This document shows, in pieces, positions 1 to 64,000 of a DNA stretch of 64,000 nucleotides. The notes under the pieces were generated by a model. The model was not told the origin of the DNA. It searched no databases and was given only the letters and a program-made list of their open reading frames with translations. The position numbers and the translations under genes are program-made. Positions within the stretch are counted from its first letter, which is position 1. Each line of letters starts with the position of its first letter. The DNA is from Candidatus Omnitrophota bacterium. Its GTDB lineage: Bacteria; Omnitrophota; Gorgyraeia; Zapsychrales; Zapsychraceae. The stretch spans positions 64,553 to 128,552 of the forward strand of contig JAHFGL010000002.1 of assembly GCA_023247445.1 (NCBI GenBank). The letters run 5' to 3'.

Positions 1-72
1 GACAATAAATTCGACTCTTGAGACAAGAGAACCCCACTTAACTATTTGAAAATTTATTCTTAAATTATTCTC

Positions 73-897
73 ATGAGCATATTTACAGCTCTAAACTTAG
101 AACGTGAACCATTCTCAACAAGCCCGGATCCTTCCTTTTTTTACCACTCCAAGGAACATTACACAGCCCTTAATCGATTAGAAATTGCGATTCGCTTAAA
201 GCGAGGATTAAGTCTTGTCTTAGGTGATGTGGGGACAGGAAAAACAACACTGTCACGGGCTTTGTTCCAATCCTTTGCGGGCGAGGAAAAAGATTATATT
301 TTTCATATGATTTTGACCCCTTCTTTTAAATCGGAATATCAATTTCTGGCGCATTTAACAAAATTGTTTGGCATTAGTCCATTTTTTCGATCCGTTATCG
401 ATCATCGCGAGGCTATTGAAAAATATTTGTTTACCAAATGTGTTGAGGAACAAAAGACCGTCGTGCTTTTAATTGATGAAGGGCAGAAATTAACATTGCC
501 TCAATTAGAGATTTTACGGACACTGCTCAACTATGAAACGAACGAATATAAATTATTACAGCTGGTGATTCTTGGACAGATGGAGCTTCTGCCACGCATT
601 AAAAATATCAGAAACTTCATGGATAGAATTAGTTTTAAATATATCCTTAACCCGTTGGATGAATATGAAACGGGGCAAATGATCGAGTTTAGGTTAAGGC
701 AAGCCGGCTATAACGCTGATAAAAAACTTTTTACGTTTGAAGCTGTCAGAAAAATTCACCAATCGACCCAAGGATACCCTCGTCAGATATCGCGTATTTG
801 TCATAATGTCATTGAGTATCTAATTAGTGAAAATGGTGAAGTGGTCACCGCTGAAATCATTGATCAAATCATTACTCGTGAAAAGATATGGAATTAG
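73..897 (+). CDS. ExeA/GspA/MshM-like AAA+ ATPase (secretion/pilus accessory ATPase)
   Basis: Walker A GDVGTGKTT, and overall ExeA-like N-terminal ATPase domain; sits upstream of a PilP/GspC-like gene and a secretin. Confidence 0.7.
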   Translation: MSIFTALNLEREPFSTSPDPSFFYHSKEHYTALNRLEIAIRLKRGLSLVLGDVGTGKTTLSRALFQSFAGEEKDYIFHMILTPSFKSEYQFLAHLTKLFGISPFFRSVIDHREAIEKYLFTKCVEEQKTVVLLIDEGQKLTLPQLEILRTLLNYETNEYKLLQLVILGQMELLPRIKNIRNFMDRISFKYILNPLDEYETGQMIEFRLRQAGYNADKKLFTFEAVRKIHQSTQGYPRQISRICHNVIEYLISENGEVVTAEIIDQIITREKIWN

Positions 898-900
898 GCC

Positions 901-1515
901 ATGGACACTCCTTTGACATCGGAAGAAAAATTATTAAAGCTTATTCGTAAGAAAAATAATTTAGCGGTGAATAAGGAAGTTGGCAAAAATCAGAAGGTCA
1001 GCGGGCCTCGATTAACGTTTTCGTTTGGCAAAGGTTTTCATGTTGATATTTTAAGTCTTGTTAATGGTTTATTGCTTCTTGCTGCTTTAGGGGTTTTATC
1101 ATTCTTAATAGGTAAGTTTTTTATATTTAATAATAAACCAATGATTATAACTGAAGAGCAGGTAGAATCTCCTGTTAAGAAAAATACAGAGGCCCAACCT
1201 TTAACTAAATCTTCTGCTGATTTTGACACTTATAAAAATCAAATTGGACAACGAGATATTTTTCAGCTTCCTTGGGAGCGGGAAGTAATCCCGGAAACGG
1301 CTGATACTAACTTGACGCAAGATCTTAGCCAGCAAATCAAGGTCATAGGAATTCTTTTGGATAATGATCCCAAGGCGATAGTTGAAGATATTACGGGCCA
1401 ACAGACTTTGTTTATGTCCAAGGGAGAGCATATTGGTAATGCTGTTTTAGAGGACATACAGGAAGATAAAGTAATTTTCATGTATAACAATAAAAAGGTT
1501 GAACTAGCTCCGTAA
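901..1515 (+). CDS. PilP/GspC-like membrane-anchored periplasmic protein
   Basis: single N-proximal hydrophobic helix, C-terminal beta-domain pattern (KVIGILLD..GQQTLFMSKGEHIGNAVLEDIQEDKVIFMY..KVEL) typical of PilP/GspC HR domains; located between ExeA-like ATPase and secretin. Confidence 0.45.
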   Translation: MDTPLTSEEKLLKLIRKKNNLAVNKEVGKNQKVSGPRLTFSFGKGFHVDILSLVNGLLLLAALGVLSFLIGKFFIFNNKPMIITEEQVESPVKKNTEAQPLTKSSADFDTYKNQIGQRDIFQLPWEREVIPETADTNLTQDLSQQIKVIGILLDNDPKAIVEDITGQQTLFMSKGEHIGNAVLEDIQEDKVIFMYNNKKVELAP

Positions 1516-1806
1516 ACCCGGATTTTGCAATAGCAAAATCCGCATTGACTTTCCTTAAATTTTTCATTGTAGTCAATACTGCACTGGTTATTTCTGGTAG
1601 AAAAAGTCAATGCAGTACTGATTACAAAAGTTAACGTTAAGGAAAACCAGTGCCGCCCAAAGGGCCGACAAAGTTGATATCGTCGGAGATATCGACAACT
1701 TTGGCGGGGTAATTCCATAATTTTGAACGCACATTTTTGTACATAAATTATGTGTGCGTGCAAAATTTGGGATAAAATACATTTTCTTTTAAAAAGGTTA
1801 TTCGTT

Positions 1807-3624
1807 ATGAGACAACGACAGCAAAAATTTTTGATTTTTATTTTAATGATGACAGCGATGCTTGTTTCGCCCATTCGTATAGCTTTCGCTCAAGTAAATG
1901 ATGCTCTATCATTGGATGGGATTAGTATTAGCCCAGAAGATATGCAAAAAGTTTGGGGATCACTAGATGCCGTTAGCGATCCCAATATTCGTGAAATGCT
2001 TCGATTAAAGTTAGAAGGAAAAACAGTTGCTGATATTGCTGCGCAGATGGGAGTCAGTGAGGAGGAAGTTGGCCGTTCGCTTATGACAGGAGCAATGATT
2101 CTTAAAAATGTAATCAATGTACAAGGTGGGGCCCAACCAACAGAAGAATTAACTTCTGAGACAATATCAGATAATTATTCAGCAGGTCCAGAAGGGAATG
2201 CCAAAGTTGTCGCTCATGGAAATACTAAGTCACGGCTTTTGGATGTCCTTGATTTAAAGAATATGGATATTCTCGATGTTCTTAAATTGATCTCACAGAA
2301 AACAGGGCTCAACATTGTGGCTAGTCAAAATGTTAAAGGCCGAATTACGGTTTATCTGAAAAATATCGACGTTTTAGAAGCTTTAAAGATTATTGTTAAT
2401 TCTTATGCGTGGGCTTATGGGAAAGAAGGCGAAACTGTCATGGTTATGACGGATAAAGAATTTCAGGACAAATATGGTTATAAATTTGGAGAAGATTTTG
2501 AGACACGGATAAAAAAGTTGATTTATGCCAGCGCCACCGATGCCTTGGCAATTTTAAATCAGGTAAAATCTAATTCCGGTAAGATCATTGCTGAGGAGAA
2601 ATCAAACACACTTATTTTAATGGACACGGTTGTGAAGCTTGATGAAATGGAAAATATTTTGAAACAAATTGATGTGGCCACTCAAACCCAGGTTTTTAAT
2701 TTAAGTTATGCGAAAGCAGAAGATATTTCGACGAAGATTACGGAAATTCTAACGCCCAATATTGGGAAGATGAAATTTGATGAGCGTTCTAATCGCGTCG
2801 TTGTCTCGGATACACCGCGTAAAATAGAAGAGATTAAGAAGTTTGTTGATGCCTTTGATCAACAACATAAAGAAGTTCTTATTGAGGCAAAAATTATTCA
2901 GATCACACTCGATGATACGCATAAAATGGGCGTTAATTGGGAAACTGTAGTTGCTAATTATCATAATTTGGATTTAACTTCTAATTTTGATATTCTAAGT
3001 ACAACAGATAAAAGAGGCAAGATAACGGTTGGAACAATTGCTGACGACAGATATATCGCTACCATTGAAGCGCTCGATACGGTTGGAACCACCGATATTC
3101 TCTCTAGCCCACGTATTACTACCGTCAATAATAAAGAGGCGAAGATTTTGGTTGGTTCAACAGAGCCTTATGTGACGACAACAACAACGACGCCAGCAAC
3201 TGGGCCAACAACAACAGCAGAGAGTGTTAATTTTATTGAAGTGGGTGTAAAATTATTTGTTACTCCAACAATTCATAATGATGATTACATTACGATGAAG
3301 ATTAGACCTGAAGTAAGTTCGGTTGTTAGAAGTTTAACGACGAGTAATAATAACAGCATTCCTATTGTTGAAACGTCCCAAGCGGAAACAACCGTGATGG
3401 TTAAAGATGGGGCGACTATTGTTATCGGTGGGTTGATGAAAGAATCAAAAACTAAATCGGTTAAGAAAGTTCCCCTGTTGGGTGATATTCCTTGGCTGGG
3501 AGGAGCATTTAAGAGTACCAATGATTCGGTGCAGAAGACCGAAATAGTTATCTTTTTATCTCCTCGGATTGTCACCGGAGACATCCAAGGAAATACTCCA
3601 GTAACCACTTCGTTAGCCAAATAG
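1807..3624 (+). CDS. secretin (GspD/MshL/PilQ family) with N-terminal sigma-70 region-4-like segment
   Basis: signal peptide MRQRQQKFLIFILMMTAMLVSPIRIAFA; N0-like domain; C-terminal secretin signature VKDGATIVIGGLMKESKTKSVKKVPLLGDIPWLGGAFKS..EIVIFLSPRIV; ORF track starts at 1750 but ATG at 1807 precedes the signal peptide. Confidence 0.8.
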   Translation: MRQRQQKFLIFILMMTAMLVSPIRIAFAQVNDALSLDGISISPEDMQKVWGSLDAVSDPNIREMLRLKLEGKTVADIAAQMGVSEEEVGRSLMTGAMILKNVINVQGGAQPTEELTSETISDNYSAGPEGNAKVVAHGNTKSRLLDVLDLKNMDILDVLKLISQKTGLNIVASQNVKGRITVYLKNIDVLEALKIIVNSYAWAYGKEGETVMVMTDKEFQDKYGYKFGEDFETRIKKLIYASATDALAILNQVKSNSGKIIAEEKSNTLILMDTVVKLDEMENILKQIDVATQTQVFNLSYAKAEDISTKITEILTPNIGKMKFDERSNRVVVSDTPRKIEEIKKFVDAFDQQHKEVLIEAKIIQITLDDTHKMGVNWETVVANYHNLDLTSNFDILSTTDKRGKITVGTIADDRYIATIEALDTVGTTDILSSPRITTVNNKEAKILVGSTEPYVTTTTTTPATGPTTTAESVNFIEVGVKLFVTPTIHNDDYITMKIRPEVSSVVRSLTTSNNNSIPIVETSQAETTVMVKDGATIVIGGLMKESKTKSVKKVPLLGDIPWLGGAFKSTNDSVQKTEIVIFLSPRIVTGDIQGNTPVTTSLAK

Positions 3625-3628
3625 ATTT

Positions 3629-4915
3629 ATGAAATTTTATACGGATCTGCATCTTCATTCGCATTACTCGCGTGCCACCAGTAAAGATTCAGACCTAGAG
3701 CACTTGTGGCTTTGGGCACAGCTCAAAGGTATTGATGTGCTTGGAACGGGAGATTTTGTCCATCCCGGTTGGTTGGATGAATTAAAGAAGAAATTGGAAC
3801 CCGCCGAAGAAGGGTTGTTTAAATTAAAATCGCAATTCGTCAAGACAATAGAAGGTGAGGTTCCCAAAGCTTGCCAGGGACAAGTTCGTTTTTTACTTTC
3901 TGTTGAGATATCAAATATTTATAAACGATTAGATAAGGTTAGAAAAGTTCATAATCTTATTTTTACGCCAAGCTTTGATGCGGCGGATAAACTTCAGAAA
4001 AGATTAGAGGCCATTGGCAATATCCGTTCAGATGGCCGTCCAATTTTGGGACTCGATTCGCGCAATCTTCTGGAAATTGTTTTAGAAACAGATCCTTCGG
4101 CGTATCTTATCCCGGCACACATTTGGACACCGTGGTTCTCGGCTCTGGGGTCTAAAGGCGGATTCGATCGAATGGAAGATTGTTTTGCTGATTTAACGAA
4201 ACACATTTTTGCCGTTGAAACAGGGCTTTCATCAGATCCACTGATGAATTGGCGACTCTCTCAACTTGATCCCTATGTGCTTGTTTCAAATTCTGATGCA
4301 CATTCGCCCGGAAAATTAGCACGAGAAGCAACGATGTTTGATACAGATCTTTCTTATCAAGGAATCTATCGCGCGTTGTCGGATAAGAAAGACAAGGGAC
4401 TTGTGGGAACGATTGAATTTTTTCCAGAAGAAGGAAAATATCATTATGATGGCCATCGCGATTGTAAGACACGTCTTCATCCCCAGGAGACCATTAAGAA
4501 TAAGGGACTGTGTCCAGTGTGTAAAAAATCCGTCACGGTGGGGGTCATGGCGCGTGTTGAAGAACTAGCGGATCATCCAGAAGGACGAAAATCTCCTCGG
4601 GCAAGACCGTATTTTAATTTAGTTCCTTTGCCTGAGATCGTTGCTGAATCAAAAGGAGTTGGAGCGGCTTCCAAAGTAGTTAATGAAATTTATGGACAGA
4701 TGTTAGCCAAATTAGGTAATGAACTTTATATCTTGCGCGAGGCCCCACTTAAAGATATAGAGGGTGTGGCTGGTGATTTAGTTGCGCAAGGCATTGATCA
4801 TGTCCGTCAAGGAAAAGTGAATATTGCCGCCGGATATGATGGGGAGTATGGGAAGGTTCATCTTTTTTCTGATGAGGATAGGACAGCAAAAGAAGGACAG
4901 CTGACACTATTTTAA
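3629..4915 (+). CDS. PHP-domain protein, TIGR00375/EndoQ-like putative nuclease with Cys-rich zinc finger
   Basis: N-terminal PHP motif DLHLHSHYSRATS..GTGDFVHP; later H/C cluster HYDGHRDC..CPVCKK; starts 4 nt after secretin stop. Confidence 0.65.
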   Translation: MKFYTDLHLHSHYSRATSKDSDLEHLWLWAQLKGIDVLGTGDFVHPGWLDELKKKLEPAEEGLFKLKSQFVKTIEGEVPKACQGQVRFLLSVEISNIYKRLDKVRKVHNLIFTPSFDAADKLQKRLEAIGNIRSDGRPILGLDSRNLLEIVLETDPSAYLIPAHIWTPWFSALGSKGGFDRMEDCFADLTKHIFAVETGLSSDPLMNWRLSQLDPYVLVSNSDAHSPGKLAREATMFDTDLSYQGIYRALSDKKDKGLVGTIEFFPEEGKYHYDGHRDCKTRLHPQETIKNKGLCPVCKKSVTVGVMARVEELADHPEGRKSPRARPYFNLVPLPEIVAESKGVGAASKVVNEIYGQMLAKLGNELYILREAPLKDIEGVAGDLVAQGIDHVRQGKVNIAAGYDGEYGKVHLFSDEDRTAKEGQLTLF

Positions 4916-5043
4916 AACCCTAAATCCTAAACTCAAAACTCTAAATAAATTTCAAACATAAAATTAAAAAGTTAAAACCGTTTTAAGTTTTGTATTTTAA
5001 GTTTAAATTTTATTTAGAGTTTTGGATTTAGAGTTTAGAATTT
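4916..5043. repeat. 128-nt intergenic palindromic element built from YCCTAAA heptads (arms ~35 nt) around a ttaaaaccgttttaa core
   Basis: left arm aaccctaaatcctaaactcaaaactctaaataaat is near-reverse-complement of right arm atttagagttttggatttagagtttagaattt. Confidence 0.7.
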
Positions 5044-5052
5044 ATATCAAAA

Positions 5053-6564
5053 ATGATTAATAAAATTCCAAAAGATGTTAATGAATCTCAATGGCAAGCG
5101 ATTTGTCACGATGGCAGTCACTTGCTCATTGTTGCGGGTCCAGGAACGGGCAAAACGCATACCTTGACTTACCGAATTGCTCGTCTAGCCGAGCAGCTTA
5201 ATGTTGGGCAGCGCATTTTATCGATTACGTTTACGAATAAGGCCACTGAGGAAATGCAAAAGCGTTTAGAAAAGAAATTTCCTGGTATCGAAAGTCGTGT
5301 TTGTGTCACCACATTCCATGGATTTTGTTTACAGTTATTAAGGGATCATGCTGATTTGAATCATTTGCCAAAAGATTTTAAGGTGGCAACGCCGGAAGAG
5401 ATTGATCTGTTAATTAAAGAATTGTGGATGGATAAGAGTGCCGGTGAGCGTAAAAATATCCTTAATGATATTTCTCGATATAAAGCCTTGGTGACAAAAG
5501 ATAGCGGCGTTTGTTTGGATCAATATAATTCTTTTTTAAGAGCGCGCGGATTTATAGATTTTGATGATTTATTGACGCAGGCCCTGAATCTTCTTCAGCA
5601 TAATGAAGAGACTCTAAAACAAACTCAGTTGAGCTATCCTTTTATTTTTGTCGATGAGTATCAAGATATTAATCCGATACAGCATGAGTTGTTAAAGATT
5701 TTAGTTACAGATAATGTTCATATAACGGCTATTGGTGATCCAAATCAGGCCATTTATGGCTTTCGTGGATCGGATGTTCGCTTCTTTGAAAGTTTTGTCA
5801 AAGATTTTCCTCAAGCACAGAAATATTTTCTTTCTGAGAATTATCGTTCAACGGCAAATTTGCTCGAGGCTTCAACACAGGTAATCAGTAAAAATAATTT
5901 TGGTGTTCCTGCTTTAACCGCGCATCTTTATGATCAAGGTCAGCTAACAATTTATGAGGCTTCGACGGATAAGGCTGAAGCGGAATATGTTGTTCATCAA
6001 ATTGAGAAAATGGTTGGCGGCACGAGCATGTTTTCACAAGATTCTAATCGCGTGACCAATGATCAAAAAGCTGATTATAGTTTTGGCGATATCGTTATCC
6101 TTTATCGATTAAACGCGCTACGAAATATTTTGGAAAAAGCATTTTTACGTAGCGGCATTCCTTTTCAGGTCTCTGGCAACAAGCCACACGCGTGTGATGA
6201 TCCTTTTGTTCGCCAAGCCGAGAAGGTAAATTTGATGACTATCCATGCTGCGAAAGGGCTTGAGTTCCCCGTTGTTTTTATGATTGGTTGCGAAGAACAT
6301 CTTTTACCACTTTGTCTTCCCGGATTAGAATCGGATCATGAAGAAGAACGACGGTTGTTTTATGTTGGGATGACGCGGGCCAAAGAAAAATTATATTTTA
6401 CGCGAGCGCAGCGGCGAGCTCTATTTGGCAAGATTTCGCATCCTGCTCCATCAATATATTTAGAAGATATTAAAGAAGAATTAAAGCAATATGAAAAACA
6501 AGAACATCATTCTAAATTTAATTCTGCTAAGAATGAGGCAATTCAATTAACGCTTTTTAAATAA
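5053..6564 (+). CDS. compact UvrD/Rep-family DNA helicase (503 aa)
   Basis: Walker A AGPGTGKTHT, motifs DEYQDINP, GDPNQAIYGFRG, NYRST, TIHAAKGLEFPVVF, YVGMTRAKEKL. Confidence 0.8.
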   Translation: MINKIPKDVNESQWQAICHDGSHLLIVAGPGTGKTHTLTYRIARLAEQLNVGQRILSITFTNKATEEMQKRLEKKFPGIESRVCVTTFHGFCLQLLRDHADLNHLPKDFKVATPEEIDLLIKELWMDKSAGERKNILNDISRYKALVTKDSGVCLDQYNSFLRARGFIDFDDLLTQALNLLQHNEETLKQTQLSYPFIFVDEYQDINPIQHELLKILVTDNVHITAIGDPNQAIYGFRGSDVRFFESFVKDFPQAQKYFLSENYRSTANLLEASTQVISKNNFGVPALTAHLYDQGQLTIYEASTDKAEAEYVVHQIEKMVGGTSMFSQDSNRVTNDQKADYSFGDIVILYRLNALRNILEKAFLRSGIPFQVSGNKPHACDDPFVRQAEKVNLMTIHAAKGLEFPVVFMIGCEEHLLPLCLPGLESDHEEERRLFYVGMTRAKEKLYFTRAQRRALFGKISHPAPSIYLEDIKEELKQYEKQEHHSKFNSAKNEAIQLTLFK

Positions 6565-6589
6565 ATATTTCTTTAAAAGGAGAATATCA

Positions 6590-6991
6590 ATGACGGCTAG
6601 AGACATTATGACCACCCAAGTTTTAACGGCGCTACCAACAACAACGGTTAAAGAAGCGATGAATCTTTTGGTAGAAGTTGAAATAAGTGGTTTAATTGTG
6701 ACTGATGCAGAAAATAATATTATGGGAGTTGTTACGGAGCGCGATTTACTTGTGGCTTTTGATTTCCTTGGTCATATTAAGGCTCCGATTGCAGATTTTA
6801 TGCATAAAGGGGCTATTAGTGTTCAGGAAGATACGAGTTTAACGGAGGTTAGTCAGCTTTTGGTTCAAGGCGATGTGCGGCGAGTTCCCGTTGTCCGTGA
6901 TACCAAGGTCATTGGTGTTGTCAGCCGTCGAGATATCTTGCGCTATATCTTAAGGCAGAATAAACAAATGGATGAGATGGGTTTGAAATAG
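6590..6991 (+). CDS. CBS-domain pair protein
   Basis: two CBS-like repeats (ARDIMTTQVLTALPTTTVKEA... / ISVQEDTSLTEVSQLLVQGDVRRVPVV); good SD aaaaggag upstream. Confidence 0.65.
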   Translation: MTARDIMTTQVLTALPTTTVKEAMNLLVEVEISGLIVTDAENNIMGVVTERDLLVAFDFLGHIKAPIADFMHKGAISVQEDTSLTEVSQLLVQGDVRRVPVVRDTKVIGVVSRRDILRYILRQNKQMDEMGLK

Positions 6992-6995
6992 TTGT

Positions 6996-7532
6996 ATGCG
7001 TAAACTTTCCCATGAAGAGATTGTTGGTAGACAAGTTGCACAATTAAAACAAGGGCAGATTCCTTTTTCGGTTATTCTAAATAATGTTCGCAGTCTTTAT
7101 AACGTGGGATCAATCTTTAGAACAAGCGATGGCGCGGGGGTTGAAAAGATTTGGTTGTGTGGGATTACAGGATATCCACCTAATAATCAAATTTCTAAGA
7201 CGGCGTTAGGAGCCGAGGCGCGCGTCCCATGGGAATATCGTTCGGATATTGTTTCAGTTATCAAAGAGCTTAAGGCAAAAAATTATCAACTGGTATTACT
7301 TGAACAAATGCAAAATAGCATCGCGTATCAACAGTTTACTCCTAAGGGCCCTGTGTGTTTAATTCTCGGGAACGAAATTGATGGTGTTTCAAATCAAGTC
7401 GTGAACCATTGCGATAAAGCCATTGAGATCGAGATGGCGGGCGTAAAAAATTCGTTAAATGTAGCGGTTGCCTTCGGCGTTGTTGCGTATCATCTACGTC
7501 ATTGTTTTAAAGCGGCAATGACAAAAGGTTAA
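6996..7532 (+). CDS. TrmH/SpoU-family RNA 2'-O-methyltransferase
   Basis: SpoU methylase motifs VILNNVRSLYNVGSIFRTSDGAGV ... LILGNEIDGVS ... NSLNVAVAFGVV. Confidence 0.75.
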   Translation: MRKLSHEEIVGRQVAQLKQGQIPFSVILNNVRSLYNVGSIFRTSDGAGVEKIWLCGITGYPPNNQISKTALGAEARVPWEYRSDIVSVIKELKAKNYQLVLLEQMQNSIAYQQFTPKGPVCLILGNEIDGVSNQVVNHCDKAIEIEMAGVKNSLNVAVAFGVVAYHLRHCFKAAMTKG

Positions 7533-7534
7533 CT

Positions 7535-9124
7535 ATGATTAGAATTATTTTTCTTTTATCGGTTCTTATTACGACAGCCATTATGAGCATTATTTCTTTC
7601 TTTTATCCGCCCATTTGGTGGTTAATGCTTTTTTTTGGTCCGTTATTTTTAATTGGTTTTTTGGATATGCTTCAAACAAAGCATGCGATAAAAAGAAATT
7701 TTCCTTTGCTTGGGAATTTTCGTTATCTTTTGGAACTTATCCGTCCAGAAATCAATCAATATTTTGTTGAATCAAATACCTCGGGAACACCTTTTAGCCG
7801 TGATGAACGCTCCGTTGTTTATCAGCGTGCCAAGGGCGAACTTGATACAATTCCTTTTGGAACACAGAAAAATGTTTATGAGGTTGGTTATGTATGGGTT
7901 AATCATTCGATCATGCCGACAAAAGCTGATCCGGAAAAAATGCGCGTCATTGTCGGTGGACCGGATTGTAAAAAGCCTTACAGTGCAAGTATCCTCAATA
8001 TTGGGGCGATGAGTTTTGGGGCGCTGAGCAGCAATGCGGTTTTAGCGCTTAACGAAGGGGCACGATTGGATAATTTTGCGCATAATACTGGTGAAGGCGG
8101 TTTAAGTAAATATCATTTAGCCGGCGGTGGGGATATCATTTGGCAGATTGGAACAGGTTATTTTGGTTGCCGCACGAAAGATGGCAAATTTGATCCAGGA
8201 CAATTTCAGGAAAAGTCGCAGCATCCCCATGTGAAGATGATTGAAATAAAATTGTCGCAAGGGGCCAAGCCCGGTGGTGGAGGAATTTTGCCAGCCGCTA
8301 AAGTTAGTCGAGAAATCTCCCAGGCGCGTGGCGTGCCCATGGGGCAAGATGTTCTTTCACCATCACGGCATTCTTCATTTGATTCACCCATTGGCCTTCT
8401 TGAATTTGTCGCCAAATTACGTGATTTATCCGGTGGCAAACCGGTTGGATTTAAATTATGTATTGGGAAGCGTCGAGAATTTTTAGCGATCGTTAAAGCG
8501 ATGTTAAAAACAGGGATTACACCTGATTTTATTGCCGTTGATGGAAGTGAAGGAGGAACGGGGGCGGCGCCACTGGAATTTACAAACTATTTAGGATGTC
8601 CACTCATGGAAGGACTGATGTTTGTGCAGAATTCTTTGAAAGGAGCTTCGCTGCGTCCCAAAATTAAAATTTTTGCCAGTGGCAAAGTGACCACAGGGTT
8701 TGGGATGATTCATCGCTTGGCCGTCGGGGCCGATGTGATTTATTCCGCTCGCGGAATGATGATGGCTTTGGGTTGTATTCAAGCGCTTAAATGTAACACC
8801 AATGAATGTCCGGTCGGTGTGACAACACAAGATCCAGGACTTGTGGTGGGACTTGTTGTCCCAGAGAAAAATAAACGGATTGCCTCGTATCACCGGCAGA
8901 CCGTTAAAAGTTTAAGTCAATTAATTGGAGCGATGGGATTAGAACATTCCAGTGAGCTTAGGCCATGGCATATTATGAAGAGGGTGAGCTCTTCTGAGAT
9001 TCGAAACTATGCTGAAATTTATGAATTTTTAAAAGACGGAGAACTTCTTTCTAATCCACCGGCTTCTTTTCGCCGGGCTTGGGATTTAGCCAGAGAAGAA
9101 AGCTTTGCGCACGAGGGTGATTAG
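7535..9124 (+). CDS. FMN-binding glutamate synthase (GltB domain-2) family protein with N-terminal TM helices
   Basis: MSFGALSSNAVLALNEGA..NTGEGG.. and IKLSQGAKPGGGG, DGSEGGTGAAP, CNTNECPVGVTTQD motifs. Confidence 0.8.
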   Translation: MIRIIFLLSVLITTAIMSIISFFYPPIWWLMLFFGPLFLIGFLDMLQTKHAIKRNFPLLGNFRYLLELIRPEINQYFVESNTSGTPFSRDERSVVYQRAKGELDTIPFGTQKNVYEVGYVWVNHSIMPTKADPEKMRVIVGGPDCKKPYSASILNIGAMSFGALSSNAVLALNEGARLDNFAHNTGEGGLSKYHLAGGGDIIWQIGTGYFGCRTKDGKFDPGQFQEKSQHPHVKMIEIKLSQGAKPGGGGILPAAKVSREISQARGVPMGQDVLSPSRHSSFDSPIGLLEFVAKLRDLSGGKPVGFKLCIGKRREFLAIVKAMLKTGITPDFIAVDGSEGGTGAAPLEFTNYLGCPLMEGLMFVQNSLKGASLRPKIKIFASGKVTTGFGMIHRLAVGADVIYSARGMMMALGCIQALKCNTNECPVGVTTQDPGLVVGLVVPEKNKRIASYHRQTVKSLSQLIGAMGLEHSSELRPWHIMKRVSSSEIRNYAEIYEFLKDGELLSNPPASFRRAWDLAREESFAHEGD

Positions 9125-9145
9125 GCCAATAAAAAAGGAACCAAT

Positions 9146-9520
9146 ATGTCGAAAAAGATTTTAGTTGTTGATGATGATGCCTCAACGGTGAAGCTCGTGG
9201 GCACCGTCTTAACGTCACATGGTTACGTTGTTTCAACGGCTGTGGATGGTTTAGACGCACTCGTTAAGATCAAGAATGAAACACCTGATCTGGTCGTTTT
9301 AGATATTATGATGCCCGAGATCAACGGTTATGATGTTTGTTATCAATTGCGTTTTAACAAAGATTTTGAAAAAACCCCCATTGTCCTTATTACTTCACGA
9401 CCTCAGGAGTTAGATGATGAGCTCGGCCGTAAATCGGATATTGAATACGTCCCCAAACCAGTTAATTCAAAACTTCTCCTCGAGAAAATTGAATATCTGT
9501 TATCGAAGCCTAAATCTTAA
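9146..9520 (+). CDS. single-domain response regulator (CheY-like receiver)
   Basis: KILVVDDD...DLVVLDIMMPEINGYDV...KPV receiver pattern; 124 aa. Confidence 0.8.
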   Translation: MSKKILVVDDDASTVKLVGTVLTSHGYVVSTAVDGLDALVKIKNETPDLVVLDIMMPEINGYDVCYQLRFNKDFEKTPIVLITSRPQELDDELGRKSDIEYVPKPVNSKLLLEKIEYLLSKPKS

Positions 9521-9550
9521 AATTAATTATTTCTCATCTTCACTTAACCC

Positions 9551-10261
9551 ATGATTATTGTTGAAAGTTTAGTTAAGAATTTTGGATCATTTCCTGCGCT
9601 ACGCAATGTTTCCTTTGAAATCAAAAAGGGAGAGATCGTCGGGTTTCTTGGTCAAAATGGCGCGGGCAAAACAACGCTCATGCGGATTTTGACATCGTAT
9701 CTTCTGCCTTCATCAGGAAAAGTGACGGTAGGTGGCTACGATGTTGTTCGGAATTCTTTGGCTCTTCGCCAAAAAATTGGCTATCTTCCTGAGACACCGC
9801 CTCTTTATTTAGATATGACCACCCGAGACTATTTGCGATTTGCTGCGCAGCTTAAGAATATTCCTGCAGCCCGAGAGCGCCTGCAAATTGATAAAGTTCT
9901 TGAGGAGTGTGATCTTAAAGACGTTGCCAATAAAACTATTGGGATTCTTTCAAAAGGGTTTAAGCAACGAATCGGCATTGCTCAGGCGATTATTAATGAC
10001 CCGGAAGTCCTTATTTTGGATGAGCCCACGAACGGATTAGACCCTATCCAAATCCTTCAAGTGCGTAAACTGATCAAAAATTTAGAACATAAACAAACCG
10101 TCATTTTAAGCACACATATCCTTTCTGAGATACAGCAGATCGCTCAACGTGTCTTGATTATTAAGGCGGGATCTGTCGTTGCTGATGACCTGCTTCCTAA
10201 CTTGTTAAAAAAAGAGAATCAAACGAGTTTAGAAAATGTGTTTTTAAAATTAACATCGTAG
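9551..10261 (+). CDS. ABC transporter ATP-binding protein (GldA-like, ABC-2 type)
   Basis: Walker A GQNGAGKTT, ABC signature LSKGFKQR, Walker B ILILDEPTNGLD. Confidence 0.85.
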   Translation: MIIVESLVKNFGSFPALRNVSFEIKKGEIVGFLGQNGAGKTTLMRILTSYLLPSSGKVTVGGYDVVRNSLALRQKIGYLPETPPLYLDMTTRDYLRFAAQLKNIPAARERLQIDKVLEECDLKDVANKTIGILSKGFKQRIGIAQAIINDPEVLILDEPTNGLDPIQILQVRKLIKNLEHKQTVILSTHILSEIQQIAQRVLIIKAGSVVADDLLPNLLKKENQTSLENVFLKLTS

Positions 10262-10295
10262 TGGTTCGACTTTGCTCACCACAAGGAAACTCTCC

Positions 10296-11006
10296 ATGAA
10301 TAAAATATTTGCCATCGCCGCCAAAGAACTCAAAGCCTATTTCAAATCACCCATTGCGTATATTGTTCTTATCATCACCATTTCCATTTTTAATTTATTC
10401 TTTTTTATGGTCATTGATGAAAATAGAGAGTCGACACTGCGCGATATCTTTAAAGTCATGGAATTTTTGTTTGTTTTTATTGTCCCGCTTTTAACCATGC
10501 GGATTTTTGCTGAGGAAAAATCAACTGGGACGATGGAGTTTCTAATGACAACACCAACTTCAAACACGGTGATTGTGTTTGGTAAATATCTGGGCAGTTT
10601 ACTCTTTTTTAGTTTAATTATTGGATTTAGTTTTAGTTATTACTTGATCATCGAGTATTTTGGTCATCCGGATCGGGCGGCAACATTTTTGGGTTATTTG
10701 GGTCTTTGGTTAGAAGGGGCGATGTTTATCGCCATCGGCCTTATGACCTCCTCGTGGAGCCGTAATCAAATTGTTTCCGCCATGTGCACCTATGTCATTT
10801 TAATTTTCTTATATTTTGCGATTGGTTTTATTAAATATGTTTCCACGACTTTAGAGCCTTTGATTCAATATGTGGGCGTCTTGACTCATTCCGAAAATTT
10901 GACCAACGGTGTTTTGGCAACATCTGACATTATTTATTTCGTGAGCATTATTCTTTTCAGTCTTTTTATAACAAGAATTAGCATTGAAAACAGGCTCTGG
11001 CGATGA
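10296..11006 (+). CDS. ABC-2 family permease (GldF-like)
   Basis: six hydrophobic segments; ORF begins 10272 but ATG at 10296 (MNKIFAIAAKELKAYF) has SD aagga upstream and matches typical ABC-2 permease N-termini. Confidence 0.6.
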   Translation: MNKIFAIAAKELKAYFKSPIAYIVLIITISIFNLFFFMVIDENRESTLRDIFKVMEFLFVFIVPLLTMRIFAEEKSTGTMEFLMTTPTSNTVIVFGKYLGSLLFFSLIIGFSFSYYLIIEYFGHPDRAATFLGYLGLWLEGAMFIAIGLMTSSWSRNQIVSAMCTYVILIFLYFAIGFIKYVSTTLEPLIQYVGVLTHSENLTNGVLATSDIIYFVSIILFSLFITRISIENRLWR

Positions 11007-12592
11007 CAAAGAAATCAAAAAACATTCTTTTGTTATTTGTTTTAAGTAGCGTGATCCTGTTTCTTGGACTCGCTGCTTATTATGTCGAACAGCGTGTTTC
11101 ATTCTTTGCGTTGGGTTTTAGCCTTTTAGGGTTATCTTCTTTGATCGTTTGTTTGATTTGTCTTAAAAATGAAGGGCGATTTTCTGTTTTGGCTGGGCGT
11201 GGGCGACAGTTTTATTTGCTCATTATTTTTATCGGCCTTTTATCTATTTTGTGGGTACAGATCAACTGCCTGGGTTATTATTACAATCGTCGCTTTGATC
11301 TGACAAAATTTAAACAGCACACCCTTACAGAAGAGTCAAAAGATGTTATCAATGAACTCAAGCAAAATATTAAAGTGACTGCTTTTTATGTCGGGATATC
11401 GCCCAAATATTTAGAAGATCTTTTAAAGGAATACGAAGGCGCTGCCCAAGGAAAGATTACAACCGAGATTATTGATCCGCTTGTTCAAATTAGTTATGCC
11501 GCGCAATTTGGCAACGTGATTAGCGGGCAAGAAAGAAAAGTGATTATCCAGTCCGGGAAAGAACGCCGTGATGTTGAGTTTAGCGATGAGACGCCTTTAA
11601 CCGAAGAGGAGCTTAATAATGCCATTATTCGTGTAACACGCAAAGCTCGTCATGCTTACTTTTTTATGGGGCATGGAGAATATTCTTTTATGGATGAATC
11701 CGACACCGGGCTAAGTACGATAGCGAAGCTGTTACTTGCGAATAATGTTATTAGTCATCGACTCCTTTTAGGTGTTGATAAGAAAATTCCGAATGATTGT
11801 GATGTTCTCGTTATCCCTGGGCCTAAGCAAGAATTGTCCGTTGATGAAGAAAAAATAATTAATGAATATTTAGAGAAGGGTGGTGATGCTTTATTTTTAA
11901 TTGAGAATGTTGTTGTGACAACGCCGGATGTTCCTTTAACAGAGGATCAGCGTTATAAGAATCCTTCTCTTAATAGTATCCTCAATAAATGGGGTGTAAA
12001 GATTGGCGATGATATTGTTGTTGATTTGGCGAATCATGCGGGTGATGATGTTGGTTCACCAGCGACGCGTAACTATGTTTCACACAAAGCGATGATTAAG
12101 AATTTGGATTATACCTTTTATGTTCGTCCACGATCGATTTCACTACTGAGCAATCGGCGCCCAACATTAAAAGCAGCTCCGTTTGTTTTAACTTCTTCCA
12201 AAGAAACAAGCTGGGGCGAGACTAATCGTCATCTCGAGGTTAAGTATGATGAGGGAATTGATCGGCCAGGTCCTGTTGCGATTTCTTATGTTATTTGGAA
12301 ACCTAAAGAGAAGGATGGTCATTCAGATACACGCACCATTGTTTTTACCGACGCAGATTTTCTGACGAATATTTATATTGATCAATATAGTAACGCCCAG
12401 ATGGGACTCAACGTGATTAACTGGTTAACAGAGATGGACTACAAAGTTTTAAGGAATAAAAAAGAAATGAAAGTAGAGCGCCTGGATTTAACGAGTCAAC
12501 AGAGGCGCGTGGTTGTTGTTATCCTTTGGGTGATTCCTTGTGCGATCTTAATGATCGGGCTTATGGTTTGGATGAAACAAAGAATTGAGTAG
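11003..12592 (+). CDS. GldG-like ABC-transporter auxiliary component (N- and C-terminal TM anchors)
   Basis: position after ABC ATPase/permease, size, terminal TM helices, internal DxDFLTN-like region typical of GldG family. Confidence 0.6.
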   Translation: MTKKSKNILLLFVLSSVILFLGLAAYYVEQRVSFFALGFSLLGLSSLIVCLICLKNEGRFSVLAGRGRQFYLLIIFIGLLSILWVQINCLGYYYNRRFDLTKFKQHTLTEESKDVINELKQNIKVTAFYVGISPKYLEDLLKEYEGAAQGKITTEIIDPLVQISYAAQFGNVISGQERKVIIQSGKERRDVEFSDETPLTEEELNNAIIRVTRKARHAYFFMGHGEYSFMDESDTGLSTIAKLLLANNVISHRLLLGVDKKIPNDCDVLVIPGPKQELSVDEEKIINEYLEKGGDALFLIENVVVTTPDVPLTEDQRYKNPSLNSILNKWGVKIGDDIVVDLANHAGDDVGSPATRNYVSHKAMIKNLDYTFYVRPRSISLLSNRRPTLKAAPFVLTSSKETSWGETNRHLEVKYDEGIDRPGPVAISYVIWKPKEKDGHSDTRTIVFTDADFLTNIYIDQYSNAQMGLNVINWLTEMDYKVLRNKKEMKVERLDLTSQQRRVVVVILWVIPCAILMIGLMVWMKQRIE

Positions 12593-12618
12593 GAAAAAGA
12601 TTGTTTGATGCTATTTAT

Positions 12619-12647
12619 CGCCACCGCTCTGGTGGCTTTATTTTTAA
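12619..12647 (+). terminator. putative intrinsic terminator after gldG-like gene
   Basis: gccacc-gctct-ggtggc hairpin followed by tttatttttaaag. Confidence 0.4.
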
Positions 12648-12951
12648 AGTCAATTTTTTGAATAGCTAATTATTTGTTTCCATAATAAAAAATTATTGAT
12701 TCCTGATGGAATACATGGGGTCTGTAACTTGTCTATTTACAGCATGTTGTGATAATTAAAGATTATTTAGGTTCCTTCGTGAAAAAAAAGAAAACCTTTT
12801 CCTGTGAAAACTGGCCACAGCTAGGTCGTAGATGGCAACTGTGATATACTTTCACCAGAGGGTTAAGAAAAAACAAGGAAGTTAGAAAAGGAAAATAAAA
12901 GGAATGTAGTAAGAGCGTATCAAACTTAAAATTAGATTTCAGTAAACTTAA

Positions 12952-12997
12952 ATCCAGATGCGCTCCGTAGTGGGTAGAGGGTCATCTGGATTTTTTT
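12952..12997 (+). terminator. hairpin plus T-run (possible terminator of a leader/sRNA)
   Basis: atccagatg ... catctggat 9-bp stem with 22-nt loop followed by ttttttt. Confidence 0.35.
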
Positions 12998-13063
12998 ATA
13001 GCTTTTATCAAAATACTTCAGTCGGCAATCAAACCCGACTGATGAAGAAAGGAGGGGATCAAA

Positions 13064-13741
13064 ATGAGATACGACACCTTAATAATTGAACCACTTAGGG
13101 AAATGTTAGTTAGAGTAGCTGGTTTTATCCCCACTTTGTTCATCGCTCTTGGTATCCTAATTGTCGGCTGGGGGGTTGTTAAAATCTTTAGCAACCTGTT
13201 TACTCGATTCTTACATAGAATCGGGTTTGACACCTTAATCGACTCAATTGGGTTAACCAAGTTCTTACGAACAGGTGGATTAAAACATAAACCCAGCGAA
13301 CTGTTAGGCTGCATCACGTATTCGATCTTGATGGTTATGGTATTAATTATGACCGTCAAATCGTTTGGCTTAACAGTTGTTTCTGAGCTCGTAGACACAA
13401 TCTTGGCCTACATACCAAATGTTGTTTCAGGGGTTGTTACCTTGATTATTGGTATGGTGATTGCTCGATTTGTCTCAGCGCTTGTGTATATCACGGCTAA
13501 AAATACTGATATGCCAAGCCCAGCGACGTTAAGCCGCTTGAGCAAATTAGCGATCATGGCTTATGTTGTGATTCTATTCCTTAAGCAAATCGGCTTTGTC
13601 TCATTATTTGTCGATGGTAATTTTACTGTTATGACAACAGGTATCGTTTTTGCCTTAAGCTTGGCCTTCGGTCTTGCTGGCAAAGATGTTGCAGGTCGAT
13701 ACTTGGATGTATTTAACATTAAAAAAGCCCATCATAAATAG
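13064..13741 (+). CDS. multi-pass membrane protein (conserved TM-helix repeat type)
   Basis: repeated hydrophobic helices, SD aaaggagg 8 nt upstream of ATG. Confidence 0.5.
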   Translation: MRYDTLIIEPLREMLVRVAGFIPTLFIALGILIVGWGVVKIFSNLFTRFLHRIGFDTLIDSIGLTKFLRTGGLKHKPSELLGCITYSILMVMVLIMTVKSFGLTVVSELVDTILAYIPNVVSGVVTLIIGMVIARFVSALVYITAKNTDMPSPATLSRLSKLAIMAYVVILFLKQIGFVSLFVDGNFTVMTTGIVFALSLAFGLAGKDVAGRYLDVFNIKKAHHK

Positions 13742-13760
13742 TGAGCAAGTGATGGTTCCT

Positions 13761-13793
13761 GAGGGCTGCTAGAAATGGCAGCCCTCATTTTTT
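13761..13793 (+). terminator. intrinsic terminator
   Basis: gagggctgc-tagaaatg-gcagccctc stem-loop followed by attttttg. Confidence 0.55.
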
Positions 13794-13910
13794 GTCCCTC
13801 CAAGAAACCGTTTTCCCCAACACCTCGTTTGAGCCTTGTTTCACTGTCTTTATATGGCATATTTATTGTGTGGGTTTATGTTCATATGAATAAAGAGGAG
13901 CATTGGGGGA

Positions 13911-16900
13911 ATGCAAAGACTATATATTATAGAGAAGAGTACCAAGCGTCTTTGGACCCGTTTTATATCTGCTTTTGTCGTTTTTGCCTTTAGCATCAAT
14001 GTTATTATTCCGCCAAGTTACGCGCAATCAACTCCCACACTTTTAAATTTACCTGCGCCGGGAACTATGGTCATGACGACCCCAATCTATCATCCTGCTT
14101 TGGTCAAAGGGCTCATGATTTATCCAGACAATCCGCTTAAATTTGATTTTATTATTGATAAAGGCGACACCAAGCTTTCCGATGAAGATTTCAAAAAAGA
14201 ATCGACCAAGTTAATTAAATATTTCTTGGCGTCGTTGACGACCCCAGAAAAAGAGATGTGGGTGAATCTTTCTCCGTATGAAAAAGACCGCATTATTCCG
14301 CAAGGCTTTGGCCAGACGGAAATGGGCCGCGACATGTTGGCGCAAGATTATTTGCTTAAACAATTATCTGCATCGTTAATGTATCCCGAAGGTGATTTGG
14401 GAAAATCGTTTTGGGATCGGGTGTATAAGAAAGCGAAAGAGAAATTTAATACAACCGATATCCCGATGAATACTTTTAACAAGATTTGGATCGTTCCGGA
14501 AAAGGCACTGGTGTATGAACATGAAAAGGGCGCGTTTGTGGTTAAATCGCATTTAAAGGTTATGCTTGAGGAGGATTATCTGGCGCTTGAGGCCAATAAA
14601 AATTCCACGAAGCACGGCTTGGGTGATGTGAAGAGAGAAGATCTGAAAGTTATTAGCGGCGTGCAGTCGCAAGTTGTTAGAGAAGTTCTGATCCCTGAGA
14701 TTGAGAAGGAAGTTAATGAAGGCAAAACTTTCGCGAACTTAAGACAGATTTTTAATTCGGTTATCTTGGCGAGCTGGTACAAACAGGCCTTAAAAGAAAG
14801 TTTGCTTGGCAAATTTTACGTGGATAAAAGTAAAAACAAGGGTATTGAGGTTGAGGATAAGCAGATTAATCAAAAGATTTATGATCAATATGTCGCGGCT
14901 TTTAAAAAGGGTGTGTACGACTATATTAAAGAAGATTACGATCCGAATACACAGCAGATCATTCCTCGAAAATATTTTTCGGGTGGAGTTGTTGCCGCTG
15001 TAGGGGTTGATACAACTGATGCTAATGATAAGGCAACATCAGAAGCTGTTGCTGATGCTGTTGCGGATCTTGCTGACCCAACCCAAGGCGCTACAGTAAC
15101 AACAACATTGGGTTCCGTTGGCAGTCAGATCACAGAAGGTCAAGATGCTATTACGACATTTTTTGCGAAACCTCGAAGTCGTCGAGATTTTGGCCGAGGA
15201 TCTTTGTTGGCTGCTGCTGTGGCTGCTTTTGGTAGTGGAGTTCTTAGTCGTCGCGCTTCTGCTACAGAAACACAGCAAGTAACTGTTAAAAGTGATATTG
15301 TGCAATGGGTTAATTTTGAGAAAGAAGGAATTGCCGTTGATCCTGTTGTTAGTCAATTAATGGATCGTGCCAAGATTCAAGGTCAAACCGTTGCCATTGT
15401 CCGTAGTTTACCGGCATGGAAACGGTTAATGAATGATTGGAAGGCAGATGCGGGATTTCCAGCACCTCCTTTTGGTGTGAGAACTCAAATCCCCGGAGGA
15501 AGACTCGCCCTTGTTCTTGCCTATGCGCCTATGATGGGCAATGGAGAATATGATTTGTTAGCGCATGAATTATTTCATGAGATTATTGCTTCAAGACAAG
15601 AACCTCAAAGAGGTATTGTTTTTTCTCAAGCACCACTTATTATTAATGATTTTGTAGGAATTATTGAGCAACTACCTCAAAAAGATGCTGTAGCCTTTGA
15701 ACAATTATTGAAATGGATCTATGAAGAATATTTTACGGAATCGGAACGAAGTAAGGGAGGATCGTATTCAATTAAATACTCAATTAAAGGTAACGGTGGA
15801 AGACAAGCTGTAAGTTCTGTTGGCGCCTTTGCCGTCGATGAGCTAATGACTTTCATTTGGCATTGGGGTCAATATGGAAATTTGCCAGGATTACAGGAGA
15901 GATTTGATAAATTAACGCCTGATGAAAAGGCATACTTTAAAAATGTTAGTGGAACGGATCAAAGGATCCGAAGCTTTCTTAATCAAAGCGACCAGAAAAC
16001 AAGAGAAGTTTTTAGAAGATATTTTGAAGATACGCTGCATGTTCCTGTTCCCCGTTTGTTTCAGATAGAGCAAGATCCCGCGATGCTGACGGGGCGAAGT
16101 TTATTGCTAGGAATCGCCTTGAGTGGGTTATTAACTGTGTTTGGAGGTGGATGTTCATCTATGAAAAATAGTCCGCTTACGGCGGCACAACAAGTACAAG
16201 GAATCGTTGACAGTGGAAAAGAAATAAAGATTATATCTCGAGAAGATGCCAAAAAAGAATTTGGAGAATTTTATAATAGAGCTCTAGATGTAGGGAAAAA
16301 AATTACAGACGAAAAGTATGGTCAGGTAATAAACGATGCCAATGATTTAATTGCAACAATAGATGCGAAATTAGCTCAAGGGGGATATACAACAGCAAAA
16401 GGATCAGTAGATGATTTTGAAGGGATCAAAACAGCTCTTAAATATTATAAACTCACAGCGGCGACGGCTATTTTAAAAGCAAATTTAGGTGAACTAAATG
16501 AGTTGGCCAGTAAGGCTTTAGCAGGAGAATTTTTTGCCAAGGCAGGAGATGATCTAGCTAAGGAAGGGAATGGTCCAGCTAGTAAGGAAAAATATGGCGA
16601 GGCTCGTGAAAGTTGGAAAGAAGTCCAAGGAAGAATTGGTGGTCTAATTAACCGTTTAAGTGTAATTGAAGGTGAAAATGTCATTGTCGCTCCTGGTAAA
16701 GGTAGTGCCGCTCCAACCACAGGGCCAGCAGATACTTTTGTTAACCAAGCTAGAGATGCCCAGGAAAGAGCAAGAAAAGGTTTAGAGAAAATTGGCGACG
16801 ACGAAGCGATGTTCAGTGAAAAGGTTGGGTTGGAACTACTTCCTGAGATAGCCGCACATATGAGCGACCCCAATTGGCGTCTGATTGTTGGCCCTGAAGG

Positions 16901-19900
16901 GTTGCTTAAGGTTACAGAAGTTGATCTTGAAAAACAAACAATAACCGTCGTTAGAGAAGGTAACTTGGGGTATTTTTATGTTTCGCGTGGTGGGGATAAT
17001 AGCACGGTCAAGGCACAAAGAGGTCGGCCAACGACAGTCACAGTTAATCAATATTCAAACTTTGCGTTATGGGGCAGTAGGGCCGGATATGAGATGACTA
17101 GAAACAATGCCTTTAGGGCATTTAAAAATCATCGTTGGGTTCCTCATTTGTTTGGGCTAGATGCTATTTATAAACGTTTAGTTGATTCTCCCAAAGCCGA
17201 TTCTATTCTAGAAAAAGTTTTCATCGAAGTTTTCCCAGGACCAGAGCCTATAGGGCAGAAATTAAAAACATTATATGATTCAATATCTTCCAAAACTGTT
17301 TTTCGCACGGAATACAACGATAAAATAAAAGAGATTATTTTGCAGTATTATAGGCAAACAGGAGAGGATCTTATTCGTGCAGGTGTTTTAGAGTCTTTTC
17401 TTAGAGAAGATGCTGATCAAAAAGTTTGGCCGATATTTCATCGAGATGGTGGGACCAATGCAGCGGCCTGGCCATCTATAGGTAATGTCCCTTCGGATGT
17501 TGACTTTTATTTTCGTGAACAAATGTTTAACCAAGGTGTAAACCTTTTGAATAAAGATGAACAAGCAGATCCCATTATTGGATTAAATACTTATTATCCA
17601 ACTTATCGTAATGAGCATAGATCGGATGAATTTAGTCAGAGAATTATTAGGGCTCAAACAGACTTTGAAGAAGGAAGAAGGTTGGCTCAAGAAAATGCGA
17701 GTCGTTTAAAAGATGCCTTAGTGGGACAAGGAATCGATATTAAGGATATTGATTTAATTGTTCCTGTTCCTTCGTTTAAACCCGAAACCAGTCAAGTTGT
17801 TCCCATGACTGATGAATTGTCAAAAGCTCTTAATATTCCAACGAATCCAGCGGCTTTTAAGAAAATCCGTTCAACAGAAAATCAATCAACAATAAGAAAC
17901 CTTTTTGAACGGATTATTAATGTGGTTGGTGCTTTTGAGGCTGATTCACAAGCACTGGCGAATAAGACTGTTCTTATTTTTGATGACAATGTGACGACAA
18001 AAGCTACTTTGTTGGAATTAGCCCGTGTCACCATGGAAGCAGGAGCCAAACGGGTTATTTTAGTGGCTTTGGGAAAAACAATTGAAAAAGATCGTATAGC
18101 TCAAGACGACGCCGCGATGCTGACGGTTGATGAGAAATTTATAACGCAGTTTAACGTTGTTCGTCGTCAGTATTTAAGGGCGATAAGACAGGGAGAGCCA
18201 ACGCATGAGATCCACGATTTAGCTGGGATGGTTATTGAATATATAAAAGGAATTGAAATCCTTTTGGAAGATAAGGCGGCCAAAGGAAATCTCGAGGCCA
18301 AAGTCGCCCTTGATGATTTTCGAGAGATTTTTAATCCCATCGATGATTTGAGATCTCCTGGAGGGAAAGACCGTATCAAAACTAACGAGCCTGAAAGAGA
18401 AGCGGCGGATCGTGAATTTATTATTGAATTTCAATCAAATATAAGATTAAAACAAGTACTGAGAAACATTGAATCTAAACTTTTGGGTGAAGATATTGCG
18501 CGAGCGGCGGGGCTCGATCAAAAAGGGCAAGTCATGTTGGAGAGATATGTGGAAATATTGGCGGCACTCAATAATAAGAGTCTTACTGAAAGCATCGACC
18601 GTTTTGAGCGCGAGACAGATCAAGATGTCCTTGGTCTATTTAATAGAACCCAACCCATTTTGTTCGCTATTTTGCAAGATCCTTTGGAGAAACAGGCCAA
18701 AACGATTACTTCATTAGATGAATTCCTTCGGTTAAGTGATGAAATTCGATATCAATTAAATATGAACGCTTCGCGTGATTTCTTGAGCGCCGCTGAGATC
18801 GCAGATGTAGAGGCGGATAAAAAAGATTTAGGATGGTTACGACAAAGACGTTTTGGACTCTCGCAGACTCAAGGAAAGCTGCGATCTAAAGCTGGCGATT
18901 CAGGGAGAGTTACGGATAATATTGAAATTATTGATGCATCGATCGTTCGTCTTGGTGGAAATTTGGATGACTTTGCGATGTTGACCAATGCAGTTGCGAT
19001 CGCTCAAGAAGCCCTGGATCGACTTAAGAAGGAAACATCAAAAGGGCTTAAGCCACCTTTAGTTATTTTAAGTATTGGTGATGAGGAGACAATCGCAGAT
19101 TACGAGCTTTCATTTAGTAACTTTAGAGATAGAGTTAAAGACGTTGAGAATCTTCTCTCTCGTTTATTGCTAGAGATTGAAAAAGCACCTGTTACATTAG
19201 TGGGCAACATTCAACTTTTAAGCGATGTGGATTTAGATTTTTCTATCATGGAAGAATCTTTAGAAAAAATACGAGATTTAACCGAAACACTCCGTGGAGG
19301 CGAGGGAAGGTTTAATCCTGTCATGGTTGAGCATGTGGCTAATTCAATAAGTGGAGAAATACTATTCGGGCGAGATCAAGTCAACTCATCGCCAGCGCAG
19401 TTATTAAGGGCACTGCGTGAGCTGATAAAATGTTTAGAAATAAAAATAGTGCAAAAATATGAAGCTTTACCAGCATCTGAAAAAATGGTGTTCCCAAAAG
19501 AAGCTATTAGAGAACAACTAGCTCAAACCCGTATAACTTTCTTTATTGACGATTTTATGGAGAAACTAAATATTCCGATTAGACAAAAAGCAGAGCTTGT
19601 AAGATTCTTTCGTGAATTAGGGCTAAACGAGGTCGAAGAGGAGACGTTGCCGGGAACGGGTCTTTGGGAGAATTTGTACAGTAATGCATTGTTTAAGCCA
19701 AAGTTGATGCCGATAGTTTTACACAAAAAATATCCATATTACCACGACTTCGTCGCTGATCCTGGTTATACTGTAAGCGTGCGGGACGCTCGTGGACTTG
19801 AGATTATATCGATGAAAAGAAATGGCACAGGTCAAGTAACAATAAACAATGGAGAGCAATTAACGGCTCGAGCTCGGCCCTTTAGAAGTCCTGCCAGTGA

Positions 19901-20324
19901 TTCAATGTCGGAAGGCGCTGGATATAATTTTGACGCGATGGTCGTTAATGATCAACTAATCATTATCAATATGGGCGATACGCCAATTACCATTAAACTT
20001 GATGAAGCACTGGTGACAAAAAAGGCGGAGTATGGTGGTATCGACATGAATCCGATGATTCTAGAGCGTGAGGTTCAAAAGAATGGTCACGGCGTGATTA
20101 TTCCGATGCCGACCGGCCCGATGCCGGATATGCGTAATATCGAAGGTTTTGTGCCAAGTATTATTAACATCGCGCCAGTTACCAACTTGCCGCTTCTATT
20201 AGGAATTGTAACGCCTAATCAAGCTCCGGTCTCATCTGGTTCTGATACAAATTCCCCCGCAGGTGACTTAGGGTTTTATGACAAGTCAAAATTTTCAAGA
20301 GAAATCGAATTGACTAACATCTAA
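13911..20324 (+). CDS. giant (2137 aa) multidomain protein: signal peptide, possible HExxH motif, internal TM helix, ComF-type phosphoribosyltransferase domain
   Basis: uninterrupted ORF; N-terminal signal FISAFVVFAFSINVIIPPSYAQ; LLAHELFHEI at nt ~15564; hydrophobic segment SLLLGIALSGLLTVFGGG at nt 16082-16150; PRTase motif VPVPSFKP...GAF....NKTVLIFDDNVTTKATLLELARVTMEAGAKRVILVALGKT at nt ~17745-18080. Confidence 0.75.
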   Translation: MQRLYIIEKSTKRLWTRFISAFVVFAFSINVIIPPSYAQSTPTLLNLPAPGTMVMTTPIYHPALVKGLMIYPDNPLKFDFIIDKGDTKLSDEDFKKESTKLIKYFLASLTTPEKEMWVNLSPYEKDRIIPQGFGQTEMGRDMLAQDYLLKQLSASLMYPEGDLGKSFWDRVYKKAKEKFNTTDIPMNTFNKIWIVPEKALVYEHEKGAFVVKSHLKVMLEEDYLALEANKNSTKHGLGDVKREDLKVISGVQSQVVREVLIPEIEKEVNEGKTFANLRQIFNSVILASWYKQALKESLLGKFYVDKSKNKGIEVEDKQINQKIYDQYVAAFKKGVYDYIKEDYDPNTQQIIPRKYFSGGVVAAVGVDTTDANDKATSEAVADAVADLADPTQGATVTTTLGSVGSQITEGQDAITTFFAKPRSRRDFGRGSLLAAAVAAFGSGVLSRRASATETQQVTVKSDIVQWVNFEKEGIAVDPVVSQLMDRAKIQGQTVAIVRSLPAWKRLMNDWKADAGFPAPPFGVRTQIPGGRLALVLAYAPMMGNGEYDLLAHELFHEIIASRQEPQRGIVFSQAPLIINDFVGIIEQLPQKDAVAFEQLLKWIYEEYFTESERSKGGSYSIKYSIKGNGGRQAVSSVGAFAVDELMTFIWHWGQYGNLPGLQERFDKLTPDEKAYFKNVSGTDQRIRSFLNQSDQKTREVFRRYFEDTLHVPVPRLFQIEQDPAMLTGRSLLLGIALSGLLTVFGGGCSSMKNSPLTAAQQVQGIVDSGKEIKIISREDAKKEFGEFYNRALDVGKKITDEKYGQVINDANDLIATIDAKLAQGGYTTAKGSVDDFEGIKTALKYYKLTAATAILKANLGELNELASKALAGEFFAKAGDDLAKEGNGPASKEKYGEARESWKEVQGRIGGLINRLSVIEGENVIVAPGKGSAAPTTGPADTFVNQARDAQERARKGLEKIGDDEAMFSEKVGLELLPEIAAHMSDPNWRLIVGPEGLLKVTEVDLEKQTITVVREGNLGYFYVSRGGDNSTVKAQRGRPTTVTVNQYSNFALWGSRAGYEMTRNNAFRAFKNHRWVPHLFGLDAIYKRLVDSPKADSILEKVFIEVFPGPEPIGQKLKTLYDSISSKTVFRTEYNDKIKEIILQYYRQTGEDLIRAGVLESFLREDADQKVWPIFHRDGGTNAAAWPSIGNVPSDVDFYFREQMFNQGVNLLNKDEQADPIIGLNTYYPTYRNEHRSDEFSQRIIRAQTDFEEGRRLAQENASRLKDALVGQGIDIKDIDLIVPVPSFKPETSQVVPMTDELSKALNIPTNPAAFKKIRSTENQSTIRNLFERIINVVGAFEADSQALANKTVLIFDDNVTTKATLLELARVTMEAGAKRVILVALGKTIEKDRIAQDDAAMLTVDEKFITQFNVVRRQYLRAIRQGEPTHEIHDLAGMVIEYIKGIEILLEDKAAKGNLEAKVALDDFREIFNPIDDLRSPGGKDRIKTNEPEREAADREFIIEFQSNIRLKQVLRNIESKLLGEDIARAAGLDQKGQVMLERYVEILAALNNKSLTESIDRFERETDQDVLGLFNRTQPILFAILQDPLEKQAKTITSLDEFLRLSDEIRYQLNMNASRDFLSAAEIADVEADKKDLGWLRQRRFGLSQTQGKLRSKAGDSGRVTDNIEIIDASIVRLGGNLDDFAMLTNAVAIAQEALDRLKKETSKGLKPPLVILSIGDEETIADYELSFSNFRDRVKDVENLLSRLLLEIEKAPVTLVGNIQLLSDVDLDFSIMEESLEKIRDLTETLRGGEGRFNPVMVEHVANSISGEILFGRDQVNSSPAQLLRALRELIKCLEIKIVQKYEALPASEKMVFPKEAIREQLAQTRITFFIDDFMEKLNIPIRQKAELVRFFRELGLNEVEEETLPGTGLWENLYSNALFKPKLMPIVLHKKYPYYHDFVADPGYTVSVRDARGLEIISMKRNGTGQVTINNGEQLTARARPFRSPASDSMSEGAGYNFDAMVVNDQLIIINMGDTPITIKLDEALVTKKAEYGGIDMNPMILEREVQKNGHGVIIPMPTGPMPDMRNIEGFVPSIINIAPVTNLPLLLGIVTPNQAPVSSGSDTNSPAGDLGFYDKSKFSREIELTNI

Positions 20325-20356
20325 ATTAAATTGTTTAAGGCGAAGTACCTGTAAAG

Positions 20357-21379
20357 TTGACAATTGCCCATTTATCGGGTATATATTTTGCGTTAATCAC
20401 AAAAGGCATCTCAAAAATGAAACCATTGTATCGAAATTTATTATGGGTCGGGATTCTTATCGGAGGCGTTGTTGTTTCTAAGTACGCCCACGAGCTAATT
20501 CTAATGGCCATTTATTTTACTAAGGAATACTTCTATTGGCCGCTTTTAGCGACGTTTAAGAAAACGATCTTTACGCCGCAATTTTATCTCTTCCTGGGAG
20601 CGATTTTACTTATCGAACGATTGTTTCCCGCCAATAAGAATCAAAAGATTCTTAGCACGAGCTTTTTTCAAGATATCATCTGGTTTTTTGTTGAAAGCAT
20701 AGGCCAGGCCTTTATTATCTCAACGTATGTTGCATTCTTGTTTAATTTTTATCATCAACATTTAAGCTTTTTGACGATTCAAAGTACCGCGCAAATTCCA
20801 GAGTGGGGAAGACTTATTATTGGAATTGTTCTATTGGATTTTCTTTATTGGCTGCAACATTTTATTAATCACAAAGTTCAATGGCTTTGGTTTTTTCATT
20901 CAATCCATCATTCACAAAAGGAAGTTAATGTTTTCACGGATTTTAGGTATCACACCTTGGAATATGTTATGAGAAATACAATTATTAGTATTCCATTTTA
21001 TATTTTGGGCATTAAATTACCTACGCTCATCTATTTTATTGTTTTTCAGATGTGGTTTACCCGATTCTATCATGGCAACATCAAGACTAATTTAGGATGG
21101 TTACGATATATTCTTGTTACGCCGCAATCGCATCGTGTTCATCATTCCATTGAGCGCCGCCATCAGGATAAGAATTTTGGTTCTATATTAAGTATCTGGG
21201 ATTTTATATTTGGTACTCAATATCGCGGGTATGATGAGTATCCAGTGACGGGTATTGAAGACGAACATTTTCCGCATGAAACCTCAAAGAATATTGTTAA
21301 TTTAATCCGCACACCGCTTCTGCAGCTCATTTATCCTTTCCGCCGAATTGCCAAGCAAGTTTTTAAATCAAAAGAATAA
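20357..21379 (+). CDS. fatty acid hydroxylase/sterol desaturase superfamily membrane protein
   Basis: histidine boxes HFINHK, HSIHHS, HRVHHS; multiple TM helices; true start may be ATG at 20417. Confidence 0.75.
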   Translation: MTIAHLSGIYFALITKGISKMKPLYRNLLWVGILIGGVVVSKYAHELILMAIYFTKEYFYWPLLATFKKTIFTPQFYLFLGAILLIERLFPANKNQKILSTSFFQDIIWFFVESIGQAFIISTYVAFLFNFYHQHLSFLTIQSTAQIPEWGRLIIGIVLLDFLYWLQHFINHKVQWLWFFHSIHHSQKEVNVFTDFRYHTLEYVMRNTIISIPFYILGIKLPTLIYFIVFQMWFTRFYHGNIKTNLGWLRYILVTPQSHRVHHSIERRHQDKNFGSILSIWDFIFGTQYRGYDEYPVTGIEDEHFPHETSKNIVNLIRTPLLQLIYPFRRIAKQVFKSKE

Positions 21380-21418
21380 GTAGTTTTAAGAATGTAGTTT
21401 AGTCCATTTTTTTCAATT

Positions 21419-21490
21419 GCGTCATTCTGAGCGAAGCGAAGAATCCCAGTCGATCGAGATTCTTCGGCCCTTTGGGCCTCAGAATGACGG
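21419..21490. repeat. palindromic structured repeat, copy 1 (cgtcattctgag...ctcagaatgacg)
   Basis: terminal inverted repeats cgtcattctgagcg/cgctcagaatgacg with internal hairpins gaagaatc/gattcttc and ggccctttgggcc. Confidence 0.8.
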
Positions 21491-21630
21491 AATACGATGA
21501 ACGACATTAGTCTTGCCGAACTTCTCTGGAGAATCGTTGAAGGCTCTTAAGCGAATAATAATATGCTTAAACTCCGTTCCTTATCTTAGATATTGCAAAT
21601 TTTGCATGGCGAAGGATATAATGTCCTCCT

Positions 21631-24600
21631 ATGAAGAGCTCCCCATCGAATGCGTTTTCATTCCCTGAAGTCAGAGTTGTTGAAGCCAGCGCCGGTTCCG
21701 GCAAAACTTTTGCCCTCGCCAAACGTTATATCCAACTTCTTCTTCACCCGTCTTTAACGGTTGACTCCATTCCGATGCGCTCGATTTTGGCAATTACCTT
21801 TACCAACAAAGCTGCCTTCGAGATGAAATCGCGTATTTTGGAATTCTTAAAGTGTATAGCGCTCAAGAAATTATCCGCCGCGCAAGACAATGAGATTCTA
21901 AAGCCGCTAGGGATTAGCCAAGAAGAGGCGAGTGGCAAGGCCTTTCAAATCATGGAGGTCTTGATCCATCATTACAATTTCTTTCAGGTTCAAACTATCG
22001 ACAAATTTATTAACGCGCTTCTTTCCGGATGTGCTTTTAAAATTGGATTAACCGCCAACTTTAAAATTAAAACGAATTCTTACGAATATCTCGAATACAG
22101 CTTGGATCAATTGATCGATCAGGCGGCCCACCACAAAGAATTATCTAAGATATTTCAATATTTTCTTCACAACTATTTGTATCTTGAAAATCGGACGGGC
22201 TGGTTCCCGAAAGAGGATATGCTTTCGATTATGCTGGCCCTTTTTCGTCATCACAATACTTATGGGCTGGATTTTAAGAAAAGTTCGTTGACTCCGGAAG
22301 ATTTGATTAAGAAAAAGAAATCAATCTTGGCGGAGATGAAGACACTACGTTCTATCTTGCCAGAATCGACAGATTTACGTTTTGTTAAGAGTTTTGATAA
22401 GTTCTTGGCGAACACATCAGGCACTTTCGATGTCGATAGTTTGTCAGATTATTTCTTACGCGAGGCGATTCCTATCAAGAAAGGAACAGAAGTTTCTGAT
22501 GAGGCTGACAAACTTTGGGTCAAGATACGAAGTGGAATCCAACAAGTTTGTGAAGAAGAGGCCTATTCACTTTTTAATCCGTATGTTCAGTTGTATTCGT
22601 ATGTCGCCACAAATTTTTATCAGCTTTCGGCCAAAGATGATGTGCTATTTTTGGAGGAATTAAATAAAAGGGCGAGCCGACTTTTTGATAATGAGTATGT
22701 AACGGTTGAAGAACTTTATTTTCGTCTGGCAACGCGTTTTCGTCATTACTTAATTGATGAGTTTCAAGACACCAGCCGCCTGCAGTGGCTTAACATTGAG
22801 AAAATGGCCGAAGAGGCGTTGGCCACCGGCGGATCACTCTTTTATGTGGGCGATCGTAAGCAGGCGATTTATGGATTCCGCGGTGGAGAAGTCACGCTTT
22901 TTGATCAACTTAAAACACAATTTGATGCCTTTAATATTAAAGTCGATTATCTGACCAACAATTGGCGCAGCCAGCGTGCGATTGTCGAATTTAATAATTC
23001 TATTTTCTCCCTCGATAATTTGAAACGATTTATTCGCGAAAAGGAAACCTATGAAGAAGAGAAAAATAAGCGCGGGATGATTGCCTTTAGTGATGACGAT
23101 TTTAACGCGCTGGCCGATATCTTTAAAGGCGCGCAGCAAACGTTTCAGCCGAAGTACAAAGATGGTTACGTCAAAATCGAATATATTGGCTTGGACAAAA
23201 AGGAAGATCGCGATGAAGAAATTCGCACGAAGGTCGTCAGCCTTGTGAAAGATTTACGCAATCGATTTTCTTATCGCGACATCGCAATCTTGACTCGCAG
23301 CAACCAGCAAATTGAGGATTTAACTAACTGGCTCTTGGCCGAAGGAATCTTGGTCGAGTCGGAACGTACCTCTAGCGTCAAAGAGAATCATCTGATTAAA
23401 GAATTGATTTCTTTCCTGAAGTTTTTAGATTCTCCTATCGACAATCTTTCGTTTGCCTCATTTATCCTGGGTGATATTTTCAAGAAGGCCTCGGGATTGT
23501 CAGAATCTGAATTACACACCTTTGTCTTTAAATCACGTGAGCACTTGGCCAATAACAAAGATGCTTATTTATACATGGCGTTTCGGCAGGCGTATCCAGA
23601 AGTTTGGGAGCGTTTGATTAATGAGTTTTTCAAAAATGTCGGACTGTATCCATTGTATGAACTGGTCATTAGCATTTATCATCGATTGAATTGTTTGATT
23701 AATTTTTCCGAGGCGCAAGGATTCTTGATGCACTTTCTTGAACTCATCAAAGAAGAGGAAGAAGATCACGGCGACATCACGTCATTTCTTGATTATTTTG
23801 AGCAGTTGGAGGGCGCCGATTTATTTGTTGCGGTGACCGATACGGATGCGGTCAAAATATTGACAGTTCACAAGGCGAAGGGTTTGGAATTTCCCATCGT
23901 TATAATTCCGTTTCTAGGAATGGACGTTCAGGTTGGGTCGCAGGGCGCGGATCAGCAGCAATCGTATATTGTTAAACGGGATAGTGCCGCCATTGAGCTC
24001 ATTCGTCTTAAGACTAAATATTTAAGCTTTTCAGAGGAGCTGTATCAAATTTATGCGGATGAATATAAGAAGGCGCTGCTTACGGAATTAAATAATGTTT
24101 ATGTCGCGTTAACCCGCGCGCAGTATGAGCTGTATGCTTTTATTCCCAAAAGAATTCAAAACAGTTTTAATCTGGTCAAGTTTCTTATCCCTGAAGATAA
24201 TTTTGAAGCGGGTGTGCAGCACACCTATGATATCAAGCTGTCAGCTGCTGATTCGATCAAGCAATTGCCGCCTTCGCAATATCATGATTGGATTGATTAT
24301 TTGAAGGATGAGTTTTTAGATTTAAACGAACTTAAGAATAGAGAAGAAAGGCGCCGGGGGGAAATTTTACATTTTATGTTATCGTTTGTGGGAAATCTGA
24401 AAGAGGCGAATAAGAAGGAAATCATCCATCGCGCCGCCCAAGAAGCAAAAACACATTTTGCTCAAACAGCTGACTTAACCGCGCATGTTAACTTATTAAA
24501 CCAGTTGTTGGATGAGCCTGCGCTCAAACAATTCTTTTATGTTGATGCGGATGTTAAGACCGAACAGGATGTGGTCAATGCTGTTGGACATCCCAAGCGA

Positions 24601-24789
24601 ATTGATCGGCTTATTATTAAAAAAGATGAAATTATCGTCGTTGATTACAAAAGTTCAGCCCATCCGCAAGATGTGTATCGGGATCAGGTCAAAGATTATT
24701 GTTTAATTGTCCGCGAGATGTATCCGAAGCATCGCGTGAAGGGATATTTGATTTATTTAGATAGTTTTAAGGTTGAAGAAGTTCTCTGA
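21631..24789 (+). CDS. AddA/RecB-like helicase-nuclease (UvrD helicase domain plus C-terminal PD-(D/E)XK nuclease)
   Basis: Walker A ASAGSGKTFAL, FTNKAAFEM, DEFQDTS, GDRKQAIYGFRGG, TVHKAKGLEFPIV, C-terminal IIVVDYKSS nuclease motif. Confidence 0.8.
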   Translation: MKSSPSNAFSFPEVRVVEASAGSGKTFALAKRYIQLLLHPSLTVDSIPMRSILAITFTNKAAFEMKSRILEFLKCIALKKLSAAQDNEILKPLGISQEEASGKAFQIMEVLIHHYNFFQVQTIDKFINALLSGCAFKIGLTANFKIKTNSYEYLEYSLDQLIDQAAHHKELSKIFQYFLHNYLYLENRTGWFPKEDMLSIMLALFRHHNTYGLDFKKSSLTPEDLIKKKKSILAEMKTLRSILPESTDLRFVKSFDKFLANTSGTFDVDSLSDYFLREAIPIKKGTEVSDEADKLWVKIRSGIQQVCEEEAYSLFNPYVQLYSYVATNFYQLSAKDDVLFLEELNKRASRLFDNEYVTVEELYFRLATRFRHYLIDEFQDTSRLQWLNIEKMAEEALATGGSLFYVGDRKQAIYGFRGGEVTLFDQLKTQFDAFNIKVDYLTNNWRSQRAIVEFNNSIFSLDNLKRFIREKETYEEEKNKRGMIAFSDDDFNALADIFKGAQQTFQPKYKDGYVKIEYIGLDKKEDRDEEIRTKVVSLVKDLRNRFSYRDIAILTRSNQQIEDLTNWLLAEGILVESERTSSVKENHLIKELISFLKFLDSPIDNLSFASFILGDIFKKASGLSESELHTFVFKSREHLANNKDAYLYMAFRQAYPEVWERLINEFFKNVGLYPLYELVISIYHRLNCLINFSEAQGFLMHFLELIKEEEEDHGDITSFLDYFEQLEGADLFVAVTDTDAVKILTVHKAKGLEFPIVIIPFLGMDVQVGSQGADQQQSYIVKRDSAAIELIRLKTKYLSFSEELYQIYADEYKKALLTELNNVYVALTRAQYELYAFIPKRIQNSFNLVKFLIPEDNFEAGVQHTYDIKLSAADSIKQLPPSQYHDWIDYLKDEFLDLNELKNREERRRGEILHFMLSFVGNLKEANKKEIIHRAAQEAKTHFAQTADLTAHVNLLNQLLDEPALKQFFYVDADVKTEQDVVNAVGHPKRIDRLIIKKDEIIVVDYKSSAHPQDVYRDQVKDYCLIVREMYPKHRVKGYLIYLDSFKVEEVL

Positions 24790-24794
24790 GTTTT

Positions 24795-24869
24795 CGTCAT
24801 CCTGAGCGTAGCGAAGGATCCCAGAATATCTTAAATGCTTTGAGATTCTTCGCTGCGCTCAGAATGACG
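24795..24869. repeat. palindromic structured repeat, copy 2
   Basis: cgtcatcctgagcgtagcgaaggatc ... gagattcttcgctgcgctcagaatgacg. Confidence 0.8.
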
Positions 24870-24871
24870 TC

Positions 24872-25180
24872 TTGAGGATATTTGTATATATGGATAAGCA
24901 ATCATATGTTTATATTTTATCTAACAAAAGCAACTCGGTTTTATACACCGGCGTTACGAGTGATCTAATAAAGAGAATTTATGAGCATAAGCATAAGTTG
25001 GCTGATGGATTCACAAAGAAATATAACGTAGATAAATTAGTATATTTTGAAGTTTTTGACGATATTGAACAGGCTATATTGCGGGAGAATCAAATTAAGG
25101 GATGGGTAAGAGTTAAGAAATTGGCCTTAATTGAATCGAAGAATTCGAATTGGAAAGATTTATATGGAAATATTTTATGA
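24872..25180 (+). CDS. small GIY-YIG nuclease family protein (UPF0213-like, 102 aa)
   Basis: YVYILSNKSNSVLYTGVTSDLIKRIYEHK (GIY-YIG core) ... ILRENQIKGW; flanked on both sides by repeat-element halves. Confidence 0.75.
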   Translation: MRIFVYMDKQSYVYILSNKSNSVLYTGVTSDLIKRIYEHKHKLADGFTKKYNVDKLVYFEVFDDIEQAILRENQIKGWVRVKKLALIESKNSNWKDLYGNIL

Positions 25181-25212
25181 GATCCTTCGTCCCTTCGGGA
25201 CTCAGGATGACG
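25181..25212. repeat. half-copy of the palindromic repeat (right arm)
   Basis: gatccttcgtcccttcgggactcaggatgacg matches right arm of the cgtcatcctgag family. Confidence 0.7.
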
Positions 25213-28017
25213 GAGCGTAAAGTGAATAAAATTATCACTTACAGTTTTTGTGAACCGTTTATCGATCGCCTAGCCGATTATCTTGAAGAGAATTATATTA
25301 AAAAAGGTAAGGATCTTGGACGTGTGGCTATTGTCTTTGGCGGTAAGAGACCGAGTCTCTTTACAAAACGCGAGTTGGCTCGGCGCATCAAAAAGAGTTT
25401 TTATCCACCACGATTTTTTACGATCGATGAATTTGTGGGTTATACCATTCAAAAGAAAGAAGCCTTTAGCGCGCCGCAGGATTTGGACAGCTGCTATTTT
25501 TTATATCAGCTGATTTCAAAAGTTACGCCTGATCTTTTGAAAGGCCGAAACACCTTCGCGCAATTTCTGCCGTGGACACGCGAGATGTTATCATTTATCG
25601 ATCAGCTTGATTTAGAGATGATTGACGATGATGTTCTCAAAAATATTCAGATCAATGCCCAGATTGGTTACGCTGTTCCAACGGATATTAATCAAATGCT
25701 GCAAAGCATTATTAAGTTAAGAAATATTTATCATGATGAGCTTAAGGAAAAGAAGGTTTATACGCGCGGGTTTCAATATCTTCGTGCGGCGCAGGTTATT
25801 GATCAGGTTGATTTTAAAGAATTTGATGACATTTTGTTTTGTAACTTTTTTTATTTTCACCGAACAGAAGAGGCGATTGTAAAGAAACTCTACGATCAAG
25901 GCCAAGCGACATTAATTTTCCAGGGCGATCAACGTAAATGGCCGATTTTTACACGTATCGCTAAGAATTTTTCCTGCACGATCGAAGAGGGAAAGACCGT
26001 TGACATTCCGCAGTTTGACTTAAAATTATATCAAGGTGGTGACGTTCATGCCCAGGTCTGTCATGTCCGGGAAATTTTAAAAACAATTAAACATCTGGAT
26101 CGTACGGTCATCGTTCTTCCCAATCCTGATCATATCATCCCGCTTCTTTCTGAAATCACCGCCATTGCCAAAGATTTTAATATCTCGATGGGGTATCCAC
26201 TTAAGCGCAGCAGTCTTTATTCGCTGTTTGAATTTGTTTTTAAGACTCAGCTATCCCGACGTCAGCATGAATATTATGCGAAGGATTATTTAAAAGTTTT
26301 GCGTCATCCGTTTGTAAAAAATTTGAGTTTGGCGGAGAGTCCAACGATTACGCGAACTTTGATTCATAAGATTGAAGAAATTTTAACCGGCAAAGAACCG
26401 TCGGCTCTTTCTGGCCAACTCTTCTTTGAGTTGGAAGACATGGAAAGCTTAGATGAGCTTTTTATGTTAACACTCGAATCACTTGATCGATTGGGCATCA
26501 AAAGTAATCGCGATCAGTTACTTTTGATTTTGGAAGAGATTCATAATCTATTTTTCTTAGAATGGGAAAAGATTAATAATTTTGCCGTGTTTGCAGTTGT
26601 TTTAGAAAATTTTCTAGATGTTCTTATCGAAAAAAGCTTTCTCAAGAATTATCCATTGAATCTTAACATCGCGACGAAGATGTATGCGATTAAAGATGAA
26701 TTGGCGCAGACATCTTTTAAGGAAGAACATTTTTCCGCAGAAGAAATATTTAGAATCTTTGACGGAAAAATCAGCAGGGAAATGGTGGCCTTTGTTGGAT
26801 CTCCGCTACGAGGTTTGCAGGTCTTGGGTCTTTTTGAAACACGATCACTTAACTTTGAAAATGTTATTGTGCTCGATGTCAACGAAGGGACGTTACCAAA
26901 CTTGCGCATCTATGAACCGCTTATCCCGCGAGAAGTGATGATTAGCCTAAGTCTTGATCGATTGGAGCTGGAAGAAGAGATTCAGCGCTATCAATTCATG
27001 CGACTTATCTCGTCCGCAAAAAATGTACATTTAGTTTATCAACAGAGTAAAGATAAAGAACGAAGTCGATTTGTTGAAGAGCTTGTTTGGGAAAAGCAGA
27101 AGGAACTTAAGACATTAGATGTTCTGCCGATTGAACAGGCGAGTTTCGCTGTCCATGTTTCCTCGCAGAAAATAAGTGTTAAGAAGACAAAAGAAATGAC
27201 GGAATATCTAAGGCAAATTAAATATTCCGCGACGAGTATTAATACGTATCTGCGCAACCCTTTAGAATTTTATTACAAATATGTTTTGGGTTTGAAAGAA
27301 GAGGAAGACTTGTTAGATGAGCCGGAGGCGAGGCAAGTGGGGACGTTTGTCCATGAACTTTTGGAGGCAGCCTTTACACCGTTTTTAAAACGTAAACCGG
27401 AGATTAATGCTCACTTTCGCGAGCGATTTGCGCGGATGTTTGAAGAAAGATTTACAAACACCTTTGGCCGCAGCATGAAATCAGATTCATTTTTGTTAAA
27501 ATCCGTTTTAGTGGAACGGTTAAATCGATTTTTAGATAATGAACAATTTAATGAAGACCGCGCCGTTGAAGAAATTTTATATTTAGAGAATCATTTTGAA
27601 GATGTGGTTCCTCTTTCGTGCGGTGACATAAAGTTTCGTTATATCGTTGATCGCGTTGATCGTTTAAAAGACGGAACGATTGCGATCATTGACTATAAAA
27701 CAGGAAGCATTAATCAGATGCCCAAAGACATTAGTCGGATTTTGTCCACTTCCTCTTCGCGCGAATCGATTCGAGACAACGTTCGGTCTTTTCAAATTCC
27801 GCTTTATTTCTATTATCTCGACAAACAATATACAAATCAGCCCATCAATGCTGTTTTATATAATTTGAGAACTTTAGAGTTGCATCGTTTTATCGATGAT
27901 AAAATGACGTACAGCCGTGAGCAAATTAATAATGGATTTCTAAAGGCGTTAGATTTTATCATTACTGAAATCATAAACCCTGATGTGCCGTTTGTGGAAG
28001 ATCAACCACCCTATTAA
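25207..28017 (+). CDS. AddB-like PD-(D/E)XK nuclease/inactivated-helicase subunit
   Basis: C-terminal RecB-type nuclease motifs GTFVHELLE ... IAIIDYKTG; partner of upstream AddA-like gene; ORF track start 25150 lies inside the repeat (peptide ..GLRMTE), so ATG 25207 is preferred. Confidence 0.65.
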   Translation: MTERKVNKIITYSFCEPFIDRLADYLEENYIKKGKDLGRVAIVFGGKRPSLFTKRELARRIKKSFYPPRFFTIDEFVGYTIQKKEAFSAPQDLDSCYFLYQLISKVTPDLLKGRNTFAQFLPWTREMLSFIDQLDLEMIDDDVLKNIQINAQIGYAVPTDINQMLQSIIKLRNIYHDELKEKKVYTRGFQYLRAAQVIDQVDFKEFDDILFCNFFYFHRTEEAIVKKLYDQGQATLIFQGDQRKWPIFTRIAKNFSCTIEEGKTVDIPQFDLKLYQGGDVHAQVCHVREILKTIKHLDRTVIVLPNPDHIIPLLSEITAIAKDFNISMGYPLKRSSLYSLFEFVFKTQLSRRQHEYYAKDYLKVLRHPFVKNLSLAESPTITRTLIHKIEEILTGKEPSALSGQLFFELEDMESLDELFMLTLESLDRLGIKSNRDQLLLILEEIHNLFFLEWEKINNFAVFAVVLENFLDVLIEKSFLKNYPLNLNIATKMYAIKDELAQTSFKEEHFSAEEIFRIFDGKISREMVAFVGSPLRGLQVLGLFETRSLNFENVIVLDVNEGTLPNLRIYEPLIPREVMISLSLDRLELEEEIQRYQFMRLISSAKNVHLVYQQSKDKERSRFVEELVWEKQKELKTLDVLPIEQASFAVHVSSQKISVKKTKEMTEYLRQIKYSATSINTYLRNPLEFYYKYVLGLKEEEDLLDEPEARQVGTFVHELLEAAFTPFLKRKPEINAHFRERFARMFEERFTNTFGRSMKSDSFLLKSVLVERLNRFLDNEQFNEDRAVEEILYLENHFEDVVPLSCGDIKFRYIVDRVDRLKDGTIAIIDYKTGSINQMPKDISRILSTSSSRESIRDNVRSFQIPLYFYYLDKQYTNQPINAVLYNLRTLELHRFIDDKMTYSREQINNGFLKALDFIITEIINPDVPFVEDQPPY

Positions 28018-28018
28018 G

Positions 28019-28585
28019 ATGAGCGCTAACCTTAAGAAAAATAAAATTTGGTTATTCTTCAAACGATTGTTTATTGTTTTTACTTTGCTAGTATTTTTGT
28101 GCGGATTTTTAAGTTGGTATGCAATCACGCATTTGATGGACAGTAAAGAGCCACGCGTTTGTTTTTTGTATACGCAGAAATATCCTTTTCCCGATATTTT
28201 ATTTAAGATAAGTGCGGTTCCCTTGGCGCTAACTTCTTATGTTGTTTACAGAAAAGATGTTTTTAAGATTGATGCCCTGCGTTGGCCTAGAGTTTTGGAA
28301 GCCTTTAAGAAGGCCGAGTTTCTTATTATCGGAACACATGGTGAGAATGGTGATTTTCTGACGGATGACAATGTTTGGATCCAACCCAATGGTGAGATTC
28401 ATCCACAGCTTAAATTTCTTTATTTTGGTTCGTGCGATATTGGGAGAAAGCAAGCACAGTGGCAACGCAAGTTTCCTCAAGCAACCCTCAAAAGCGTTAA
28501 TCGCCTTTATAATCCAAAAGAAGGCGGAGTCTACATGGTGTTTCAGTCAAGTCTCGATCTTATTCGAATGAAAATGACAAAGTAA
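28019..28585 (+). CDS. hypothetical membrane-anchored protein
   Basis: ORF with N-terminal hydrophobic helix (LFFKRLFIVFTLLVFLCGFLSWYAI); start chosen after AddB stop. Confidence 0.35.
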   Translation: MSANLKKNKIWLFFKRLFIVFTLLVFLCGFLSWYAITHLMDSKEPRVCFLYTQKYPFPDILFKISAVPLALTSYVVYRKDVFKIDALRWPRVLEAFKKAEFLIIGTHGENGDFLTDDNVWIQPNGEIHPQLKFLYFGSCDIGRKQAQWQRKFPQATLKSVNRLYNPKEGGVYMVFQSSLDLIRMKMTK

Positions 28586-30246
28586 TGAAAACAACTTTCT
28601 TCCCATCCATAGTCCGGCAAAAAATAACCGTATTGGTTTTTATTCTTCTGATCACATTCTTTGCTTTTTATCCATCGCTACGAAATGGTTTCTTCAATTG
28701 GGATGACTCAGCTTATCTAACAGAAAATGAAACGATCAGATCACTTGCGCCTGAAAATATTCATCGGATGTTTTCTGCGCCCGTTCAAAAGACGTATGTT
28801 CCGTTGACACTGGTGTCATATGCCATCGAGTACCATTTCTTTAAATACAATCCATTTGTTTATCACTTCAACAATTTATTTTTACATCTGAGTGTTGTCG
28901 CGCTCATTTTTGTATTTGCTCTGCAATGCGGACTTTCCTTGATGGCCGCAAGTTGCGCTGCTCTTTTGTTTGGCATTCACCCCATGCATGTCGAGTCTGT
29001 GGTCTGGGTAACGGAACGAAAAGATCTTCTGTATGCGCTTTTTTATATGCTAGCGCTGTGTTGTTATTGGAAATATTTAAAGTCGCGGCATCTGGGGACT
29101 TATTTTTTAACAATTGTCTTTGGGCTTTTGAGCATTTTGGCCAAACCCATGGCCCTTAGCTTGCCGTTGGTTTTATTTGTTTGCGACTGGTTATATAAGA
29201 GAAAGTTTGATCGTTGGTTGTTCATCGATAAATTGCCACATTTGTTTTATATTGTTCCGATTGCGTGGATGACATACAGCTTGCATGCGCGCGTGCCAGG
29301 ACACAACTTTTCCGACGGGATTTTGATCTGGATATGGACGTTTACCTTTTATCTGCAGAAATTTATTTGGCCCAGCGTTATTATTCTTCCGTATCAATTA
29401 CCAAAGCCTATTGACTTGTTTTCTGTCCCGTATTTGTCAGCGATTAGTTTGTTGTTTATGGTTTTGTTTTTATTGCTTTCTTTAAGAAAAAATCGCTGGA
29501 TTGTCTTTGCCTTTTTATTTTATTTTGTCTCAATATTTTTTCTCCTTAGATACGATGATCTTAAAGATGCGCACATCGTGGCCAATCGGTTCATGTATTT
29601 GCCAAGTTTAGGAATTTGTTTTCTTTTTGGTGCGATTATTGATGGGCTGATCAGAAAGCAAAAGTACGTAACGATGATCGCGGTCATCTTTTTGATAGGA
29701 ATCCTAGGGGCAAAGACATATTTTCTAACCACGAAGTGGAAAGACAGTTGGACTTGGTGGAATTATGTTTTAAAACAATCGCCTAATGAAGAGAAGGCCT
29801 ATTCGAGTCGTGGGATGGTTTATGCGGCAAACAAAGAATACAGCTTCGCACTAGCGGATTATGACAAGGCCCTGCAACTAAATCCTGATTATGCGGTTGC
29901 TTATTATAACCGCGGAAATATATATCGCGATCAAGGCCATTATGATTTAGCTATTTCTGATTATACAAAGGCCATCGAAAATGATCCTTCACGTGTCGAT
30001 TTTTATCAAAATCGGGCTGCGTGTTATTTTAAAAAGGAAGAGTTTGATCTAGCTGAAAAAGATTTGACCATGGCAATAACCGTTGATCCACATTACGCCA
30101 AGTCTTATTACAATCGATCTATTCTGTATCAGACAAAAAATGATTTTAAAAAAGCGTTGGCTGATGCCTTACAGGCAAAGTTTCTTGGTTATCCCAAAAT
30201 TGATGATCGCTATATCTCTGAATTAAAAGTTCGCGCAGGATTGTAG
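28585..30246 (+). CDS. polytopic membrane protein with C-terminal TPR repeats (PMT/GT39-like N-terminus)
   Basis: ~10 TM helices followed by 5-6 TPR units (AYYNRGNIYRDQGHYDLAISDYTKAIENDP etc.). Confidence 0.65.
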   Translation: MKTTFFPSIVRQKITVLVFILLITFFAFYPSLRNGFFNWDDSAYLTENETIRSLAPENIHRMFSAPVQKTYVPLTLVSYAIEYHFFKYNPFVYHFNNLFLHLSVVALIFVFALQCGLSLMAASCAALLFGIHPMHVESVVWVTERKDLLYALFYMLALCCYWKYLKSRHLGTYFLTIVFGLLSILAKPMALSLPLVLFVCDWLYKRKFDRWLFIDKLPHLFYIVPIAWMTYSLHARVPGHNFSDGILIWIWTFTFYLQKFIWPSVIILPYQLPKPIDLFSVPYLSAISLLFMVLFLLLSLRKNRWIVFAFLFYFVSIFFLLRYDDLKDAHIVANRFMYLPSLGICFLFGAIIDGLIRKQKYVTMIAVIFLIGILGAKTYFLTTKWKDSWTWWNYVLKQSPNEEKAYSSRGMVYAANKEYSFALADYDKALQLNPDYAVAYYNRGNIYRDQGHYDLAISDYTKAIENDPSRVDFYQNRAACYFKKEEFDLAEKDLTMAITVDPHYAKSYYNRSILYQTKNDFKKALADALQAKFLGYPKIDDRYISELKVRAGL

Positions 30247-30418
30247 TTTTTGGATCAAAGGTTAAGACAATTCATTGACTACAAAAATCATTTATGTTAT
30301 CCCTCGTTTCATTAAATTTGTAATATTTAAAGTAAATTTAGTTTGAGAAAGGCGAGGGATAATACCGCGCTCTTCTAAAATTAAATATTGCAAATATTTT
30401 GAAGCGCGGTATAGTTTA

Positions 30419-31114
30419 TTGCCCATGATTAAGGATAATGTTTTACGTGTTAAAGACCAGGTTGCTGCCGTTTGTAAACGCATTGGCCGCGATCCTCATG
30501 AGGTGACGGTTGTTGCGGTCACCAAGTATGCCGAGGCGCCTTTGATGAAGGAAGCCGTGGATGCTGGACTTACTGTTGTTGGTGAAAATCGTGTCCAGGA
30601 GGTAGAGCGGAAATTTCCGCAGCTGGATGCGATGAACGTCAAGGTTTCGAAACATTTGATTGGGCATCTGCAGACCAATAAAGTTAAGCTGGCGCTGCAA
30701 TATTGTGATCTTATCCAATCGGTCGATAGTTTTAAATTAGCCCAAGAGATCGAAAAACAAGCCGCCAAAATTAATCGTAACATGGATATTTTTGTGCAGG
30801 TGAGCACCTCAGGTGAGGAGCAAAAATTTGGAGTTGAACATGTTGAGGCGATCGCGCTCGTTGAAGAGATTGCAAAGCTCCCGCATGTTTTTATTAAGGG
30901 TTTGATGACGATGGCGCCGCTAACGGAAGATAAGGAAATTGTTCGAAAGTGCTTTCGAGATCTGCGGATTATTCGTGATGAACTTAAGAATAAGTTTTCT
31001 AACTCAGATAAGATTCAGATGAAATATTTATCTATGGGTATGTCATCGGATTATGAAATTGCACTTGAAGAAGGATCGAATATGCTTCGTATTGGTTCGG
31101 CTATTTTTAAATAG
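30419..31114 (+). CDS. yggS: YggS-family pyridoxal-phosphate homeostasis protein
   Basis: AVTKYAE...HLIGHLQTNKVK...MAPLT.. pattern of COG0325; 231 aa. Confidence 0.85.
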   Translation: MPMIKDNVLRVKDQVAAVCKRIGRDPHEVTVVAVTKYAEAPLMKEAVDAGLTVVGENRVQEVERKFPQLDAMNVKVSKHLIGHLQTNKVKLALQYCDLIQSVDSFKLAQEIEKQAAKINRNMDIFVQVSTSGEEQKFGVEHVEAIALVEEIAKLPHVFIKGLMTMAPLTEDKEIVRKCFRDLRIIRDELKNKFSNSDKIQMKYLSMGMSSDYEIALEEGSNMLRIGSAIFK

Positions 31115-31123
31115 GATATAAAA

Positions 31124-31912
31124 ATGAAGAATAAAATTAGTATCATCGGTGGCGGAAATATGGGTACGGCGATTTTAAGCGGGATCCAAAGAAAATTTGC
31201 TGTGTCTATTTGTGAAAAAGATGCCAAGCGCGGCCAATATTTAAAGAAGAAATTTAAAGTTGCAGTTGATGACGTACAATCGGTGGTCACTAAATCGGGT
31301 GTCATTATTTTGGCGGTTAAGCCGCAGGACTTTGATCAGATTTTAGCGGAAGTTCGGCCATTTATTAACAAAGATAAACTTGTTATCTCAATCGCGGCTG
31401 GGATTCCAACGCTATATATAGAGAAGAGACTTGGGGCAAAGGTCAGAGTGATTCGCACAATGCCAAATTTGCCAGCGCAAATTGGTGAAGGGATGACCGG
31501 AATTTGTAAGGGAAAATGGGCGAGTAGTGCTGACTTAAGTTTGGCTTGTAAGATTTTTAACAATATCGGACAAACGGTTATCGTAGAAGAGAAATGGATT
31601 GATGCGATCACAGCCGTTTCGGGCAGCGGTCCGGCGTACGTATTTCTTTTTGTCGAATGCTTTATCAAAGCCGCGCGGGCATTAGGGTTTGATGAAAAAC
31701 AAAGTAAGCAATTGGTTGCGCAGACCATTCATGGAAGTTTGAATTTGCTAGAGAGCCAAAATGAAGAGGCGGGTGTTTTGCGCAGTCGTGTGACGTCCAA
31801 AGGGGGAACAACGCAGGCCGCGATGGATGTGTTTTTTAGACGAGATATTGAGGGAATTTTTGTTGAGGCGCTGACGGCCGCTCAACATAGAGCTAAGCAG
31901 CTATCTAAGTAA
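31124..31912 (+). CDS. proC: pyrroline-5-carboxylate reductase
   Basis: N-terminal Rossmann IIGGGNMGTAIL, C-terminal P5CR dimerisation domain (SKGGTTQAAM). Confidence 0.85.
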   Translation: MKNKISIIGGGNMGTAILSGIQRKFAVSICEKDAKRGQYLKKKFKVAVDDVQSVVTKSGVIILAVKPQDFDQILAEVRPFINKDKLVISIAAGIPTLYIEKRLGAKVRVIRTMPNLPAQIGEGMTGICKGKWASSADLSLACKIFNNIGQTVIVEEKWIDAITAVSGSGPAYVFLFVECFIKAARALGFDEKQSKQLVAQTIHGSLNLLESQNEEAGVLRSRVTSKGGTTQAAMDVFFRRDIEGIFVEALTAAQHRAKQLSK

Positions 31913-31913
31913 A

Positions 31914-31965
31914 TGTCATCCCCGTGAAAACGGAGATCTAGATACCCGCTTTCGCGGGTATGACA
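31914..31965. repeat. palindromic structured repeat, copy (tgtcatccccgtgaaaacggagatc...acccgctttcgcgggtatgaca)
   Basis: termini tgtcat/atgaca with two internal hairpins. Confidence 0.7.
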
Positions 31966-31984
31966 GAATATAGGAGAATGTGAA

Positions 31985-32845
31985 ATGAGTAAAGTCGGTA
32001 TCATCGGTGGCAGCGGACTCTACGACATCGAAGGAATAAAGAATATTAAAGAGAAGGAAGTTAAGACTCCTTTTGGTGATCCTTCTGATAAATATATTAC
32101 GGGGACGCTTGAAGGCGTTGATGTTGTTTTCTTGCCGCGACATGGCAAAGGGCATCGTATCTCACCAAGCGAAATTAATTATCGAGCCAATATTTTTGGA
32201 ATGAAAAGTTTAGGCGTTGACGCGATTCTTTCTGTTTCAGCTTGTGGAAGTTTACGACGAAAGATGCAACCGATGGATTTTGTCGTTCCTGATCAATTTG
32301 TTGATCGTACGAATCATGCCCGCGAGATGACATTTTTTTCTGGCGGAATTGTGGCGCATGTGGCCTTAGCTGATCCGATTTCATCGGAATTGGCGAAAAT
32401 TTTAATTGATGCTGGGAAGAAAGTGGGCGTTACGATTCATCCCAAGGGCACATATATTAATATGGAAGGCCCGCAATTTTCGACGAAAGCGGAATCGAAT
32501 CTTTATCGCAGCTGGGGCATGGATATTATTGGGATGACGAATATGGGCGAGGCAAAGCTCGCGCGTGAAGCTGAGATTTCTTATGCGACGCTCGCCGCTG
32601 TGACTGATTACGATTGTTGGCATGAGTCGCATGAATCGGTGACATTGGAAATGATTCTCAATAACCTTAATAAAAATGTCGCTAACTCAAAAGCGATTTT
32701 AAAACTCGCGATCCCACAGATTGGGAAGCTTAAGAAATTTAGTGCCCAGGGCGCTTTGCAATTTGCGATTGTTACAAATCGAGATTTGATTCCAGCGAAG
32801 GTGAAGAAGGATTTAGAGCCGATTATTGGAAAATATATTAAGTAG
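31985..32845 (+). CDS. mtnP: S-methyl-5'-thioadenosine / purine nucleoside phosphorylase
   Basis: VGIIGGSGLYDI...PFG.PSD...VVFLPRHGKGHRI.PSEINYRANIF signature of MTAP/PNP family. Confidence 0.8.
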   Translation: MSKVGIIGGSGLYDIEGIKNIKEKEVKTPFGDPSDKYITGTLEGVDVVFLPRHGKGHRISPSEINYRANIFGMKSLGVDAILSVSACGSLRRKMQPMDFVVPDQFVDRTNHAREMTFFSGGIVAHVALADPISSELAKILIDAGKKVGVTIHPKGTYINMEGPQFSTKAESNLYRSWGMDIIGMTNMGEAKLAREAEISYATLAAVTDYDCWHESHESVTLEMILNNLNKNVANSKAILKLAIPQIGKLKKFSAQGALQFAIVTNRDLIPAKVKKDLEPIIGKYIK

Positions 32846-32900
32846 GTTATGGGGAATAGGGTATAGGTGCTAGTTGAAGTTATTTTAACTAAAATCTTTT

Positions 32901-32932
32901 AAACCCTAAACCCTAAATCCTAAACCCTAAAA
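32901..32932. repeat. four tandem telomere-like heptads (CCCTAAA CCCTAAA TCCTAAA CCCTAAA) immediately upstream of ileS start
   Basis: aaaccctaaaccctaaatcctaaaccctaaaa directly abuts ATG 32933; no Shine-Dalgarno. Confidence 0.8.
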
Positions 32933-35746
32933 ATGGATTATCAGAAAACACTTAACTTGCCCCAAACCGACTTTGCGATGAAGGCAAATCTTGCCCAACG
33001 TGAACCACTTCTTTTAGAGAAGTGGAACAAAGAAGGTTTGTATGATGCCATTAAGAAAAAGTCCGCCGGCAAAAAGAAATTTACGCTGCATGACGGCCCA
33101 CCGTATGCCAATGGTAATATCCATATTGGCCATGCTTTAAATAAAATTTTAAAAGATATGATTGTTAAAGTGCGCACCATGCAAGGCTACGACAGCCATT
33201 ATGTTCCGGGCTGGGATTGTCATGGGTTGCCGATTGAGCATCAGCTTTTAAAAGACTTAAAGAAAAGAAAGTCCGATGTTGATTGCGTTGAGTTTCGAAA
33301 GCAAGCGCATGATTATGCGATGAAATACGTCGGCATTCAGCGTGATCAATTTAAGCGTTTGGGTATTCTGGGCGAATGGGATCATCCGTATCTGACACTT
33401 TCGCATGATTATGAATATTGGATTTTAAAATCGCTCGAGGCGCTTAATAGCAAAGGCTATGTTTATCGTGGATTAAAGCCGGTCAATTGGTGCTTTAGCT
33501 GTGAGACCGCGCTCGCTGAGGCCGAAGTCGAATACGAAGATCACAGCTCGCCGTCGGTTTATGTGAAGTTTGAAGTGAATAATAAAAAAGTTATTGAAGG
33601 CCTGCCGGATAAAAAATTATCGCTTCTTATTTGGACGACAACACCGTGGACGCTTATGGCGAACGTCGCGGTTAGTGTTCATTCTAGCTTTAAATATTCT
33701 TTAGTCGACATCGGTGATGAAATTCTCGTCATTGAAAGCAGCTTATTAGACGCGGTTCTTGCCAAAGCCAATATTACAAACTTTAAAATTTTAAAAGAAG
33801 TTAGTGGTGAGCAATTAACAAAGTTTTTGTATAAACATCCATTTGGATTGCGGGAAAATTGTCGAGTTGTTTTGGCTGATTATGTAACCAAAGAAGACGG
33901 CACCGGTTTAGTTCACACGGCCCCTGGTCATGGACAAGAAGATTTTCGAACAGGACAAGCGAATAAATTAGAAGTTATCATGCCCGTCAATGGCCGCGGG
34001 ATTTATACCGAGCAGGCAGGGGTTTATGCTGGCGAACATGTTTTAAAGGCAAACGATAAGATTATTGAAGATTTGAAACAAAAGGGTGTGCTTCTTGCGA
34101 CGGAAAAAATAAATCATTCATATCCACATTGCTGGCGATGCAAAAATCCAATTATCTTTCGCGCGACCGAACAATGGTTTATGAATGTTGATCATAATGA
34201 TCTGCGTAGCAAGATTAAAGATATTATCAAGCGCGATGTGAAATGGATTCCAGAGGCGGGAGAAGAACGCATTTTAGGAATGATTGTCACGCGTCCTGAT
34301 TGGTGTTTGTCTCGTCAGCGATATTGGGGTGTTCCGATTCCGGCGCTCGATTGTAAGACGTGCAAAGAGCATAAATTATTTTCAGAAGTCATTGATAGCT
34401 TCGCTTCCGTTGTCAAAACGCAGGGAACCAATGCCTGGTTTGAAAAAGATGTGAAAGAGCTTTTGCCGAAAGATTTTGTTTGCCCCAAGTGTAAGAAAAA
34501 TGATTTTGAAAAGACATTTGATATCCTTGATGTCTGGTTTGATTCAGGCGTCAGTCATCAGGCGGTTGTTAAGGCGATGTTGGGCGAAGAGATTCCAACG
34601 AACATGTATTTGGAAGGGTCGGATCAGCATCGTGGATGGTTTCAATCTTCGCTTATCCCAGCGGTTGCCATCGAAGGTAAGGCCCCGTTTAAAGAAGTTT
34701 TAACGCATGGATTTGTTGTTGATGGCCAAGGACGCAAGATGTCGAAGTCTCTGGGCAATGTTGTTTCGCCACATGACATCATCAAAGATTGTGGCGCGGA
34801 CATCTTGCGTTTGTGGGTGGCCTCAAGTTCGTACAACGAAGATATCCGTATCTCCAAGGAAATCTTGGATCGATTAATTGATGCGTATCGTAAGATCCGT
34901 AATACATTCCGTTATCTATTAAGTAATCTGTCTGGCTTTAACCCCGCCACGGATTTGCTCGATTATTCAAAGCTTTTAGATATTGATAAGCGGGCGCTGT
35001 ATCATTTATCGCTGATGTTGGAAGAGGTTGAGCAGCAATATAATGCGTATGAGTTTGCGCAGGTGTATAAGAGCATTTATAGCTTTTTTAATGAAGAGCT
35101 CTCCAGCTTTTATCTTGACATCCTAAAAGATCGCCTGTATACTTCACCCGCTCAATCTCAGGAAAGACGTTCGGCACAGACTGTTCTTTATTATATTCTC
35201 AATTATGTCGTCAGGGTTCTAGCTCCGATTTTGAGTTTCACATGCGATGAAGTTTTCGCGAGCATGCCCAAAGACGATGACATCAAAAATATCCCAAGCG
35301 TTCATCTTTTGCCGTTACTTTCGATTCCCAAAGAATGGAAAGACAATAGTTTCGATGAACGGTTTAAAACTTTGATCAGTTTAAGGCCGTATGTTTTAAA
35401 GGCTTTGGAAGATAAACGTCGTAGCGGAGAGATTGGTGGGGCGCTGGAAGCAAAAGTTGTTTTTGAAACGGCCAGTGACCGTGATTTTGATTATTTGAGC
35501 GCCAATAAAGAAATTCTTTTATCTATATTTATTGTTTCGCAGGCAGAAATTAGTCGTGCTTCGCAAGTAACTCAAGGCTTAAGCGAAGAGTTTACGCAAA
35601 CAAGTATTGTCATTAAAAAGGCCGATGGCCAAAAGTGTAGTCGGTGTTGGAATTATAAAATGGATGTTGGTCAAGATAACGAGCATCCGAGCCTTTGTGG
35701 TCGGTGTACATCAATTGTAAAGGAGCTTGTTCATGGTGCAAGTTAA
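32933..35746 (+). CDS. ileS: isoleucyl-tRNA synthetase (type 1, with C-terminal zinc finger)
   Basis: HIGH motif PYANGNIHIGHALN, KMSKS, C-terminal CSRCWNY...CGRC. Confidence 0.95.
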   Translation: MDYQKTLNLPQTDFAMKANLAQREPLLLEKWNKEGLYDAIKKKSAGKKKFTLHDGPPYANGNIHIGHALNKILKDMIVKVRTMQGYDSHYVPGWDCHGLPIEHQLLKDLKKRKSDVDCVEFRKQAHDYAMKYVGIQRDQFKRLGILGEWDHPYLTLSHDYEYWILKSLEALNSKGYVYRGLKPVNWCFSCETALAEAEVEYEDHSSPSVYVKFEVNNKKVIEGLPDKKLSLLIWTTTPWTLMANVAVSVHSSFKYSLVDIGDEILVIESSLLDAVLAKANITNFKILKEVSGEQLTKFLYKHPFGLRENCRVVLADYVTKEDGTGLVHTAPGHGQEDFRTGQANKLEVIMPVNGRGIYTEQAGVYAGEHVLKANDKIIEDLKQKGVLLATEKINHSYPHCWRCKNPIIFRATEQWFMNVDHNDLRSKIKDIIKRDVKWIPEAGEERILGMIVTRPDWCLSRQRYWGVPIPALDCKTCKEHKLFSEVIDSFASVVKTQGTNAWFEKDVKELLPKDFVCPKCKKNDFEKTFDILDVWFDSGVSHQAVVKAMLGEEIPTNMYLEGSDQHRGWFQSSLIPAVAIEGKAPFKEVLTHGFVVDGQGRKMSKSLGNVVSPHDIIKDCGADILRLWVASSSYNEDIRISKEILDRLIDAYRKIRNTFRYLLSNLSGFNPATDLLDYSKLLDIDKRALYHLSLMLEEVEQQYNAYEFAQVYKSIYSFFNEELSSFYLDILKDRLYTSPAQSQERRSAQTVLYYILNYVVRVLAPILSFTCDEVFASMPKDDDIKNIPSVHLLPLLSIPKEWKDNSFDERFKTLISLRPYVLKALEDKRRSGEIGGALEAKVVFETASDRDFDYLSANKEILLSIFIVSQAEISRASQVTQGLSEEFTQTSIVIKKADGQKCSRCWNYKMDVGQDNEHPSLCGRCTSIVKELVHGAS

Positions 35747-36116
35747 GTTAGATAAGAAAAAATTAGAACATTACAAGAAGCTTCTTTTGAAGTTAAAGGA
35801 AAAATTTTCTCATGACATTAATAATATGTCCAAGAATTCCGGTGGACAGGATTCCGATATTGAAGAAAATGCTGGCCATGTTCAGCATATGGCGGATGTT
35901 GCAACAGACATGTATGATCGTGAATTTAATTTAGGGTTAGCTTCGAATGAACGTGAAGTTCTTCATAAGATTGAAGTCGCATTAAAGAAGATCGCGGATA
36001 AATCTTACGGATTATGTGAGGACTGCAAGAAATCAATTGCGGCGGCACGGTTAAATGCCATTCCTTACGTAGAAACCTGTTTAAAGTGTCAAGAAAAACT
36101 TGAATCGCAAAAATGA
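35727..36116 (+). CDS. DksA/TraR-family C4 zinc-finger protein
   Basis: CEDCKKSI...CLKCQ four-cysteine finger at C-terminus, coiled-coil N-terminus. Confidence 0.7.
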   Translation: MFMVQVKLDKKKLEHYKKLLLKLKEKFSHDINNMSKNSGGQDSDIEENAGHVQHMADVATDMYDREFNLGLASNEREVLHKIEVALKKIADKSYGLCEDCKKSIAAARLNAIPYVETCLKCQEKLESQK

Positions 36117-36595
36117 GAGATCTTGTTCGATCTCAGATTGACATCTTTCTTTCGCTGCTTACAACGTTTTCTGTTGTCCTCATTGACCGCATCACAAAAG
36201 TTTTCTTTTCTGATTTGCTTTTCTACGGAGAATCGCTACCGATCATTAGCAATGTTTTGCACATGACGTTGATTCATAATACAGGGATTGCTTTTGGCCT
36301 ATTTAAAGACCAAGGTATCGTATTTATCATTATTCCCGTCATCGCCATTGTTCTTCTTGTTTTTAACATTCAGTATTATCGACAAAATAATGAAGCTTTA
36401 AGCCGGGTCTATATCGTTGCTTTTTCTCTTATATTAGGAGGAGCTATTGGTAATTTAATTGATCGGATTGCCTTTGGTTATGTTATCGACTTTATTGATT
36501 TTCGTGTTTGGCCAGTTTTTAATATCGCGGATAGTGCGATCACTATTGGTGCTGTCATGATAGGACTCAAATGTTTCCGGTTATCTTCAAAATAG
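36113..36595 (+). CDS. lspA: lipoprotein signal peptidase II
   Basis: NTGIAFGLF and FNIADSAITIG motifs; classic ileS-lspA linkage. Confidence 0.85.
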   Translation: MRDLVRSQIDIFLSLLTTFSVVLIDRITKVFFSDLLFYGESLPIISNVLHMTLIHNTGIAFGLFKDQGIVFIIIPVIAIVLLVFNIQYYRQNNEALSRVYIVAFSLILGGAIGNLIDRIAFGYVIDFIDFRVWPVFNIADSAITIGAVMIGLKCFRLSSK

Positions 36596-37329
36596 GTTCC
36601 TATTCAATTTATTCTTATGGCTTCATGTTAATTGTTGCCATTGCTCTTTGTATGCTGCTGTTTTATCGGGATGCCCGATCAGATGGGTTATCTAATAATA
36701 TTATTTTTAGTTTGGTCTCAGGTGTCCTTCTATGGAATATTTTAGGCGCACGCATTCTTTATTTATTACTTCATGTTGAAGATTTTTTAAGTCATCCATT
36801 AAAAATATTTATGGTTTACGATGGAGGATTTAATTGGCAGGGCGGATTTGTTGCAGGATGTGTCGCCGGTCTTTGGTTGACGAAGGTTAAGAATTTATCA
36901 TTCCCGAGAATGGCTGATTTGGTTGCACCTTATTATGCTTTGGGTGTCGCGGTTGCTCGCATTGGATGTTTTTTGAATGGATGTTGTTTCGGGAAGGAAG
37001 TTAGTTGGGGCGTGTATTGTCCGGTCTACAAAGCAACTTATATTCCGCTTCAACTTTATTATAGTGTCAGCCTTTTTATTCTTTATTGTTTTTTAAAATA
37101 TTATCAAAAGAAGTCCACGTTCCCGGGCCAAGTTTTTGTTTTATTTCTGATTTTGGATTCATTACTTAGGTTTTGTTTAGATTTTGTAAGTTTAGGATAT
37201 CATCCAATCTATCTTAAATTAAGTATCTATCAATGGATTACATTAAGTATTATAATAACGGCTATTATTCTTTACTTTTATTTTAAAAAGCGAAACGAAA
37301 GAGAAACCAATGTTTCCAGTCATTTGTAA
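36571..37329 (+). CDS. lgt: prolipoprotein diacylglyceryl transferase, copy 1
   Basis: MFPVIFKIGSYSIYSYGFM..., YDGGFNWQGGFVAG, ARIGCFLNGCCFGK (Lgt signature region). Confidence 0.8.
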   Translation: MFPVIFKIGSYSIYSYGFMLIVAIALCMLLFYRDARSDGLSNNIIFSLVSGVLLWNILGARILYLLLHVEDFLSHPLKIFMVYDGGFNWQGGFVAGCVAGLWLTKVKNLSFPRMADLVAPYYALGVAVARIGCFLNGCCFGKEVSWGVYCPVYKATYIPLQLYYSVSLFILYCFLKYYQKKSTFPGQVFVLFLILDSLLRFCLDFVSLGYHPIYLKLSIYQWITLSIIITAIILYFYFKKRNERETNVSSHL

Positions 37330-38059
37330 GATAGGCCCTGTAACTCTTTATTCATATGGTTTGATGCTGGCGATCGCTGTCATTGTCTGTAGCTTTATGG
37401 CGAGTCGGGATGCCAGAGCCGTTGGGATTAAAAGTGAACTCGTCCTTGACTTTATTTTCTGGCTCGTTTTTGCGGGAATTCTTGGGGCACGGCTATTTTA
37501 TATCGCTATTAATTTTAATTATTTTCGTGAGAATCCTTTAGAGATTATTATGATTCAGCATGGCGGCCTGGCCTGGCAGGGAGGATTTGTTTGTGCGACT
37601 CTTTCTAGCTTTTGGTTTACGCGTAAACATCGTTTATCGTGGCTGCAAATGGCTGATTTAATGGCGCCGTATATTGCCTTAGGCCAAGCGATTGGCCGTA
37701 TTGGTTGTTTTTTAAACGGTTGTTGTTATGGAAAGAAAATAATAAACAATGTTTTTCCATTGTTTAAGAATTCTTCTCTTCATCCCACGCAGCTGTATTT
37801 ATTCATCGGGCTTTTTACGATTTTTATTATTCTTAAACGTTATCAAAAAGCTGCGAAAATCCCTGGAGAAGTTTTTGTCTTATTTATGATTCTTGAACCT
37901 ATGTTAAGATTTTTTATTGAGTTTGTTCGGGCCGATCATGATGTTATTTACCGGGGTTTGAGTATCTATCAAATTGTTTGTTTAATCTTTATTTCGGTTG
38001 CTATTTATGTCTACACACGTCTTAAAAGTCGAGCCGCCAAGCATAAATCAGCGTCTTGA
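37310..38059 (+). CDS. lgt: prolipoprotein diacylglyceryl transferase, copy 2 (tandem paralog)
   Basis: MFPVICKIGPVTLYSYGLM..., QHGGLAWQGGFVCA, GRIGCFLNGCCYGK. Confidence 0.8.
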   Translation: MFPVICKIGPVTLYSYGLMLAIAVIVCSFMASRDARAVGIKSELVLDFIFWLVFAGILGARLFYIAINFNYFRENPLEIIMIQHGGLAWQGGFVCATLSSFWFTRKHRLSWLQMADLMAPYIALGQAIGRIGCFLNGCCYGKKIINNVFPLFKNSSLHPTQLYLFIGLFTIFIILKRYQKAAKIPGEVFVLFMILEPMLRFFIEFVRADHDVIYRGLSIYQIVCLIFISVAIYVYTRLKSRAAKHKSAS

Positions 38060-38909
38060 TCTTTTCTTAACACAAAATCTTCCTGATGCGCCTTCCCGCA
38101 GTTTTGTCCAAAAGCTGATTGAGTCGGGGTATGTCAGCGTGAATAATTCGATTGTTAAATCGAAATATAAAATAACAGAAGGGGATACTATCTCCGTTGA
38201 TGTTCCTGAAGAGTTTTTGGCACCGGAAAATATCGAACCGGAAAATATTCCCTTAAATATTTTTTATGAAGATGATCATTTACTGGTGATCAATAAACCT
38301 ATTGGCATGCTTGTTCATCCGGCGAGTGGCTGTAATACGGGAACTCTCGTTAACGCGCTTCTACACCATTGTCAGCAACTTTCGGATTTTAATTCTCCAC
38401 TGCGCGCGGGTATTGTCCATCGGTTAGATAAAGAAACATCCGGATTAATTATTGTCGCGAAAGATAATACAACGCATGCCAAGCTTGCCAGGCAATTTCA
38501 AAAGCATACCATCAGAAAGAAATATTTAGCTTTGGTCGAAGGGCAAATTGAATTTGATGAAGGGATGGTCGATGTGCCTTTGGGCCGTCATGAAAAACAT
38601 CATGATAAGAAGATTGTTAGTTTTGAAGAATCAGCAAAAGAGGCCTTAACATATTATAAAGTTATCAAGCGCGTTAAGGGCACGACACTCGTTGCCTTGT
38701 TTCCACAAACTGGACGAACGCATCAGCTGCGCGTTCATATGGCTTATTTAAAGCATCCGATTTTAGGCGATAGCAAATATGGCAAAAGAGATAATTTTGA
38801 GCGTTTAGCGCTACATGCGCAAGCGATAGGTTTTATCCATCCCTTTCGAGCGTGTTATCTTGAGTTTTCAACTAAGCCACCAAAGGAATTTTTGGAAAGA
38901 GTTAAGTGA
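37998..38909 (+). CDS. RluA/RluD-family pseudouridine synthase with S4 domain
   Basis: QRLDLFL S4 motif; catalytic HRLDKETSGLIIVAK; alternative start ATG 38007. Confidence 0.8.
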   Translation: MLFMSTHVLKVEPPSINQRLDLFLTQNLPDAPSRSFVQKLIESGYVSVNNSIVKSKYKITEGDTISVDVPEEFLAPENIEPENIPLNIFYEDDHLLVINKPIGMLVHPASGCNTGTLVNALLHHCQQLSDFNSPLRAGIVHRLDKETSGLIIVAKDNTTHAKLARQFQKHTIRKKYLALVEGQIEFDEGMVDVPLGRHEKHHDKKIVSFEESAKEALTYYKVIKRVKGTTLVALFPQTGRTHQLRVHMAYLKHPILGDSKYGKRDNFERLALHAQAIGFIHPFRACYLEFSTKPPKEFLERVK

Positions 38910-39026
38910 CCCCTCGGGAATTCTTTCCCGAGGGGTCATCCTGAGGAACGGCTGCCTGCCGCAGGCAGAAGTGACGAAGGATCTCCTAGGAGATCCTTCA
39001 GTCGCTTTTGCTCCTTCAGGATGACG
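38907..39026. repeat. compound palindromic repeat (gacccctcggga hairpin + gtcatcctgagg...ccttcaggatgac element with perfect 24-nt palindrome gaaggatctcctaggagatccttc)
   Basis: multiple nested inverted repeats; same termini family as other copies. Confidence 0.8.
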
Positions 39027-39137
39027 ATCATCGAGCCCGGTATATAAATAAACTAATACAAAGAATTCATATTAGCATCTTTACATCTTGAGCAATTTCA
39101 ATATAATATAGATAAATTAATTTTTGGAATTTGACCC

Positions 39138-39974
39138 ATGACCAATAAATCCTCAGGAAAAGTTTTAACCGTTTTTATCGTCATTATTGCCATCCTTTTG
39201 ATTTCTTTAACGGCTATTTCAATTTTCTTTTTTCAAAAAGAACTTGAGAGAAGAAAGTCTGTCGAGCTGATTCTTGAAAAAATCAAGGCTAACGAACAGA
39301 AACTTGAGGGAGAGTTGAAGGTTGTTAGGAAAGAAAAGTTTCTCTTGGAGGAGAAAAATAAAGAAGCGGATGAACGTATGAATAATTTAATGGATGAACT
39401 TGATTTGCAGTCAGGCTTAAGGGAAGAGGTTAAAAAAGAGAATGTTGCCTTAAAAGAACAATTAAGTAAAGAGACGCAAACACGAGAAGCTTTGCAAAAA
39501 AAGTTTGAAGATGGGGGAGCTTTTGAGCAACAAATTGCGGATTTAAAAGCGAAGCTTGCAGCGGAGACGAACTTAAGAAATCAATTAGAGCAACAAAATA
39601 AAGACCTTCAAGAGAAGTCAGCCAGCCTCGAGCAAAGTTTGGGCAAAGAATTTTCTTCCGCTCCAAAGCCTTCCAAAGAAATAAAAGACGCGCAAAAAAA
39701 GGTTGATTTAGAAAAGATTGTTGTCGTTCCTAATGAAACTCCTGAAGGTCGTATTTTAAGTGTTGATACAGACACAGAATTTGTTATTGTTAATTTAGGC
39801 CAAAAAGATGGCGTCAATGTTGGCAATATTATGTCGGTTTATCGAGGCAAAGAATATTTAGGTGATGTGAAAATTACCCGTGTTCAGCCAGAGATGTCAG
39901 CGGCTGATCTGATACCACCTTTCTCAAGTCGTTTAGTACGCAAGAACGATCAAGTAGTCTCTGCTCAGCAATGA
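39138..39974 (+). CDS. membrane-anchored coiled-coil protein with C-terminal beta-rich domain
   Basis: N-terminal TM (VLTVFIVIIAILLISLTAISIFFF), ~150-aa heptad-rich E/K/Q segment, C-terminal GRILSVDTDTEFVIVNLGQKDGVNVGNIMSVY domain. Confidence 0.5.
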   Translation: MTNKSSGKVLTVFIVIIAILLISLTAISIFFFQKELERRKSVELILEKIKANEQKLEGELKVVRKEKFLLEEKNKEADERMNNLMDELDLQSGLREEVKKENVALKEQLSKETQTREALQKKFEDGGAFEQQIADLKAKLAAETNLRNQLEQQNKDLQEKSASLEQSLGKEFSSAPKPSKEIKDAQKKVDLEKIVVVPNETPEGRILSVDTDTEFVIVNLGQKDGVNVGNIMSVYRGKEYLGDVKITRVQPEMSAADLIPPFSSRLVRKNDQVVSAQQ

Positions 39975-41263
39975 TTCTTACGGTTAAACCTTCTGATTTC
40001 TTACAAGGGACAATCGAACTTCCTTCTTCCAAGTCGTACTCCATTCGTGCGTTTATGATTGCCGCGTGTGGTGGGCACTCCATAATTTTAAATCAATCCG
40101 ATTGTGAAGATGCTCAAGTGGCTTTGTCTGTTGCGAAAGCATTTGGTTCAAAAGTAAAACGTCTTGGCAAAAACAACTGGGATGTCATCGCCAACCAATC
40201 GAATACGCCTATTTCACATATTCATGTCGGAGAATCGGGAACTGTGCTGCGTTTTGTCTTACCTTTAGCCGCACTGCGTGGTCAAAAGACTTTAATCACG
40301 GGCGAAGGAACATTAAAGGGACGACCCAATTTATTTTTAATAGAAACACTTCGTCAAATGGGGAGTTCTCTTCGTGGTCAGGGCCAACAACAGAGTATTC
40401 CGATAAAAATTCAAAGGAGTAATCTTCGCGGGGGAAAAATTGCAATTGATGGCTCTTTAAGTTCTCAATTTATTTCAGCGTTGCTTATTACTTGCCCGCA
40501 ATTAAAAGAAAATACTCAGCTGAGATTAACAGGAAAGAATCTCGTTTCTTCCGACTATATTACGATGACTTTGCAAGTTCTTAAGCGCAGTGGAATTAAA
40601 ATAAATAATATTGGTGAACGAAAATTTATTATTAAGGGAAATCAGTCTTTTAAGGGGTTGAAGAATTTTACAGTTCCCTCTGATTATGGTTTGGCCGCGT
40701 TTTTAATGGCAGCGGCTTCTCTTGTTCCATCGGAGGTGACCTTCACCGGATACTTGAAAAATGATCTGATTCAAGCCGACGGCCAAATTATTTCATTGTT
40801 AAAGGCAATGAATGTTAAGTTTAAGAAAACAGATCGCTCAATTAAGATCAAGGGTCCATTTGAGTTAAAGGGCGGAAACTTTTCCCTTAAAAATGCGCCG
40901 GATTTAGTTCCCATCATGGCGGTTTTGGCATTGTTTGCTAAAGGTAAAACCCGTTTGTATGACATTGGCCATGCCCGAGCGAAGGAATCAGACCGGATAA
41001 GTGATTTAAGAAATGAGTTACTTAAGGTAGGTGCGCATATTAAGGAAACAGCCGATGAGCTCATTATTTCTCCTCAAAAAAATTATAAGAAAAACATTCG
41101 TTTAGATCCGCATCATGATCATCGTTTGGCCATGGCTTTTTGTGTTCTTGGCTTAAAACTTGGTGTCAGCGTTAAGGATATAGAATGTACCGCCAAGTCC
41201 TACCCTGGTTTTGTTCGTGACTTCAAATTAATGGGTGCTAAAGTCACTTCAGCTCGTCTATAA
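39971..41263 (+). CDS. aroA: 3-phosphoshikimate 1-carboxyvinyltransferase (EPSP synthase)
   Basis: LPSSKSYSIRAFMIAA and GESGTVLRFVLPLAAL motifs; 430 aa. Confidence 0.8.
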   Translation: MILTVKPSDFLQGTIELPSSKSYSIRAFMIAACGGHSIILNQSDCEDAQVALSVAKAFGSKVKRLGKNNWDVIANQSNTPISHIHVGESGTVLRFVLPLAALRGQKTLITGEGTLKGRPNLFLIETLRQMGSSLRGQGQQQSIPIKIQRSNLRGGKIAIDGSLSSQFISALLITCPQLKENTQLRLTGKNLVSSDYITMTLQVLKRSGIKINNIGERKFIIKGNQSFKGLKNFTVPSDYGLAAFLMAAASLVPSEVTFTGYLKNDLIQADGQIISLLKAMNVKFKKTDRSIKIKGPFELKGGNFSLKNAPDLVPIMAVLALFAKGKTRLYDIGHARAKESDRISDLRNELLKVGAHIKETADELIISPQKNYKKNIRLDPHHDHRLAMAFCVLGLKLGVSVKDIECTAKSYPGFVRDFKLMGAKVTSARL

Positions 41264-41296
41264 CTTATTTAAATTGATGTGTTTAGAAAAATTAAA

Positions 41297-41325
41297 TTGA
41301 CATGTTTTTTCTTTTCATATATTAT
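41297..41325 (+). promoter_or_regulatory. candidate sigma-70 promoter of mreB operon (TTGACA-17-TATTAT)
   Basis: ttgaca at 41297-41302, 17-nt spacer, tattat at 41320-41325, ~60 nt upstream of mreB ATG. Confidence 0.4.
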
Positions 41326-41385
41326 GGTTCAAATTCAAGTTATAAGAGATTAGATTTTTAGAATTTACCCCCGGAATAAACACTC

Positions 41386-42459
41386 ATGTTACAAAAGTTA
41401 GGCAAACTCGTAAAAAAATTCTTCAATTATATCCTCGGACTTTTTTCCAATGACATTGGTATCGATTTAGGGACAGCCACAACCCTTGTTTATGTTAAAG
41501 GGGAAGGGGTTGTTTTGTGTGAACCGTCTGTTGTGGCCATTGAAAAAGATACTAATCGTGTTATCGCGGTTGGAGATGAGGCGAAAAAGATGTTAGGTCG
41601 AACACCAGGAAATATTATTGCGATTCGTCCAATGAAAGATGGTGTTATCTCTGATTTTGAAATTACAGAAGCGATGCTCAAATATTTTATTAAGAAGGTT
41701 CATAAACGTAAGGTTCTTGTCCGTCCCGCGATGGTCATTGCGATTCCTTCAGGAATTACTGCCGTTGAAAAAAGGGCCGTACGTGATTCGGCGGAACGTG
41801 CTGGGGCCCGATCGGTTGAACTTATTGAAGAACCAAAGGCAGCCGCCGTTGGTGTTGGATTACCCGTTGAAGAAGCCGCCGGAAACATGATTATTGATAT
41901 CGGTGGCGGTACAACGGAGTTTGCGGTTATCTCTTTGGGTGGTATGGTTTATGCGAAATCGATTAAAATCGCCGGGGATGAGATGGATGAGGCGGTTATT
42001 GAATATTTGAGAAAGACGTATAATTTGATGATTGGTGAACGAACGGCTGAAGAAATTAAAATTCGTATTGGTTCAGCTTATCCACTTGAAGAAGAATTAA
42101 GTATGGATGTGCGTGGCCGCGATTTGATCTCAGGCTTACCAAAAACAATTACGATTACCTCAGTTGAAATTCGTGAGGCTTTGCATGATCCTGTTCAAGC
42201 CATTGTTGATGCTTCCAAAACAACGCTTGAGCAAACTCCACCAGAGCTTGCGGCTGATTTAATTGATCGTGGAATTGTTATGGCTGGAGGAGGATCTCTT
42301 CTACGTGGCATCGATAAACGTATTGCTGAAGAAACAGGATTGCCCGTCCATGTTGCCGATGACCCGTTAACAGCTGTCGTTTTAGGGACTGGCCAGACAC
42401 TCAGCATGGGACAACGTTTACGTCGTCGTATTGTTGTTCCCACAAAACTTGATTTTTAA
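41386..42459 (+). CDS. mreB: rod shape-determining actin homolog MreB
   Basis: [16 protein letters not shown], actin-fold phosphate/adenosine motifs, 357 aa. Confidence 0.95.
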
Positions 42460-42489
42460 CCCCCCATGAGTTCCCGGACGGTTTAATGA

Positions 42490-43275
42490 GTGTTCAAAAA
42501 AAATTACAAGTCTATAGCTTATATTCTCATTCTTATCCTGCCGCTTTTTCTACTTTTTTCCCAGTCTAAATTATTTTCCTCATTTAAATTTAGTATTATT
42601 GAAATTACATCTGTCCCGATGCAAATCATTTCTTTTCCTATTCGGGAAATAAGAAAAATGCTTTATTATCACTGGACATTTGAAGAATATAAAAGGTTGT
42701 CGAAAGAAAACAGTGTCCTTAAAACGCGTTTAGCTGGACTAGAGCAGACCATCAATGAGAATGCGCGTCTCGAACGTTTGTTAGAAGTTAAACGTAATTT
42801 AATCTATTCATCAGTCGCGGCGAACATTATTGGACGCGATCCCTCGTATTGGAATTCATCCATTATTATTGATAAAGGATCAGCAGAAGGTGTTCGGCAA
42901 GGATTCCCGGTTGTCAATGCCTGGGGCGTGGTTGGGAAGATCGTTGAGGTGGGCCCTCATAAAAGCAAAGTGATTCTTTTAACTGATCCAGAATTTAGTG
43001 TGGCGGCCACCATTGAGCGTTCCAGAGAGAGTGGGCTGGTCAGTGGAACACTCCAAGGTCTTTGTCGTATGAGATATCTTAGTGTTGATGCGGATGTTCG
43101 ATTGGGAGATAAGGTTATTACATCGAAATTAAGTTCTGCGTTTCCCGAGAATATGATGGTTGGTGAGATTATAAAAATAAATCAAACGGTGAATCAATCA
43201 TCGCTCGAGTGCCTCATTCGCCCAACGGTTCCGATATCTCAGTTAGAAGAGGTTTTGGTAATTCTAAAGCAGTAA
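42490..43275 (+). CDS. mreC: rod shape-determining protein MreC
   Basis: N-terminal TM, coiled coil, C-terminal beta-domain GFPVVNAWGVVGKIVEV. Confidence 0.85.
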   Translation: MFKKNYKSIAYILILILPLFLLFSQSKLFSSFKFSIIEITSVPMQIISFPIREIRKMLYYHWTFEEYKRLSKENSVLKTRLAGLEQTINENARLERLLEVKRNLIYSSVAANIIGRDPSYWNSSIIIDKGSAEGVRQGFPVVNAWGVVGKIVEVGPHKSKVILLTDPEFSVAATIERSRESGLVSGTLQGLCRMRYLSVDADVRLGDKVITSKLSSAFPENMMVGEIIKINQTVNQSSLECLIRPTVPISQLEEVLVILKQ

Positions 43276-43299
43276 GTTAACTCCATTCTAGAGTTTATT

Positions 43300-43785
43300 A
43301 TGCGAAAATTGGCATTAATTGCTGGCTTTGTTTTCGGCTTTTTTCTTGTTGAGCTATTAATATTCAATCTCGTTGGCCGCTTATTTATTCCTAATCTATT
43401 GCTGCTTTTAATCGTTTCTTTTAGTATTTTTTTTGGTATTCGTTATGGGCTTTTTACCGCCGTCTTAGCAGGTGTTTTAAGAGACAGCTTTAGCACGGAC
43501 CATTTTGGCCTCCATATTTTTACTTTTATTCTTTGTGCTTTTGCCACAATCCTTTTAAAAAGATATATTTATCATCGAGGTTCTCCATTCTCGTTTTTTC
43601 TTCTCACATTCTTAATAAGCCTTATCAATATTGTTACACAGTTTGTTTTAGGAATAATGCTAGGGCAAATTGATTTTTATCAAATGATTCGATTTGTTTT
43701 AATCCCCGAGGTTGTCAGTACCATTGTGATTGCTAATTTTGTCTTTTATCAATTAAGAACATGCGTATTAAAATTATTCGTCTAA
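43300..43785 (+). CDS. mreD: rod shape-determining protein MreD
   Basis: small polytopic membrane protein directly after mreC. Confidence 0.7.
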   Translation: MRKLALIAGFVFGFFLVELLIFNLVGRLFIPNLLLLLIVSFSIFFGIRYGLFTAVLAGVLRDSFSTDHFGLHIFTFILCAFATILLKRYIYHRGSPFSFFLLTFLISLINIVTQFVLGIMLGQIDFYQMIRFVLIPEVVSTIVIANFVFYQLRTCVLKLFV

Positions 43786-45476
43786 TTATTATTATTTTAT
43801 TTGCGATGATTGCCATGGAGCTTGTTTACATCCAGGCAATCCGCGGACAATACTTTTATCGTTTAAGCAAGAACAATCGTATTCGCGTTGTTCCATTAGA
43901 AGGCTCGCGTGGGCGCATTAAAGATGTTAATGGGGTTTTTATGGCGGACAATCGAATGGCCTATAATGTCGTCATCACTCCCCATGATTTAAAAGAAACG
44001 GATAAGGTCTTTCGTTTTTTAAGCGAAGTTTTGGATACAGATTTAAAAACAATTGCTAAACGATATCAACGTGATCGCACGGCCCCTTTTGCCCCAGTTA
44101 TTATTGCGGAAGATATTAACCGACGAACGGCAATTACCATCGAAGAAAATACTTATCGATTTCCGAGCCTTTCTATTCAAGAAAGTTTTAAGCGGTATTA
44201 TCCACTTGAAGATAATAGTGCGCATATCTTAGGATATGTTGGTAAACGTAATCGCACGGAGTCAGGGAGTTTTAAGGAATATGGTTATTCGCCACAAAGT
44301 ATGGTTGGTTATACAGGGATAGAAGAATATTATGATTCATTTTTGCGAGGAGAAGTTGGGGGAATACAGGTTGAGGTTAATAGCCGTGGTCAACAGGTAC
44401 GACTTCTTAGTTTTAAAGAACCTAAAAAGGGTGTGGATTTAATTTTGACAATTGATACGCGTATTCAACAAAAAGCACAAGAATTGTTAGCGGCACGAAG
44501 AGGGGTCGCCATTGTTATGGATATGGATAATGGAGAGATCTTGGGGCTGGTAAGTTCTCCGGGCTTTAATCCTAATGTTTTTATGAATAGTGAAGATAGA
44601 AAAAAGATTTCTTCACTTTTTTATGACACCGCATCACCGCTTTTAAATCGAGCGATTAAGGGATTGTTTCCGCCAGGATCAGTTTTTAAAGCTATCTTGG
44701 CCACGGCGGGATTAAATAATCAGACGATTTCAACAAATACAACTTTTATGTGTAATGGTGTTTATCAGTTGGGAGGCATGGAATTTCGGTGCACGCATAC
44801 CCACGGGGCGCAGAATATTTTTGAGGCTATTGCACATTCTTGTAATATTTATTTTTATCATTTAGGGTTAAAGTTGGGTGTTGATACCATTGAAGAATAT
44901 GCACAACTTTTTAATTTGGGCCACAAAACAAATATTGATCTTCCGTATGAAGAGGCGGGATCTATTCCCAGCCGTCAAGGCCGCTTAGCCAATCAAAAGA
45001 GAAAGTGGTATACAGGCGAAACATTAAATTTATCCATTGGACAAGGAGATGTTTTGACAACACCTCTTCAGTTAGTCCGCATGATGGCAACCATTGCCAG
45101 CGATGGACTTGAAGTTCAACCTCATGTGATTAAAGCTATGGGGGACAATTTCACTAATCAGTTTTCTGGGAAGAGACAAATTGATATAAGAAGAGATGTT
45201 TTTAAAAAAGTTAAGGAGGGGCTAAGACAGACGGTTACTGATCCAACCGGTACAGCCGCTGATTTAAATATATCTAATTTATATGTTGCGGGGAAAACCG
45301 GGACGGCGCAATCATCTGGTAATCAAGAAAATCATGCCTGGTTTGTTGGGTATGTTAAAGGGGAACATCGAAATGTTTCTTTTTGTGTCTTCCTTGAGCA
45401 TGGCGGTTCAAGTCATAATGCGGTTTTACTGTCACGGGAGTTGTTGGTTTATATGCAGAGTGAAGAAATATTATAA
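43761..45476 (+). CDS. mrdA: penicillin-binding protein 2 (elongasome transpeptidase)
   Basis: SVFK (SxxK), SCN, KTGT motifs; N-terminal TM; between mreD and rodA. Confidence 0.9.
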   Translation: MRIKIIRLIIIILFAMIAMELVYIQAIRGQYFYRLSKNNRIRVVPLEGSRGRIKDVNGVFMADNRMAYNVVITPHDLKETDKVFRFLSEVLDTDLKTIAKRYQRDRTAPFAPVIIAEDINRRTAITIEENTYRFPSLSIQESFKRYYPLEDNSAHILGYVGKRNRTESGSFKEYGYSPQSMVGYTGIEEYYDSFLRGEVGGIQVEVNSRGQQVRLLSFKEPKKGVDLILTIDTRIQQKAQELLAARRGVAIVMDMDNGEILGLVSSPGFNPNVFMNSEDRKKISSLFYDTASPLLNRAIKGLFPPGSVFKAILATAGLNNQTISTNTTFMCNGVYQLGGMEFRCTHTHGAQNIFEAIAHSCNIYFYHLGLKLGVDTIEEYAQLFNLGHKTNIDLPYEEAGSIPSRQGRLANQKRKWYTGETLNLSIGQGDVLTTPLQLVRMMATIASDGLEVQPHVIKAMGDNFTNQFSGKRQIDIRRDVFKKVKEGLRQTVTDPTGTAADLNISNLYVAGKTGTAQSSGNQENHAWFVGYVKGEHRNVSFCVFLEHGGSSHNAVLLSRELLVYMQSEEIL

Positions 45477-45478
45477 AA

Positions 45479-45555
45479 AGGTTTGTCACAAAGTCACCAA
45501 GTCACAAGGTCACCAAATTATGGTGACTTGGTGTCAGGTGACCTGTGACCTTGTG
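45479..45555. repeat. hairpin composed of eight GTCAC(C/A) units in inverted arrangement
   Basis: gtcacaaagtcaccaagtcacaaggtcacc aaattat ggtgacttggtgtcaggtgacctgtgaccttgtg fills the mrdA-rodA intergenic region. Confidence 0.75.
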
Positions 45556-45557
45556 TT

Positions 45558-46664
45558 ATGAGACGCGACTTAGAAAATAAAATTTGGATTTATACCTTGG
45601 CGATCATTGGGATAGGCTTGTTGGCCTTGTACAGCGCTTCATCGGTGAATGTCCGTGTTTCACAGCAAGTTTTTTATGACCAACTCTTATGTGTTTCCAT
45701 TGGGCTTGGTATTATGTATCTTTTAGGTAATGTTGATTACCGTCGATTTTATGATGGCGCTTATATTTTCTATATTGTTAATGTTTTTTTGTTAATCGGA
45801 GTTTTAGTAGGAGGGCGTCATGCGTTAGGGGCCCGGCGTTGGCTGGAAATCGCGGGACTTAGTTTTCAGCCATCGGAGTTTGCTAAATTAGCCCTCATCC
45901 TTATGCTGGGACGTTATTTTAGTAATCGACGGCCGACCCTTTCGTTTGATCTTTTGAGCAGAACACAAATTATTTTTAAAGGACTCATCATTCCTTTTTT
46001 ATTAACATCCGTTTTGATGATCCTTATTTTTAAGCAACCAGATCTTGGAACATCCATATTACTTTTTGGCGTGTTCGTAATTATGTTATTAGTTAGTGGT
46101 TTAGAATATCATTATCTGCTAACATTTCTAGGTTTATGTTTAATGGCGGTTCCGTTTTGCTGGAAGTTTCTTAAACCTTATCAAAAAGATCGACTTTTAG
46201 TTTTCTTAAATCCTAATATTGATCCTTTGGGAGCGGGATATACCATCATTCAATCCAAAATTGCGGTTGGTTCGGGTCAAATATTTGGTAAAGGTTGGCT
46301 GGCTGGAACGCAAAATCAATTGAATTTTTTACCGGAACGTCATACCGATTTTATTTTTTCTGTCATTGGCGAAGAGTGGGGACTACTTGGAACGTTACTA
46401 CTTGGCTATTTTTATTTCTTACTCATTGGATGTTGTTTTTCGATCGCTGAGCAGGTCAAAGATAAGTTTGGAACATTTGTCGTCATAGGGATTGTTTCTA
46501 TCCTGGCATTACAAGTTATTATTAATATCGGAATGGTCTTGGGTCTCTTTCCTGTCGTGGGTATTACCTTGCCTTTTATTAGCTATGGCCGTTCGTCCTT
46601 ATTGATTTTTCTTGTTATGATGGGATTTCTTCTTAATTTAAGCAAACGCCGAACGGTTTTTTGA
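45558..46664 (+). CDS. rodA: SEDS-family peptidoglycan glycosyltransferase RodA
   Basis: FtsW/RodA/SpoVE family pattern, 10 TM, follows mrdA. Confidence 0.9.
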   Translation: MRRDLENKIWIYTLAIIGIGLLALYSASSVNVRVSQQVFYDQLLCVSIGLGIMYLLGNVDYRRFYDGAYIFYIVNVFLLIGVLVGGRHALGARRWLEIAGLSFQPSEFAKLALILMLGRYFSNRRPTLSFDLLSRTQIIFKGLIIPFLLTSVLMILIFKQPDLGTSILLFGVFVIMLLVSGLEYHYLLTFLGLCLMAVPFCWKFLKPYQKDRLLVFLNPNIDPLGAGYTIIQSKIAVGSGQIFGKGWLAGTQNQLNFLPERHTDFIFSVIGEEWGLLGTLLLGYFYFLLIGCCFSIAEQVKDKFGTFVVIGIVSILALQVIINIGMVLGLFPVVGITLPFISYGRSSLLIFLVMMGFLLNLSKRRTVF

Positions 46665-46769
46665 TATTTCCGACGTATTTTATACCTTAAAAATTAAATT
46701 AATAATTTGTCGACTCATTATTACTATAGTAAAATCAAAACGCTAGAAGGCCTTGGGATCGTTTAACAT

Positions 46770-47219
46770 ATGAGACAATTTAAGAAAGTTACTAATAAAC
46801 ATCTGGGAGAACTCCTGGTTGAACGTGGCATTATCAGTCGAGAACAAGTCAACGTTGCCATCGCGCATCAAAAGGCTAGTGGCGGATTAATGGGGGAAGT
46901 ACTTGTTGAGTTAAAATTCGCGACCGAAAAAGATATTGCCCAGGCCATTACCTGCCAGTATGGATTTCCCTATCTACCGTTAGCTAATTATGAAATTGAC
47001 AAAGAGGTTGTTAATTCTGTCCCTGAAAATATTTGTCGCAAATTTTGTATTATTCCGATTGATATCATTGGAAAAAGTTTAACACTCGCTATGGCTAATC
47101 CACTTAATATCCAGGCCTTTGAAGATATCGAGCTGTTAACGGGTTGTTCAATTCAAGCCTTTGTGAGCACTTCTAGCGACATCAAACAGGCTATCGACAA
47201 ATATTACAAACCTTCGTAA
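46770..47219 (+). CDS. standalone MshEN-like / GspE-N-terminal domain protein (no ATPase domain)
   Basis: tandem 24-aa motifs HLGELLVERGIISREQVNVAIAHQ-KASGG-LMGEVLVELKFATEKDIAQAITCQ followed by T2SSE_N-like region (LAMANPLNIQAFEDIELLTG). Confidence 0.65.
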   Translation: MRQFKKVTNKHLGELLVERGIISREQVNVAIAHQKASGGLMGEVLVELKFATEKDIAQAITCQYGFPYLPLANYEIDKEVVNSVPENICRKFCIIPIDIIGKSLTLAMANPLNIQAFEDIELLTGCSIQAFVSTSSDIKQAIDKYYKPS

Positions 47220-47273
47220 GTTTTTTACAGGCTTTCGTATGAATATTTTAATTTTATGTAAAAAAGTTAATCA

Positions 47274-49025
47274 ATGGCCTCATTAAAAGACGATTTAAAA
47301 AAAATTCTTTTGCGCGACAATCTTATTTCTCCGGAAGATCTTACGCGCGCTGTTGAGGAGCAAAAAAAAACAGGAGGAGAGTTAAGTAGAATTCTTGTCC
47401 AGCTTAATGTCATCAGTGAAGATGTCTTGACCCAAGTCTTAAGCGAAGGGCTTGGCCTTCCCCCCATTAATATTGCCCGTCTTAAAATTGACCCGAACGT
47501 TGTAAAACTCATCTCCAAAGAATTAGCCATTAAATATAAGATTATTCCGATTTCACTCATGGGTGATCATTTAGCCTTGGCCATGGCGGATCCGCTTAAT
47601 ATTTTTATCATTGATAATATATCGGCATTGACGGGATATATCATTGATCCGATTGTTGGTCGATCTAAAGATATTGAGCAGACTATTCAAAAATATTATG
47701 TCGAGGTCGATACGGGGGCTAAACCATCAGAAGCTTTTGATAGTATTATTAAAGATTTCAAAGATGGTGGTGATTTAGAATTAGTTAAAGATTCCTTGGC
47801 TGATGCCAAGGGCGGTGGGAAGGTTGAGGAATTAACAGATGACGCCCCTATTATTAAATTAGCGGACACAATCATTCAGCAAGCTGTTGCCGCCAAGGCC
47901 AGTGACGTTTTTATCGAACCTTTAGAAAAAGCGATGCGTGTTCGTTATCGCGTGGATGGAGTTATTCGTGAAATTGATCGCATGTCAAAGGTACTTCATG
48001 CCCCACTTATTTCGCGTATTAAAGTTATTTCTAACCTAGATATCTCGGAACATCGTCTTCCTCAAGATGGCCGATTTAAAACGATTATTTCTGAAAATCG
48101 AGAAGTTGATTTTCGTGTTAATGTTTTACCGACGGCATTAGGGGAGAAGGTGGTTCTTCGTGTTTTAGATAAAACAGGATTTGTTTTAGATATTGATAAG
48201 TTAGGATTTGAGCCCAAGGCCTTAGAGCAACTAAAAGAATGTGGCCTAAGACCACATGGTTTGATTTTAACGTGTGGTCCAACCGGCAGCGGGAAAACAA
48301 CAACACTTTATTCTATTCTTAAACATGTTGATTCCCCCACAAAGAATATCGTAACGGTTGAAGATCCCGTGGAATTTCAGATTAAGGGATTGAATCAAGT
48401 TAATATTAAACCTGCGATGGGGCTTACTTTTCCAACGAGCTTACGGTCAATTCTTCGTCAAGATCCAGATATTATCATGATTGGTGAAATCCGCGATGCT
48501 GAGACACTCGACATTGCGATTAAAGCCGCGTTAACAGGGCACTTGGTTTTAAGTTCATTACATACAACAACAGCCGCGGGATCTATTGTGCGTATGATGA
48601 ATATGGGGATTGAACCATTTCTTATTTCTTCCTCGGCCTTAGCTATTGTTGCCCAACGGCTTTTGCGTAGGTTATGTCCTCGCTGCAAAGAAAGTTATGT
48701 TCTGCCGCCTGAGGTAGTTAAGGAAGTTGGACTAACTCGATTAACTTCGTCAAAGAAGGTTGAGCTATTTAAAGCCAAGGGATGTGAGCAATGTTATAAG
48801 TTGGGTTATCGTGGTCGTGTTGGGATTAATGAAATGTTGCTTTTTACCAACAAGATTAAGGAAGCCGTCTTGGCGGAAGAAGGGGAAATAAAGATTAAAG
48901 AAATTGCGCGATTAGAGGGCATGCGCACCATGCGTGAAGATGGACTTGTCAAAGCCTTGGCGGGATTAACAAGTTTGGAAGAAGTTTTAAGAGTTACAGC
49001 CCCGGATGAAAATTTAGAAGATTAA
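47274..49025 (+). CDS. pilB: type IV pilus/T2SS assembly ATPase PilB/GspE, copy 1
   Basis: Walker A GPTGSGKTTTLYS, Asp box, His box, tetracysteine CPRC...CEQC. Confidence 0.9.
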   Translation: MASLKDDLKKILLRDNLISPEDLTRAVEEQKKTGGELSRILVQLNVISEDVLTQVLSEGLGLPPINIARLKIDPNVVKLISKELAIKYKIIPISLMGDHLALAMADPLNIFIIDNISALTGYIIDPIVGRSKDIEQTIQKYYVEVDTGAKPSEAFDSIIKDFKDGGDLELVKDSLADAKGGGKVEELTDDAPIIKLADTIIQQAVAAKASDVFIEPLEKAMRVRYRVDGVIREIDRMSKVLHAPLISRIKVISNLDISEHRLPQDGRFKTIISENREVDFRVNVLPTALGEKVVLRVLDKTGFVLDIDKLGFEPKALEQLKECGLRPHGLILTCGPTGSGKTTTLYSILKHVDSPTKNIVTVEDPVEFQIKGLNQVNIKPAMGLTFPTSLRSILRQDPDIIMIGEIRDAETLDIAIKAALTGHLVLSSLHTTTAAGSIVRMMNMGIEPFLISSSALAIVAQRLLRRLCPRCKESYVLPPEVVKEVGLTRLTSSKKVELFKAKGCEQCYKLGYRGRVGINEMLLFTNKIKEAVLAEEGEIKIKEIARLEGMRTMREDGLVKALAGLTSLEEVLRVTAPDENLED

Positions 49026-49026
49026 T

Positions 49027-50736
49027 ATGAGCAAGACCTTAAAAGAGCGTATTTTAAAAACCTTGATCGATACTCAGAAATTAAAAAAAGAAGATATCGA
49101 TGAGGCAATGACGTTACAGAAAAAGAAGGGCATTAGTTTCGAAAAGGCTTTGATCGAGAAGGATTTGGTTAAAGAAAAAGATTTGTTGCTACTATTGGTA
49201 CGTGAGCTCAACATCCCTTTTATCAATTTAAATAAATATAGAATTGATCCAAATTTAAAAGAAATTGTTCCTGAGCGCATTGCCCGCCTTTATCACATTA
49301 TTCCCCTTTCTCTTTTGGAGTACACGTTAACGGTTGCTATCTCGGATCCCCTTAATATTTTTGTCATCGATGATCTTAAGAATATTACTGGAAAAGAAAT
49401 TGATGTGGTTATTAGCACGGATTCTGATATTGCCAAGGCCATTGATACGTATTATGGAACACAGGCGGCGGCGACCCTCAAAGAAATCAGTCAAGAGGTA
49501 AAGGCTGGAGAGCTAGAGATTGTTTCTGCTCATGATGTGGATGAAGAAATTGGTGGGGTTGTCGATGAAAGCCAAAAAGCGCCAATTATCCGCATGGTCA
49601 ATTTGATTATCAAGGAAGCGATTCGTCAGCGCGCGTCGGATATTCATATGGAACCGATGATTGATGGCATGCGCGTTCGTTACCGTATTGATGGAATTCT
49701 ACAAGATATTTTAAATGTTCCCAAGGTCAATCAGAACGCCGTTATTGTGCGCATTAAGATTATGGCGCAACTAGATATCACCACCGGCCATATCCCACAA
49801 GACGGCCGGTTTAAATCAAAAATGTCCGACAAGGAAATTGATTTTCGCGTATCGTTATTGCCAACGATCTATGGACAAAAAGTTGTTATGCGGGTATTAG
49901 ATAAAGGAAATCTTGCCGTTGGATTAAATGGGCTCGGTGTTTCACCAAAATCACTAGCTGTTTTAGAAGAGGCGATCAAAAAACCTTTTGGAATGATTTT
50001 GGTAACCGGGCCAACAGGAAGCGGTAAATCAACAACGCTTTATTCCATCGTCAATGAACTTAATACGGTTGATAAAAATATTGTCACCATTGAAGATCCT
50101 GTTGAATATTTGATTGAAGGTTTAACACAAATTCAAGCCCGTCCAGATATTGGATTAACCTTTGCGGAAGGTTTACGGGCGACACTTCGCCAAAGTCCGG
50201 ATGTTGTCATGGTGGGGGAAATTCGTGACAATGAAACGGCTGACATTGCGATTAAGGCATCTCTAACGGGTCAATTGGTTTTTTCGACGCTGCACACCAA
50301 CGATGCCCCTGGGGCTCTGACGCGTTTAGTGGACATGGGCGTTGAGCCTTTTTTAGTGGCGTCTAGTTTGGTTTTAGTTAGTGCGCAGCGTTTGTGCCGA
50401 AAAATATGTTCGGCCTGTAAGGAATCTGTTAAGATCGACCAACATGTTCTTGATCGATTAGAGTATAAGTTTAAATCAGGGACACTTTTTTATCATGGTA
50501 AAGGTTGTGATAACTGTCGACATACGGGCTATCGAGGCCGAACGTGTATTACAGAAGTTTTAGACATTGATGATGAAATTCGTAATATGTTGTTAGCTGG
50601 GAAATCATCACAGATTATCAAGCAATATGCTCAAGAGAAAAAGGGAATGAATACGCTCTGGGAAGATGCCATTGAAAAATGTCTTGCGGGGATTACAACG
50701 TTAGAAGAAGTTTTGCGTGTTACAACGAAAGAATAA
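49027..50736 (+). CDS. type IV pilus/T2SS assembly ATPase PilB/GspE, copy 2
   Basis: Walker A GPTGSGKSTTLYS, tetracysteine CSAC...CDNC; N-terminal GspE_N-like domain. Confidence 0.9.
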   Translation: MSKTLKERILKTLIDTQKLKKEDIDEAMTLQKKKGISFEKALIEKDLVKEKDLLLLLVRELNIPFINLNKYRIDPNLKEIVPERIARLYHIIPLSLLEYTLTVAISDPLNIFVIDDLKNITGKEIDVVISTDSDIAKAIDTYYGTQAAATLKEISQEVKAGELEIVSAHDVDEEIGGVVDESQKAPIIRMVNLIIKEAIRQRASDIHMEPMIDGMRVRYRIDGILQDILNVPKVNQNAVIVRIKIMAQLDITTGHIPQDGRFKSKMSDKEIDFRVSLLPTIYGQKVVMRVLDKGNLAVGLNGLGVSPKSLAVLEEAIKKPFGMILVTGPTGSGKSTTLYSIVNELNTVDKNIVTIEDPVEYLIEGLTQIQARPDIGLTFAEGLRATLRQSPDVVMVGEIRDNETADIAIKASLTGQLVFSTLHTNDAPGALTRLVDMGVEPFLVASSLVLVSAQRLCRKICSACKESVKIDQHVLDRLEYKFKSGTLFYHGKGCDNCRHTGYRGRTCITEVLDIDDEIRNMLLAGKSSQIIKQYAQEKKGMNTLWEDAIEKCLAGITTLEEVLRVTTKE

Positions 50737-50805
50737 TTTTTTCGTTATTTTCAATAGTTTAATTAATGTTAAAATAAAAACACCTTAATAAACCAAGGAG
50801 TTGGC

Positions 50806-51267
50806 GTGGCTATAATGGATGATGACGAAGAATCAAAAAAACAATTGTTAGGTGAGATATTGGTTAAACGCAATATCATAACCCCCAAGCAACTCGATAC
50901 CGCTTTAGAAGTTCAAAAAAAAGAAGAAGGGTATATTGGAGAGATTTTGGTCAGACTTGGATTTCTGGAAGAGCGGGATATTGTTGTTGCCTTGGTCGTT
51001 CAATGTAATCTTCCCTATATTGCGATCGATAAATATGAGATAGATCGCAGCATCCTTCAATTAATTCCACGAGAAATTGCTTTGAAGTATCATGTTATCC
51101 CTCTGGATCGTGTAGGGGATGTTCTTAGTGTGGTCATGGCTGACCCTTTAAATATTGCAACAAAAGCGGAGTTGCAGCGGATAACCAGCTGCCGTATTGC
51201 TCCTTTTATTGCAACGAAAATAGAAATCGAAAATTCCATTGAACGATGGTTTGGTAAGGAGAAATAG
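50806..51267 (+). CDS. standalone MshEN-like / GspE-N-terminal domain protein, copy 2
   Basis: GTG start with SD aaggag; motifs LLGEILVKRNIITPKQLDTALEVQ-KKEEG-YIGEILVRLGFLEERDIVVALVVQ then T2SSE_N-like region (VVMADPLNIATKAELQRITS). Confidence 0.65.
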   Translation: MAIMDDDEESKKQLLGEILVKRNIITPKQLDTALEVQKKEEGYIGEILVRLGFLEERDIVVALVVQCNLPYIAIDKYEIDRSILQLIPREIALKYHVIPLDRVGDVLSVVMADPLNIATKAELQRITSCRIAPFIATKIEIENSIERWFGKEK

Positions 51268-51268
51268 G

Positions 51269-52477
51269 ATGCCAACGTTTAAATACACAGCGAAAACAGA
51301 ACAGTCACAGACGGTCGCCGGTAAAATTGTTGCGGAAAATAACAAGGTGGTCATTGAAGAACTGCGTAAACGTAAATTAACGATTATTACTTTATCTGAA
51401 GTTAAAGAATCGTCGCCGTCAAAATTTAAATCCAAAGGAAGCAAAGTCAAAGGGGAAGAAATTGTTATCTTTGCCCGACAGTTAGCAACGATGGTTGATG
51501 CTGGGATTCCAATTTTGCAGGCGATTAATGCGCTCAAAGATCAAGTAACTCATGTGGGATTTCAAAAGATTTTGGGGAACGTGGAAAGTGATATTCAGCA
51601 CGGAAGTAGTTTGTCCGCGGCCTTTGCCAAACATCCCATAACGTTTGATACACTTTTTGTCAGCATGGTTCGCGTCGGAGAAACAGGAGGAGTTTTAAGT
51701 GCGATTCTTGATCGTGTGGCTACCTATATGGAAAAAACTTTAAAATTAAAACGTAAGGTTAAATCAGCCTTAGTTTATCCAGCGGTGGTTGTGAGTATGG
51801 CGATTATTATCACAACTGTTTTACTTGTAAAGGTTGTTCCTACCTTTGCCGGGATCTATTCATCATTTGGTTCAAAATTACCCGCGATGACCCAGATGCT
51901 ATTGACTATTAGCAACATTTTAAAAAAGGATTTGATTTTTGTGATTATCGCTATTGGCGCCATTGTTTTTGCTTTGAAGAAATGGCATGGCACTGATAAG
52001 GGGGCACTAGCCATCGACGGGTTTCTTTTAAAAATGCCGATTTTTGGAGAGCTTCTACGAAAGTTTTCGATTAGTCGATTTACACGAACTTTGGCGACTT
52101 TGGTGCAAAGTGGTGTTCCTATTTTGGAATCTTTAGATATCGTCGGAAAGACTATTGGTAATCGTGTTTTAGAGTTGGTTGTTCAGGATGTTAAAAATAG
52201 TGTTCGTGAAGGACAGAGCATTGCCGCGCCTTTAAATAAAAGTGGCGTTTTTCCTCCCATGGTTACACGGATGATTGCTATTGGGGAGAAGTCTGGTCAA
52301 TTAGAAAAAATGCTTCTTAAAATTTCTGAATTTTATGATGATCAAGTTGATGCCTCGGTTGATGCTTTAACCAGCATCATTGAGCCGTTGATTATTGGTA
52401 TTTTGGGAATTATTATTGGTTTTATTGTCATCGCATTATTTTTACCAATTATCAGCATCACACAGTTGGTTAAGTAA
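51269..52477 (+). CDS. pilC: type IV pilus inner-membrane platform protein PilC/GspF
   Basis: two T2SSF repeats, three TM; ORF track start 51239 overlaps upstream gene, ATG 51269 preferred. Confidence 0.85.
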   Translation: MPTFKYTAKTEQSQTVAGKIVAENNKVVIEELRKRKLTIITLSEVKESSPSKFKSKGSKVKGEEIVIFARQLATMVDAGIPILQAINALKDQVTHVGFQKILGNVESDIQHGSSLSAAFAKHPITFDTLFVSMVRVGETGGVLSAILDRVATYMEKTLKLKRKVKSALVYPAVVVSMAIIITTVLLVKVVPTFAGIYSSFGSKLPAMTQMLLTISNILKKDLIFVIIAIGAIVFALKKWHGTDKGALAIDGFLLKMPIFGELLRKFSISRFTRTLATLVQSGVPILESLDIVGKTIGNRVLELVVQDVKNSVREGQSIAAPLNKSGVFPPMVTRMIAIGEKSGQLEKMLLKISEFYDDQVDASVDALTSIIEPLIIGILGIIIGFIVIALFLPIISITQLVK

Positions 52478-53495
52478 TTTATTCGGGAGAAAAGATATTT
52501 TTAACACACTTTTTTATATTACTTTGATAAGTTTGTGGCTGTGTAGTGGATCGTCTTTGGCCTGGGCACAGCAAAAAAGAGATATCCCCGTTAATCAAAT
52601 CTTAGAATCCAGCCTTACGAGCCTCAAAGATAGTGCTCAGAAAGTCCAAGAGCGTAATCAGTGGCTGTCTCTTGAAACCCAAAGACTTCAAAATGAAATC
52701 AAAGAATACAAGAAAGATTTAGAAAAGCTAGAAGAAGGCCGATCAAAGTTAACCGCAGGCGTCGCCCAGCAAGATCAGCTTTTAAATCATGTGAGTAAAG
52801 AAGCCACACTTGTTGAAAAAGGCGTTAAGCGACTCAATAAGGATATCAATCAATTAACGGCTGAAGAGAAGGATATCGAAGCAAAGATCGAAGCTAACCG
52901 TCAAGGATATCAAGAAATCAAGAATCAAATTGAATCGCGTCAGAAAGAGATTTCTCAACTAAAAGAACGAGGAGTTACTTTATCGAACATGCTATCTGGT
53001 AAAGACTCTAATATAGAGAAAGAGAAATTATTAAAATCTATTGAAGCGAGCAAAAAAAATGTTGGTTTTGCACAAAAGAAGTTAAAGCAATTAGCGGGTG
53101 AGCGTGACAGACCGCTAACAATGATTTCTGATTTAGAGAAGAAGCAGAAGCTATTAAAGGAACAATTGAGTGGGTTAGAGCAAGAGTATGGTTTTATATT
53201 AGAAGAGGAAAAAAATGTTATTAATAATATAGAAAATGTGAAGAAAGAAAAAGAAACCCAATTGCCGCAGTTAACAGAAGAGGTTAATCAGCTCAAGGTC
53301 AAAAGTAATGAATTGGAAGATGTTCTTAGCAAAGCTAAGGCAAAACTCAAGGAAAGTGAATTAAATTTAGCAAATGGGGAGCTGGAAGAGTCTCAGTTGC
53401 GACAAAATTTGACGGTTATTAAGAAGGAAACTATCGGATTAAAGGATGAATTGTTGTCTTTGGGCAAAACTCTAGAACAGATAGAGAATAATTAG
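52395..53495 (+). CDS. secreted/membrane-anchored coiled-coil protein in pilus cluster
   Basis: signal-like LISLWLCSGSSLAWAQQ then ~300 aa heptad-rich; real start may be downstream (e.g. TTG ~52524). Confidence 0.4.
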   Translation: MVFWELLLVLLSSHYFYQLSASHSWLSNLFGRKDIFNTLFYITLISLWLCSGSSLAWAQQKRDIPVNQILESSLTSLKDSAQKVQERNQWLSLETQRLQNEIKEYKKDLEKLEEGRSKLTAGVAQQDQLLNHVSKEATLVEKGVKRLNKDINQLTAEEKDIEAKIEANRQGYQEIKNQIESRQKEISQLKERGVTLSNMLSGKDSNIEKEKLLKSIEASKKNVGFAQKKLKQLAGERDRPLTMISDLEKKQKLLKEQLSGLEQEYGFILEEEKNVINNIENVKKEKETQLPQLTEEVNQLKVKSNELEDVLSKAKAKLKESELNLANGELEESQLRQNLTVIKKETIGLKDELLSLGKTLEQIENN

Positions 53496-53782
53496 GGGAT
53501 AGGGGCAGTTTGACACCCCTCTGCCAGCATGTTATACTTTCGACGCAGATATGAAAGGGTAAACCTTCCGTAAGGATGGGACACAAAACTATAGGGCCCT
53601 ACAATAGAGGGCAGCCAGTTGCCAAGATGAGCGATTTTTGTGAACCTATTCCCAAAGAAGGAATAGGTTTTTTTATCAGTGTAGGAAAGTATATAGGAAT
53701 TTAGAAACTGCTAGAAAATTCCTTTCCTACACAGCAAAGAAGATATGACGAACGAAGTGAGGAATTTTCTTGTGAAAAGTCT

Positions 53783-53809
53783 TTGATAACTTGTTATCTG
53801 TGCTATAAT
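53783..53809 (+). promoter_or_regulatory. candidate promoter upstream of pilA (TTGATA-15-TGcTATAAT) overlapping GATAAC-TTG-TTATC palindrome
   Basis: ttgata 53783-53788, extended -10 tgctataat 53801-53809; spacer only 15 nt. Confidence 0.25.
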
Positions 53810-54012
53810 TACGACAACTTCGAAGAAAGTATAAATGAGAATAAGGGAGGTGGAATCGAAGTCGTAGAGTAATAACAATGCAACAAACTGGGCAATTAGT
53901 TAGAAAATAAATCCGATAAGGGAAAACGGTCTTATACCTTAAATAAAATACAGTAATAAGAACCTTTTCGGGAAATGACTAAAAGCTCAAAAATCGAAAA
54001 GGAGAGATTAAA

Positions 54013-54411
54013 ATGAAACGAACAAATCAAAGTGGTTTTACGTTAGTAGAAATTATGATCGTTGTTGCGATCATTGCGCTATTAGCGGCGATTGCAATTC
54101 CAAACTTACTTCGCGCTAAGATTTCAGCCAATGATGCCAACGCGCAGGCAACTTTGCGAAGTATGTCTACTGCTTCCGAAACTTTTGGAACAGCAAACAA
54201 TGGGAGTTATCCAGCAGCGGTCACCTCAATGGTTACAGGGTCTACACCACCCTATCTTAATAGTAACTATTGCGGGGTAACGATGGATGGGTATGCGTTT
54301 TCATGTACTAATACGACAGGTGCATATACTTATATCGCAACACCGACTACGGTAGGAACAACAGGGACGACAACCTACACAATGACAACAGGCGGAATTT
54401 TAACTCCGTAA
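54013..54411 (+). CDS. pilA: type IV major pilin (class III signal peptide)
   Basis: N-terminus MKRTNQSGFTLVEIMIVVAIIALLAAIAIPNLL; strong SD aaaaggagag; Thr/Gly-rich C-terminus. Confidence 0.85.
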   Translation: MKRTNQSGFTLVEIMIVVAIIALLAAIAIPNLLRAKISANDANAQATLRSMSTASETFGTANNGSYPAAVTSMVTGSTPPYLNSNYCGVTMDGYAFSCTNTTGAYTYIATPTTVGTTGTTTYTMTTGGILTP

Positions 54412-54439
54412 TTGTTTTTGTGTGGTTTGAATTATTATA

Positions 54440-54476
54440 AAAAGGAGAGCTTGAATCAAGCTCTCCTTTTTATTTA
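54440..54476 (+). terminator. strong intrinsic terminator after pilA
   Basis: ggagagcttga-a-tcaagctctcc perfect 11-bp stem followed by tttttattt. Confidence 0.8.
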
Positions 54477-54674
54477 TGCGCAAGTCTATAAATAATTAAA
54501 ATAGATATTACCTTCCAAACAACTTAATGTTATGATCGAGTTGAAAAAAATAAAATTTCCTTTGAAACACATTAGTGCTTGGCCTTCGCTCAGCACTAAT
54601 GGTGAGCGAATAAATAAATTAAAAAAACAGTCGAACCATTAGCATTTGTTAGCAACTTTGTTATAATACAACCA

Positions 54675-55730
54675 ATGCATCCGCTATTATCGAATTACTT
54701 CAATTTTATCCATAAATTTACTTCTCCTATCAAAGAAAGCTCTTCTGTCGGGTTAGACATTGGGACCAGTGAATGTAAACTTATCGAGATTTCTAAATCC
54801 AATGATTCCTTCGAACTATTATCTTGGGCCGTCGATCCTGTTTTAGACGGCAATGTGGCCGCAACGCTGCAAAAAATGCTGAGTCGTTTAAAGATTCCTT
54901 GCAAGGCTCCCTATACATCTATTTTTGGAAAAGGAACACTCATTCGTTATATTGATATGCCGCGAATGTCAAAAGACGAGCTAAAAAATTCTTTTGGTAT
55001 TGAATCGGATAAATATTTTCCATTTCCTCAAGATAAAATCTACACAGATTGTTATATTTTAGATGCCCAAGCCGCTGGTCAACAAATGTCCGTTATGGCC
55101 GCTGCCGTCAAAAGAGAAATTGTTGATCAACGGATCAAGTTGTTAAGTGATTTAGGAGCGCAAGCAGATTTTATTGGCCTCGACTCTATCGCTTTAGCGA
55201 ATGTAATTAATGTTTTAGGCTGTAAAGAAGAAGCGGATAAGAATACAGGGATGGCGCTATTAGATATGGGAGATACTGTTTCCAATCTTACTATTTTTGT
55301 TGATCGCCTACCGAGGTTTTCTCGTGATATTTATATTGGAGGACGTGATTTTACAAAAAGTATCAGCAATGCCTTGGGTGTAGGATTTGCAGATGCCGAA
55401 AAGCTTAAAATAAATCCAGGCGAAAGATTAAAAGATGTTGCGATCGCTTATGAGTCAGTTATTGGTAATATTGTTCAAGAATTAAAATTATCCTTTGATT
55501 ATTTTGTTACAGAAAGAAACAAAGAAATCCAAACACTTTTGTTAACGGGAGGATGTTCTTTGCTGACAGGAGTCTCGGATACGTTAAAGAGCAACTTAGA
55601 AATTAAGGTTCAGGCTTGGGATCCCTTCTCAAATATTAAAATTAATCCTGAATTATCAGGGGTAGAAATTCATAAAAACGCTGCGAAATTAAGCGTGGCC
55701 TTAGGTTTGGCCCTTTACGATTATGATTGA
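54675..55730 (+). CDS. pilM: type IV pilus assembly ATPase-fold protein PilM
   Basis: VGLDIGTSECKLIEI actin-like N-terminus; perfect tataat at 54662-54667 ends 7 nt before ATG. Confidence 0.85.
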   Translation: MHPLLSNYFNFIHKFTSPIKESSSVGLDIGTSECKLIEISKSNDSFELLSWAVDPVLDGNVAATLQKMLSRLKIPCKAPYTSIFGKGTLIRYIDMPRMSKDELKNSFGIESDKYFPFPQDKIYTDCYILDAQAAGQQMSVMAAAVKREIVDQRIKLLSDLGAQADFIGLDSIALANVINVLGCKEEADKNTGMALLDMGDTVSNLTIFVDRLPRFSRDIYIGGRDFTKSISNALGVGFADAEKLKINPGERLKDVAIAYESVIGNIVQELKLSFDYFVTERNKEIQTLLLTGGCSLLTGVSDTLKSNLEIKVQAWDPFSNIKINPELSGVEIHKNAAKLSVALGLALYDYD

Positions 55731-56307
55731 TATTAATTTAATTCCACCTAATTTGAGAAAGAAACGAAAAGGTCAGTTTGCCATCGGGCAATCAACCTTG
55801 CCTCTTGAGGTTATTATTGGGATTGGAGGAGGGTTTTTAGCCTTTCTATTTTTGCTTCATGTGACGTTGTTTTTGGTCGATATGTCAAAGAAAGCTTACA
55901 AAATGAGTTTGCAAAAACAGTGGGATAATATGTCGCCGGCGAAACAAAAATTCGATGCCATGGTTAATGATATGCACAGCTTGCAGAGTAAACAAAAGAC
56001 CATTGAAGATTTGGTTGGCAGTAGCCGTATTTTGTGGTCGCAAAAGTTAAATATATTAAGTGATCTTTTGCCTCGAGGCGTTTGGTTACGGAAAATGGAA
56101 TTACAAGACAGTCTTTTGCTGGTCGAAGGCAGTGCTATTTCACGAAAGAATGAAGAGATGACGAATGTTCATAGTTTTGCCTCGAGCCTTAAGGCTAATA
56201 AAGATTTTATGGATCATTTTAGTGATTTAGAATTGGGAGCCATTCAAACACGAACCATCGGTAAGGTCGAAATCGCCGATTTTATTTTTAAAACAAAATC
56301 AAAATGA
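55723..56307 (+). CDS. pilN: PilN
   Basis: MIDINLIPP N-terminus, single TM, follows pilM with overlap. Confidence 0.75.
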   Translation: MIDINLIPPNLRKKRKGQFAIGQSTLPLEVIIGIGGGFLAFLFLLHVTLFLVDMSKKAYKMSLQKQWDNMSPAKQKFDAMVNDMHSLQSKQKTIEDLVGSSRILWSQKLNILSDLLPRGVWLRKMELQDSLLLVEGSAISRKNEEMTNVHSFASSLKANKDFMDHFSDLELGAIQTRTIGKVEIADFIFKTKSK

Positions 56308-56894
56308 GCTTTAAAATTCCTGACAATCTTTCTGCTGTTCTTGATAAGATCAACAAGGGGAATCAATATTATGTCCTCGGTGGTCTAATCCTGTTTGTTT
56401 TTCTTTTCGATTATTTTTTACTCATGCGTCCTCAGCTGAGCTCTTCGGCGAAAGCAAGTCAAGAAATTAAAAAATTGGCTGGTGATTTCAAAAAAGCCAA
56501 AGAAGATCTCGCTAAGAGTGGTGGCTATCAAAAAGAAGTCGATCGGCTTAAAGAAAAATTTGAGAGTATGAGCCGTAAAGTTAAATCTAAAGAAGAAGTT
56601 TCGTTAATTTTGGAGCGTGTTTCGCGGTTGGCTTATAAAAATGGTATAAAAATTGATCAGATGGTGCCTAACAGTCAGGAAATAGAGGTCTTAGTTAAGA
56701 ATAATGACCGGTCTTATTCTGCGCTTCCGATCCTAGTAGAGGCTAAAACGGGATATCATAATTTAGGAAAATTTATTAATGATATTGAACGGGATGATAT
56801 GTTTTTAACTGTTGACAGTTTTACAATTTCAACGATAATGGAGTCGCGTCAATTAGAGGTTCAGTTAACTTTGAAAGCCATTGTCTTTGAATAA
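56304..56894 (+). CDS. pilO: PilO
   Basis: single TM, coiled coil, position between pilN and pilP. Confidence 0.65.
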   Translation: MSFKIPDNLSAVLDKINKGNQYYVLGGLILFVFLFDYFLLMRPQLSSSAKASQEIKKLAGDFKKAKEDLAKSGGYQKEVDRLKEKFESMSRKVKSKEEVSLILERVSRLAYKNGIKIDQMVPNSQEIEVLVKNNDRSYSALPILVEAKTGYHNLGKFINDIERDDMFLTVDSFTISTIMESRQLEVQLTLKAIVFE

Positions 56895-56909
56895 CTTTCG
56901 TCTCTGCTA

Positions 56910-57248
56910 ATGATTAAGAAAAATATTCTATTTATAGCGTTTATGTTTATTGCCACAGCGGTCTCAGCTGAAGAGAGCGTTTTTACCTACAATGATCACG
57001 GCAAGCGTGATCCTTTTTGGATTTTGGTCAATTCTGGTGGAGCGGTTCTTAATTACGATACAGATTATTTGATTGCCGATTTAACTCTTGAAGGAATTAC
57101 GATGGGTGCCAATGGTGATAATGTGGCCATTATTAATGGCCGAGTTGTAAAAATTAATGATACGATTGGTCAGTATATTGTTTCAAAAGTTAATAAAGAT
57201 TCTGTAACCCTCACAAAGGGGCAGGAAACATTTGAATTGAAATTATAA
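56910..57248 (+). CDS. pilP: PilP-like lipoprotein/periplasmic protein
   Basis: signal peptide, C-terminal beta domain (LEGITMGANGDNVAIINGRVVKINDTIGQYIVSKV). Confidence 0.55.
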   Translation: MIKKNILFIAFMFIATAVSAEESVFTYNDHGKRDPFWILVNSGGAVLNYDTDYLIADLTLEGITMGANGDNVAIINGRVVKINDTIGQYIVSKVNKDSVTLTKGQETFELKL

Positions 57249-57265
57249 TTAGGAGGATTTGTCTC

Positions 57266-58648
57266 ATGAAAAAATGGACTATTTTGTTTTTCGTAGTGCT
57301 AGGCTTAGCCTTTACGATTGTCCACGCACAGAATGAAACTAATTCACAAGTGATGGCAGAGTCATCGTCATCCACGGATGAAGCGGTATCAGCACCGCCC
57401 GCTATGGCAGAAAATGTTTCGATAACCAAAGAAGGAAATGTGAGTTTAGATTTTCGTGAGGCCGACATAAAAAATGTTTTACAAATTTTATCTTTTAAAA
57501 GTGGAATAAATATTGTCGCCAGTCCAGATGTCACAGGAATGGTAACGATTCAACTTAATGATGTTCCCTGGCAGCAAGCACTAGATGTTATTTTGCAAAC
57601 GTACGGTTACGCTTATGAGAAAAAGGGCAATGTTATTTTTGTTACAACGGTTGAAAATTTAAAAAAACGTCGAGATGATTCAGCAAGCTTGGCTGAACAG
57701 GAACCACTTGACACAGAAACATTTATCCTCAATTTTGCTAAAGCTTCCGATATCATTACCTCCGTTGAAAAAATGAAGTCAGATCGAGGGACGATTAATT
57801 TTGATCAACGCACGAACACAATTATTATCACGGATACACCTAAGAAAATTGAATTAATGGGAAAAGTGGTAAAAACTTTAGATACAACAACCCCACAAGT
57901 TCTTATTGAAGCAAAAATTGTTGAAACAACCTTTTCAGATACAGACAATCTTGGGGTTGATTGGTTAACTAAAGTGACGGTCAGTGGTGCAAAACGTGCT
58001 TCACAATTTCCATTTACCACGCATTCATCTAATAAATATCTCGAAGATAATGACATCCCGGTTGCGACAGAAACCGACTTTGAATATGGAACTTTAGATT
58101 TTAATCAAGTGCAGGCGGTTTTTGAGGCACTAAAGACTAAGAGTGATACGAATATTCTTTCTAGCCCGCATGTTGTGACTCAGGATAATAAGGCGTCGAC
58201 AATTGTTGTCGGTAGTCAGTATCCTATCCCAACATATACATTTAACGAAGAGCAAGCCCGTCTTCAGGTTTCGGGTTGGGAATATAAAGATATTGGGATT
58301 ATTTTTAACGTGACACCACACGTTAGCTCGGCTGGGTTTGTAACATTAGATGTTGAACCAAAGATTACAGCGATTTTGGATTTCGTAACTGTTGAAAATA
58401 CTTCACTGCCTCGACTCAGTAATGAATCAGCGAAAACAACCGTGATGGTCAAAGACGGAGAAACACTTGTCATTGCAGGGTTGGTTAAAAGTCAGAAGAC
58501 AGATACGAAAAAGAAAATTCCTTTCTTAGGTGATGTCCCCATTCTGGGATACGCCTTTCAGAAGTCTGAGGTCTCAACGACTAAAACGGATATGATGGTG
58601 TTTTTGACACCACACATCGTTACCCCCGAAATTCCCTCAACAAAGTAA
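57266..58648 (+). CDS. pilQ: type IV pilus secretin PilQ
   Basis: signal peptide, N0/secretin_N domains, C-terminal VKDGETLVIAGLVKSQKTDTKKKIPFLGDVPILGYAF...MVFLTPHIV. Confidence 0.85.
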   Translation: MKKWTILFFVVLGLAFTIVHAQNETNSQVMAESSSSTDEAVSAPPAMAENVSITKEGNVSLDFREADIKNVLQILSFKSGINIVASPDVTGMVTIQLNDVPWQQALDVILQTYGYAYEKKGNVIFVTTVENLKKRRDDSASLAEQEPLDTETFILNFAKASDIITSVEKMKSDRGTINFDQRTNTIIITDTPKKIELMGKVVKTLDTTTPQVLIEAKIVETTFSDTDNLGVDWLTKVTVSGAKRASQFPFTTHSSNKYLEDNDIPVATETDFEYGTLDFNQVQAVFEALKTKSDTNILSSPHVVTQDNKASTIVVGSQYPIPTYTFNEEQARLQVSGWEYKDIGIIFNVTPHVSSAGFVTLDVEPKITAILDFVTVENTSLPRLSNESAKTTVMVKDGETLVIAGLVKSQKTDTKKKIPFLGDVPILGYAFQKSEVSTTKTDMMVFLTPHIVTPEIPSTK

Positions 58649-58699
58649 GGATATTTTAGATATCCTTTCATGAAATCCACAGAATAAAAGAGGTGTATT

Positions 58700-60013
58700 G
58701 TGCCTAGGGAAATTCTTATTCAGATTCAAAAGGGCGAATGCCAAGTTGCCATTATTGAACATGGCCACGTTGATGACTTCTTTATTGAAGCGGATCGTTA
58801 TCAATCACTTTTAGGGAATATTTATAAGGGAAAAGTCGAATCGATTTTGCCATCAATTAATGCCGCCTTTGTTAATATCGGCCAACCGCGTAATGGATTT
58901 CTTTATTTGACGGATTCCGTTAGTCCAGAGATGGAAGAAGAGGCCCGACCTCCTCGACGATTTCTAGAAAAAATATTTAAAAAACCTAAAAAGGTTGAAG
59001 ATAAATCGAGGCATGCTAAAAAGCCGCAGGGAGATATTGCTTTTACCGTTGGTCAAGAAATTCTTGTTCAGGTGGTTAAAGATCCATTTGGCGAAAAAGG
59101 AGCGCGATTAACAACGCATGTTTCTTTACCTGGACGTTTTGTTGTCTACATGCCTTTTGATAAACAAACCGGAGTTTCTAAAAAGATTGATAATGTCGAG
59201 GAGCGACAAAGATTGCGTGAAGTTATTAAAGGTTTTACATTCGCTAGTGCGGGAGGTTTTATTATCCGTACCGCATCATCCAAACAGGGCAAGAATGAAC
59301 TTATCCGTGACGCCAAATTTCTTTATAAGCTTTGGGAAAAAATTTATAAAAAATTTGAACAGGAAAAAGCCCCAGCGCTAATTTATGAAGAAGGGGAACT
59401 AACCTGGAAGATTGTTCGTGATTGTTTGACGGATAAGGTTGATCAATTGATTATCGATTCTGCTGAAGAATGTGAGAAGATTAAAAAATTTGTTCATACG
59501 TTAATTGGCCCAGAGATGGTGCAGAAGATTCATCATTATAAAGGTGATGTGCCGTTATTTGAGGCTAAACATGTGGCGAAGGAGCTGAGCAAGATTTATG
59601 AGCCGAATGTTTATTGTAAATCTGGGGCGTATGTCGTTATTGAGCAAACGGAAGGACTCACTGTCGTTGACGTTAATAGCGGAAAATTTAAGCCCAAGGC
59701 TTCTCCTGAAGATGCTGCGTTTATGGTAAATATGGAAGTTGTTCCCGAAATTGCTCGGCAACTACGATTACGCGATTTAGGCGGCATTATTGTGATTGAT
59801 TTTATTGATATGTCACGCGATGATCACAAACGAAAAGTTTATGAATCGCTACAGCGATCGCTTTCGCGAGATCCCGCGAAAACAGAAGTTTACCGAATTT
59901 CGCCTTTAGGGATTGTAGAGATGACGCGCGCCCGAACCGGGAAAACCATTGAATCGATGTATTTTGGTCCTTGTCCTTACTGCGATGGTCGTGGTCGGGT
60001 TAAGTTTGCGTAG
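58700..60013 (+). CDS. rng: RNase E/G family ribonuclease (Rng-like)
   Basis: S1 domain GNIYKGKVESILPSINAAFVNIG, catalytic domain motifs VIEQTEGLTVVDVNSG. Confidence 0.8.
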   Translation: MPREILIQIQKGECQVAIIEHGHVDDFFIEADRYQSLLGNIYKGKVESILPSINAAFVNIGQPRNGFLYLTDSVSPEMEEEARPPRRFLEKIFKKPKKVEDKSRHAKKPQGDIAFTVGQEILVQVVKDPFGEKGARLTTHVSLPGRFVVYMPFDKQTGVSKKIDNVEERQRLREVIKGFTFASAGGFIIRTASSKQGKNELIRDAKFLYKLWEKIYKKFEQEKAPALIYEEGELTWKIVRDCLTDKVDQLIIDSAEECEKIKKFVHTLIGPEMVQKIHHYKGDVPLFEAKHVAKELSKIYEPNVYCKSGAYVVIEQTEGLTVVDVNSGKFKPKASPEDAAFMVNMEVVPEIARQLRLRDLGGIIVIDFIDMSRDDHKRKVYESLQRSLSRDPAKTEVYRISPLGIVEMTRARTGKTIESMYFGPCPYCDGRGRVKFA

Positions 60014-60029
60014 GGTTGATTTCGAAATT

Positions 60030-60101
60030 GTCATGCCCGAATGTTTTAATCGGGCATCCAGTTTTGTTCTCGCTTAGATCCCCACTTTCGTGGGGATGAC
60101 A
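60030..60101. repeat. palindromic structured repeat (tgtcatgcccgaatg...ggatccccactttcgtggggatgaca)
   Basis: near-identical to copy at 62582-62659. Confidence 0.8.
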
Positions 60102-60212
60102 GAGGCCAGGGTGAAAATAAATGTTGAAAAAACAGTCGAAATCAATTACATTAAGGCTTCTATTAAAAGGGACTTTTAGACGAATTTAAGTAGGTAAATC
60201 CAGGAGGTTATT

Positions 60213-60524
60213 ATGTTTGCTGTTGTTAAAGTGGGATCTTCCCAATACAAAGTTAAAGAAGGCGATACAATCGATACGTGTCGACTTAGTGAAGAAGAAG
60301 GTAATACAGTTACTCTTGATCAGGTCTTGATGGTAGCTAGCGAAAAGGATGTTCGCGTTGGCCAACCATTCTTAAAAGATGCCAAGATTACAGCTAAAAT
60401 TGTTCGACATATTAAGGCTGCGAAGGTCATTGCTTTTAAATTTCGCGCGCGTAAACATTTCCGTAATAAAAAAGCGCATCGCCGGGCGCTGACGACGATC
60501 AATATTACCAAGATTTCTGCATAA
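60213..60524 (+). CDS. rplU: 50S ribosomal protein L21
   Basis: MFAVVKVGSSQYKVKEGDTI...; strong SD caggagg. Confidence 0.9.
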   Translation: MFAVVKVGSSQYKVKEGDTIDTCRLSEEEGNTVTLDQVLMVASEKDVRVGQPFLKDAKITAKIVRHIKAAKVIAFKFRARKHFRNKKAHRRALTTINITKISA

Positions 60525-60533
60525 AAGAATACC

Positions 60534-61514
60534 ATGATATTTGTTGATGAAGCCACAATCACTGTCAAAGCAGGCGATGGGGCCAAGGGCTGTGAAAGCT
60601 TCTATCGCGATTTGTATATGCGCTATCGCCGTCCTGATGGCGGAGATGGTGGCAGGGGCAGTGATATAATCTTCATGGCTGCCCGTGGTGTTCAAACCCT
60701 CCTCGATTTTAAAATCAAACAAAAATGTACAGCCTCAAGAGGCGGCAATGCCAGTAGCAGTAATAAAAAAGGAAAAGATGGCGCGCCTTGTATTTTGAAG
60801 GTCCCCGTTGGCACAATTATCCGCGATGCTGAAACAGGATTTTTAATTAAAGATTTATCGGCCGATACGCAATCGGTCATTGTTGCGCGCGGCGGAGCCG
60901 GCGGTCGTGGGAATAATAAAGGAAGAACAGTCACGCCACCGCAGCTCGGTGAACAGCGTCGCATTAAACTCGAATTAAAACTCATTGCTGATGTCGGTCT
61001 TGTTGGGTTTCCAAACGCTGGTAAATCAACACTCATTTCAAATATCTCGCGCGTTAAATCAAAGATCGCTAATTATCCGTTTACCACAAGACAGCCGATT
61101 TTAGGGATTGTCTATGTTGATGATTTTAGTTTTGTTGTTGCTGATTTACCTGGTATTATTGAAGGGGCACATCAGGGACGAGGATTGGGCGATCGATTTT
61201 TGCGCCACGCGGAACGGACAAAGGTTCTTGTCCATTTAATTGATATGGCTGGATCTGAAGGACGTGACCCACTTGATGATTACAAAAAGATTAATTACGA
61301 ATTAAAAGCGTACGCTGAAGAACTTTTTTATAAGCACAAAATTGTTGTGGCGAACAAAATGGATCTTGACGGTGCCCAGGAAAATTTAAAACGTTTTAAA
61401 AAGAAACATAGAATTAAGATTATCCCAATTTCCGCGATTGAAAAAGAAGGGCTAACGGAGTTGGTAGAAAAGATTAAGGATCTTTTGTGCAAAGAACATT
61501 CCCTAGAAAAATAA
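60534..61514 (+). CDS. obg: GTPase Obg/CgtA
   Basis: N-terminal glycine-rich Obg fold FVDEATITVKAGDGAKGCESF..PDGGDGGRGSDIIF, G1 GFPNAGKST, G3 DLPG, G4 NKMD. Confidence 0.9.
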   Translation: MIFVDEATITVKAGDGAKGCESFYRDLYMRYRRPDGGDGGRGSDIIFMAARGVQTLLDFKIKQKCTASRGGNASSSNKKGKDGAPCILKVPVGTIIRDAETGFLIKDLSADTQSVIVARGGAGGRGNNKGRTVTPPQLGEQRRIKLELKLIADVGLVGFPNAGKSTLISNISRVKSKIANYPFTTRQPILGIVYVDDFSFVVADLPGIIEGAHQGRGLGDRFLRHAERTKVLVHLIDMAGSEGRDPLDDYKKINYELKAYAEELFYKHKIVVANKMDLDGAQENLKRFKKKHRIKIIPISAIEKEGLTELVEKIKDLLCKEHSLEK

Positions 61515-62575
61515 AACGAATTGTTATTAAGGTCGGCTCGAGCGTCATTGCAACCTACGCGATGAAGCCCAAGGTCGCGCACCTGCGTTCGTTGGTTAAA
61601 CAGATTTGTACGGTGCAGCGGCAGGGCATTGAAGTAATTTTGGTTAGTTCCGGCGCAATTGTCTTAGGAATGGGCGAATTAAATCAGCGCAAACGTCCGT
61701 CGGATTTGGCCTCACTGCAAGCGTTGGCGGCGATCGGTCAAACGGTTCTTATGCGGACGTATTCAGATTTGTTTAAGAAAAATAAATCCGGCTGCGCGCA
61801 GGTTCTCTTAACGTGGGAAGATTTTGATAACCGCGAACGATTTAATAATGCGAATAATACTTTTGGCGCGATTATTGAGCGCGGCATTGTGCCGGTTGTT
61901 AACGAAAATGACACAATCGCAACTGATGAGATTAAGTTTGGTGACAATGATCGTTTATCATCATTGGTAGCAAGTTTGGTCCACGCGGATTTGCTCCTTA
62001 TTCTTTCAGATGTCGAAGGTCTTTATGATTTGCGAACATCCGACAAAAAATTATTTGATGAAATTAAAGAGATTACCGCCGAGATTGAAGGCGTTGCTTC
62101 GGGTTCAACGAATAAGAATATTTCTAAAGGTGGGATGAGCGCGAAACTTAACGCGATAAAGATTGCGACGCACGCAAACGTTCCTTGTGTCATTGCTCAC
62201 GGAGAAACAGAGAATGTTTTGCTACGGATTTTAAAAGGTGACCGAATTGGAACATTTTTTATGGAACGCGAGGAAAAACTTATCGCGAAGAAGCATTGGA
62301 TTTCCTTTGGCTCGAAACCCAAAGGTTCTATTGTTATTGATGACGGTGCGCGAGAAGCTCTTTTAAAAGGCGGAAAGAGTTTACTTTTGCCAGGTGTCGT
62401 TTCCTGGGATGGACATTTTAAGGCGGATAGTGTGGTTGTCATTTATGATAAGAAGAGTCAGGAAATTGGTCGCGGATTAATTAACTACTCGACGGCTGAT
62501 TTATATAAAATTGAAGATAAAAAAGGTAAGCAAGAAGTTATCCACTGTGATAATTTAGTTTTGTCGCAGCGATAA
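61487..62575 (+). CDS. proB: glutamate 5-kinase with PUA domain
   Basis: RIVIKVGSSVI, amino-acid kinase fold, C-terminal PUA. Confidence 0.9.
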   Translation: MQRTFPRKIKRIVIKVGSSVIATYAMKPKVAHLRSLVKQICTVQRQGIEVILVSSGAIVLGMGELNQRKRPSDLASLQALAAIGQTVLMRTYSDLFKKNKSGCAQVLLTWEDFDNRERFNNANNTFGAIIERGIVPVVNENDTIATDEIKFGDNDRLSSLVASLVHADLLLILSDVEGLYDLRTSDKKLFDEIKEITAEIEGVASGSTNKNISKGGMSAKLNAIKIATHANVPCVIAHGETENVLLRILKGDRIGTFFMEREEKLIAKKHWISFGSKPKGSIVIDDGAREALLKGGKSLLLPGVVSWDGHFKADSVVVIYDKKSQEIGRGLINYSTADLYKIEDKKGKQEVIHCDNLVLSQR

Positions 62576-62581
62576 GCAGTT

Positions 62582-62659
62582 TGTCATCCCCGAATGCATT
62601 AATCGGGGATCTTAGCAAATTATTACTATTTCTGGATCCCCACTTTCGTGGGGATGACA
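62582..62659. repeat. palindromic structured repeat (tgtcatccccgaatgcattaatcggggatc...gatccccactttcgtggggatgaca)
   Basis: termini tgtcatc/gatgaca; hairpins ccccga..tcgggg and ccccac-tttc-gtgggg. Confidence 0.8.
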
Positions 62660-62690
62660 GAATTGAATTAAATATAATCTAGGAAATAAT

Positions 62691-63956
62691 ATGAACGACC
62701 AACTAACACAAACAATTATAAAGATGGCGAAGGCAGCGAAGGTTGCTTCCTACCAAATGTCTTTAGTCAGCACTAAAGACAAGAATATGGCGCTACTAAA
62801 AATGGCCAAGGCGCTTATCGCTAATCAGAAATATTTAATTAGTGAAAATAAAAAGGATTTAGCCGCCGCGCAAAAGGAAAATTATTCCAAGGCCTTAATT
62901 GATCGTTTGACGCTCAATGAAAAGACGATTAAGGGGATGGCGCAGTGTTTGGTGGAAACAGCAGGGCTTAAAGATCCGGTGGGGGAGCTTTTGCGTACAA
63001 TCAAGCGTCCGAATGGACTGCTTATTAAAAAAGTTCGAACACCGATTGGCGTCGTCGGCATTATTTATGAATCACGGCCGAATGTCACTAGTGACTGCAT
63101 TGGACTATGTTTAAAATCAAGCAATGCGGTGATTTTAAAAGGTGGGCGCGAAGCCTTTTATTCAAACAACGCTATTTTTACCGTCCTAAAAAATGTTTTA
63201 AAGAAAACTAAGATTTCAGCTGAGGCGATTCAGTTAGTTGGTGTGACCGATCGTGAGGCCGTTAATATTTTGCTTAAGCAAGATGAGTTTGTGGATGTGA
63301 TTGTTCCACGCGGCGGCGAAGATCTCATTCGATTCGTTGTCGAAAATTCTACAATTCCAGTTATTAAGCATGCTAAAGGGCTTTGCACCATTTATGTCAG
63401 CGATAAAGCGGATTTAAAGATGGCTGAGAAAATTTGTTTTAACGCGAAAGTCCAAAAGCCTGGGGTTTGTAATGCCATGGAGACGATGCTTGTTAACGCG
63501 AAAGTTGCGAAGCGCTTTTTGCCTTTAATGATTAAGGAATTTCATGCGGCCGGTGTTGAAGTGCGCGGTTGTGAGCGGACACGTACTATTCTTAAAGGTC
63601 ACGTCAAACAAGCGACGGATCAAGATTTTGATACGGAATTTTTAGATTTAATTTTGGCGGTGAAAGTCATCGACAGTTTAAAAGACGCGATTGATCACAT
63701 TAACACACACGGCTCGCACCACTCTGATGCGATTGTGACTAAAGATAAAAAAGAAGCCGAAGCGTTTCTAAAGTCTGTCGATTCCGCAAGCCTTTATGTC
63801 AACGCCTCAACACGTTTTACCGACGGCTACGAATTTGGATTCGGCGCCGAGGTCGGTATCTCAACCGACAAACTCCACGCCCGTGGCCCAATGGGGTTGG
63901 AAGAATTAACCACCTATAAATATTTAGTTTATGGTAAGGGACAAATCCGCACGTAA
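62691..63956 (+). CDS. proA: glutamate-5-semialdehyde dehydrogenase (gamma-glutamyl phosphate reductase)
   Basis: aldehyde dehydrogenase fold, catalytic Cys region GVCNAMETMLV, 421 aa. Confidence 0.9.
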   Translation: MNDQLTQTIIKMAKAAKVASYQMSLVSTKDKNMALLKMAKALIANQKYLISENKKDLAAAQKENYSKALIDRLTLNEKTIKGMAQCLVETAGLKDPVGELLRTIKRPNGLLIKKVRTPIGVVGIIYESRPNVTSDCIGLCLKSSNAVILKGGREAFYSNNAIFTVLKNVLKKTKISAEAIQLVGVTDREAVNILLKQDEFVDVIVPRGGEDLIRFVVENSTIPVIKHAKGLCTIYVSDKADLKMAEKICFNAKVQKPGVCNAMETMLVNAKVAKRFLPLMIKEFHAAGVEVRGCERTRTILKGHVKQATDQDFDTEFLDLILAVKVIDSLKDAIDHINTHGSHHSDAIVTKDKKEAEAFLKSVDSASLYVNASTRFTDGYEFGFGAEVGISTDKLHARGPMGLEELTTYKYLVYGKGQIRT

Positions 63957-64000
63957 GTAAATTTTCATCAACATAAAGAAAAACGATGAATCCAAGTTTT

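Follow-up and report, generated by a model that had tools for sequence, protein, structure and literature searches.

The window analysed here is a stretch of 64,000 nucleotides from a Candidatus Omnitrophota bacterium. Two neighbouring genes within it are the subject of this study. The first (3629..4915, + strand) encodes an EndoQ-like endonuclease of 428 amino acids, with PHP catalytic, Zn-binding and C-terminal helical domains. The second (5053..6564, + strand) follows after 137 nt and encodes a UvrD/PcrA-type SF1A helicase of 503 amino acids, which consists of domains 1A-1B-2A only. Upstream of the pair, as genomic context outside the module, lies a secretin gene of the GspD/PilQ type (1750..3624, + strand; Pfam Secretin, E=6e-51). 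Its TAG stop codon (3622-3624) is followed after 4 nt by the ATG of the nuclease at 3629. These positions are exactly those of an earlier reading made from the sequence only, which had described a PHP gene 4 nt past the secretin stop, followed by a helicase ORF.

The 137-nt spacer between the two genes holds an inverted repeat of degenerate heptads (AAACCCT/TTTAGAG type; 4915..5043, no strand). It has two arms of 64 nt each, 4915-4978 and 4980-5043, which lie 1 nt apart, are 81% complementary and contain period-7 sub-repeats. This is the palindromic heptad element previously given as 128 nt. When folded as RNA, the spacer reaches -40.1 kcal/mol (z = -7.7), and none of 200 shuffles is as stable.

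The inverted repeat is missing in the relatives L005, which has no spacer of this size, and L006, which has a 34-nt spacer. Its heptad pattern occurs in none of the 86 relatives' loci examined. A scan of the spacer against Rfam gives no family, with sub-threshold chance matches only, and a scan for terminators and promoters gives nothing beyond shuffle expectation. The inverted repeat is a recent, genome-specific insertion into a junction at which the genes elsewhere overlap or are fused. At most, it functions as an intercistronic RNA hairpin.

The Nuclease

The first protein is related to endonuclease Q from end to end. In a profile search, residues 6-410 match positions 3-374 of the 374 in TIGR00375, and phmmer aligns residues 5-412 with residues 5-382 of P. 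furiosus EndoQ (structures 5zb8 and 7k30; E=5e-50). The homology to characterised EndoQ is full-length and includes all three domains: PHP, Zn-binding and C-terminal helical. Close homologues are named "endonuclease Q family protein" in their source annotation. A Pfam profile search of the nuclease gives no match, and precomputed annotation gives PF27218 (MJ0043_C). Both the profile match and the PfuEndoQ alignment bear out the resemblance to TIGR00375/endonuclease Q first suggested for this PHP protein. HMM assignment of the two proteins, which had been proposed as a check, gives a match to TIGR00375 for the nuclease and UvrD-helicase plus UvrD_C for the helicase.

The catalytic site can be traced residue by residue. 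The metal ligands H8, H10, E93, H108, H164, D223 and H225 correspond to Pfu H8, H10, E76, H84, H139, D193 and H195, and all are invariant in the clade alignment. H8 and H10 form an HxH metal-binding motif encoded at 3650..3658 (+ strand). The damaged-base pocket contains T167, E197, T198, G199, L200, S201 and N221, equivalent to Pfu T142, E167, L168, G169, L170, S171 and N191; H164 (Pfu H139) is counted here as well as among the metal ligands. The sole substitution in the pocket is that of Pfu L168 by Thr (T198) in this clade. The roles of the metal-ligand and pocket residues in EndoQ have been described (PMC5961232, PMC8307549).

A predicted four-ligand Zn-binding site, H276-x2-C279 ... C295-x2-C298, is encoded at 4454..4522 (+ strand; translation HRDCKTRLHPQETIKNKGLCPVC). 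It contains the H/C-rich finger (HRDC...CPVC) already noticed in the PHP protein, and its four residues are invariant in the clade alignment. The corresponding site of the P. furiosus enzyme is of the C4 type, C249/C252/C268/C271 (PMC5961232), and this bacterial clade has His in place of the first Cys (C249). Across Omnitrophota, the identity of the nuclease is 70-79%. When 12 syntenic proteins are compared with those of relative L005, none of the others is as conserved as the nuclease (77%).

The TIGR00375 score of 178.2 bits lies below the curated cut-off of 326.6. The nuclease therefore represents a divergent bacterial clade and not the equivalog, and its substrate specificity could differ. 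Such a shift is the basis of one alternative explanation for the pair: a clamp-associated nuclease and helicase that keeps the EndoQ fold and acts on embedded ribonucleotides, stalled forks, flaps, R-loops or other replication by-products. Besides the score, the His in place of the first Zn-binding Cys and the Thr at pocket position L168 agree with this explanation. So do the clamp motifs on both proteins (see below), which point to the replisome, and the dedicated helicase partner, which archaeal EndoQ lacks. However, the reported pocket and metal-site residues are all conserved or invariant in the clade apart from L168 to Thr. Such conservation would be unexpected had the pocket stopped reading uracil, hypoxanthine or abasic sites, and a shifted substrate is considered unlikely.

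Linkage of Nuclease and Helicase

Homologues of the nuclease are found in at least 600 species genomes and in 3,841 protein clusters. Most of its closest relatives are fused to a helicase. Among the nearest 150 cluster representatives (50% identity), 146 carry the helicase in the same protein, mostly at 1,000-1,200 amino acids, and 131 are at least 900 amino acids long.

Gene order can be read in 128 loci with enough downstream sequence. The two parts are fused in 84 and adjacent in the same order in 24 of them, which brings them together in 108/128. In species genomes, 72 loci extend far enough downstream, and the parts are fused in 57 of them and adjacent in 9; in metagenome contigs, they are fused in 27 and adjacent in 11 of 52 such loci. 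Without exception, the nuclease comes first and the helicase second, both on the same strand. The loci examined come from more than 15 phyla. No helicase is nearby in 20 of the 128 loci (about 16%), so the helicase is not obligatory.

These counts, which answer the neighbourhood check proposed at the outset, strongly support a single functional module made up of both genes. Judged by its sequence relatives, the window pair is an EndoQ-UvrD fusion enzyme, widespread in bacteria, that is split into two genes.

The characterised bacterial EndoQ enzymes, from B. pumilus and B. subtilis, stand alone and belong to another family. Shiraishi et al. are said to have defined, in 2017, bacterial EndoQ families 2 and 3 by their domain organisation. 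Long bacterial homologues of about 950-1,240 amino acids, with C-terminal beta-clamp motifs, have been tabulated (Shiraishi et al. 2016, PMC4858679, Supplementary Fig. S1), and they are probably one of the families 2 and 3 of the 2017 paper. Among the species tabulated are Geobacter metallireducens, Zymomonas mobilis, Desulfovibrio vulgaris and Rhodothermus marinus. These long proteins share with the window pair the nuclease clade (50-70% identity), the order of parts and the terminal QLxLF, and their helicase part is up to 53% identical (fusion protein P0121). In contrast to them, the window polypeptide is split into two genes, with the break at the domain junction, directly behind the internal QxxLF. 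The window helicase also lacks a 2B insertion of 59-190 residues, and the 129-nt inverted repeat lies between the halves.

Within the literature searched, no paper describes a helicase link of EndoQ. The initial remark that no named system has this composition is fair, yet the long homologues with clamp motifs are tabulated in PMC4858679. Two features appear to be undescribed: the split form without 2B in Omnitrophota, and a clamp tail on the helicase itself.

The Helicase

The second protein is a UvrD-type motor without the 2B domain. It matches the Pfam domains UvrD-helicase (E=3e-64) and UvrD_C (E=7e-38), and the conserved motor motifs Q, I, Ia, II, III, IV, V and VI are all present. Walker A, or motif I (GPGTGKT, residues 29-35; 5137..5157, + strand), is invariant in the helicase alignment. 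Further invariant columns are DEYQD (201-205), GDP.Q.IY.FRG of motif III (228-239) and N263-S266 of motif IV. They continue with H398...K401, G402, E404 and F405 of motif V, and with Y437, V438...T441 and R442 of motif VI.

When the helicase is compared with PcrA (1pjr; E=3.5e-73), two segments of PcrA align, 11-383 and 555-647. The residues between them, 384-554, are the 2B domain of roughly 170 residues, to which about 12 residues correspond in the window protein. These form the linker KPHACDDPFVRQ (residues 377-388; 6181..6216, + strand). The C-terminal Tudor-like domain is absent as well. In an AlphaFold model of the helicase (pLDDT 85, pTM 0.82), the site of 2B is just a loop, 379-387, with a pLDDT below 50. 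A Foldseek search with this model finds UvrD/PcrA/Rep, with a TM score of about 0.80 over the query and 0.64 over the target. The gap at PcrA 384-554 and the modelled loop confirm what had been described earlier as a minimal UvrD-family helicase with its core motifs present and 2B missing.

Orthology to PcrA, UvrD or Rep was also considered, since a full-domain PcrA/UvrD protein would have spoken against that description. It is not borne out: the scores are far under the NCBIfam equivalog cut-offs (357.6 against 911.2 for PcrA, 304.7 against 1,144 for UvrD and 297.9 against 951 for Rep). The window helicase has in common with UvrD/PcrA/Rep all motor motifs and the 1A-1B-2A fold. Presumably, it also moves 3' to 5' and loads at nicks, as these helicases do in mismatch repair and in rolling-circle replication. 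Unlike them, it has no 2B and no Tudor-like domain, ends in a clamp-motif tail and has a dedicated nuclease partner.

The fused relatives have 59-190 extra residues at the 2B site. An example is P0121, with about 150 extra residues there, the helicase half of which is 53% identical to the window helicase. In Rep and UvrD, the 2B domain is autoinhibitory. Its loss would therefore leave the helicase constitutively competent. The window helicase is like the engineered Rep-delta-2B in missing this domain, and Rep-delta-2B was reportedly found by Brendza et al. in 2005 to be a hyperactive monomer.

Clamp-Binding-Type Tails

Both window proteins carry the pentapeptide QLTLF at the C-terminus. In the nuclease it is encoded at 4898..4912 (+ strand; translation QLTLF*). 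In the helicase it is encoded at 6544..6558 (+ strand; translation QLTLFK*), with one K and the stop codon after the pentapeptide. These are two of the 51 ORFs in the window, and no other has such a tail. Among unfused nuclease homologues, Q[LM]x[LF]F is C-terminal in 96/120, against 0/139 control ORFs. A clamp-type motif is terminal in 93 of 120 helicase homologues and in 73 of 131 fusion representatives.

Archaeal EndoQ binds PCNA via a C-terminal PIP box, and a consensus QL[D/S]LF has been noted in bacterial EndoQ homologues (PMC4858679). Most likely, the short linear motif QLTLF is a bacterial beta-clamp-binding motif, as predicted from its sequence and position.

Gene Neighbourhood

The position of the nuclease 4 nt downstream of a secretin that matches the PilQ, GspD and HofQ types raises the possibility that the pair processes DNA passing through neighbouring secretin or competence machinery. 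Likewise, comEA-comEC lies downstream of the pair in another Omnitrophota-like clade. Such contexts are rare, however. The two closest relatives, L005 and L006, also have a secretin upstream; none of the 125 other loci does. Just 8 loci have comEA or comEC beside the pair, 7 of them both genes, and all 8 fall within the 66-72% identity band.

The flanking genes are varied housekeeping genes. A Pfam census of the flanking ORFs finds 160 families, each confined to 3 loci or fewer, and no third gene that is conserved; secretin and competence families are not among the 25 most frequent. The operon upstream of the pair holds type II secretion components (T2SS J, K and M, a GspC-like protein and an ExeA-like ATPase). 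Genes in this genome are as a rule tightly packed and point the same way: the window's 51 ORFs all lie on the + strand, and 21 of its 50 junctions are no longer than 10 nt. A role in DNA transport is thus very improbable. The special coupling to the secretin operon seen in the sequence-only reading is not supported, given its restriction to the two nearest relatives and the ordinary nature of 4-nt junctions in the genome.

A second possibility is defence against phages or other foreign DNA. Here, the nuclease would nick invading DNA that contains uracil, hypoxanthine or other abnormal bases, and the helicase would unwind it for degradation. The likeness is to Gabija, in which two genes likewise encode a nuclease (GajA) and a compact UvrD-like helicase (GajB). 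In agreement with this logic, the helicase matches the PADLOC profiles for GajB (E=5.5e-84). An antiviral role has also been suggested for Bacillus EndoQ, the activity of which is not blocked by the phage inhibitor Ugi (review PMC8307549).

The PADLOC GajB profiles are, however, generic for UvrD. Solved GajB matches only residues 177-270 of the helicase (E=6e-17, against 3.5e-73 for PcrA) and is not among the best 50 Foldseek matches of the helicase model. The window helicase is closer to PcrA/UvrD than to GajB, and the nuclease is of the PHP/EndoQ type, a fold unrelated to that of GajA (OLD/TOPRIM). The nuclease has no PADLOC match.

The genomic setting also differs from that of Gabija. Any PADLOC match is found in only 7 of 139 flanking ORFs, with each model occurring once and no recurring neighbour, which speaks against the defence-island enrichment that had been suggested as a check. 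In tblastn searches, 50,697 phage records contain no copy of the nuclease, and 72,556 plasmids give one match, of the Bacillus type, on a 733-kb replicon. The window pair, then, has no defence-island context, is not on mobile elements and carries clamp motifs; the latter fit, together with the high sequence conservation, a housekeeping role linked to the replisome. On these grounds the Gabija analogy drawn earlier is not supported, and a defence function is regarded as improbable. Most likely, the window pair does not act against phages and does not belong to the secretion system next to it.

Proposed Mechanism

The reading preferred here, with a probability of roughly 65%, is that the pair is a sliding-clamp-tethered "nick-and-unwind" excision repair module.

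The process would start with the EndoQ-like protein, recruited by the beta clamp. It would flip out a deaminated or missing base (uracil, hypoxanthine or an abasic site) and cut the phosphodiester directly 5' of the lesion, leaving a 3'-OH and a lesion-bearing 5'-phosphate. Next, the helicase, as a 3'-to-5' translocase, would load at the nick on the intact strand and peel off the lesion-bearing 5' end. A clamp-bound polymerase could then extend the 3'-OH while a 5' flap nuclease or exonuclease clears the displaced strand, and a ligase would seal the gap. Control of the helicase may be handed to the nuclease partner and the clamp. In this scheme, we infer the loading strand and unwinding direction of the helicase, as well as the contact between the split halves. 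A helicase step in EndoQ-initiated repair has already been proposed (PMC4357722, Fig. 10).

Among the closest known systems is Endonuclease Q itself (PfuEndoQ PF1551 and TkoEndoQ; 5ZB8, 7K30-7K33). It shares with the window nuclease the three-domain layout with end-to-end alignment, identical metal ligands and, apart from Leu to Thr, the damaged-base pocket. A C-terminal sliding-clamp motif is also common to both (a PIP box in archaea, QLxLF in the window protein), and incision 5' of dU, dI and AP sites is expected for the window protein as well. The two differ in sequence, at about 30% identity, and in the first Zn ligand, which is His and not Cys in the window nuclease. The predicted partner of the window nuclease is the bacterial beta clamp instead of PCNA, and a dedicated helicase is added, in contrast to archaeal EndoQ.

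The logic of a directed nick followed by unwinding, resynthesis and ligation is shared with MutH/MutL-UvrD mismatch repair and with UVDE-type alternative excision repair. Unlike in those pathways, the nicking enzyme here has a helicase of its own, linked to it covalently or genetically, and the predicted trigger is a deaminated or abasic base.

Implications

Reviews present EndoQ as archaeal and as narrowly distributed in bacteria, where it is restricted to few genera. The findings presented here allow a broader, tentative proposal, for which the odds are somewhat below even. EndoQ and a dedicated UvrD-type helicase on the beta clamp might constitute a major overlooked bacterial pathway for the removal of deaminated and abasic bases, present in more than 15 phyla. 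The split form in Omnitrophota might then be a natural 2B-less helicase that is gated in trans by the nuclease.

For annotation, neither the labels PcrA, UvrD and Rep nor a reading as defence genes suits these genes. The fusion or adjacency to a helicase puts a name to what EndoQ-initiated repair was missing downstream, namely a dedicated helicase that removes the strand, and this helicase step is now directly testable. The split 2B-less form also provides a natural experiment on the purpose of the autoinhibitory 2B domain in UvrD-family helicases.

Layout of the locus

The locus consists of a secretin gene (1750-3624), a gene for a PHP-domain protein of 428 aa, the nuclease (3629-4915), and a gene for a helicase of 503 aa (5053-6564), all on the + strand. 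These ORF positions exactly reproduce those of the sequence-only reading. Its observation that the nuclease ATG comes 4 nt past the secretin stop codon is confirmed in the sequence.

Such an abutment is ordinary for this compact genome, since all 51 ORFs of the window lie on the + strand and 21 of the 50 junctions measure no more than 10 nt. The ORFs are those of at least 90 aa from a greedy non-overlapping call over window 1-64000. GC skew is positive in all 2-kb bins except 20001-22000 (-0.005), and tRNA genes, sought across the 64 kb, were not found.

Only in the two nearest relatives (77-79% identity) does a secretin directly precede the pair; the count at other loci is 0 of 125. With short junctions so ordinary in the window, the suspected special coupling between secretin and nuclease is not supported. 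Co-transcription of the two is plausible and carries no functional implication. The N-terminal region of the secretin (1990-2082, residues 81-110) weakly matches sigma-70 region 4 and GerE helix-turn-helix profiles (E=0.002-0.007, under the cut-offs). Such matches are odd for a secretin and may be due to chance.

The nuclease

The nuclease covers the whole NCBIfam model TIGR00375 at 178 bits, below the curated cut-off of 326.6, and its residues 5-412 match the crystal structures of P. furiosus endonuclease Q (EndoQ) with E=5e-50. Residue roles are known for EndoQ (PMC5961232, PMC8307549). The metal ligands H8, H10, E76, H84, H139, D193, and H195 of PfuEndoQ align with H8, H10, E93, H108, H164, D223, and H225, and the damaged-base pocket has counterparts in T167, E197, G199, L200, S201, and N221. 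Across 14 aligned clade members, all of these residues are invariant or almost so. The zinc site, which is C4 in archaea, is H276/C279/C295/C298. Because the full model and the structures match and the metal and pocket residues are conserved, the nuclease is a divergent bacterial member of the EndoQ family, and the earlier assignment to this family is borne out.

Two other identities, a histidinol phosphatase and a PolX accessory domain, are ruled out by the EndoQ homology and the conserved EndoQ residues.

Close homologues (70-79% identity) occur across Candidatus Omnitrophota MAGs. NCBI names them 'endonuclease Q family protein', and some sources misname them 'DNA helicase UvrD/PcrA'. When 12 syntenic proteins are compared with L005, one of the nearest relatives, conservation is highest for the nuclease (77%).

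The helicase

The helicase carries the Pfam domains UvrD-helicase and UvrD_C, and all motor motifs are present and invariant in an alignment of 65 sequences. A plain PcrA, UvrD, or Rep orthologue would have the 2B domain, as these SF1A relatives do; here 2B is absent, and the score falls far under the equivalog cut-offs of all three. The alignment covers PcrA 11-383 and 555-647, so 2B has been exchanged for 12 residues (KPHACDDPFVRQ). The PcrA C-terminal domain is likewise absent.

In an AlphaFold model (pLDDT 85, pTM 0.82), the 2B site holds nothing more than a disordered loop at residues 379-387. The top Foldseek matches are UvrD, PcrA, and Rep. Their TM is ~0.80 by query and ~0.64 by target, as expected if one quarter of the target lacks an equivalent in the query. 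A compact UvrD-family helicase with core motifs and without 2B, as first proposed, is thus upheld by Pfam, the PcrA alignment, AlphaFold, and Foldseek. At 52% identity to its L005 counterpart, it is among the least conserved of the 12 syntenic proteins.

Fusion and linkage

When 1.84 billion cluster representatives were searched exhaustively, 3,841 relatives of the nuclease came up, of which 1,080 had E<1e-30. Among the best 150, a UvrD helicase is also present, fused to the nuclease, in 146; the length reaches 900 aa or more in 131 of the 150. One fusion, P0121, shares 53% identity with the window helicase in its helicase half and is ~150 residues longer at the 2B site. With the window protein as reference, the insertion in fusions is 59-190 residues (median 135).

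A GTDB scan of one genome per species gave at least 600 matches. The best 80 loci come from KSB1, Omnitrophota, Planctomycetota, Latescibacterota, Fibrobacterota, Chloroflexota, Bacteroidota, Myxococcota, Actinomycetota, Gemmatimonadota, Desulfobacterota, Firmicutes, Nitrospirota, Peregrinibacteria, Binatia, and Acidobacteriota. Among the matches listed, the species-genome loci that have 1.5 kb or more of downstream sequence are 57 fused, 9 adjacent, and 6 unlinked. When species genomes, a metagenome scan, and look-ups of individual homologues are combined, neighbourhood conservation is evident in 108 of 128 loci (84 fused, 24 adjacent). In linked loci the nuclease always comes first, on the same strand as the helicase. 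In other Omnitrophota the two genes overlap or abut, with entirely different flanks. The idea of a two-gene module is strongly borne out by this linkage, and nuclease and helicase very probably form one functional unit.

Clade EndoQ-like genes at four loci (L053, L078, L083, and L041; Thermodesulfovibrionales, Nitrospirota, Dissulfurispiraceae) have no helicase in the available downstream sequence, so one lineage appears to use the nuclease alone. They fit a ~417-aa Thermodesulfovibrio entry in a 2016 list.

The clamp motif

QLTLF, at the C-terminus of both window proteins, fits the bacterial beta-clamp-binding consensus QL[D/S]LF. Scored as C-terminal Q[LM]x[LF]F, the motif occurs in 2 of the 51 window ORFs, namely these two. 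It is found in 96 of 120 unfused nuclease homologues, 93 of 120 helicase homologues, and 73 of 131 fusion representatives, and in 0 of 139 control flanking ORFs. Of the 131 fusions, 88 also have a relaxed motif where the two domains join, at the exact point where the split nuclease ends.

In archaea, EndoQ uses a C-terminal PIP box to bind PCNA, which stimulates it, whereas the window motif is predicted to be of the beta-clamp type. The study on this binding also remarked on clamp motifs in bacterial homologues, placed near positions 400-460 and 940-1,244 in its Supplementary Fig. S1, so the long proteins had been noticed by 2016 (PMC4858679). A later paper (PMC5961232) distinguishes three EndoQ families 'based on the domain organization', of which families 2 and 3 are bacterial.

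The split form and its spacer

Helicases with essentially no 2B number 19, and 17 of these are split forms. Fifteen of the 17 belong to the clade whose identity to the window nuclease is 64% or more. In fused forms the 2B site has 96-164 extra residues (interquartile range). The window form is a derived variant.

The palindromic heptad element reported between the genes is real. The 137-nt spacer holds two inverted-repeat arms of 64 nt (4915-4978 and 4980-5043), 81% complementary and composed of period-7 units. Its RNA folds into one long hairpin (-40.1 kcal/mol, z = -7.7), and no shuffle is as stable. In the nearest relatives the genes either overlap or are slightly separated (L005) or have 34 nt between them (L006), so the 129-nt repeat is an insertion specific to this lineage. 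Rfam gives no match for it, and no consensus terminator was found in it.

The heptad building the repeat, AAACCCT, also forms a tandem array at 32900-32931 (4.6 copies, 92% match), starting ~55 nt past the stop of the preceding gene and ending 1 nt before the ileS start (ORF from 32933). The degenerate heptad pattern occurs in the window only at these two places (8 matches, 0.08 expected). The unit is identical in sequence to the plant-type telomere repeat.

Genomic neighbours and defence

A Gabija-like defence role had been suggested by analogy. The helicase does match PADLOC GajB profiles, but generically, and solved GajB aligns only with helicase residues 177-270; the nuclease has no PADLOC match. 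The 139 ORFs immediately beside 80 species loci contain 160 Pfam families, none occurring more than three times. PADLOC (1e-10) matches seven of these ORFs, each model once, so enrichment in defence islands is not seen. No carrier of the nuclease was found among the phage records scanned, and the one plasmid is a 733-kb Brevibacillus replicon (Bacillus type). A defence function is therefore not supported.

Omnitrophota-like loci with 66-72% nuclease identity have a synteny unlike the secretin context of the window: comEA and/or comEC occur in L002 (5545-12350), L003, L012, L013, and L091-L094, directly after the pair in L002 and L003, and leuS lies upstream of the pair in L002-L004.

Elsewhere in the window, ~15 kb from the pair, lies a second, conventional helicase-nuclease system: an AddA-like protein (21631-24789; 1,052 aa, UvrD helicase and C-terminal PD-(D/E)XK nuclease) and an AddB-like protein (25150-28017; 955 aa, PD-(D/E)XK). 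An ORF of 2,137 aa (13911-20324) has no Pfam match at E<=1e-4. A c-di-GMP-I riboswitch (RF01051, 53548-53626, + strand; 60 bits, gathering score 35) sits within a 1.5-kb ORF-free stretch, upstream of a 132-aa ORF (54013-54411) with a prepilin-type N-terminal methylation motif.

Proposed mechanism

In the proposed scheme, the EndoQ-like enzyme, held by the beta clamp, would nick 5' of dU, dI, or an AP site. The helicase would then load onto the intact strand at the nick and displace the lesion-bearing 5' end, and clamp-bound polymerase, a 5' nuclease, and ligase would complete repair. This agrees with the original EndoQ model, which already draws a helicase step (PMC4357722 Fig. 10). The logic would match that of MutH/MutL-UvrD repair.

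In Rep and UvrD the 2B domain is autoinhibitory. By analogy, its loss suggests that the helicase would instead be controlled by its partner nuclease and the clamp. The pair represents the split version, lacking 2B, of an EndoQ-helicase enzyme that is widespread in bacteria, seems to have been barely described before, and has a predicted function.

Follow-up and report, generated by a model that had tools for sequence, protein, structure and literature searches.

The gene at positions 13911..20324 (+) of the 64,000-nucleotide stretch of Omnitrophota DNA analysed here (the window) encodes a 2137-residue member of a protein family that, as judged from sequence comparison, is very large, restricted to Omnitrophota and defined by its N- and C-terminal modules. 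The family is apparently undescribed. Every member includes a Sec-type signal peptide, an N-module of ~322 residues, a variable chain of cargo, and a C-module of ~60 residues followed by a polar tail. By the same comparison, the phosphoribosyltransferase (PRTase) carried by the 2137-residue protein is one interchangeable cargo module, not a one-off fusion.

The gene was confirmed as genuine. Its single intact ORF has an ATG start codon with a Shine-Dalgarno-like GAGGAG located 5' of it, and encodes 2137 amino acids, two of them cysteines, and a stop codon; no stop codon occurs inside. The protein is identical to P0001, an NCBI/ENA record on a 162.6-kb contig. A preliminary description of this region had reported one uninterrupted 6.4-kb ORF; the ORF is indeed intact, and all listed features of its product were located where they had been placed. 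The flanking genes encode an MscS-like protein and a fatty-acid hydroxylase. The source organism is diderm, and the window holds two secretins and a type IV pilus cluster, the latter ~27 kb downstream of the ORF.

A search with the N-module retrieved 8,053 cluster representatives (clustering at 50% identity), 6,262 of them at E <= 1e-30, so that the architecture thought to be unfamiliar turned out to be that of a family, with many homologous genes in related MAGs and a swappable PRTase. All 119 listed relatives match the query at q~5-360, and nearly all of them also at q~2040-2100, while their middles contain differing Pfam enzymes. The parts in which no further domain had been recognised by eye include these two family-defining modules. 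The N-module is always N-terminal, and the 150 best proteins listed range from 369 to 4,969 aa. At least 582 loci were confirmed among species-representative genomes; the best 80 of these are all in Omnitrophota MAGs or in MAGs labelled 'uncultured Planctomycetales', which we read here, by co-occurrence only, as mislabelled. Several paralogues are found per genome, with up to six of the best 80 loci in a single genome. The cargo is mostly composed of cytoplasm-type enzymes (PGI, PGK, PGM, GAPDH, enolase, PEPCK); the PGI cargo scores 648 bits across the full-length profile, and ~1.3 Mb of flanking DNA contains one weak stand-alone PGI-like ORF. A strongly hydrophobic internal segment is absent in 72 of 120 relatives, and the enzyme-carrying members examined have nothing TM-like from the N-module to the enzymes. 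Some relatives have signal-like segments directly behind the N-module. No candidate protease or transporter linked to the family was found in 80 loci, 12 of which contain the best neighbour cluster.

Signal peptides and TM segments were called solely by hydropathy and inspection of patterns. At this level, residues 1-38 (13911..14024, +) are a putative Sec-type signal peptide with a K/R-rich n-region, the h-region FISAFVVFAFSINVII, PP and SYA|Q. The hydrophobic segment at aa 18-36 has a Kyte-Doolittle value of 1.91, and the A38-Q39 pair is unchanged in all 42 aligned relatives; both are consistent with the signal peptide suggested earlier, a call of hydropathy and pattern. The N-module (aa 39-360; 14025..14990, +) carries the motifs WVNLSPYE, TEMGRDxLAQDYxLKQ, TFNKxWIxP, EVNxGxxFxxLRQ and PRKYFSGG. 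The fold of its 322 residues is not recognisable, and a moderately confident model predicts mixed alpha/beta structure. The following low-complexity A/V/D/T linker (aa 361-452; 14991..15266, +) ends in a stretch, RSRRDFGRGSLLAAAVAAFGSGVLSRRASA (aa 422-451, nt 15174-15263; hydropathy 1.41), that resembles a Tat signal in pattern only. Hydrophobic stretches inside the chain are located at aa 427-445 and aa 730-749.

At the other end of the protein, the C-module (aa 2041-2101; 20031..20213, +; YGGIDMNP...GFVPSIINIAPVTNLPLLLG) is proline-rich and 40-55% identical across nearly all relatives. Its motif is GGIDxNP...NLPLLLG, the family form being GGIDLNP...PVIINITPxxNLPLLLG over ~60 aa. Given the prolines and an AF2 model with no secondary structure (pTM 0.17), the C-module looks like an extended recognition peptide and not a TM helix. 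A variable polar/acidic tail follows (aa 2102-2137; 20214..20321, +). Neither terminal module was found to resemble known targeting domains.

The cargo modules are separated by lineage-specific five-residue motifs of the type D-x-A-M-L, D-x-A-V-L or A-S-S-P-V. The first type is used five times in the 2137-residue protein, all on the + strand: DPAML (junction motif 1, aa 722-726, 16074..16088), DEAMF (motif 2, aa 964-968, 16800..16814), DAAML (motif 3, aa 1400-1404, 18108..18122), located three residues past the end of the PRTase domain, DFAML (motif 4, aa 1687-1691, 18969..18983), and the degenerate FDAMV (motif 5, aa 2007-2011, 19929..19943). The last copy lies 34 aa before the C-module, and relatives likewise have a junction motif 10-35 aa ahead of GGIDLNP. 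In the family proteins D.AM was observed 257 times against 29 expected, and SSPV 129 times against 2.4 expected; per 1000 aa there are 1.1 motifs, versus 0.07 in ordinary ORFs nearby, a ~15-fold excess. Between genomes, the D-x-A-M and S-S-P types exclude each other, and paralogues of one genome share the same type. Counted per protein, the two types likewise exclude each other: 63 proteins have at least two D.AM and zero SSP, 44 show the reverse, and one has both. D.AVL is a third variant, seen among proteins having neither. Pfam envelopes make up 20% of the sequence, and none of 70 motifs falls within them (P = 1.3e-7); enzymes typically begin 20-58 aa from a motif. The codons at the motif differ synonymously, hence the signal acts at the peptide level. 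The junction motifs could be cleavage sites; alternatively, they could serve in docking or have a structural role.

Four of the five cargo modules (A, B, D and E) have no detectable homologue. Module A (aa 453-721; 15267..16073, +) includes LLAHELFHEI, with HELFH at aa 552-556 (nt 15564-15578) as the single HExxH in the protein; at least one HExxH appears in 1.3% of its shuffled versions. The motif behind the zincin suggested in the preliminary description is thus in place, and profile, PDB and homologue searches with module A gave neither a homologue nor a metallopeptidase match, leaving the zincin putative. Module B (aa 725-963; 16083..16799, +) opens with MLTGRSLLLGIALSGLLTVFGGGC (nt 16083-16154), which resembles a lipoprotein signal and is followed by a polar, helical-looking orphan region; a search for its homologues found none. 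The signal-like peptide (aa 725-748) begins exactly at the junction-motif Met, and the hydrophobic stretch of residues 730-749 (Kyte-Doolittle 1.81), directly behind the junction motif, resembles the relic of a lipoprotein signal. The orphan modules D (aa 1403-1686; 18117..18968, +) and E (aa 1690-2006; 18978..19928, +) have no profile or homologue matches.

Module C (aa 967-1399; 16809..18107, +) is composed of an N-terminal region, which recurs in four paralogues, and a ComF-type PRTase. These paralogues (P0024, P0035, P0100 and P0114) align over ~q984-1410, the module bounded by junctions 2 and 3. The type-I PRTase domain (aa 1251-1397; 17661..18101, +) contains the hallmarks VPVP, GAF, TVLIFDDNVTTKATL and EAGAKRVILVALGKT at nt 17751-18080, among them the PRPP loop TVLIFDDNVTTKATL at nt 17967-18011. 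Its top-scoring profiles are the PADLOC models of PsyrT (57 bits, E = 2.7e-16) and ShosT (38 bits, E = 4e-10), and ShosT was also matched in a PDB profile search. The NCBIfam models of ComF (TIGR00201, E = 2.2e-7) and GntX (E = 1.8e-7) match as well, with 31 bits, where the curated cut-offs are 233 (TIGR00201) and 304 (PRK11595). Pfam PF00156 scores 20.2 bits, below its cut-off of 26.3 bits, a threshold passed by the homologous modules of P0024, P0100 and P0035. The domain is 34% identical over 149 aa (E = 2e-18) to P0121, a canonical ComF with zinc ribbon and PRTase. The assignment of aa 1251-1397 to a divergent type-I PRTase of the ComF/PsyrT/ShosT type holds on these profile and pairwise matches, and the ComF-type PRTase suspected at aa ~1280-1390 is real. 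Its identity as a bona fide ComF was ruled out: the ComF zinc ribbon is absent, a five-residue deletion at RGYNQ, also present in the four paralogues, removed R-G-Y, and the curated cut-offs are not reached. The PRPP loop is found, with K1364 in place of its conserved Gly. Because of this substitution and the score under the Pfam threshold, the domain may be catalytically impaired.

With moderate confidence, we read the protein as a 'beads-on-a-string' member of the family, a Sec-exported and possibly processed multi-module carrier with the PRTase as cargo. For export, cleavage and the role of the PRTase we infer the following course. Directed by its N-terminal signal, the chain would pass through Sec. 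Both terminal modules, being invariant, would serve in handling or targeting and be read by conserved machinery whose genes lie elsewhere in the genome, and the junction motifs would be recognised by a lineage-dependent trans-acting partner, most likely an endopeptidase. Given such a partner, the cargo would consist of separately folded, possibly released units, and the PRTase module would then be an enzyme carried as cargo, with PRPP as ligand or substrate and a role in nucleotide salvage or interference, and not a canonical DNA-uptake ComF. Export is favoured by the conserved signal-like N-terminus with its invariant A-Q, by the lack of anything TM-like ahead of the enzymes in the enzyme-carrying members examined, by the diderm organism with its secretins and pilus cluster, and by the signal-peptide and TM topology reported for giant multi-enzyme Omnitrophota proteins (Nielsen & Lui 2026 bioRxiv); against it, PRPP-, ATP- and NAD-dependent enzymes would be biochemically odd outside, and the segments at aa 427-445 and aa 730-749 could make the protein membrane-spanning with a cytoplasmic PRTase.

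A possible but unlikely alternative is a membrane-tethered metabolon, in which the N-terminal segment serves solely as an anchor or plays no part in export, the enzymes are scaffolded in the cytoplasm, the junctions act as flexible linkers or docking sites, and the C-module provides another attachment to the membrane or a partner. The cargo is well conserved, as in the full-length PGI match, and overwhelmingly of cytoplasmic type; the single weak stand-alone PGI-like ORF is compatible with fused copies as the working ones, and inner-membrane-anchored cytoplasmic enzymes have been considered for TM-only giant proteins (Nielsen & Lui 2026 bioRxiv). However, positive charges precede the h-region and none follow it, which by the positive-inside rule implies an N-in orientation with the remainder of the protein outside; the A-x-A-like SYA|Q with its invariant A-Q suggests cleavage, and no helix is predicted in the proline-rich C-module. 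Somewhat less likely still is the model of the preliminary description, a bespoke single- or multi-pass membrane protein with the N-module and an HExxH metallopeptidase-like region (together aa 39-721) extracytoplasmic, aa 730-749 as a TM helix and ~1390 aa in the cytoplasm, coupling an outside event to PRPP/nucleotide chemistry or DNA uptake inside. The strong hydrophobicity of aa 730-749, the sense that a PRPP-dependent enzyme makes in the cytoplasm, the fit of AHELFHEI to the extended zincin pattern with HExxH so rare in shuffles, and the downstream type IV pilus cluster agree with it. Yet this putative topology is not general, since the 72 relatives lacking an internal TM segment carry cytoplasm-type enzymes; in addition, the putative helix region starts exactly at a junction Met and resembles a relic lipoprotein signal, metallopeptidase homology is absent, and the PRTase has neither zinc ribbon and RGYNQ nor linkage to competence genes.

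It is quite improbable that the protein is an 'operon in a protein', cut at the junction motifs in the cytoplasm with each module then sorted separately: Sec would take the N-module, the Tat-like and lipoprotein-like peptides would direct modules A and B, respectively, and modules with no signal, the PRTase among them, would stay inside. This would reconcile cytoplasmic enzymes with an N-terminal signal peptide and account for the peptides at aa 422-451 and aa 725-748, the latter placed exactly at a junction Met, and for the signal-like segments behind the N-module of some relatives. But the Tat-like segment has no junction motif ahead of it, internal signals are missing from most relatives, and cytoplasmic cleavage must compete with co-translational targeting by the first signal. 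An artefact, with ordinary genes merged by a sequencing or assembly frameshift, is hardly conceivable, even though there are four orphan modules among the cargo, two with a signal-like peptide at their start. It is disfavoured because the uninterrupted ORF opens with the family-typical N-module and closes with the C-module, as in thousands of independently assembled relatives; moreover, the junction Mets have no preceding Shine-Dalgarno sequence, and the junction motif is a peptide feature across the whole family.

Among known systems, the PRTase shares with ComF/ComFC/GntX (TIGR00201, PRK11595; PF18912 + PF00156) the type-I core and the ComF-style motif series D-x-IVPVP, N/S-Q, K-x-R-x-T-x-x-Q, R-x-x-N-x-x-GAF, hhhhDDxxTTxxT and AGAxxV. 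It differs in lacking the N-terminal zinc ribbon and R-G-Y, in the Gly-to-Lys change in the PRPP loop, and in being embedded in a signal-peptide-bearing 2137-residue protein; a normal stand-alone ComF is present in at least one Omnitrophota genome (L020). PsyrT and ShosT (PDLC03928, PDLC03962; PDB 8ZVB/8ZVC) also have a ComF-like PRTase fused to further domains, and ShosT binds PRPP, its base substrate being not known (PMC11961720). The match is limited to the PRTase, whereas the RecQ-helicase region of PsyrT and the hydrolase/pyrophosphatase region of ShosT are unmatched. These are two-gene defence systems, in contrast to a modular protein with a secretion signal whose neighbours, MscS-like and fatty-acid hydroxylase genes, include no antitoxin-like (DprA-like) gene.

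Giant Omnitrophota proteins were described as 'Archaeovorins' (West-Roberts et al. 2023 bioRxiv) and 'multi-enzyme metabolic clusters' (Nielsen & Lui 2026 bioRxiv), the latter study reporting multi-enzyme proteins with signal-peptide and TM topology. A description of the N- and C-modules and junction motifs was not found in these two studies, Pfam or NCBIfam. The giants belong to the same phylum and likewise carry sugar-metabolism or regulatory enzyme domains along signal-peptide proteins, and both raise the question of post-translational cleavage. Those proteins measure at least 10-30 kAA and contain numerous TM helices as well as C39/S8 peptidase or SecA-like domains, whereas the family considered here spans 0.4-5 kAA, usually without internal TM segments, and has fixed N- and C-modules and junction motifs.

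TpsA proteins with their TPS domain and type IX CTD cargo proteins combine a Sec signal and a conserved terminal targeting domain with variable passengers and many paralogues. The family would follow the same logic by analogy, with no sequence or fold similarity and no linked TpsB or T9SS genes; its N-module is predicted to be alpha/beta rather than a beta-helix, and its C-module unstructured rather than a beta-sandwich. Viral and eukaryotic polyproteins consist of independently folding modules parted by short protease-recognition junctions. Cleavage in the family is putative, with no candidate protease linked in the 80 loci, and the two appear analogous in having a short, conserved and lineage-dependent junction motif between modules.

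The open reading frame at 13911-20324 (+) has an ATG start, an upstream Shine-Dalgarno-like GAGGAG and 2137 codons with no internal stop, in agreement with the single uninterrupted 6.4-kb gene of the preliminary description, and a protein identical to its product (hereafter the query) is on record in NCBI/ENA. The features named in that description were all found in place: a signal-like N-terminus, in which a K/R-rich start is followed by a hydrophobic segment at aa 18-36 (Kyte-Doolittle 1.91) and then by PP-SYA/Q; HELFH at aa 552-556; another strongly hydrophobic stretch at aa 730-749; and a series of ComF-style motifs at nt 17751-18080. The reading of this architecture as a unique ComF fusion did not hold and is replaced by a broader one. 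The query is one member of a large family of Omnitrophota proteins with two fixed ends, an N-module (aa 39-360) and a C-module (aa 2041-2101), and variable cargo between them.

Of 8,000 candidates scored in a whole-protein search, 2,996 matched significantly. The best 120 of these were examined; they come from Omnitrophota MAGs, are 1.2-3.6 kAA long and match 15-23% of the query at 51-72% identity; the match covers q~5-360 in all relatives and q~2040-2100 in nearly all. The Pfam domains of these relatives are diverse and include PGK, PGI, PGM, UDP-glucose pyrophosphorylase, PEPCK, isocitrate lyase, malate synthase and GAPDH, as well as TIM, enolase, aldolase, PPDK, response regulators, kinases and an M48 peptidase. 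The N-module of the query is 55-80% identical to that of all relatives, at the same position after a signal-like segment. A search with this module against 1.84 billion cluster representatives found 8,053 proteins (6,262 at E <= 1e-30); in the 150 best listed it always occupies residues about 35-360 of proteins 369-4,969 aa long. The query, of medium size, is one of a family whose distinct architectures number in the thousands. Over 286 sequences, 64 positions of the N-module are at least 97% identical, with no His or Cys among them, and neither Pfam nor NCBIfam has a model for it. The preliminary description had raised the question of homologous giant genes in related MAGs; at least 582 family loci were confirmed in a scan of species-representative genomes. 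The best 80 loci all lie in MAGs that are assigned to Omnitrophota or bear the label 'uncultured Planctomycetales', with up to six of the 80 per genome; we read the latter label as erroneous, solely because these MAGs carry family members. The 64-kb window contains no second copy.

The C-module of the query is 40-55% identical to that of relatives and lies less than about 100 aa from the C-terminus. The consensus reads GGIDLNPxxLxLQIKRDGNGVPLPxxxQPxxxxxIxGFVPVIINIxPVxNLPLLLG, and a tail that is polar or acidic comes after it. The module, with its GGI[DN]LNP...PVIINITPxxNLPLLLG core, is proline-rich, and AF2 run on the module alone predicts it to be unstructured, without a helix. A classical transmembrane anchor was rejected on the basis of the prolines, the acidic tail and the lack of a helix in the AF2 model; because the module is proline-rich and unstructured in that model, a recognition peptide would fit better. 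The C-termini of relatives often read ...S-x-L-N (EISALN, EVSYLN, ISLLN, FSLLN, VSVLN, IGYLN), which may be a further terminal motif of the family; the query ends in ...IELTNI.

The query is organized as signal peptide, N-module, low-complexity linker, cargo modules A (HExxH), B, C (the phosphoribosyltransferase, PRTase), D and E, and C-module. This parse is supported by the limits of homology to four paralogues with a PRTase (q~984-1410), which coincide with junctions 2 and 3. For modules A, B, D and E no homologues were detected in searches with aa 446-965 and with modules D and E. The HExxH region, proposed earlier as a possible zincin, has no metallopeptidase match in Pfam, NCBIfam or PDB, and homologues were likewise not found.

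The modules are separated by short peptides. Every occurrence of A-M-[LFVIM] in the query is either D-x-A-M-[LF] (aa 722, 964, 1400 and 1687) or a degenerate FDAMV (aa 2007). When k-mers in the variable middles of 216 family proteins were scanned without bias, D.AM was observed 257 times against 29 expected from composition, D.AML 86 times against 2.7, and SSPV 129 times against 2.4; one family protein has (P)DAAM[LT] 15 times. The two types are near-exclusive within a protein: two or more D.AM and no SSP[VIL] occur in 63 proteins, 44 show the reverse and one has both. Paralogues from one genome have the same junction type, and a third variant, D-x-A-V-L, was found in proteins lacking the D.AM and SSP types. 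None of the three is present in the members from some genomes (loci L030 and L056 of MHFY01, L034 and L074 of CAZWOH01), nor in a set of 38 family proteins; there are probably more lineage-specific variants, or members without any motif. The density of junction motifs is 1.1 per 1000 aa in the family versus 0.07 in ordinary neighbouring ORFs, and the large neighbours that have such motifs are family members themselves. D-x-A-M in the IleS gene (32933-35746) of the window was set aside as coincidence in an ordinary isoleucyl-tRNA synthetase.

The motifs avoid the enzymes. In 11 proteins, where Pfam envelopes take up 20% of the sequence, 0 of 70 motifs fall inside an envelope (P = 1.3e-7); the distance from a motif to the first profile position of the enzyme is typically 20-58 aa, and it is an identical 58 aa in two PGI modules. 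In relatives the C-module is also preceded by a junction motif. All five junctions of the query read GCGATG, but across 80 loci the junction Asp and Ala codons vary synonymously, following general usage; a DNA- or RNA-level signal was rejected on this ground in favour of a peptide motif. Use of the junction methionines as internal translation starts was not supported, as no Shine-Dalgarno-like sequence precedes them. We infer that the junctions are recognition sites, probably for cleavage, of a lineage-specific partner acting in trans. No protease or transporter specifically linked to the query gene was found, and comparison of 80 loci revealed no conserved partner next to family genes; only tandem paralogues recur there.

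Module C contains a domain homologous to phosphoribosyltransferases. A profile search of this region, the check suggested in the preliminary description, gave significant matches to PADLOC PsyrT (57 bits, E = 2.7e-16) and ShosT (38 bits, E = 4.1e-10) and to NCBIfam GntX (E = 1.8e-7) and ComF (TIGR00201, E = 2.2e-7). The query scores 20.2 bits with PF00156 (Pribosyltran), under the gathering threshold of 26.3; homologous modules of three relatives are all above it (P0024, 39.9; P0100, 35.7; P0035, 28.7 bits), which supports the homology of the query domain to the superfamily indirectly. A profile built from the query and four paralogues matched the PRPP loops of PRPP synthetase, PurF and ShosT in PDB. 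The sole stand-alone ComF-like protein returned by a word-indexed search with the PRTase region is P0121 (255 aa, double zinc ribbon and PRTase), which is 34% identical to the query over 149 aa in pairwise alignment (E = 2e-18). Since the paralogous modules pass the Pfam threshold, the earlier assignment to a ComF-type PRTase is correct as far as homology goes.

The domain is not a bona fide ComF. Its score of 31 bits is far short of the curated cut-offs of 233.55 (TIGR00201) and 304 (PRK11595). We aligned the query, four paralogous modules (from P0024, P0035, P0100 and P0114) and two canonical ComF proteins, P0121 and an ORF of the Omnitrophota locus L020. The zinc ribbon is absent from the query and all four modules, whereas both canonical proteins have CxxC pairs; the whole query (2137 aa) contains just two Cys, neither of them in aa 750-1690. 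The same five sequences share a 5-residue deletion that takes out R-G-Y of the RGYNQ motif after VPVP and leaves 'SQ'. Conservation of the PRPP loop, also raised earlier, is partial: in the query loop TVLIFDDNVTTKATL (DDNVTTKAT) the acidic pair and Thr residues are kept, but K1364 replaces the conserved Gly, a substitution found in the query alone, while the paralogues retain Gly. The catalytic competence of the query PRTase is uncertain. It would be a cargo enzyme directed at PRPP and not a ComF for DNA uptake. Among the closest profiles is that of ShosT, a PRPP-binding protein without a known base substrate whose toxicity acts via purine metabolism (PMC11961720); by analogy, a role of the query PRTase as a nucleotide-pool effector is conceivable. 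The PGI cargo modules of two other relatives, P0104 and P0036, match the full Pfam PGI profile with 630-650 bits. Such scores suggest strong purifying selection, and the fused PGI are probably active although they reside in signal-peptide-bearing proteins. To see whether the fused glycolytic enzymes are the only copies, about 1.3 Mb was sampled, too little for a firm count; it contained one weak stand-alone PGI-like ORF.

Hydropathy analysis of 120 relatives showed, as the commonest pattern, an N-terminal segment, an empty middle and a moderately hydrophobic C-module (42 proteins); 30 have the N-terminal segment only. The enzyme-carrying members examined have no TM-like segment from the N-module to the enzymes. 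The N-terminus of the family has signal-like features, namely a positive n-region, an uncharged c-region and an invariant A-Q, which point to Sec export. If it is a Sec signal, the cargo would be outside the cytoplasm, a location that agrees with a DeepTMHMM survey of giant multi-enzyme Omnitrophota proteins (Nielsen & Lui) and remains biochemically puzzling. The N- and C-modules would be handling or targeting elements. The query itself has two extra signal-like segments, a Tat-like RSRRDFGRG...SRRASA at aa 422-451 (15174-15263) and a lipoprotein-like MLTGRSLLLGIALSGLLTVFGGGC (MLTGRS...GGGC) at 16083-16154 that begins exactly at the Met of junction 1. For this protein they allow both the membrane-spanning topology of the preliminary description and a model in which modules are cleaved and then sorted. 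Neither segment is a family feature, and both resemble remnants of exported proteins that were once independent.

Omnitrophota, an abundant and uncultured group of ultra-small bacteria, are suspected of predation or parasitism, and their large multi-enzyme proteins remain puzzling. The family could be pictured as a phylum-wide delivery system, in which chains of working metabolic enzymes and of enzymes directed at PRPP or nucleotides are exported, cut by a protease at the junctions, and drain or rewire the sugar and nucleotide metabolism of prey or host; we consider this unlikely. The producers would be predatory or host-dependent Omnitrophota with a dedicated protease for the lineage-specific motifs, the released enzymes would work beyond the producer, on its surface or within cells of the prey or host, and the ComF/ShosT-like module of the query would serve as the nucleotide-pool effector.

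The window, with genes for IleS, MreB, PBP2 and an ABC-2/GldG set among others, gives the picture of a diderm bacterium. It contains a GspD-like secretin (1750-3624) and a type IV pilus/T2SS-like cluster (47274-58648) with two PilB-type ATPases (47274-50736), PilC (51239-52477), PilM (54675-55730) and a PilQ-like secretin (57266-58648). The secretins and pilus cluster are possible outer-membrane routes for exported proteins; they are unlinked to the family gene. Immediately upstream of the giant ORF, the gene at 13064-13741 encodes 225 aa with two copies of the PF05552 'conserved TM helix' and matches full-length mechanosensitive channels only partially; the product could be an MscS-like membrane protein in truncated or minimal form. 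At 21631-28017, a 1052-aa AddA/RecB-like helicase-nuclease comes before an AddB-like PD-(D/E)XK protein (955 aa, TTG start), whose start is overlapped by a 102-aa ORF (24872-25180). All apparent genes of at least 100 aa are on the + strand and the cumulative GC skew rises monotonically across 1-64000, which suggests that genes are strongly co-oriented within a single replichore.

The N- and C-modules provide two conserved handles for cataloguing every family member, and it is now directly testable whether one giant protein or many products are made and where they act. It may be that the enzymes of glycolysis and nucleotide metabolism annotated in Omnitrophota MAGs are parts of carriers with a signal peptide, in which case metabolic reconstructions of the phylum should be re-examined.

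In contrast to the query, ComF, ComFC and GntX have a canonical N-terminal four-Cys (double) zinc ribbon and are marked by a role in DNA uptake or by linkage to a competence operon; the neighbours of the query gene are instead MscS-like, ABC-2/GldG, fatty-acid hydroxylase and AddAB genes. A stand-alone canonical ComF with four CxxC pairs, RGYNQ and DDLFTTGAT adjoins a family gene in an Omnitrophota MAG (L020, 2267-3115, -); when this ORF is extended to its longest form, 'IASSPML', a sequence similar to the SSP-type junction motif, appears upstream of the likely start. Among defence toxins, PsyrT combines a PRTase with a RecQ helicase and ShosT combines it with a hydrolase/PPase; the query matches both profiles in the PRTase part alone, with neither a helicase nor a PPase domain found, and Pfam and NCBIfam revealed no adjoining gene for a DprA-like antitoxin as in PsyrTA and ShosTA. 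The giant Omnitrophota proteins of Archaeovorin or dockerin type, as defined in two preprints, exceed 10-30 kAA, with many TM helices, and carry C39/S8 peptidase, SecA-like or dockerin domains; the query has 2.1 kAA and none of these domains by Pfam and NCBIfam. No description of the N/C-module family or its junction motifs was found in these preprints, in Pfam or NCBIfam, or in the open-access literature searched. Both preprints, on giant (at least 10 kAA) multi-enzyme proteins, raise cleavage as a question, and one calls the cleavage points unknown; the junction motifs, precise and lineage-specific, are the first concrete candidates for them.

Follow-up and report, generated by a model that had tools for sequence, protein, structure and literature searches.

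Paired palindromic repeats beside a GIY-YIG nuclease gene in an Omnitrophota-like bacterium: probable Ssn-related motifs

Work on Neisseria published in 2025 (Chenal et al., Nat Commun, PMC11893778) described the Ssn proteins, a family of small single-strand-specific nucleases, and introduced the Ssn-related motif (SRM) as a generalisation of the Neisseria NTS/dRS3 element. SsnA-family enzymes consist of a single GIY-YIG domain and cut only single-stranded DNA; the experiments used Neisseria and Wolbachia enzymes, and three residues (Y6, Y17 and E64) were mutated in the meningococcal SsnA. The GTC located 5' of the palindrome mainly affects cleavage, the C located 3' of it is the base most important for binding, and altering the stem sequence while retaining the hairpin abolished SsnA activity (PMC11893778). 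A role in transformation was established only for N. meningitidis, and the authors remarked on an architecture resembling that of insertion sequences. Their SRM search pattern, HGTCWYN(0-2)YYVSBRHN(0-5)WNVSBRGN(0-2)RNCYNB, is a heuristic derived by hand from 29 genomes (PMC11893778).

Here we analyzed a 64,000-nt stretch of DNA (the window) from what appears to be an uncultured, Omnitrophota-like bacterium, neither a symbiont nor a pathogen. A previous sequence-only reading had listed seven palindromic repeat copies in two subfamilies, all of which were found with an offset of at most 1-2 nt; the two subfamilies (A and B) are real, the perfect 24-nt palindrome it reported is located at 38977-39000, and the genes flanking the repeats had been named correctly (proC|PNP-family, rluD-like, RNase G|L21, proB|proA-like). 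The view of each copy as a single element had to be revised, each being made of two hairpin units in inverted orientation, while the supposed half copy at 25181-25211 is actually one whole unit on the minus strand. Altogether we count 13 hairpin units in the window, each 24-49 nt long and arranged as six outward-facing inverted pairs (doublets) plus one single unit, with a density of about one repeat locus per 9 kb.

The repeats clearly exceed chance expectation. Pairs of GTCAT[CTG]C...G[AGC]ATGAC within 260 nt occur 5 times in the window compared with 0.3 expected from shuffles, GTCATYCTGAG with at most one mismatch has 8 matches against 1.1 expected (none of 100 shuffles reached 8), and CGAAGRATC has 8 against 1.4. 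When units were defined structurally (GTC, then a stem without mismatches, 5 bp or longer and beginning with A[TC], a loop of 3-30 nt, and C), 11 were detected, none of them outside the copies already listed, compared with a mean of 1.3 in shuffles; a relaxed definition added the remaining two, 31915+ and 38935+. Two independent ENA assemblies (L001 and L162) carry the same sequence over 21554-28297 and 58970-61898, spans that cover three of the seven loci (doublets 24796 and 60029 and the single unit at 25181); these three are therefore not assembly artefacts.

All units follow one formula: a 5' GTC, a stem starting with AT and ending with AT, and then C. The GTC directly 5' of the palindrome and the C directly 3' of it are present in 13/13 units, 12 units have C or T just before the GTC, and a perfect stem of 5-8 bp follows the GTC immediately in 12, the thirteenth having a single mismatch. 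DNA folding places all 13 in the same register. Stem position 3 may be T-A, C-G, A-T or G-C and is compensated within the unit in every case; the sole imperfect stem, that of 31915+, has its mismatch elsewhere. Since the two arms of three of the six doublets (24796, 31914 and 60029) mismatch at position 3 while each half compensates, it is the local hairpin and not the long one that is preserved. What is conserved as a functional unit is thus the half of 24-49 nt rather than the whole palindrome; units are conserved, and the spacers between them are unrelated among copies. The pairing of units accounts for the long palindromes described by the sequence-only reading and, being inverted and outward-facing, leaves either DNA strand with one unit in readable sense.

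Subfamily A has a 5-bp AT(T/C)CT stem, a GAG/CGA internal loop and a GCGAAGC-type cap. Its doublet at 21421-21488 consists of a left unit at 21421-21445 on the plus strand (GTC-ATTCT-GAGCGAAGCGA-AGAAT-C) and a right unit at 21458-21488 on the minus strand, whose loop contains a nested GGCCC/GGGCC mini-hairpin. The doublet at 24796-24868 begins 7 nt past an addA-like stop codon; its left half (24796-24820, plus) has the stem ATCCT/AGGAT and its right half (24844-24868, minus) the stem ATTCT/AGAAT, the two differing at stem position 3 with compensation within the unit. The single unit at 25181-25211 (minus) has the stem ATCCT/AGGAT with a nested GTCCC/GGGAC mini-hairpin. The remaining locus of this subfamily had been delimited as 38907-39026; its doublet occupies 38935-39025 and is formed by 38935-38983 (plus; 38-nt loop with an extra hairpin, CTGCCTG-CCG-CAGGCAG, at 38952-38968) and 38992-39025 (minus), while 38908-38937 is a separate perfect 13-bp hairpin (GACCCCTCGGGAA-TTCT-TTCCCGAGGGGTC, no strand assigned) that abuts the doublet and shares bases with the stop codon of the rluD-like gene and with the GTC at the edge of the adjoining unit. 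Taken alone, subfamily-A units fold weakly (-1.9 to -2.7 kcal/mol with standard DNA parameters), no better than shuffles; they nonetheless contain the GCGAAGC-type loop.

In subfamily B, the units at 31915-31938 (plus; NTS-like, the stem with one mismatch) and 31941-31964 (minus; GTC-ATACCCGC-GAAA-GCGGGTAT-C) form a doublet, 31914-31965, that fits the published SRM pattern on both strands. Between the RNase G gene and rplU, a left unit at 60030-60058 (plus; stem ATGCCCGA/TCGGGCAT, 9-nt loop) is paired with a right unit at 60077-60100 (minus; GTC-ATCCCCAC-GAAA-GTGGGGAT-C), and the proB|proA junction has a left unit at 62583-62611 (plus; stem ATCCCCGA/TCGGGGAT) and a right unit at 62635-62658 (minus) identical to 60077-60100. 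The right unit, GTCATCCCCACGAAAGTGGGGATC, is one compensated base pair apart from a gonococcal variant, GTCATTCCCACGAAAGTGGGAATC, and shares with NTS/dRS3 the 8-bp stem, the 4-nt GAAA loop and the flanks. Differences are the stem ATCCCC in the window versus ATTCCC in Neisseria, the 9-nt loops of the left units, the spacing (about one locus per 9 kb versus 16 units in 3.3 kb around the gonococcal ssnA) and the orientation of units around the N. gonorrhoeae gene, unlike that in the window.

Palindromes of this kind could act mainly in RNA, as terminators or as barriers to 3'-exonucleases that stabilise the upstream mRNA, like E. coli REP, the presence of a nuclease gene being incidental. Every doublet lies between co-directional genes and would be transcribed; the distance from the preceding stop codon is 2-17 nt for five of them and 42 nt for the sixth. 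Their folding as RNA is strong, with energies of -25 to -82 kcal/mol and z-scores from -4.5 to -11. However, the hairpins have no U-tract, except for the terminator-like inner palindrome at 38976-38999, the only one with a T-run, and terminator-like sites in the window (15 and 10) were not above the shuffles (17.7 and 6.6), so that the suggestion of terminators made from the sequence found no support; the mRNA stabilisers and recombination sites raised along with it are putative roles, and array length does differ from strain to strain. Moreover, what the compensatory changes keep paired is the short stem of each unit and not the long one, which in RNA would prevail, and a role as RNA hairpins leaves unexplained why flanking GTC and C should be conserved from phylum to phylum and track an ssn gene. 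No Rfam family matches the repeats. We thus consider a mainly RNA-level function improbable.

The gene concerned encodes a 96-aa protein at 24890-25180 (plus strand), bracketed by subfamily-A units, the doublet 24796-24868 upstream and, starting 1 nt past its stop codon, the unit 25181-25211 downstream. Pfam assigns it a GIY-YIG domain (PF01541, E 2.7e-17, residues 5-75) with no other domain found, NCBIfam gave only a sub-threshold match to a group I intron endonuclease, and the AlphaFold2 model (pLDDT 87) has the GIY-YIG fold, with UPF0213, Slx1 and the UvrC N-terminal domain as best PDB matches. A tblastn search of 7.3 Gb led to N. gonorrhoeae (E 3e-24), to a locus with a 94-aa ORF amid 16 NTS units within 3.3 kb; because of its length, its residues Y6, Y17 and E64 and its position among NTS units, we infer that this ORF is the SsnA orthologue. 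Both proteins align without gaps over 93 residues with 49% identity (E 6e-35, where PMC11893778 set homology to Neisseria SsnA at E < 1e-10, the reference being the N. gonorrhoeae and not the N. meningitidis protein). Y8, Y19 and E66 of the window protein align gaplessly to Y6, Y17 and E64 and are invariant in 23 homologues. Judged by sequence, the 96-aa protein is an SsnA homologue; no second ssn gene was found in the window, which also encodes type IV pilus machinery.

The window resembles the Ssn/SRM system in its units (GTC, AT...AT palindrome and C, intergenic, multi-copy) and in their position flanking a gene for a single-domain GIY-YIG protein of about 95 aa with the same three key residues. 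It differs in that almost all units are in outward-facing inverted pairs and in having two motif classes with one visible nuclease gene. The idea that the repeats are targets of the co-located GIY-YIG nuclease, one of several raised by the sequence-only reading, is the one that our sequence comparisons favor, as the ORF belongs to the SsnA family by homology and its homologues across phyla are bracketed by like units. We consider it highly probable that the repeats are SRMs, that is, binding and positioning sites of an SsnA-family nuclease, and a new example of a known system. Counting against this are the weak folding of lone subfamily-A units, the 11 units that the published pattern does not match, the differing orientation of units around the gonococcal ssnA and a transformation role known for N. 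meningitidis only. The mechanism is most likely that of the Neisseria and Wolbachia enzymes of PMC11893778: a unit would fold when the DNA becomes single-stranded, as in incoming transforming DNA, the lagging-strand template or repair intermediates, and the nuclease would bind the folded hairpin sequence-specifically, the C after the stem being important for binding, and would nick a few nt 5' of the GTC, itself important for cutting, while ignoring duplex DNA, RNA and the complementary strand. Cleavage by the 96-aa protein is thus a prediction by analogy. The enzyme probably reads subfamily A, the likelier substrate because units of this subfamily flank its gene; that one enzyme reads both subfamilies seems unlikely, since a change in stem sequence abolished SsnA activity (PMC11893778). 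By analogy with N. meningitidis, the most plausible role would be to restrict or shorten motif-bearing single-stranded DNA in transformation or recombination.

To explore the association of gene and repeat in other genomes we used the 80 closest homologue loci, from 80 genomes of many phyla (1.1 Mb), among at least 575 homologous places in GTDB species genomes. A structurally defined unit lies within 150 nt upstream of the homologue in 60 loci, downstream in 58 and on both sides in 45, and the 1.1 Mb contain 460 units compared with 18 in shuffles; control proB loci had 22 units in 457 kb. In the unprocessed flanking sequences, GTCATxxx...xxxATC stands ahead of the ORF, and the reverse complement of this motif is found at the stop codon. 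Homologues 62-63% identical to the window protein are flanked by the exact Neisseria NTS consensus, and the exact subfamily-A unit is also present in Omnitrophota and Bacillota loci.

In the window, the published SRM pattern matches only 31914-31941(+) and 31938-31965(-); the other 11 units, among them every unit of subfamily A, escape it. The same pattern misses 442 of the 460 structurally defined units near ssn homologues and has a match within 200 nt in only 5 of the 80 loci; we therefore regard the mismatch as a limit of the heuristic and subfamily A as an SRM variant. New with respect to PMC11893778 are a subfamily outside the pattern, the pairing of units and an array copy number that varies between strains. 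Ssn/SRM, so far characterised in Neisseria and Wolbachia, would thereby extend to an uncultured, probably Omnitrophota-like bacterium, and the nuclease clade nearest that of the window is accompanied, across many phyla, by motifs of a class that the published pattern largely misses; the pattern may for this reason understate how tight the nuclease-motif association is. Each nuclease-motif pair is a candidate sequence-specific cutter of single-stranded DNA, the window offering two motif classes for one enzyme.

The repeats had also been called REP/MITE-like, which is apt for their architecture (inverted pairs, intergenic, multi-copy) and not for family membership, since the associated gene is not one for a Y1 transposase, target-site duplications are lacking and the spacers are unrelated among copies. 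As in REPIN/RAYT systems, two short inverted hairpin units form a larger intergenic palindrome, the nuclease gene is single-copy-like and itself flanked by units, and hairpins would be recognised in single-stranded DNA, for the window by extension from Ssn; the differences are a GIY-YIG hydrolytic nuclease instead of an HUH Y1 transposase, spacers that are not conserved, and elements that are only putatively mobile. It is very hard to maintain that the repeats are ordinary REP/BIME with a RAYT (Y1 HUH transposase), or MITEs of a DDE insertion sequence: their inverted pairs of short intergenic palindromes resemble REPINs, but the gene bracketed by units is a GIY-YIG nuclease, not a Y1 or DDE transposase, in the window and in 60 of 80 other genomes, and the 5' GTC flank is conserved, as in NTS. 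Membership in REP/REPIN-RAYT was rejected on the identity of that gene, and derivation as MITEs from an insertion sequence was rejected because direct repeats flanking the copies did not exceed 3 nt and the copies had no internal sequence in common. IS200/IS605 elements share subterminal hairpins recognised as single-stranded DNA, offset cleavage and the lack of target-site duplication, but their end hairpins are on the same strand, in contrast to the opposite strands of the window units, and their transposase forms a covalent intermediate, whereas the window enzyme has no known joining activity.

The doublets might instead be non-autonomous mobile elements (REPIN- or MITE-like), ORF-less derivatives of SRM-ssn-SRM copied between genes by Ssn in trans, and hence selfish DNA rather than sites serving the host, a view compatible with their being Ssn targets. 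Several observations agree with it: outward-facing units bracket the ORF in 45 of 80 loci, the authors of PMC11893778 remarked on the likeness to insertion sequences, two contigs of one MAG (L043 and L063) share only a 468-nt ssn unit, with 99% identity and unrelated flanks, and several species pairs likewise share only the ssn unit. Also, an SRM of L034 is interrupted by a nested palindromic insert that the syntenic site of L032 lacks, 25-nt units recur without any change in different phyla, most ssn homologues are on very short contigs, as repeated DNA is, and the proB|proA junction of the nearest relative has no doublet. On the other hand, the window doublets have no target-site duplications and their spacers are unrelated, unlike in recently copied MITEs or REPINs, one strand of a doublet bears just one cleavable unit, and where array length varies although the neighbouring Ssn protein is identical, unequal recombination between tandem doublets could account for it. 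The GIY-YIG enzymes, being hydrolytic nucleases, have no known strand-transfer step, which also counts against mobility, and a search for a clean pair of filled and empty sites for the window doublets found none. We therefore hold this reading as possible though doubtful. The paired architecture, the array-length variation and the ssn units between unrelated flanks all bear on mobility and on spread by a hydrolytic nuclease. A broader proposal, to which we give slightly less credence still, is that doublets and SRM-ssn-SRM units form a mobile class that would owe its spread to a GIY-YIG single-strand nuclease, taking the place of a transposase or recombinase, and would move by nick-induced copying or by way of single-stranded intermediates, with subfamily A and its ATTGC sibling as the most widespread form across bacterial phyla, missed by the published pattern.

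Finally, the repeats had been described as strictly intergenic, and all seven loci do lie in the non-coding 6.1% of the window, although for 25181-25211 this is conditional on the addB-like gene starting at GTG 25222, which has a GGAG ahead of it. The automatic gene call chose ATG 25177 as the start, so that its coding sequence runs through the repeat; gene callers reading through units in this way produce spurious N-terminal extensions.

Direct reading of the window confirmed the sequences of the palindromic repeats at all seven places where the sequence-only reading had described them, and these sequences are far more frequent than expected by chance. Pairs of GTCAT[CTG]C...G[AGC]ATGAC less than 260 nt apart were found 5 times versus 0.3 in shuffled sequences, GTCATYCTGAG (up to one mismatch) 8 times versus 1.1 expected, and CGAAGRATC 8 times versus 1.4 expected. 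Gene direction is on the + strand throughout, and with the main ORFs masked all seven loci fall in the non-coding 6.1% of the window. The names given earlier to the flanking genes are confirmed. The neighbours are a fatty-acid hydroxylase and a UvrD/PD-(D/E)XK helicase-nuclease (AddA-like); the AddA-like, GIY-YIG and AddB-like genes; P5C reductase and a PNP-family phosphorylase; a RluD-like protein and an unknown one; RNase E/G and L21; and glutamate 5-kinase and an aldehyde dehydrogenase family protein (ProA-like). Stretches 21554-28297 and 58970-61898, which cover three of the seven loci, are identical in two independently assembled ENA contigs. Rfam searches with the repeats, at gathering and permissive thresholds, gave nothing beyond chance microRNA and snoRNA matches.

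Each listed copy is made of two units in inverted orientation. A structural definition of the unit (GTC followed by a perfect stem, 5 bp or longer and beginning with A[TC], then a 3-30-nt loop and C) recovered 11 units, all within the listed copies (shuffle mean 1.3); tolerating a single mismatch in the stem, or a longer loop, added 31915(+) and 38935(+), together with eight long-looped matches within genes that resemble noise. The total in the window is 13 units, arranged as six outward-facing (+,-) doublets and a single (-) unit at 25181-25211, which begins one base past the GIY-YIG stop codon. Folding as single-stranded DNA gave one register in all 13 (three flanking bases, GTC, stem), the hairpins of subfamily B being significantly stable (-7.7 to -9.4 kcal/mol) and the plain units of subfamily A forming weak hairpins under standard parameters. 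At stem position 3 all of T-A, C-G, A-T and G-C occur, compensated within the unit in 13 of 13 cases; the sole imperfect stem, 31915(+), has its mismatch at another position, and in doublets 24796, 31914 and 60029 the arms mismatch each other at position 3. Spacers between paired units are unrelated among copies, and no target-site duplications were found around the copies in the window. Compensation within units, together with these last two features, indicates that the short unit is conserved and not the long palindrome. Membership in REP/RAYT or in IS-derived MITEs fails on the associated gene, target-site duplications and internal conservation.

The ORF at 24890-25180(+), here named ssn, encodes a 96-aa product in which GIY-YIG is the only domain; no second copy or pseudogene was found within the window. 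We predict that the source genome holds a second ssn paralogue elsewhere, flanked on both sides by units of subfamily B. Its AlphaFold2 model (pLDDT 87) matches UPF0213, Slx1 and the UvrC N-terminal domain, that is, the GIY-YIG fold, and a search for Ssn among solved structures, by sequence or fold, returned no entry. The gene and its units sit between the AddA-like and AddB-like helicase-nuclease genes (21631-28017). The automatic call for the latter starts at ATG 25177 and translates an Ssn-related motif (SRM) unit (MRSFVPSGLRMT...); its true start looks like GTG 25222, with GGAG ahead of it.

In N. meningitidis, SsnA is a single-domain GIY-YIG protein 94 aa long, assigned to CDD family cd10448 (Chenal et al. 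2025, PMC11893778). It binds the NTS (CGTCATTCCCGCGMAVGCGGGAATCYRG, which includes the dRS3 palindrome) solely as ssDNA and cuts a few nt upstream, the three bases 5' of the palindrome serving mainly cutting and the C 3' of it mainly binding; mutants Y6A, Y17A and E64A keep binding and lose cutting (PMC11893778). Homologues across bacteria are flanked by SRM, and in the meningococcus the system reduces transformation by NTS-bearing DNA (PMC11893778). When PLSDB was searched by tblastn, two N. gonorrhoeae chromosomes were matched (E 3e-24), NZ_CP119140.1 (2.17 Mb, filed there as a plasmid; our locus L163, 1880778-1884056) and, likewise, NZ_CP119142.1. The gonococcal locus carries a 94-aa ORF with Y6, Y17 and E64 that lies amid 16 NTS units within 3.3 kb; we take this ORF to be the SsnA orthologue. 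The window protein aligns with it without gaps over 93 residues (49% identity, E 6e-35), thus Y8, Y19 and E66 fall on Y6, Y17 and E64; the three residues are invariant in the family alignment.

The window units share the exact anatomy of the Neisseria NTS/SRM. The published NTS consensus flanks, in its exact form, homologues 62-63% identical to the window protein (loci L044 and L054), and the right unit of subfamily B, GTCATCCCCACGAAAGTGGGGATC, is one compensated pair apart from a gonococcal NTS variant; unlike the window arrangement, the unit just 3' of ssnA in N. gonorrhoeae (NZ_CP119140.1) is on the + strand. Literature searches for GIY-YIG proteins with palindromic, intergenic or MITE repeats, or for the string GTCATTGCGAG, brought up nothing but papers on fungal mitochondria or unrelated work. 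The feature is real and was rightly spotted, and it is explained by the system published in 2025; the variant class of motif, the pairing of units and the polymorphism of the arrays add usefully to what was described there.

Close homologues of Ssn number thousands in metagenomes, mostly on very short contigs, the named ones being largely Omnitrophota. A GTDB scan using one genome per species located no fewer than 575 homologous places; the 80 best matches (58-73% identity to the window protein) belong to Omnitrophota, Dehalococcoidia, Cyanobacteria, Gastranaerophilales, Elusimicrobia, Brocadia/Kuenenia, Desulfobacterota, Helicobacter, Ignavibacteria, WOR-3, Cloacimonadota, Bacillota and others. 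Raw flanks of most of these 80 loci display a GTCATxxx...xxxATC unit shortly 5' of the ssn start codon, and in most the reverse-complement unit starts at or overlaps the stop codon; a (+) unit lies within 150 nt upstream in 60 loci, a (-) unit within 150 nt downstream in 58, and both in 45. Altogether the ssn loci hold 460 units in 1.10 Mb versus 18 in shuffles, and the control set of unrelated proB loci holds 22 in 457 kb. Stems vary by lineage (ATTGC/GCAAT, ATTCT/AGAAT, ATCCT/AGGAT, ATTCCCGC/GCGGGAAT, ATTTC/GAAAT, ATATC/GATAT), although GTC and C are constant in the raw flanks. An unconstrained search for the best hairpin, which is noisy and often chose inter-unit pairings, placed GTC ahead of its chosen hairpin in 23 of 77 upstream flanks. 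Exact copies of the subfamily-A unit occur elsewhere too: in Omnitrophota, in two MAGs of Bacillota and in a rumen bacterium that is uncultured. Regarding adjacent units, '+-' is the commonest orientation (91, compared with 69 '-+', 27 '++' and 17 '--'), and in the window outward-facing doublets are universal. Proteins sharing the flanking stem type are slightly more alike (63.8% versus 58.5%, a difference reached in 0 of 2000 permutations), which fits a prediction of co-evolution but is confounded by phylogeny.

In the window, the 31914-31965 doublet is the sole match to the degenerate SRM pattern of the paper; across the 80 loci that pattern finds 20 places versus 460 structurally defined units, and only 5 of the 80 ssn genes have a match within 200 nt. 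A 5-bp stem, a GAG/CGA internal loop and either a GCGAAGC-type cap or a nested mini-hairpin characterise subfamily A and its ATTGC sibling, which thus represent a motif class beyond the reach of that pattern, although this class keeps the flanks that are experimentally important in the NTS.

The suggestion that the repeats are targets of the co-located GIY-YIG nuclease is the best-supported account, considering the SRM anatomy, the homology to SsnA and the units flanking its homologues: the units would be hairpins that the resident Ssn nuclease recognises. They would come into play once the DNA is single-stranded, and pairing into doublets would let the site be read on either strand, depending on which one is exposed; cleavage, the cognate motif class and the cellular role are what we infer for this system. 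Type IV pilus genes in the window (two PilB-like ATPases, PilC, PilM and two secretins) are compatible with DNA uptake, though no proof of it. A purely RNA-level role as the primary one is unlikely, since covariation keeps short stems and the hairpins have no U-tracts; terminator-like sites do not exceed shuffle levels either.

The NTS-ssnA-NTS layout resembles an insertion sequence (PMC11893778), and we found no follow-up on Ssn mobility after that paper. That SRM/ssn elements are mobile seems to us rather doubtful, if well short of negligible. In favour of mobility, the only sequence common to two contigs of one MAG (L043 and L063) is a 468-nt ssn unit (99% identity), and several species pairs have only the ssn unit (~310-430 nt) in common; in locus L034 a ~170-nt palindromic insert with an inner doublet splits an SRM that is intact at the syntenic site of L032, and the closest ProB relative has no doublet at proB/proA. 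On the other hand, three points are against mobility or neutral: spacers are unrelated and duplications absent, differences between arrays at one site fit unequal recombination between tandem doublets, and the Ssn enzyme is not known to have a joining chemistry. The context gatB-ssn-pilin-like-...-dnaB is constant in all samples among metagenome contigs L164-L173, which encode an identical Ssn (P0106), and their SRM array 3' of ssn ranges from 129 to 562 nt, with 0 to 3 or more doublets; one of the scaffolds has an N-gap exactly at the array. SRM arrays are unstable and disrupt assemblies. A ProB metagenome scan for filled and empty sites gave one relative 69% identical and others at most 49%, too distant for exact boundaries, and exact-protein look-up of Ssn and L21 for empty sites yielded nothing but the same population, in which the spacing is identical.

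The loop of unit 38935(+) holds an extra hairpin, CTGCCTG-CCG-CAGGCAG (38952-38968), and similar CTGCC...GGCAGG palindromes adjoin SRMs in Ignavibacteriaceae and Smithella loci (L071, downstream of ssn; L034, 10300-10470); such palindromes may represent a distinct, very small element that lands in SRM loops. A perfect hairpin with a 13-bp stem (38908-38937) overlaps the rluD-like stop and provides the neighbouring SRM unit with its GTC; in form (GTG-ACCCC...GGGGT-C) this hairpin is similar to GTCAC-type units of some loci.

A second intergenic repeat family, unrelated to SRM, is formed by heptamers: TAAACCC in 4.6 tandem copies at 32900-32931, directly 5' of ATG 32933, and a 129-nt near-palindrome at 4915-5043 (64-nt arms, 81% complementary), made of the same AAACCCT / ATTTAGA-type heptamers and filling the gap ahead of the gene at 5053. 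A tandem octamer, GTCACAAA (3.6 copies), occupies 45485-45516, in the intergenic space between one ORF that ends at 45476 and another that starts at 45558. The 2137-aa ORF at 13911-20324 has as its sole Pfam signal a weak, sub-threshold phosphoribosyltransferase match. The presence of two tandem PilB/GspE-type ATPase paralogues, with DNA segments ~72% identical, and of two genes for secretins (47274-50736, 1750-3624 and 57266-58648) indicates that the window includes components of at least two pilus or secretion systems. Finally, a c-di-GMP-I riboswitch (Rfam RF01051, 60 bits, E 3e-9) was detected at 53548-53626(+), within a gap of 517 nt that precedes the ORF at 54013-54411, at the head of the PilM...secretin type IV pilus cluster.
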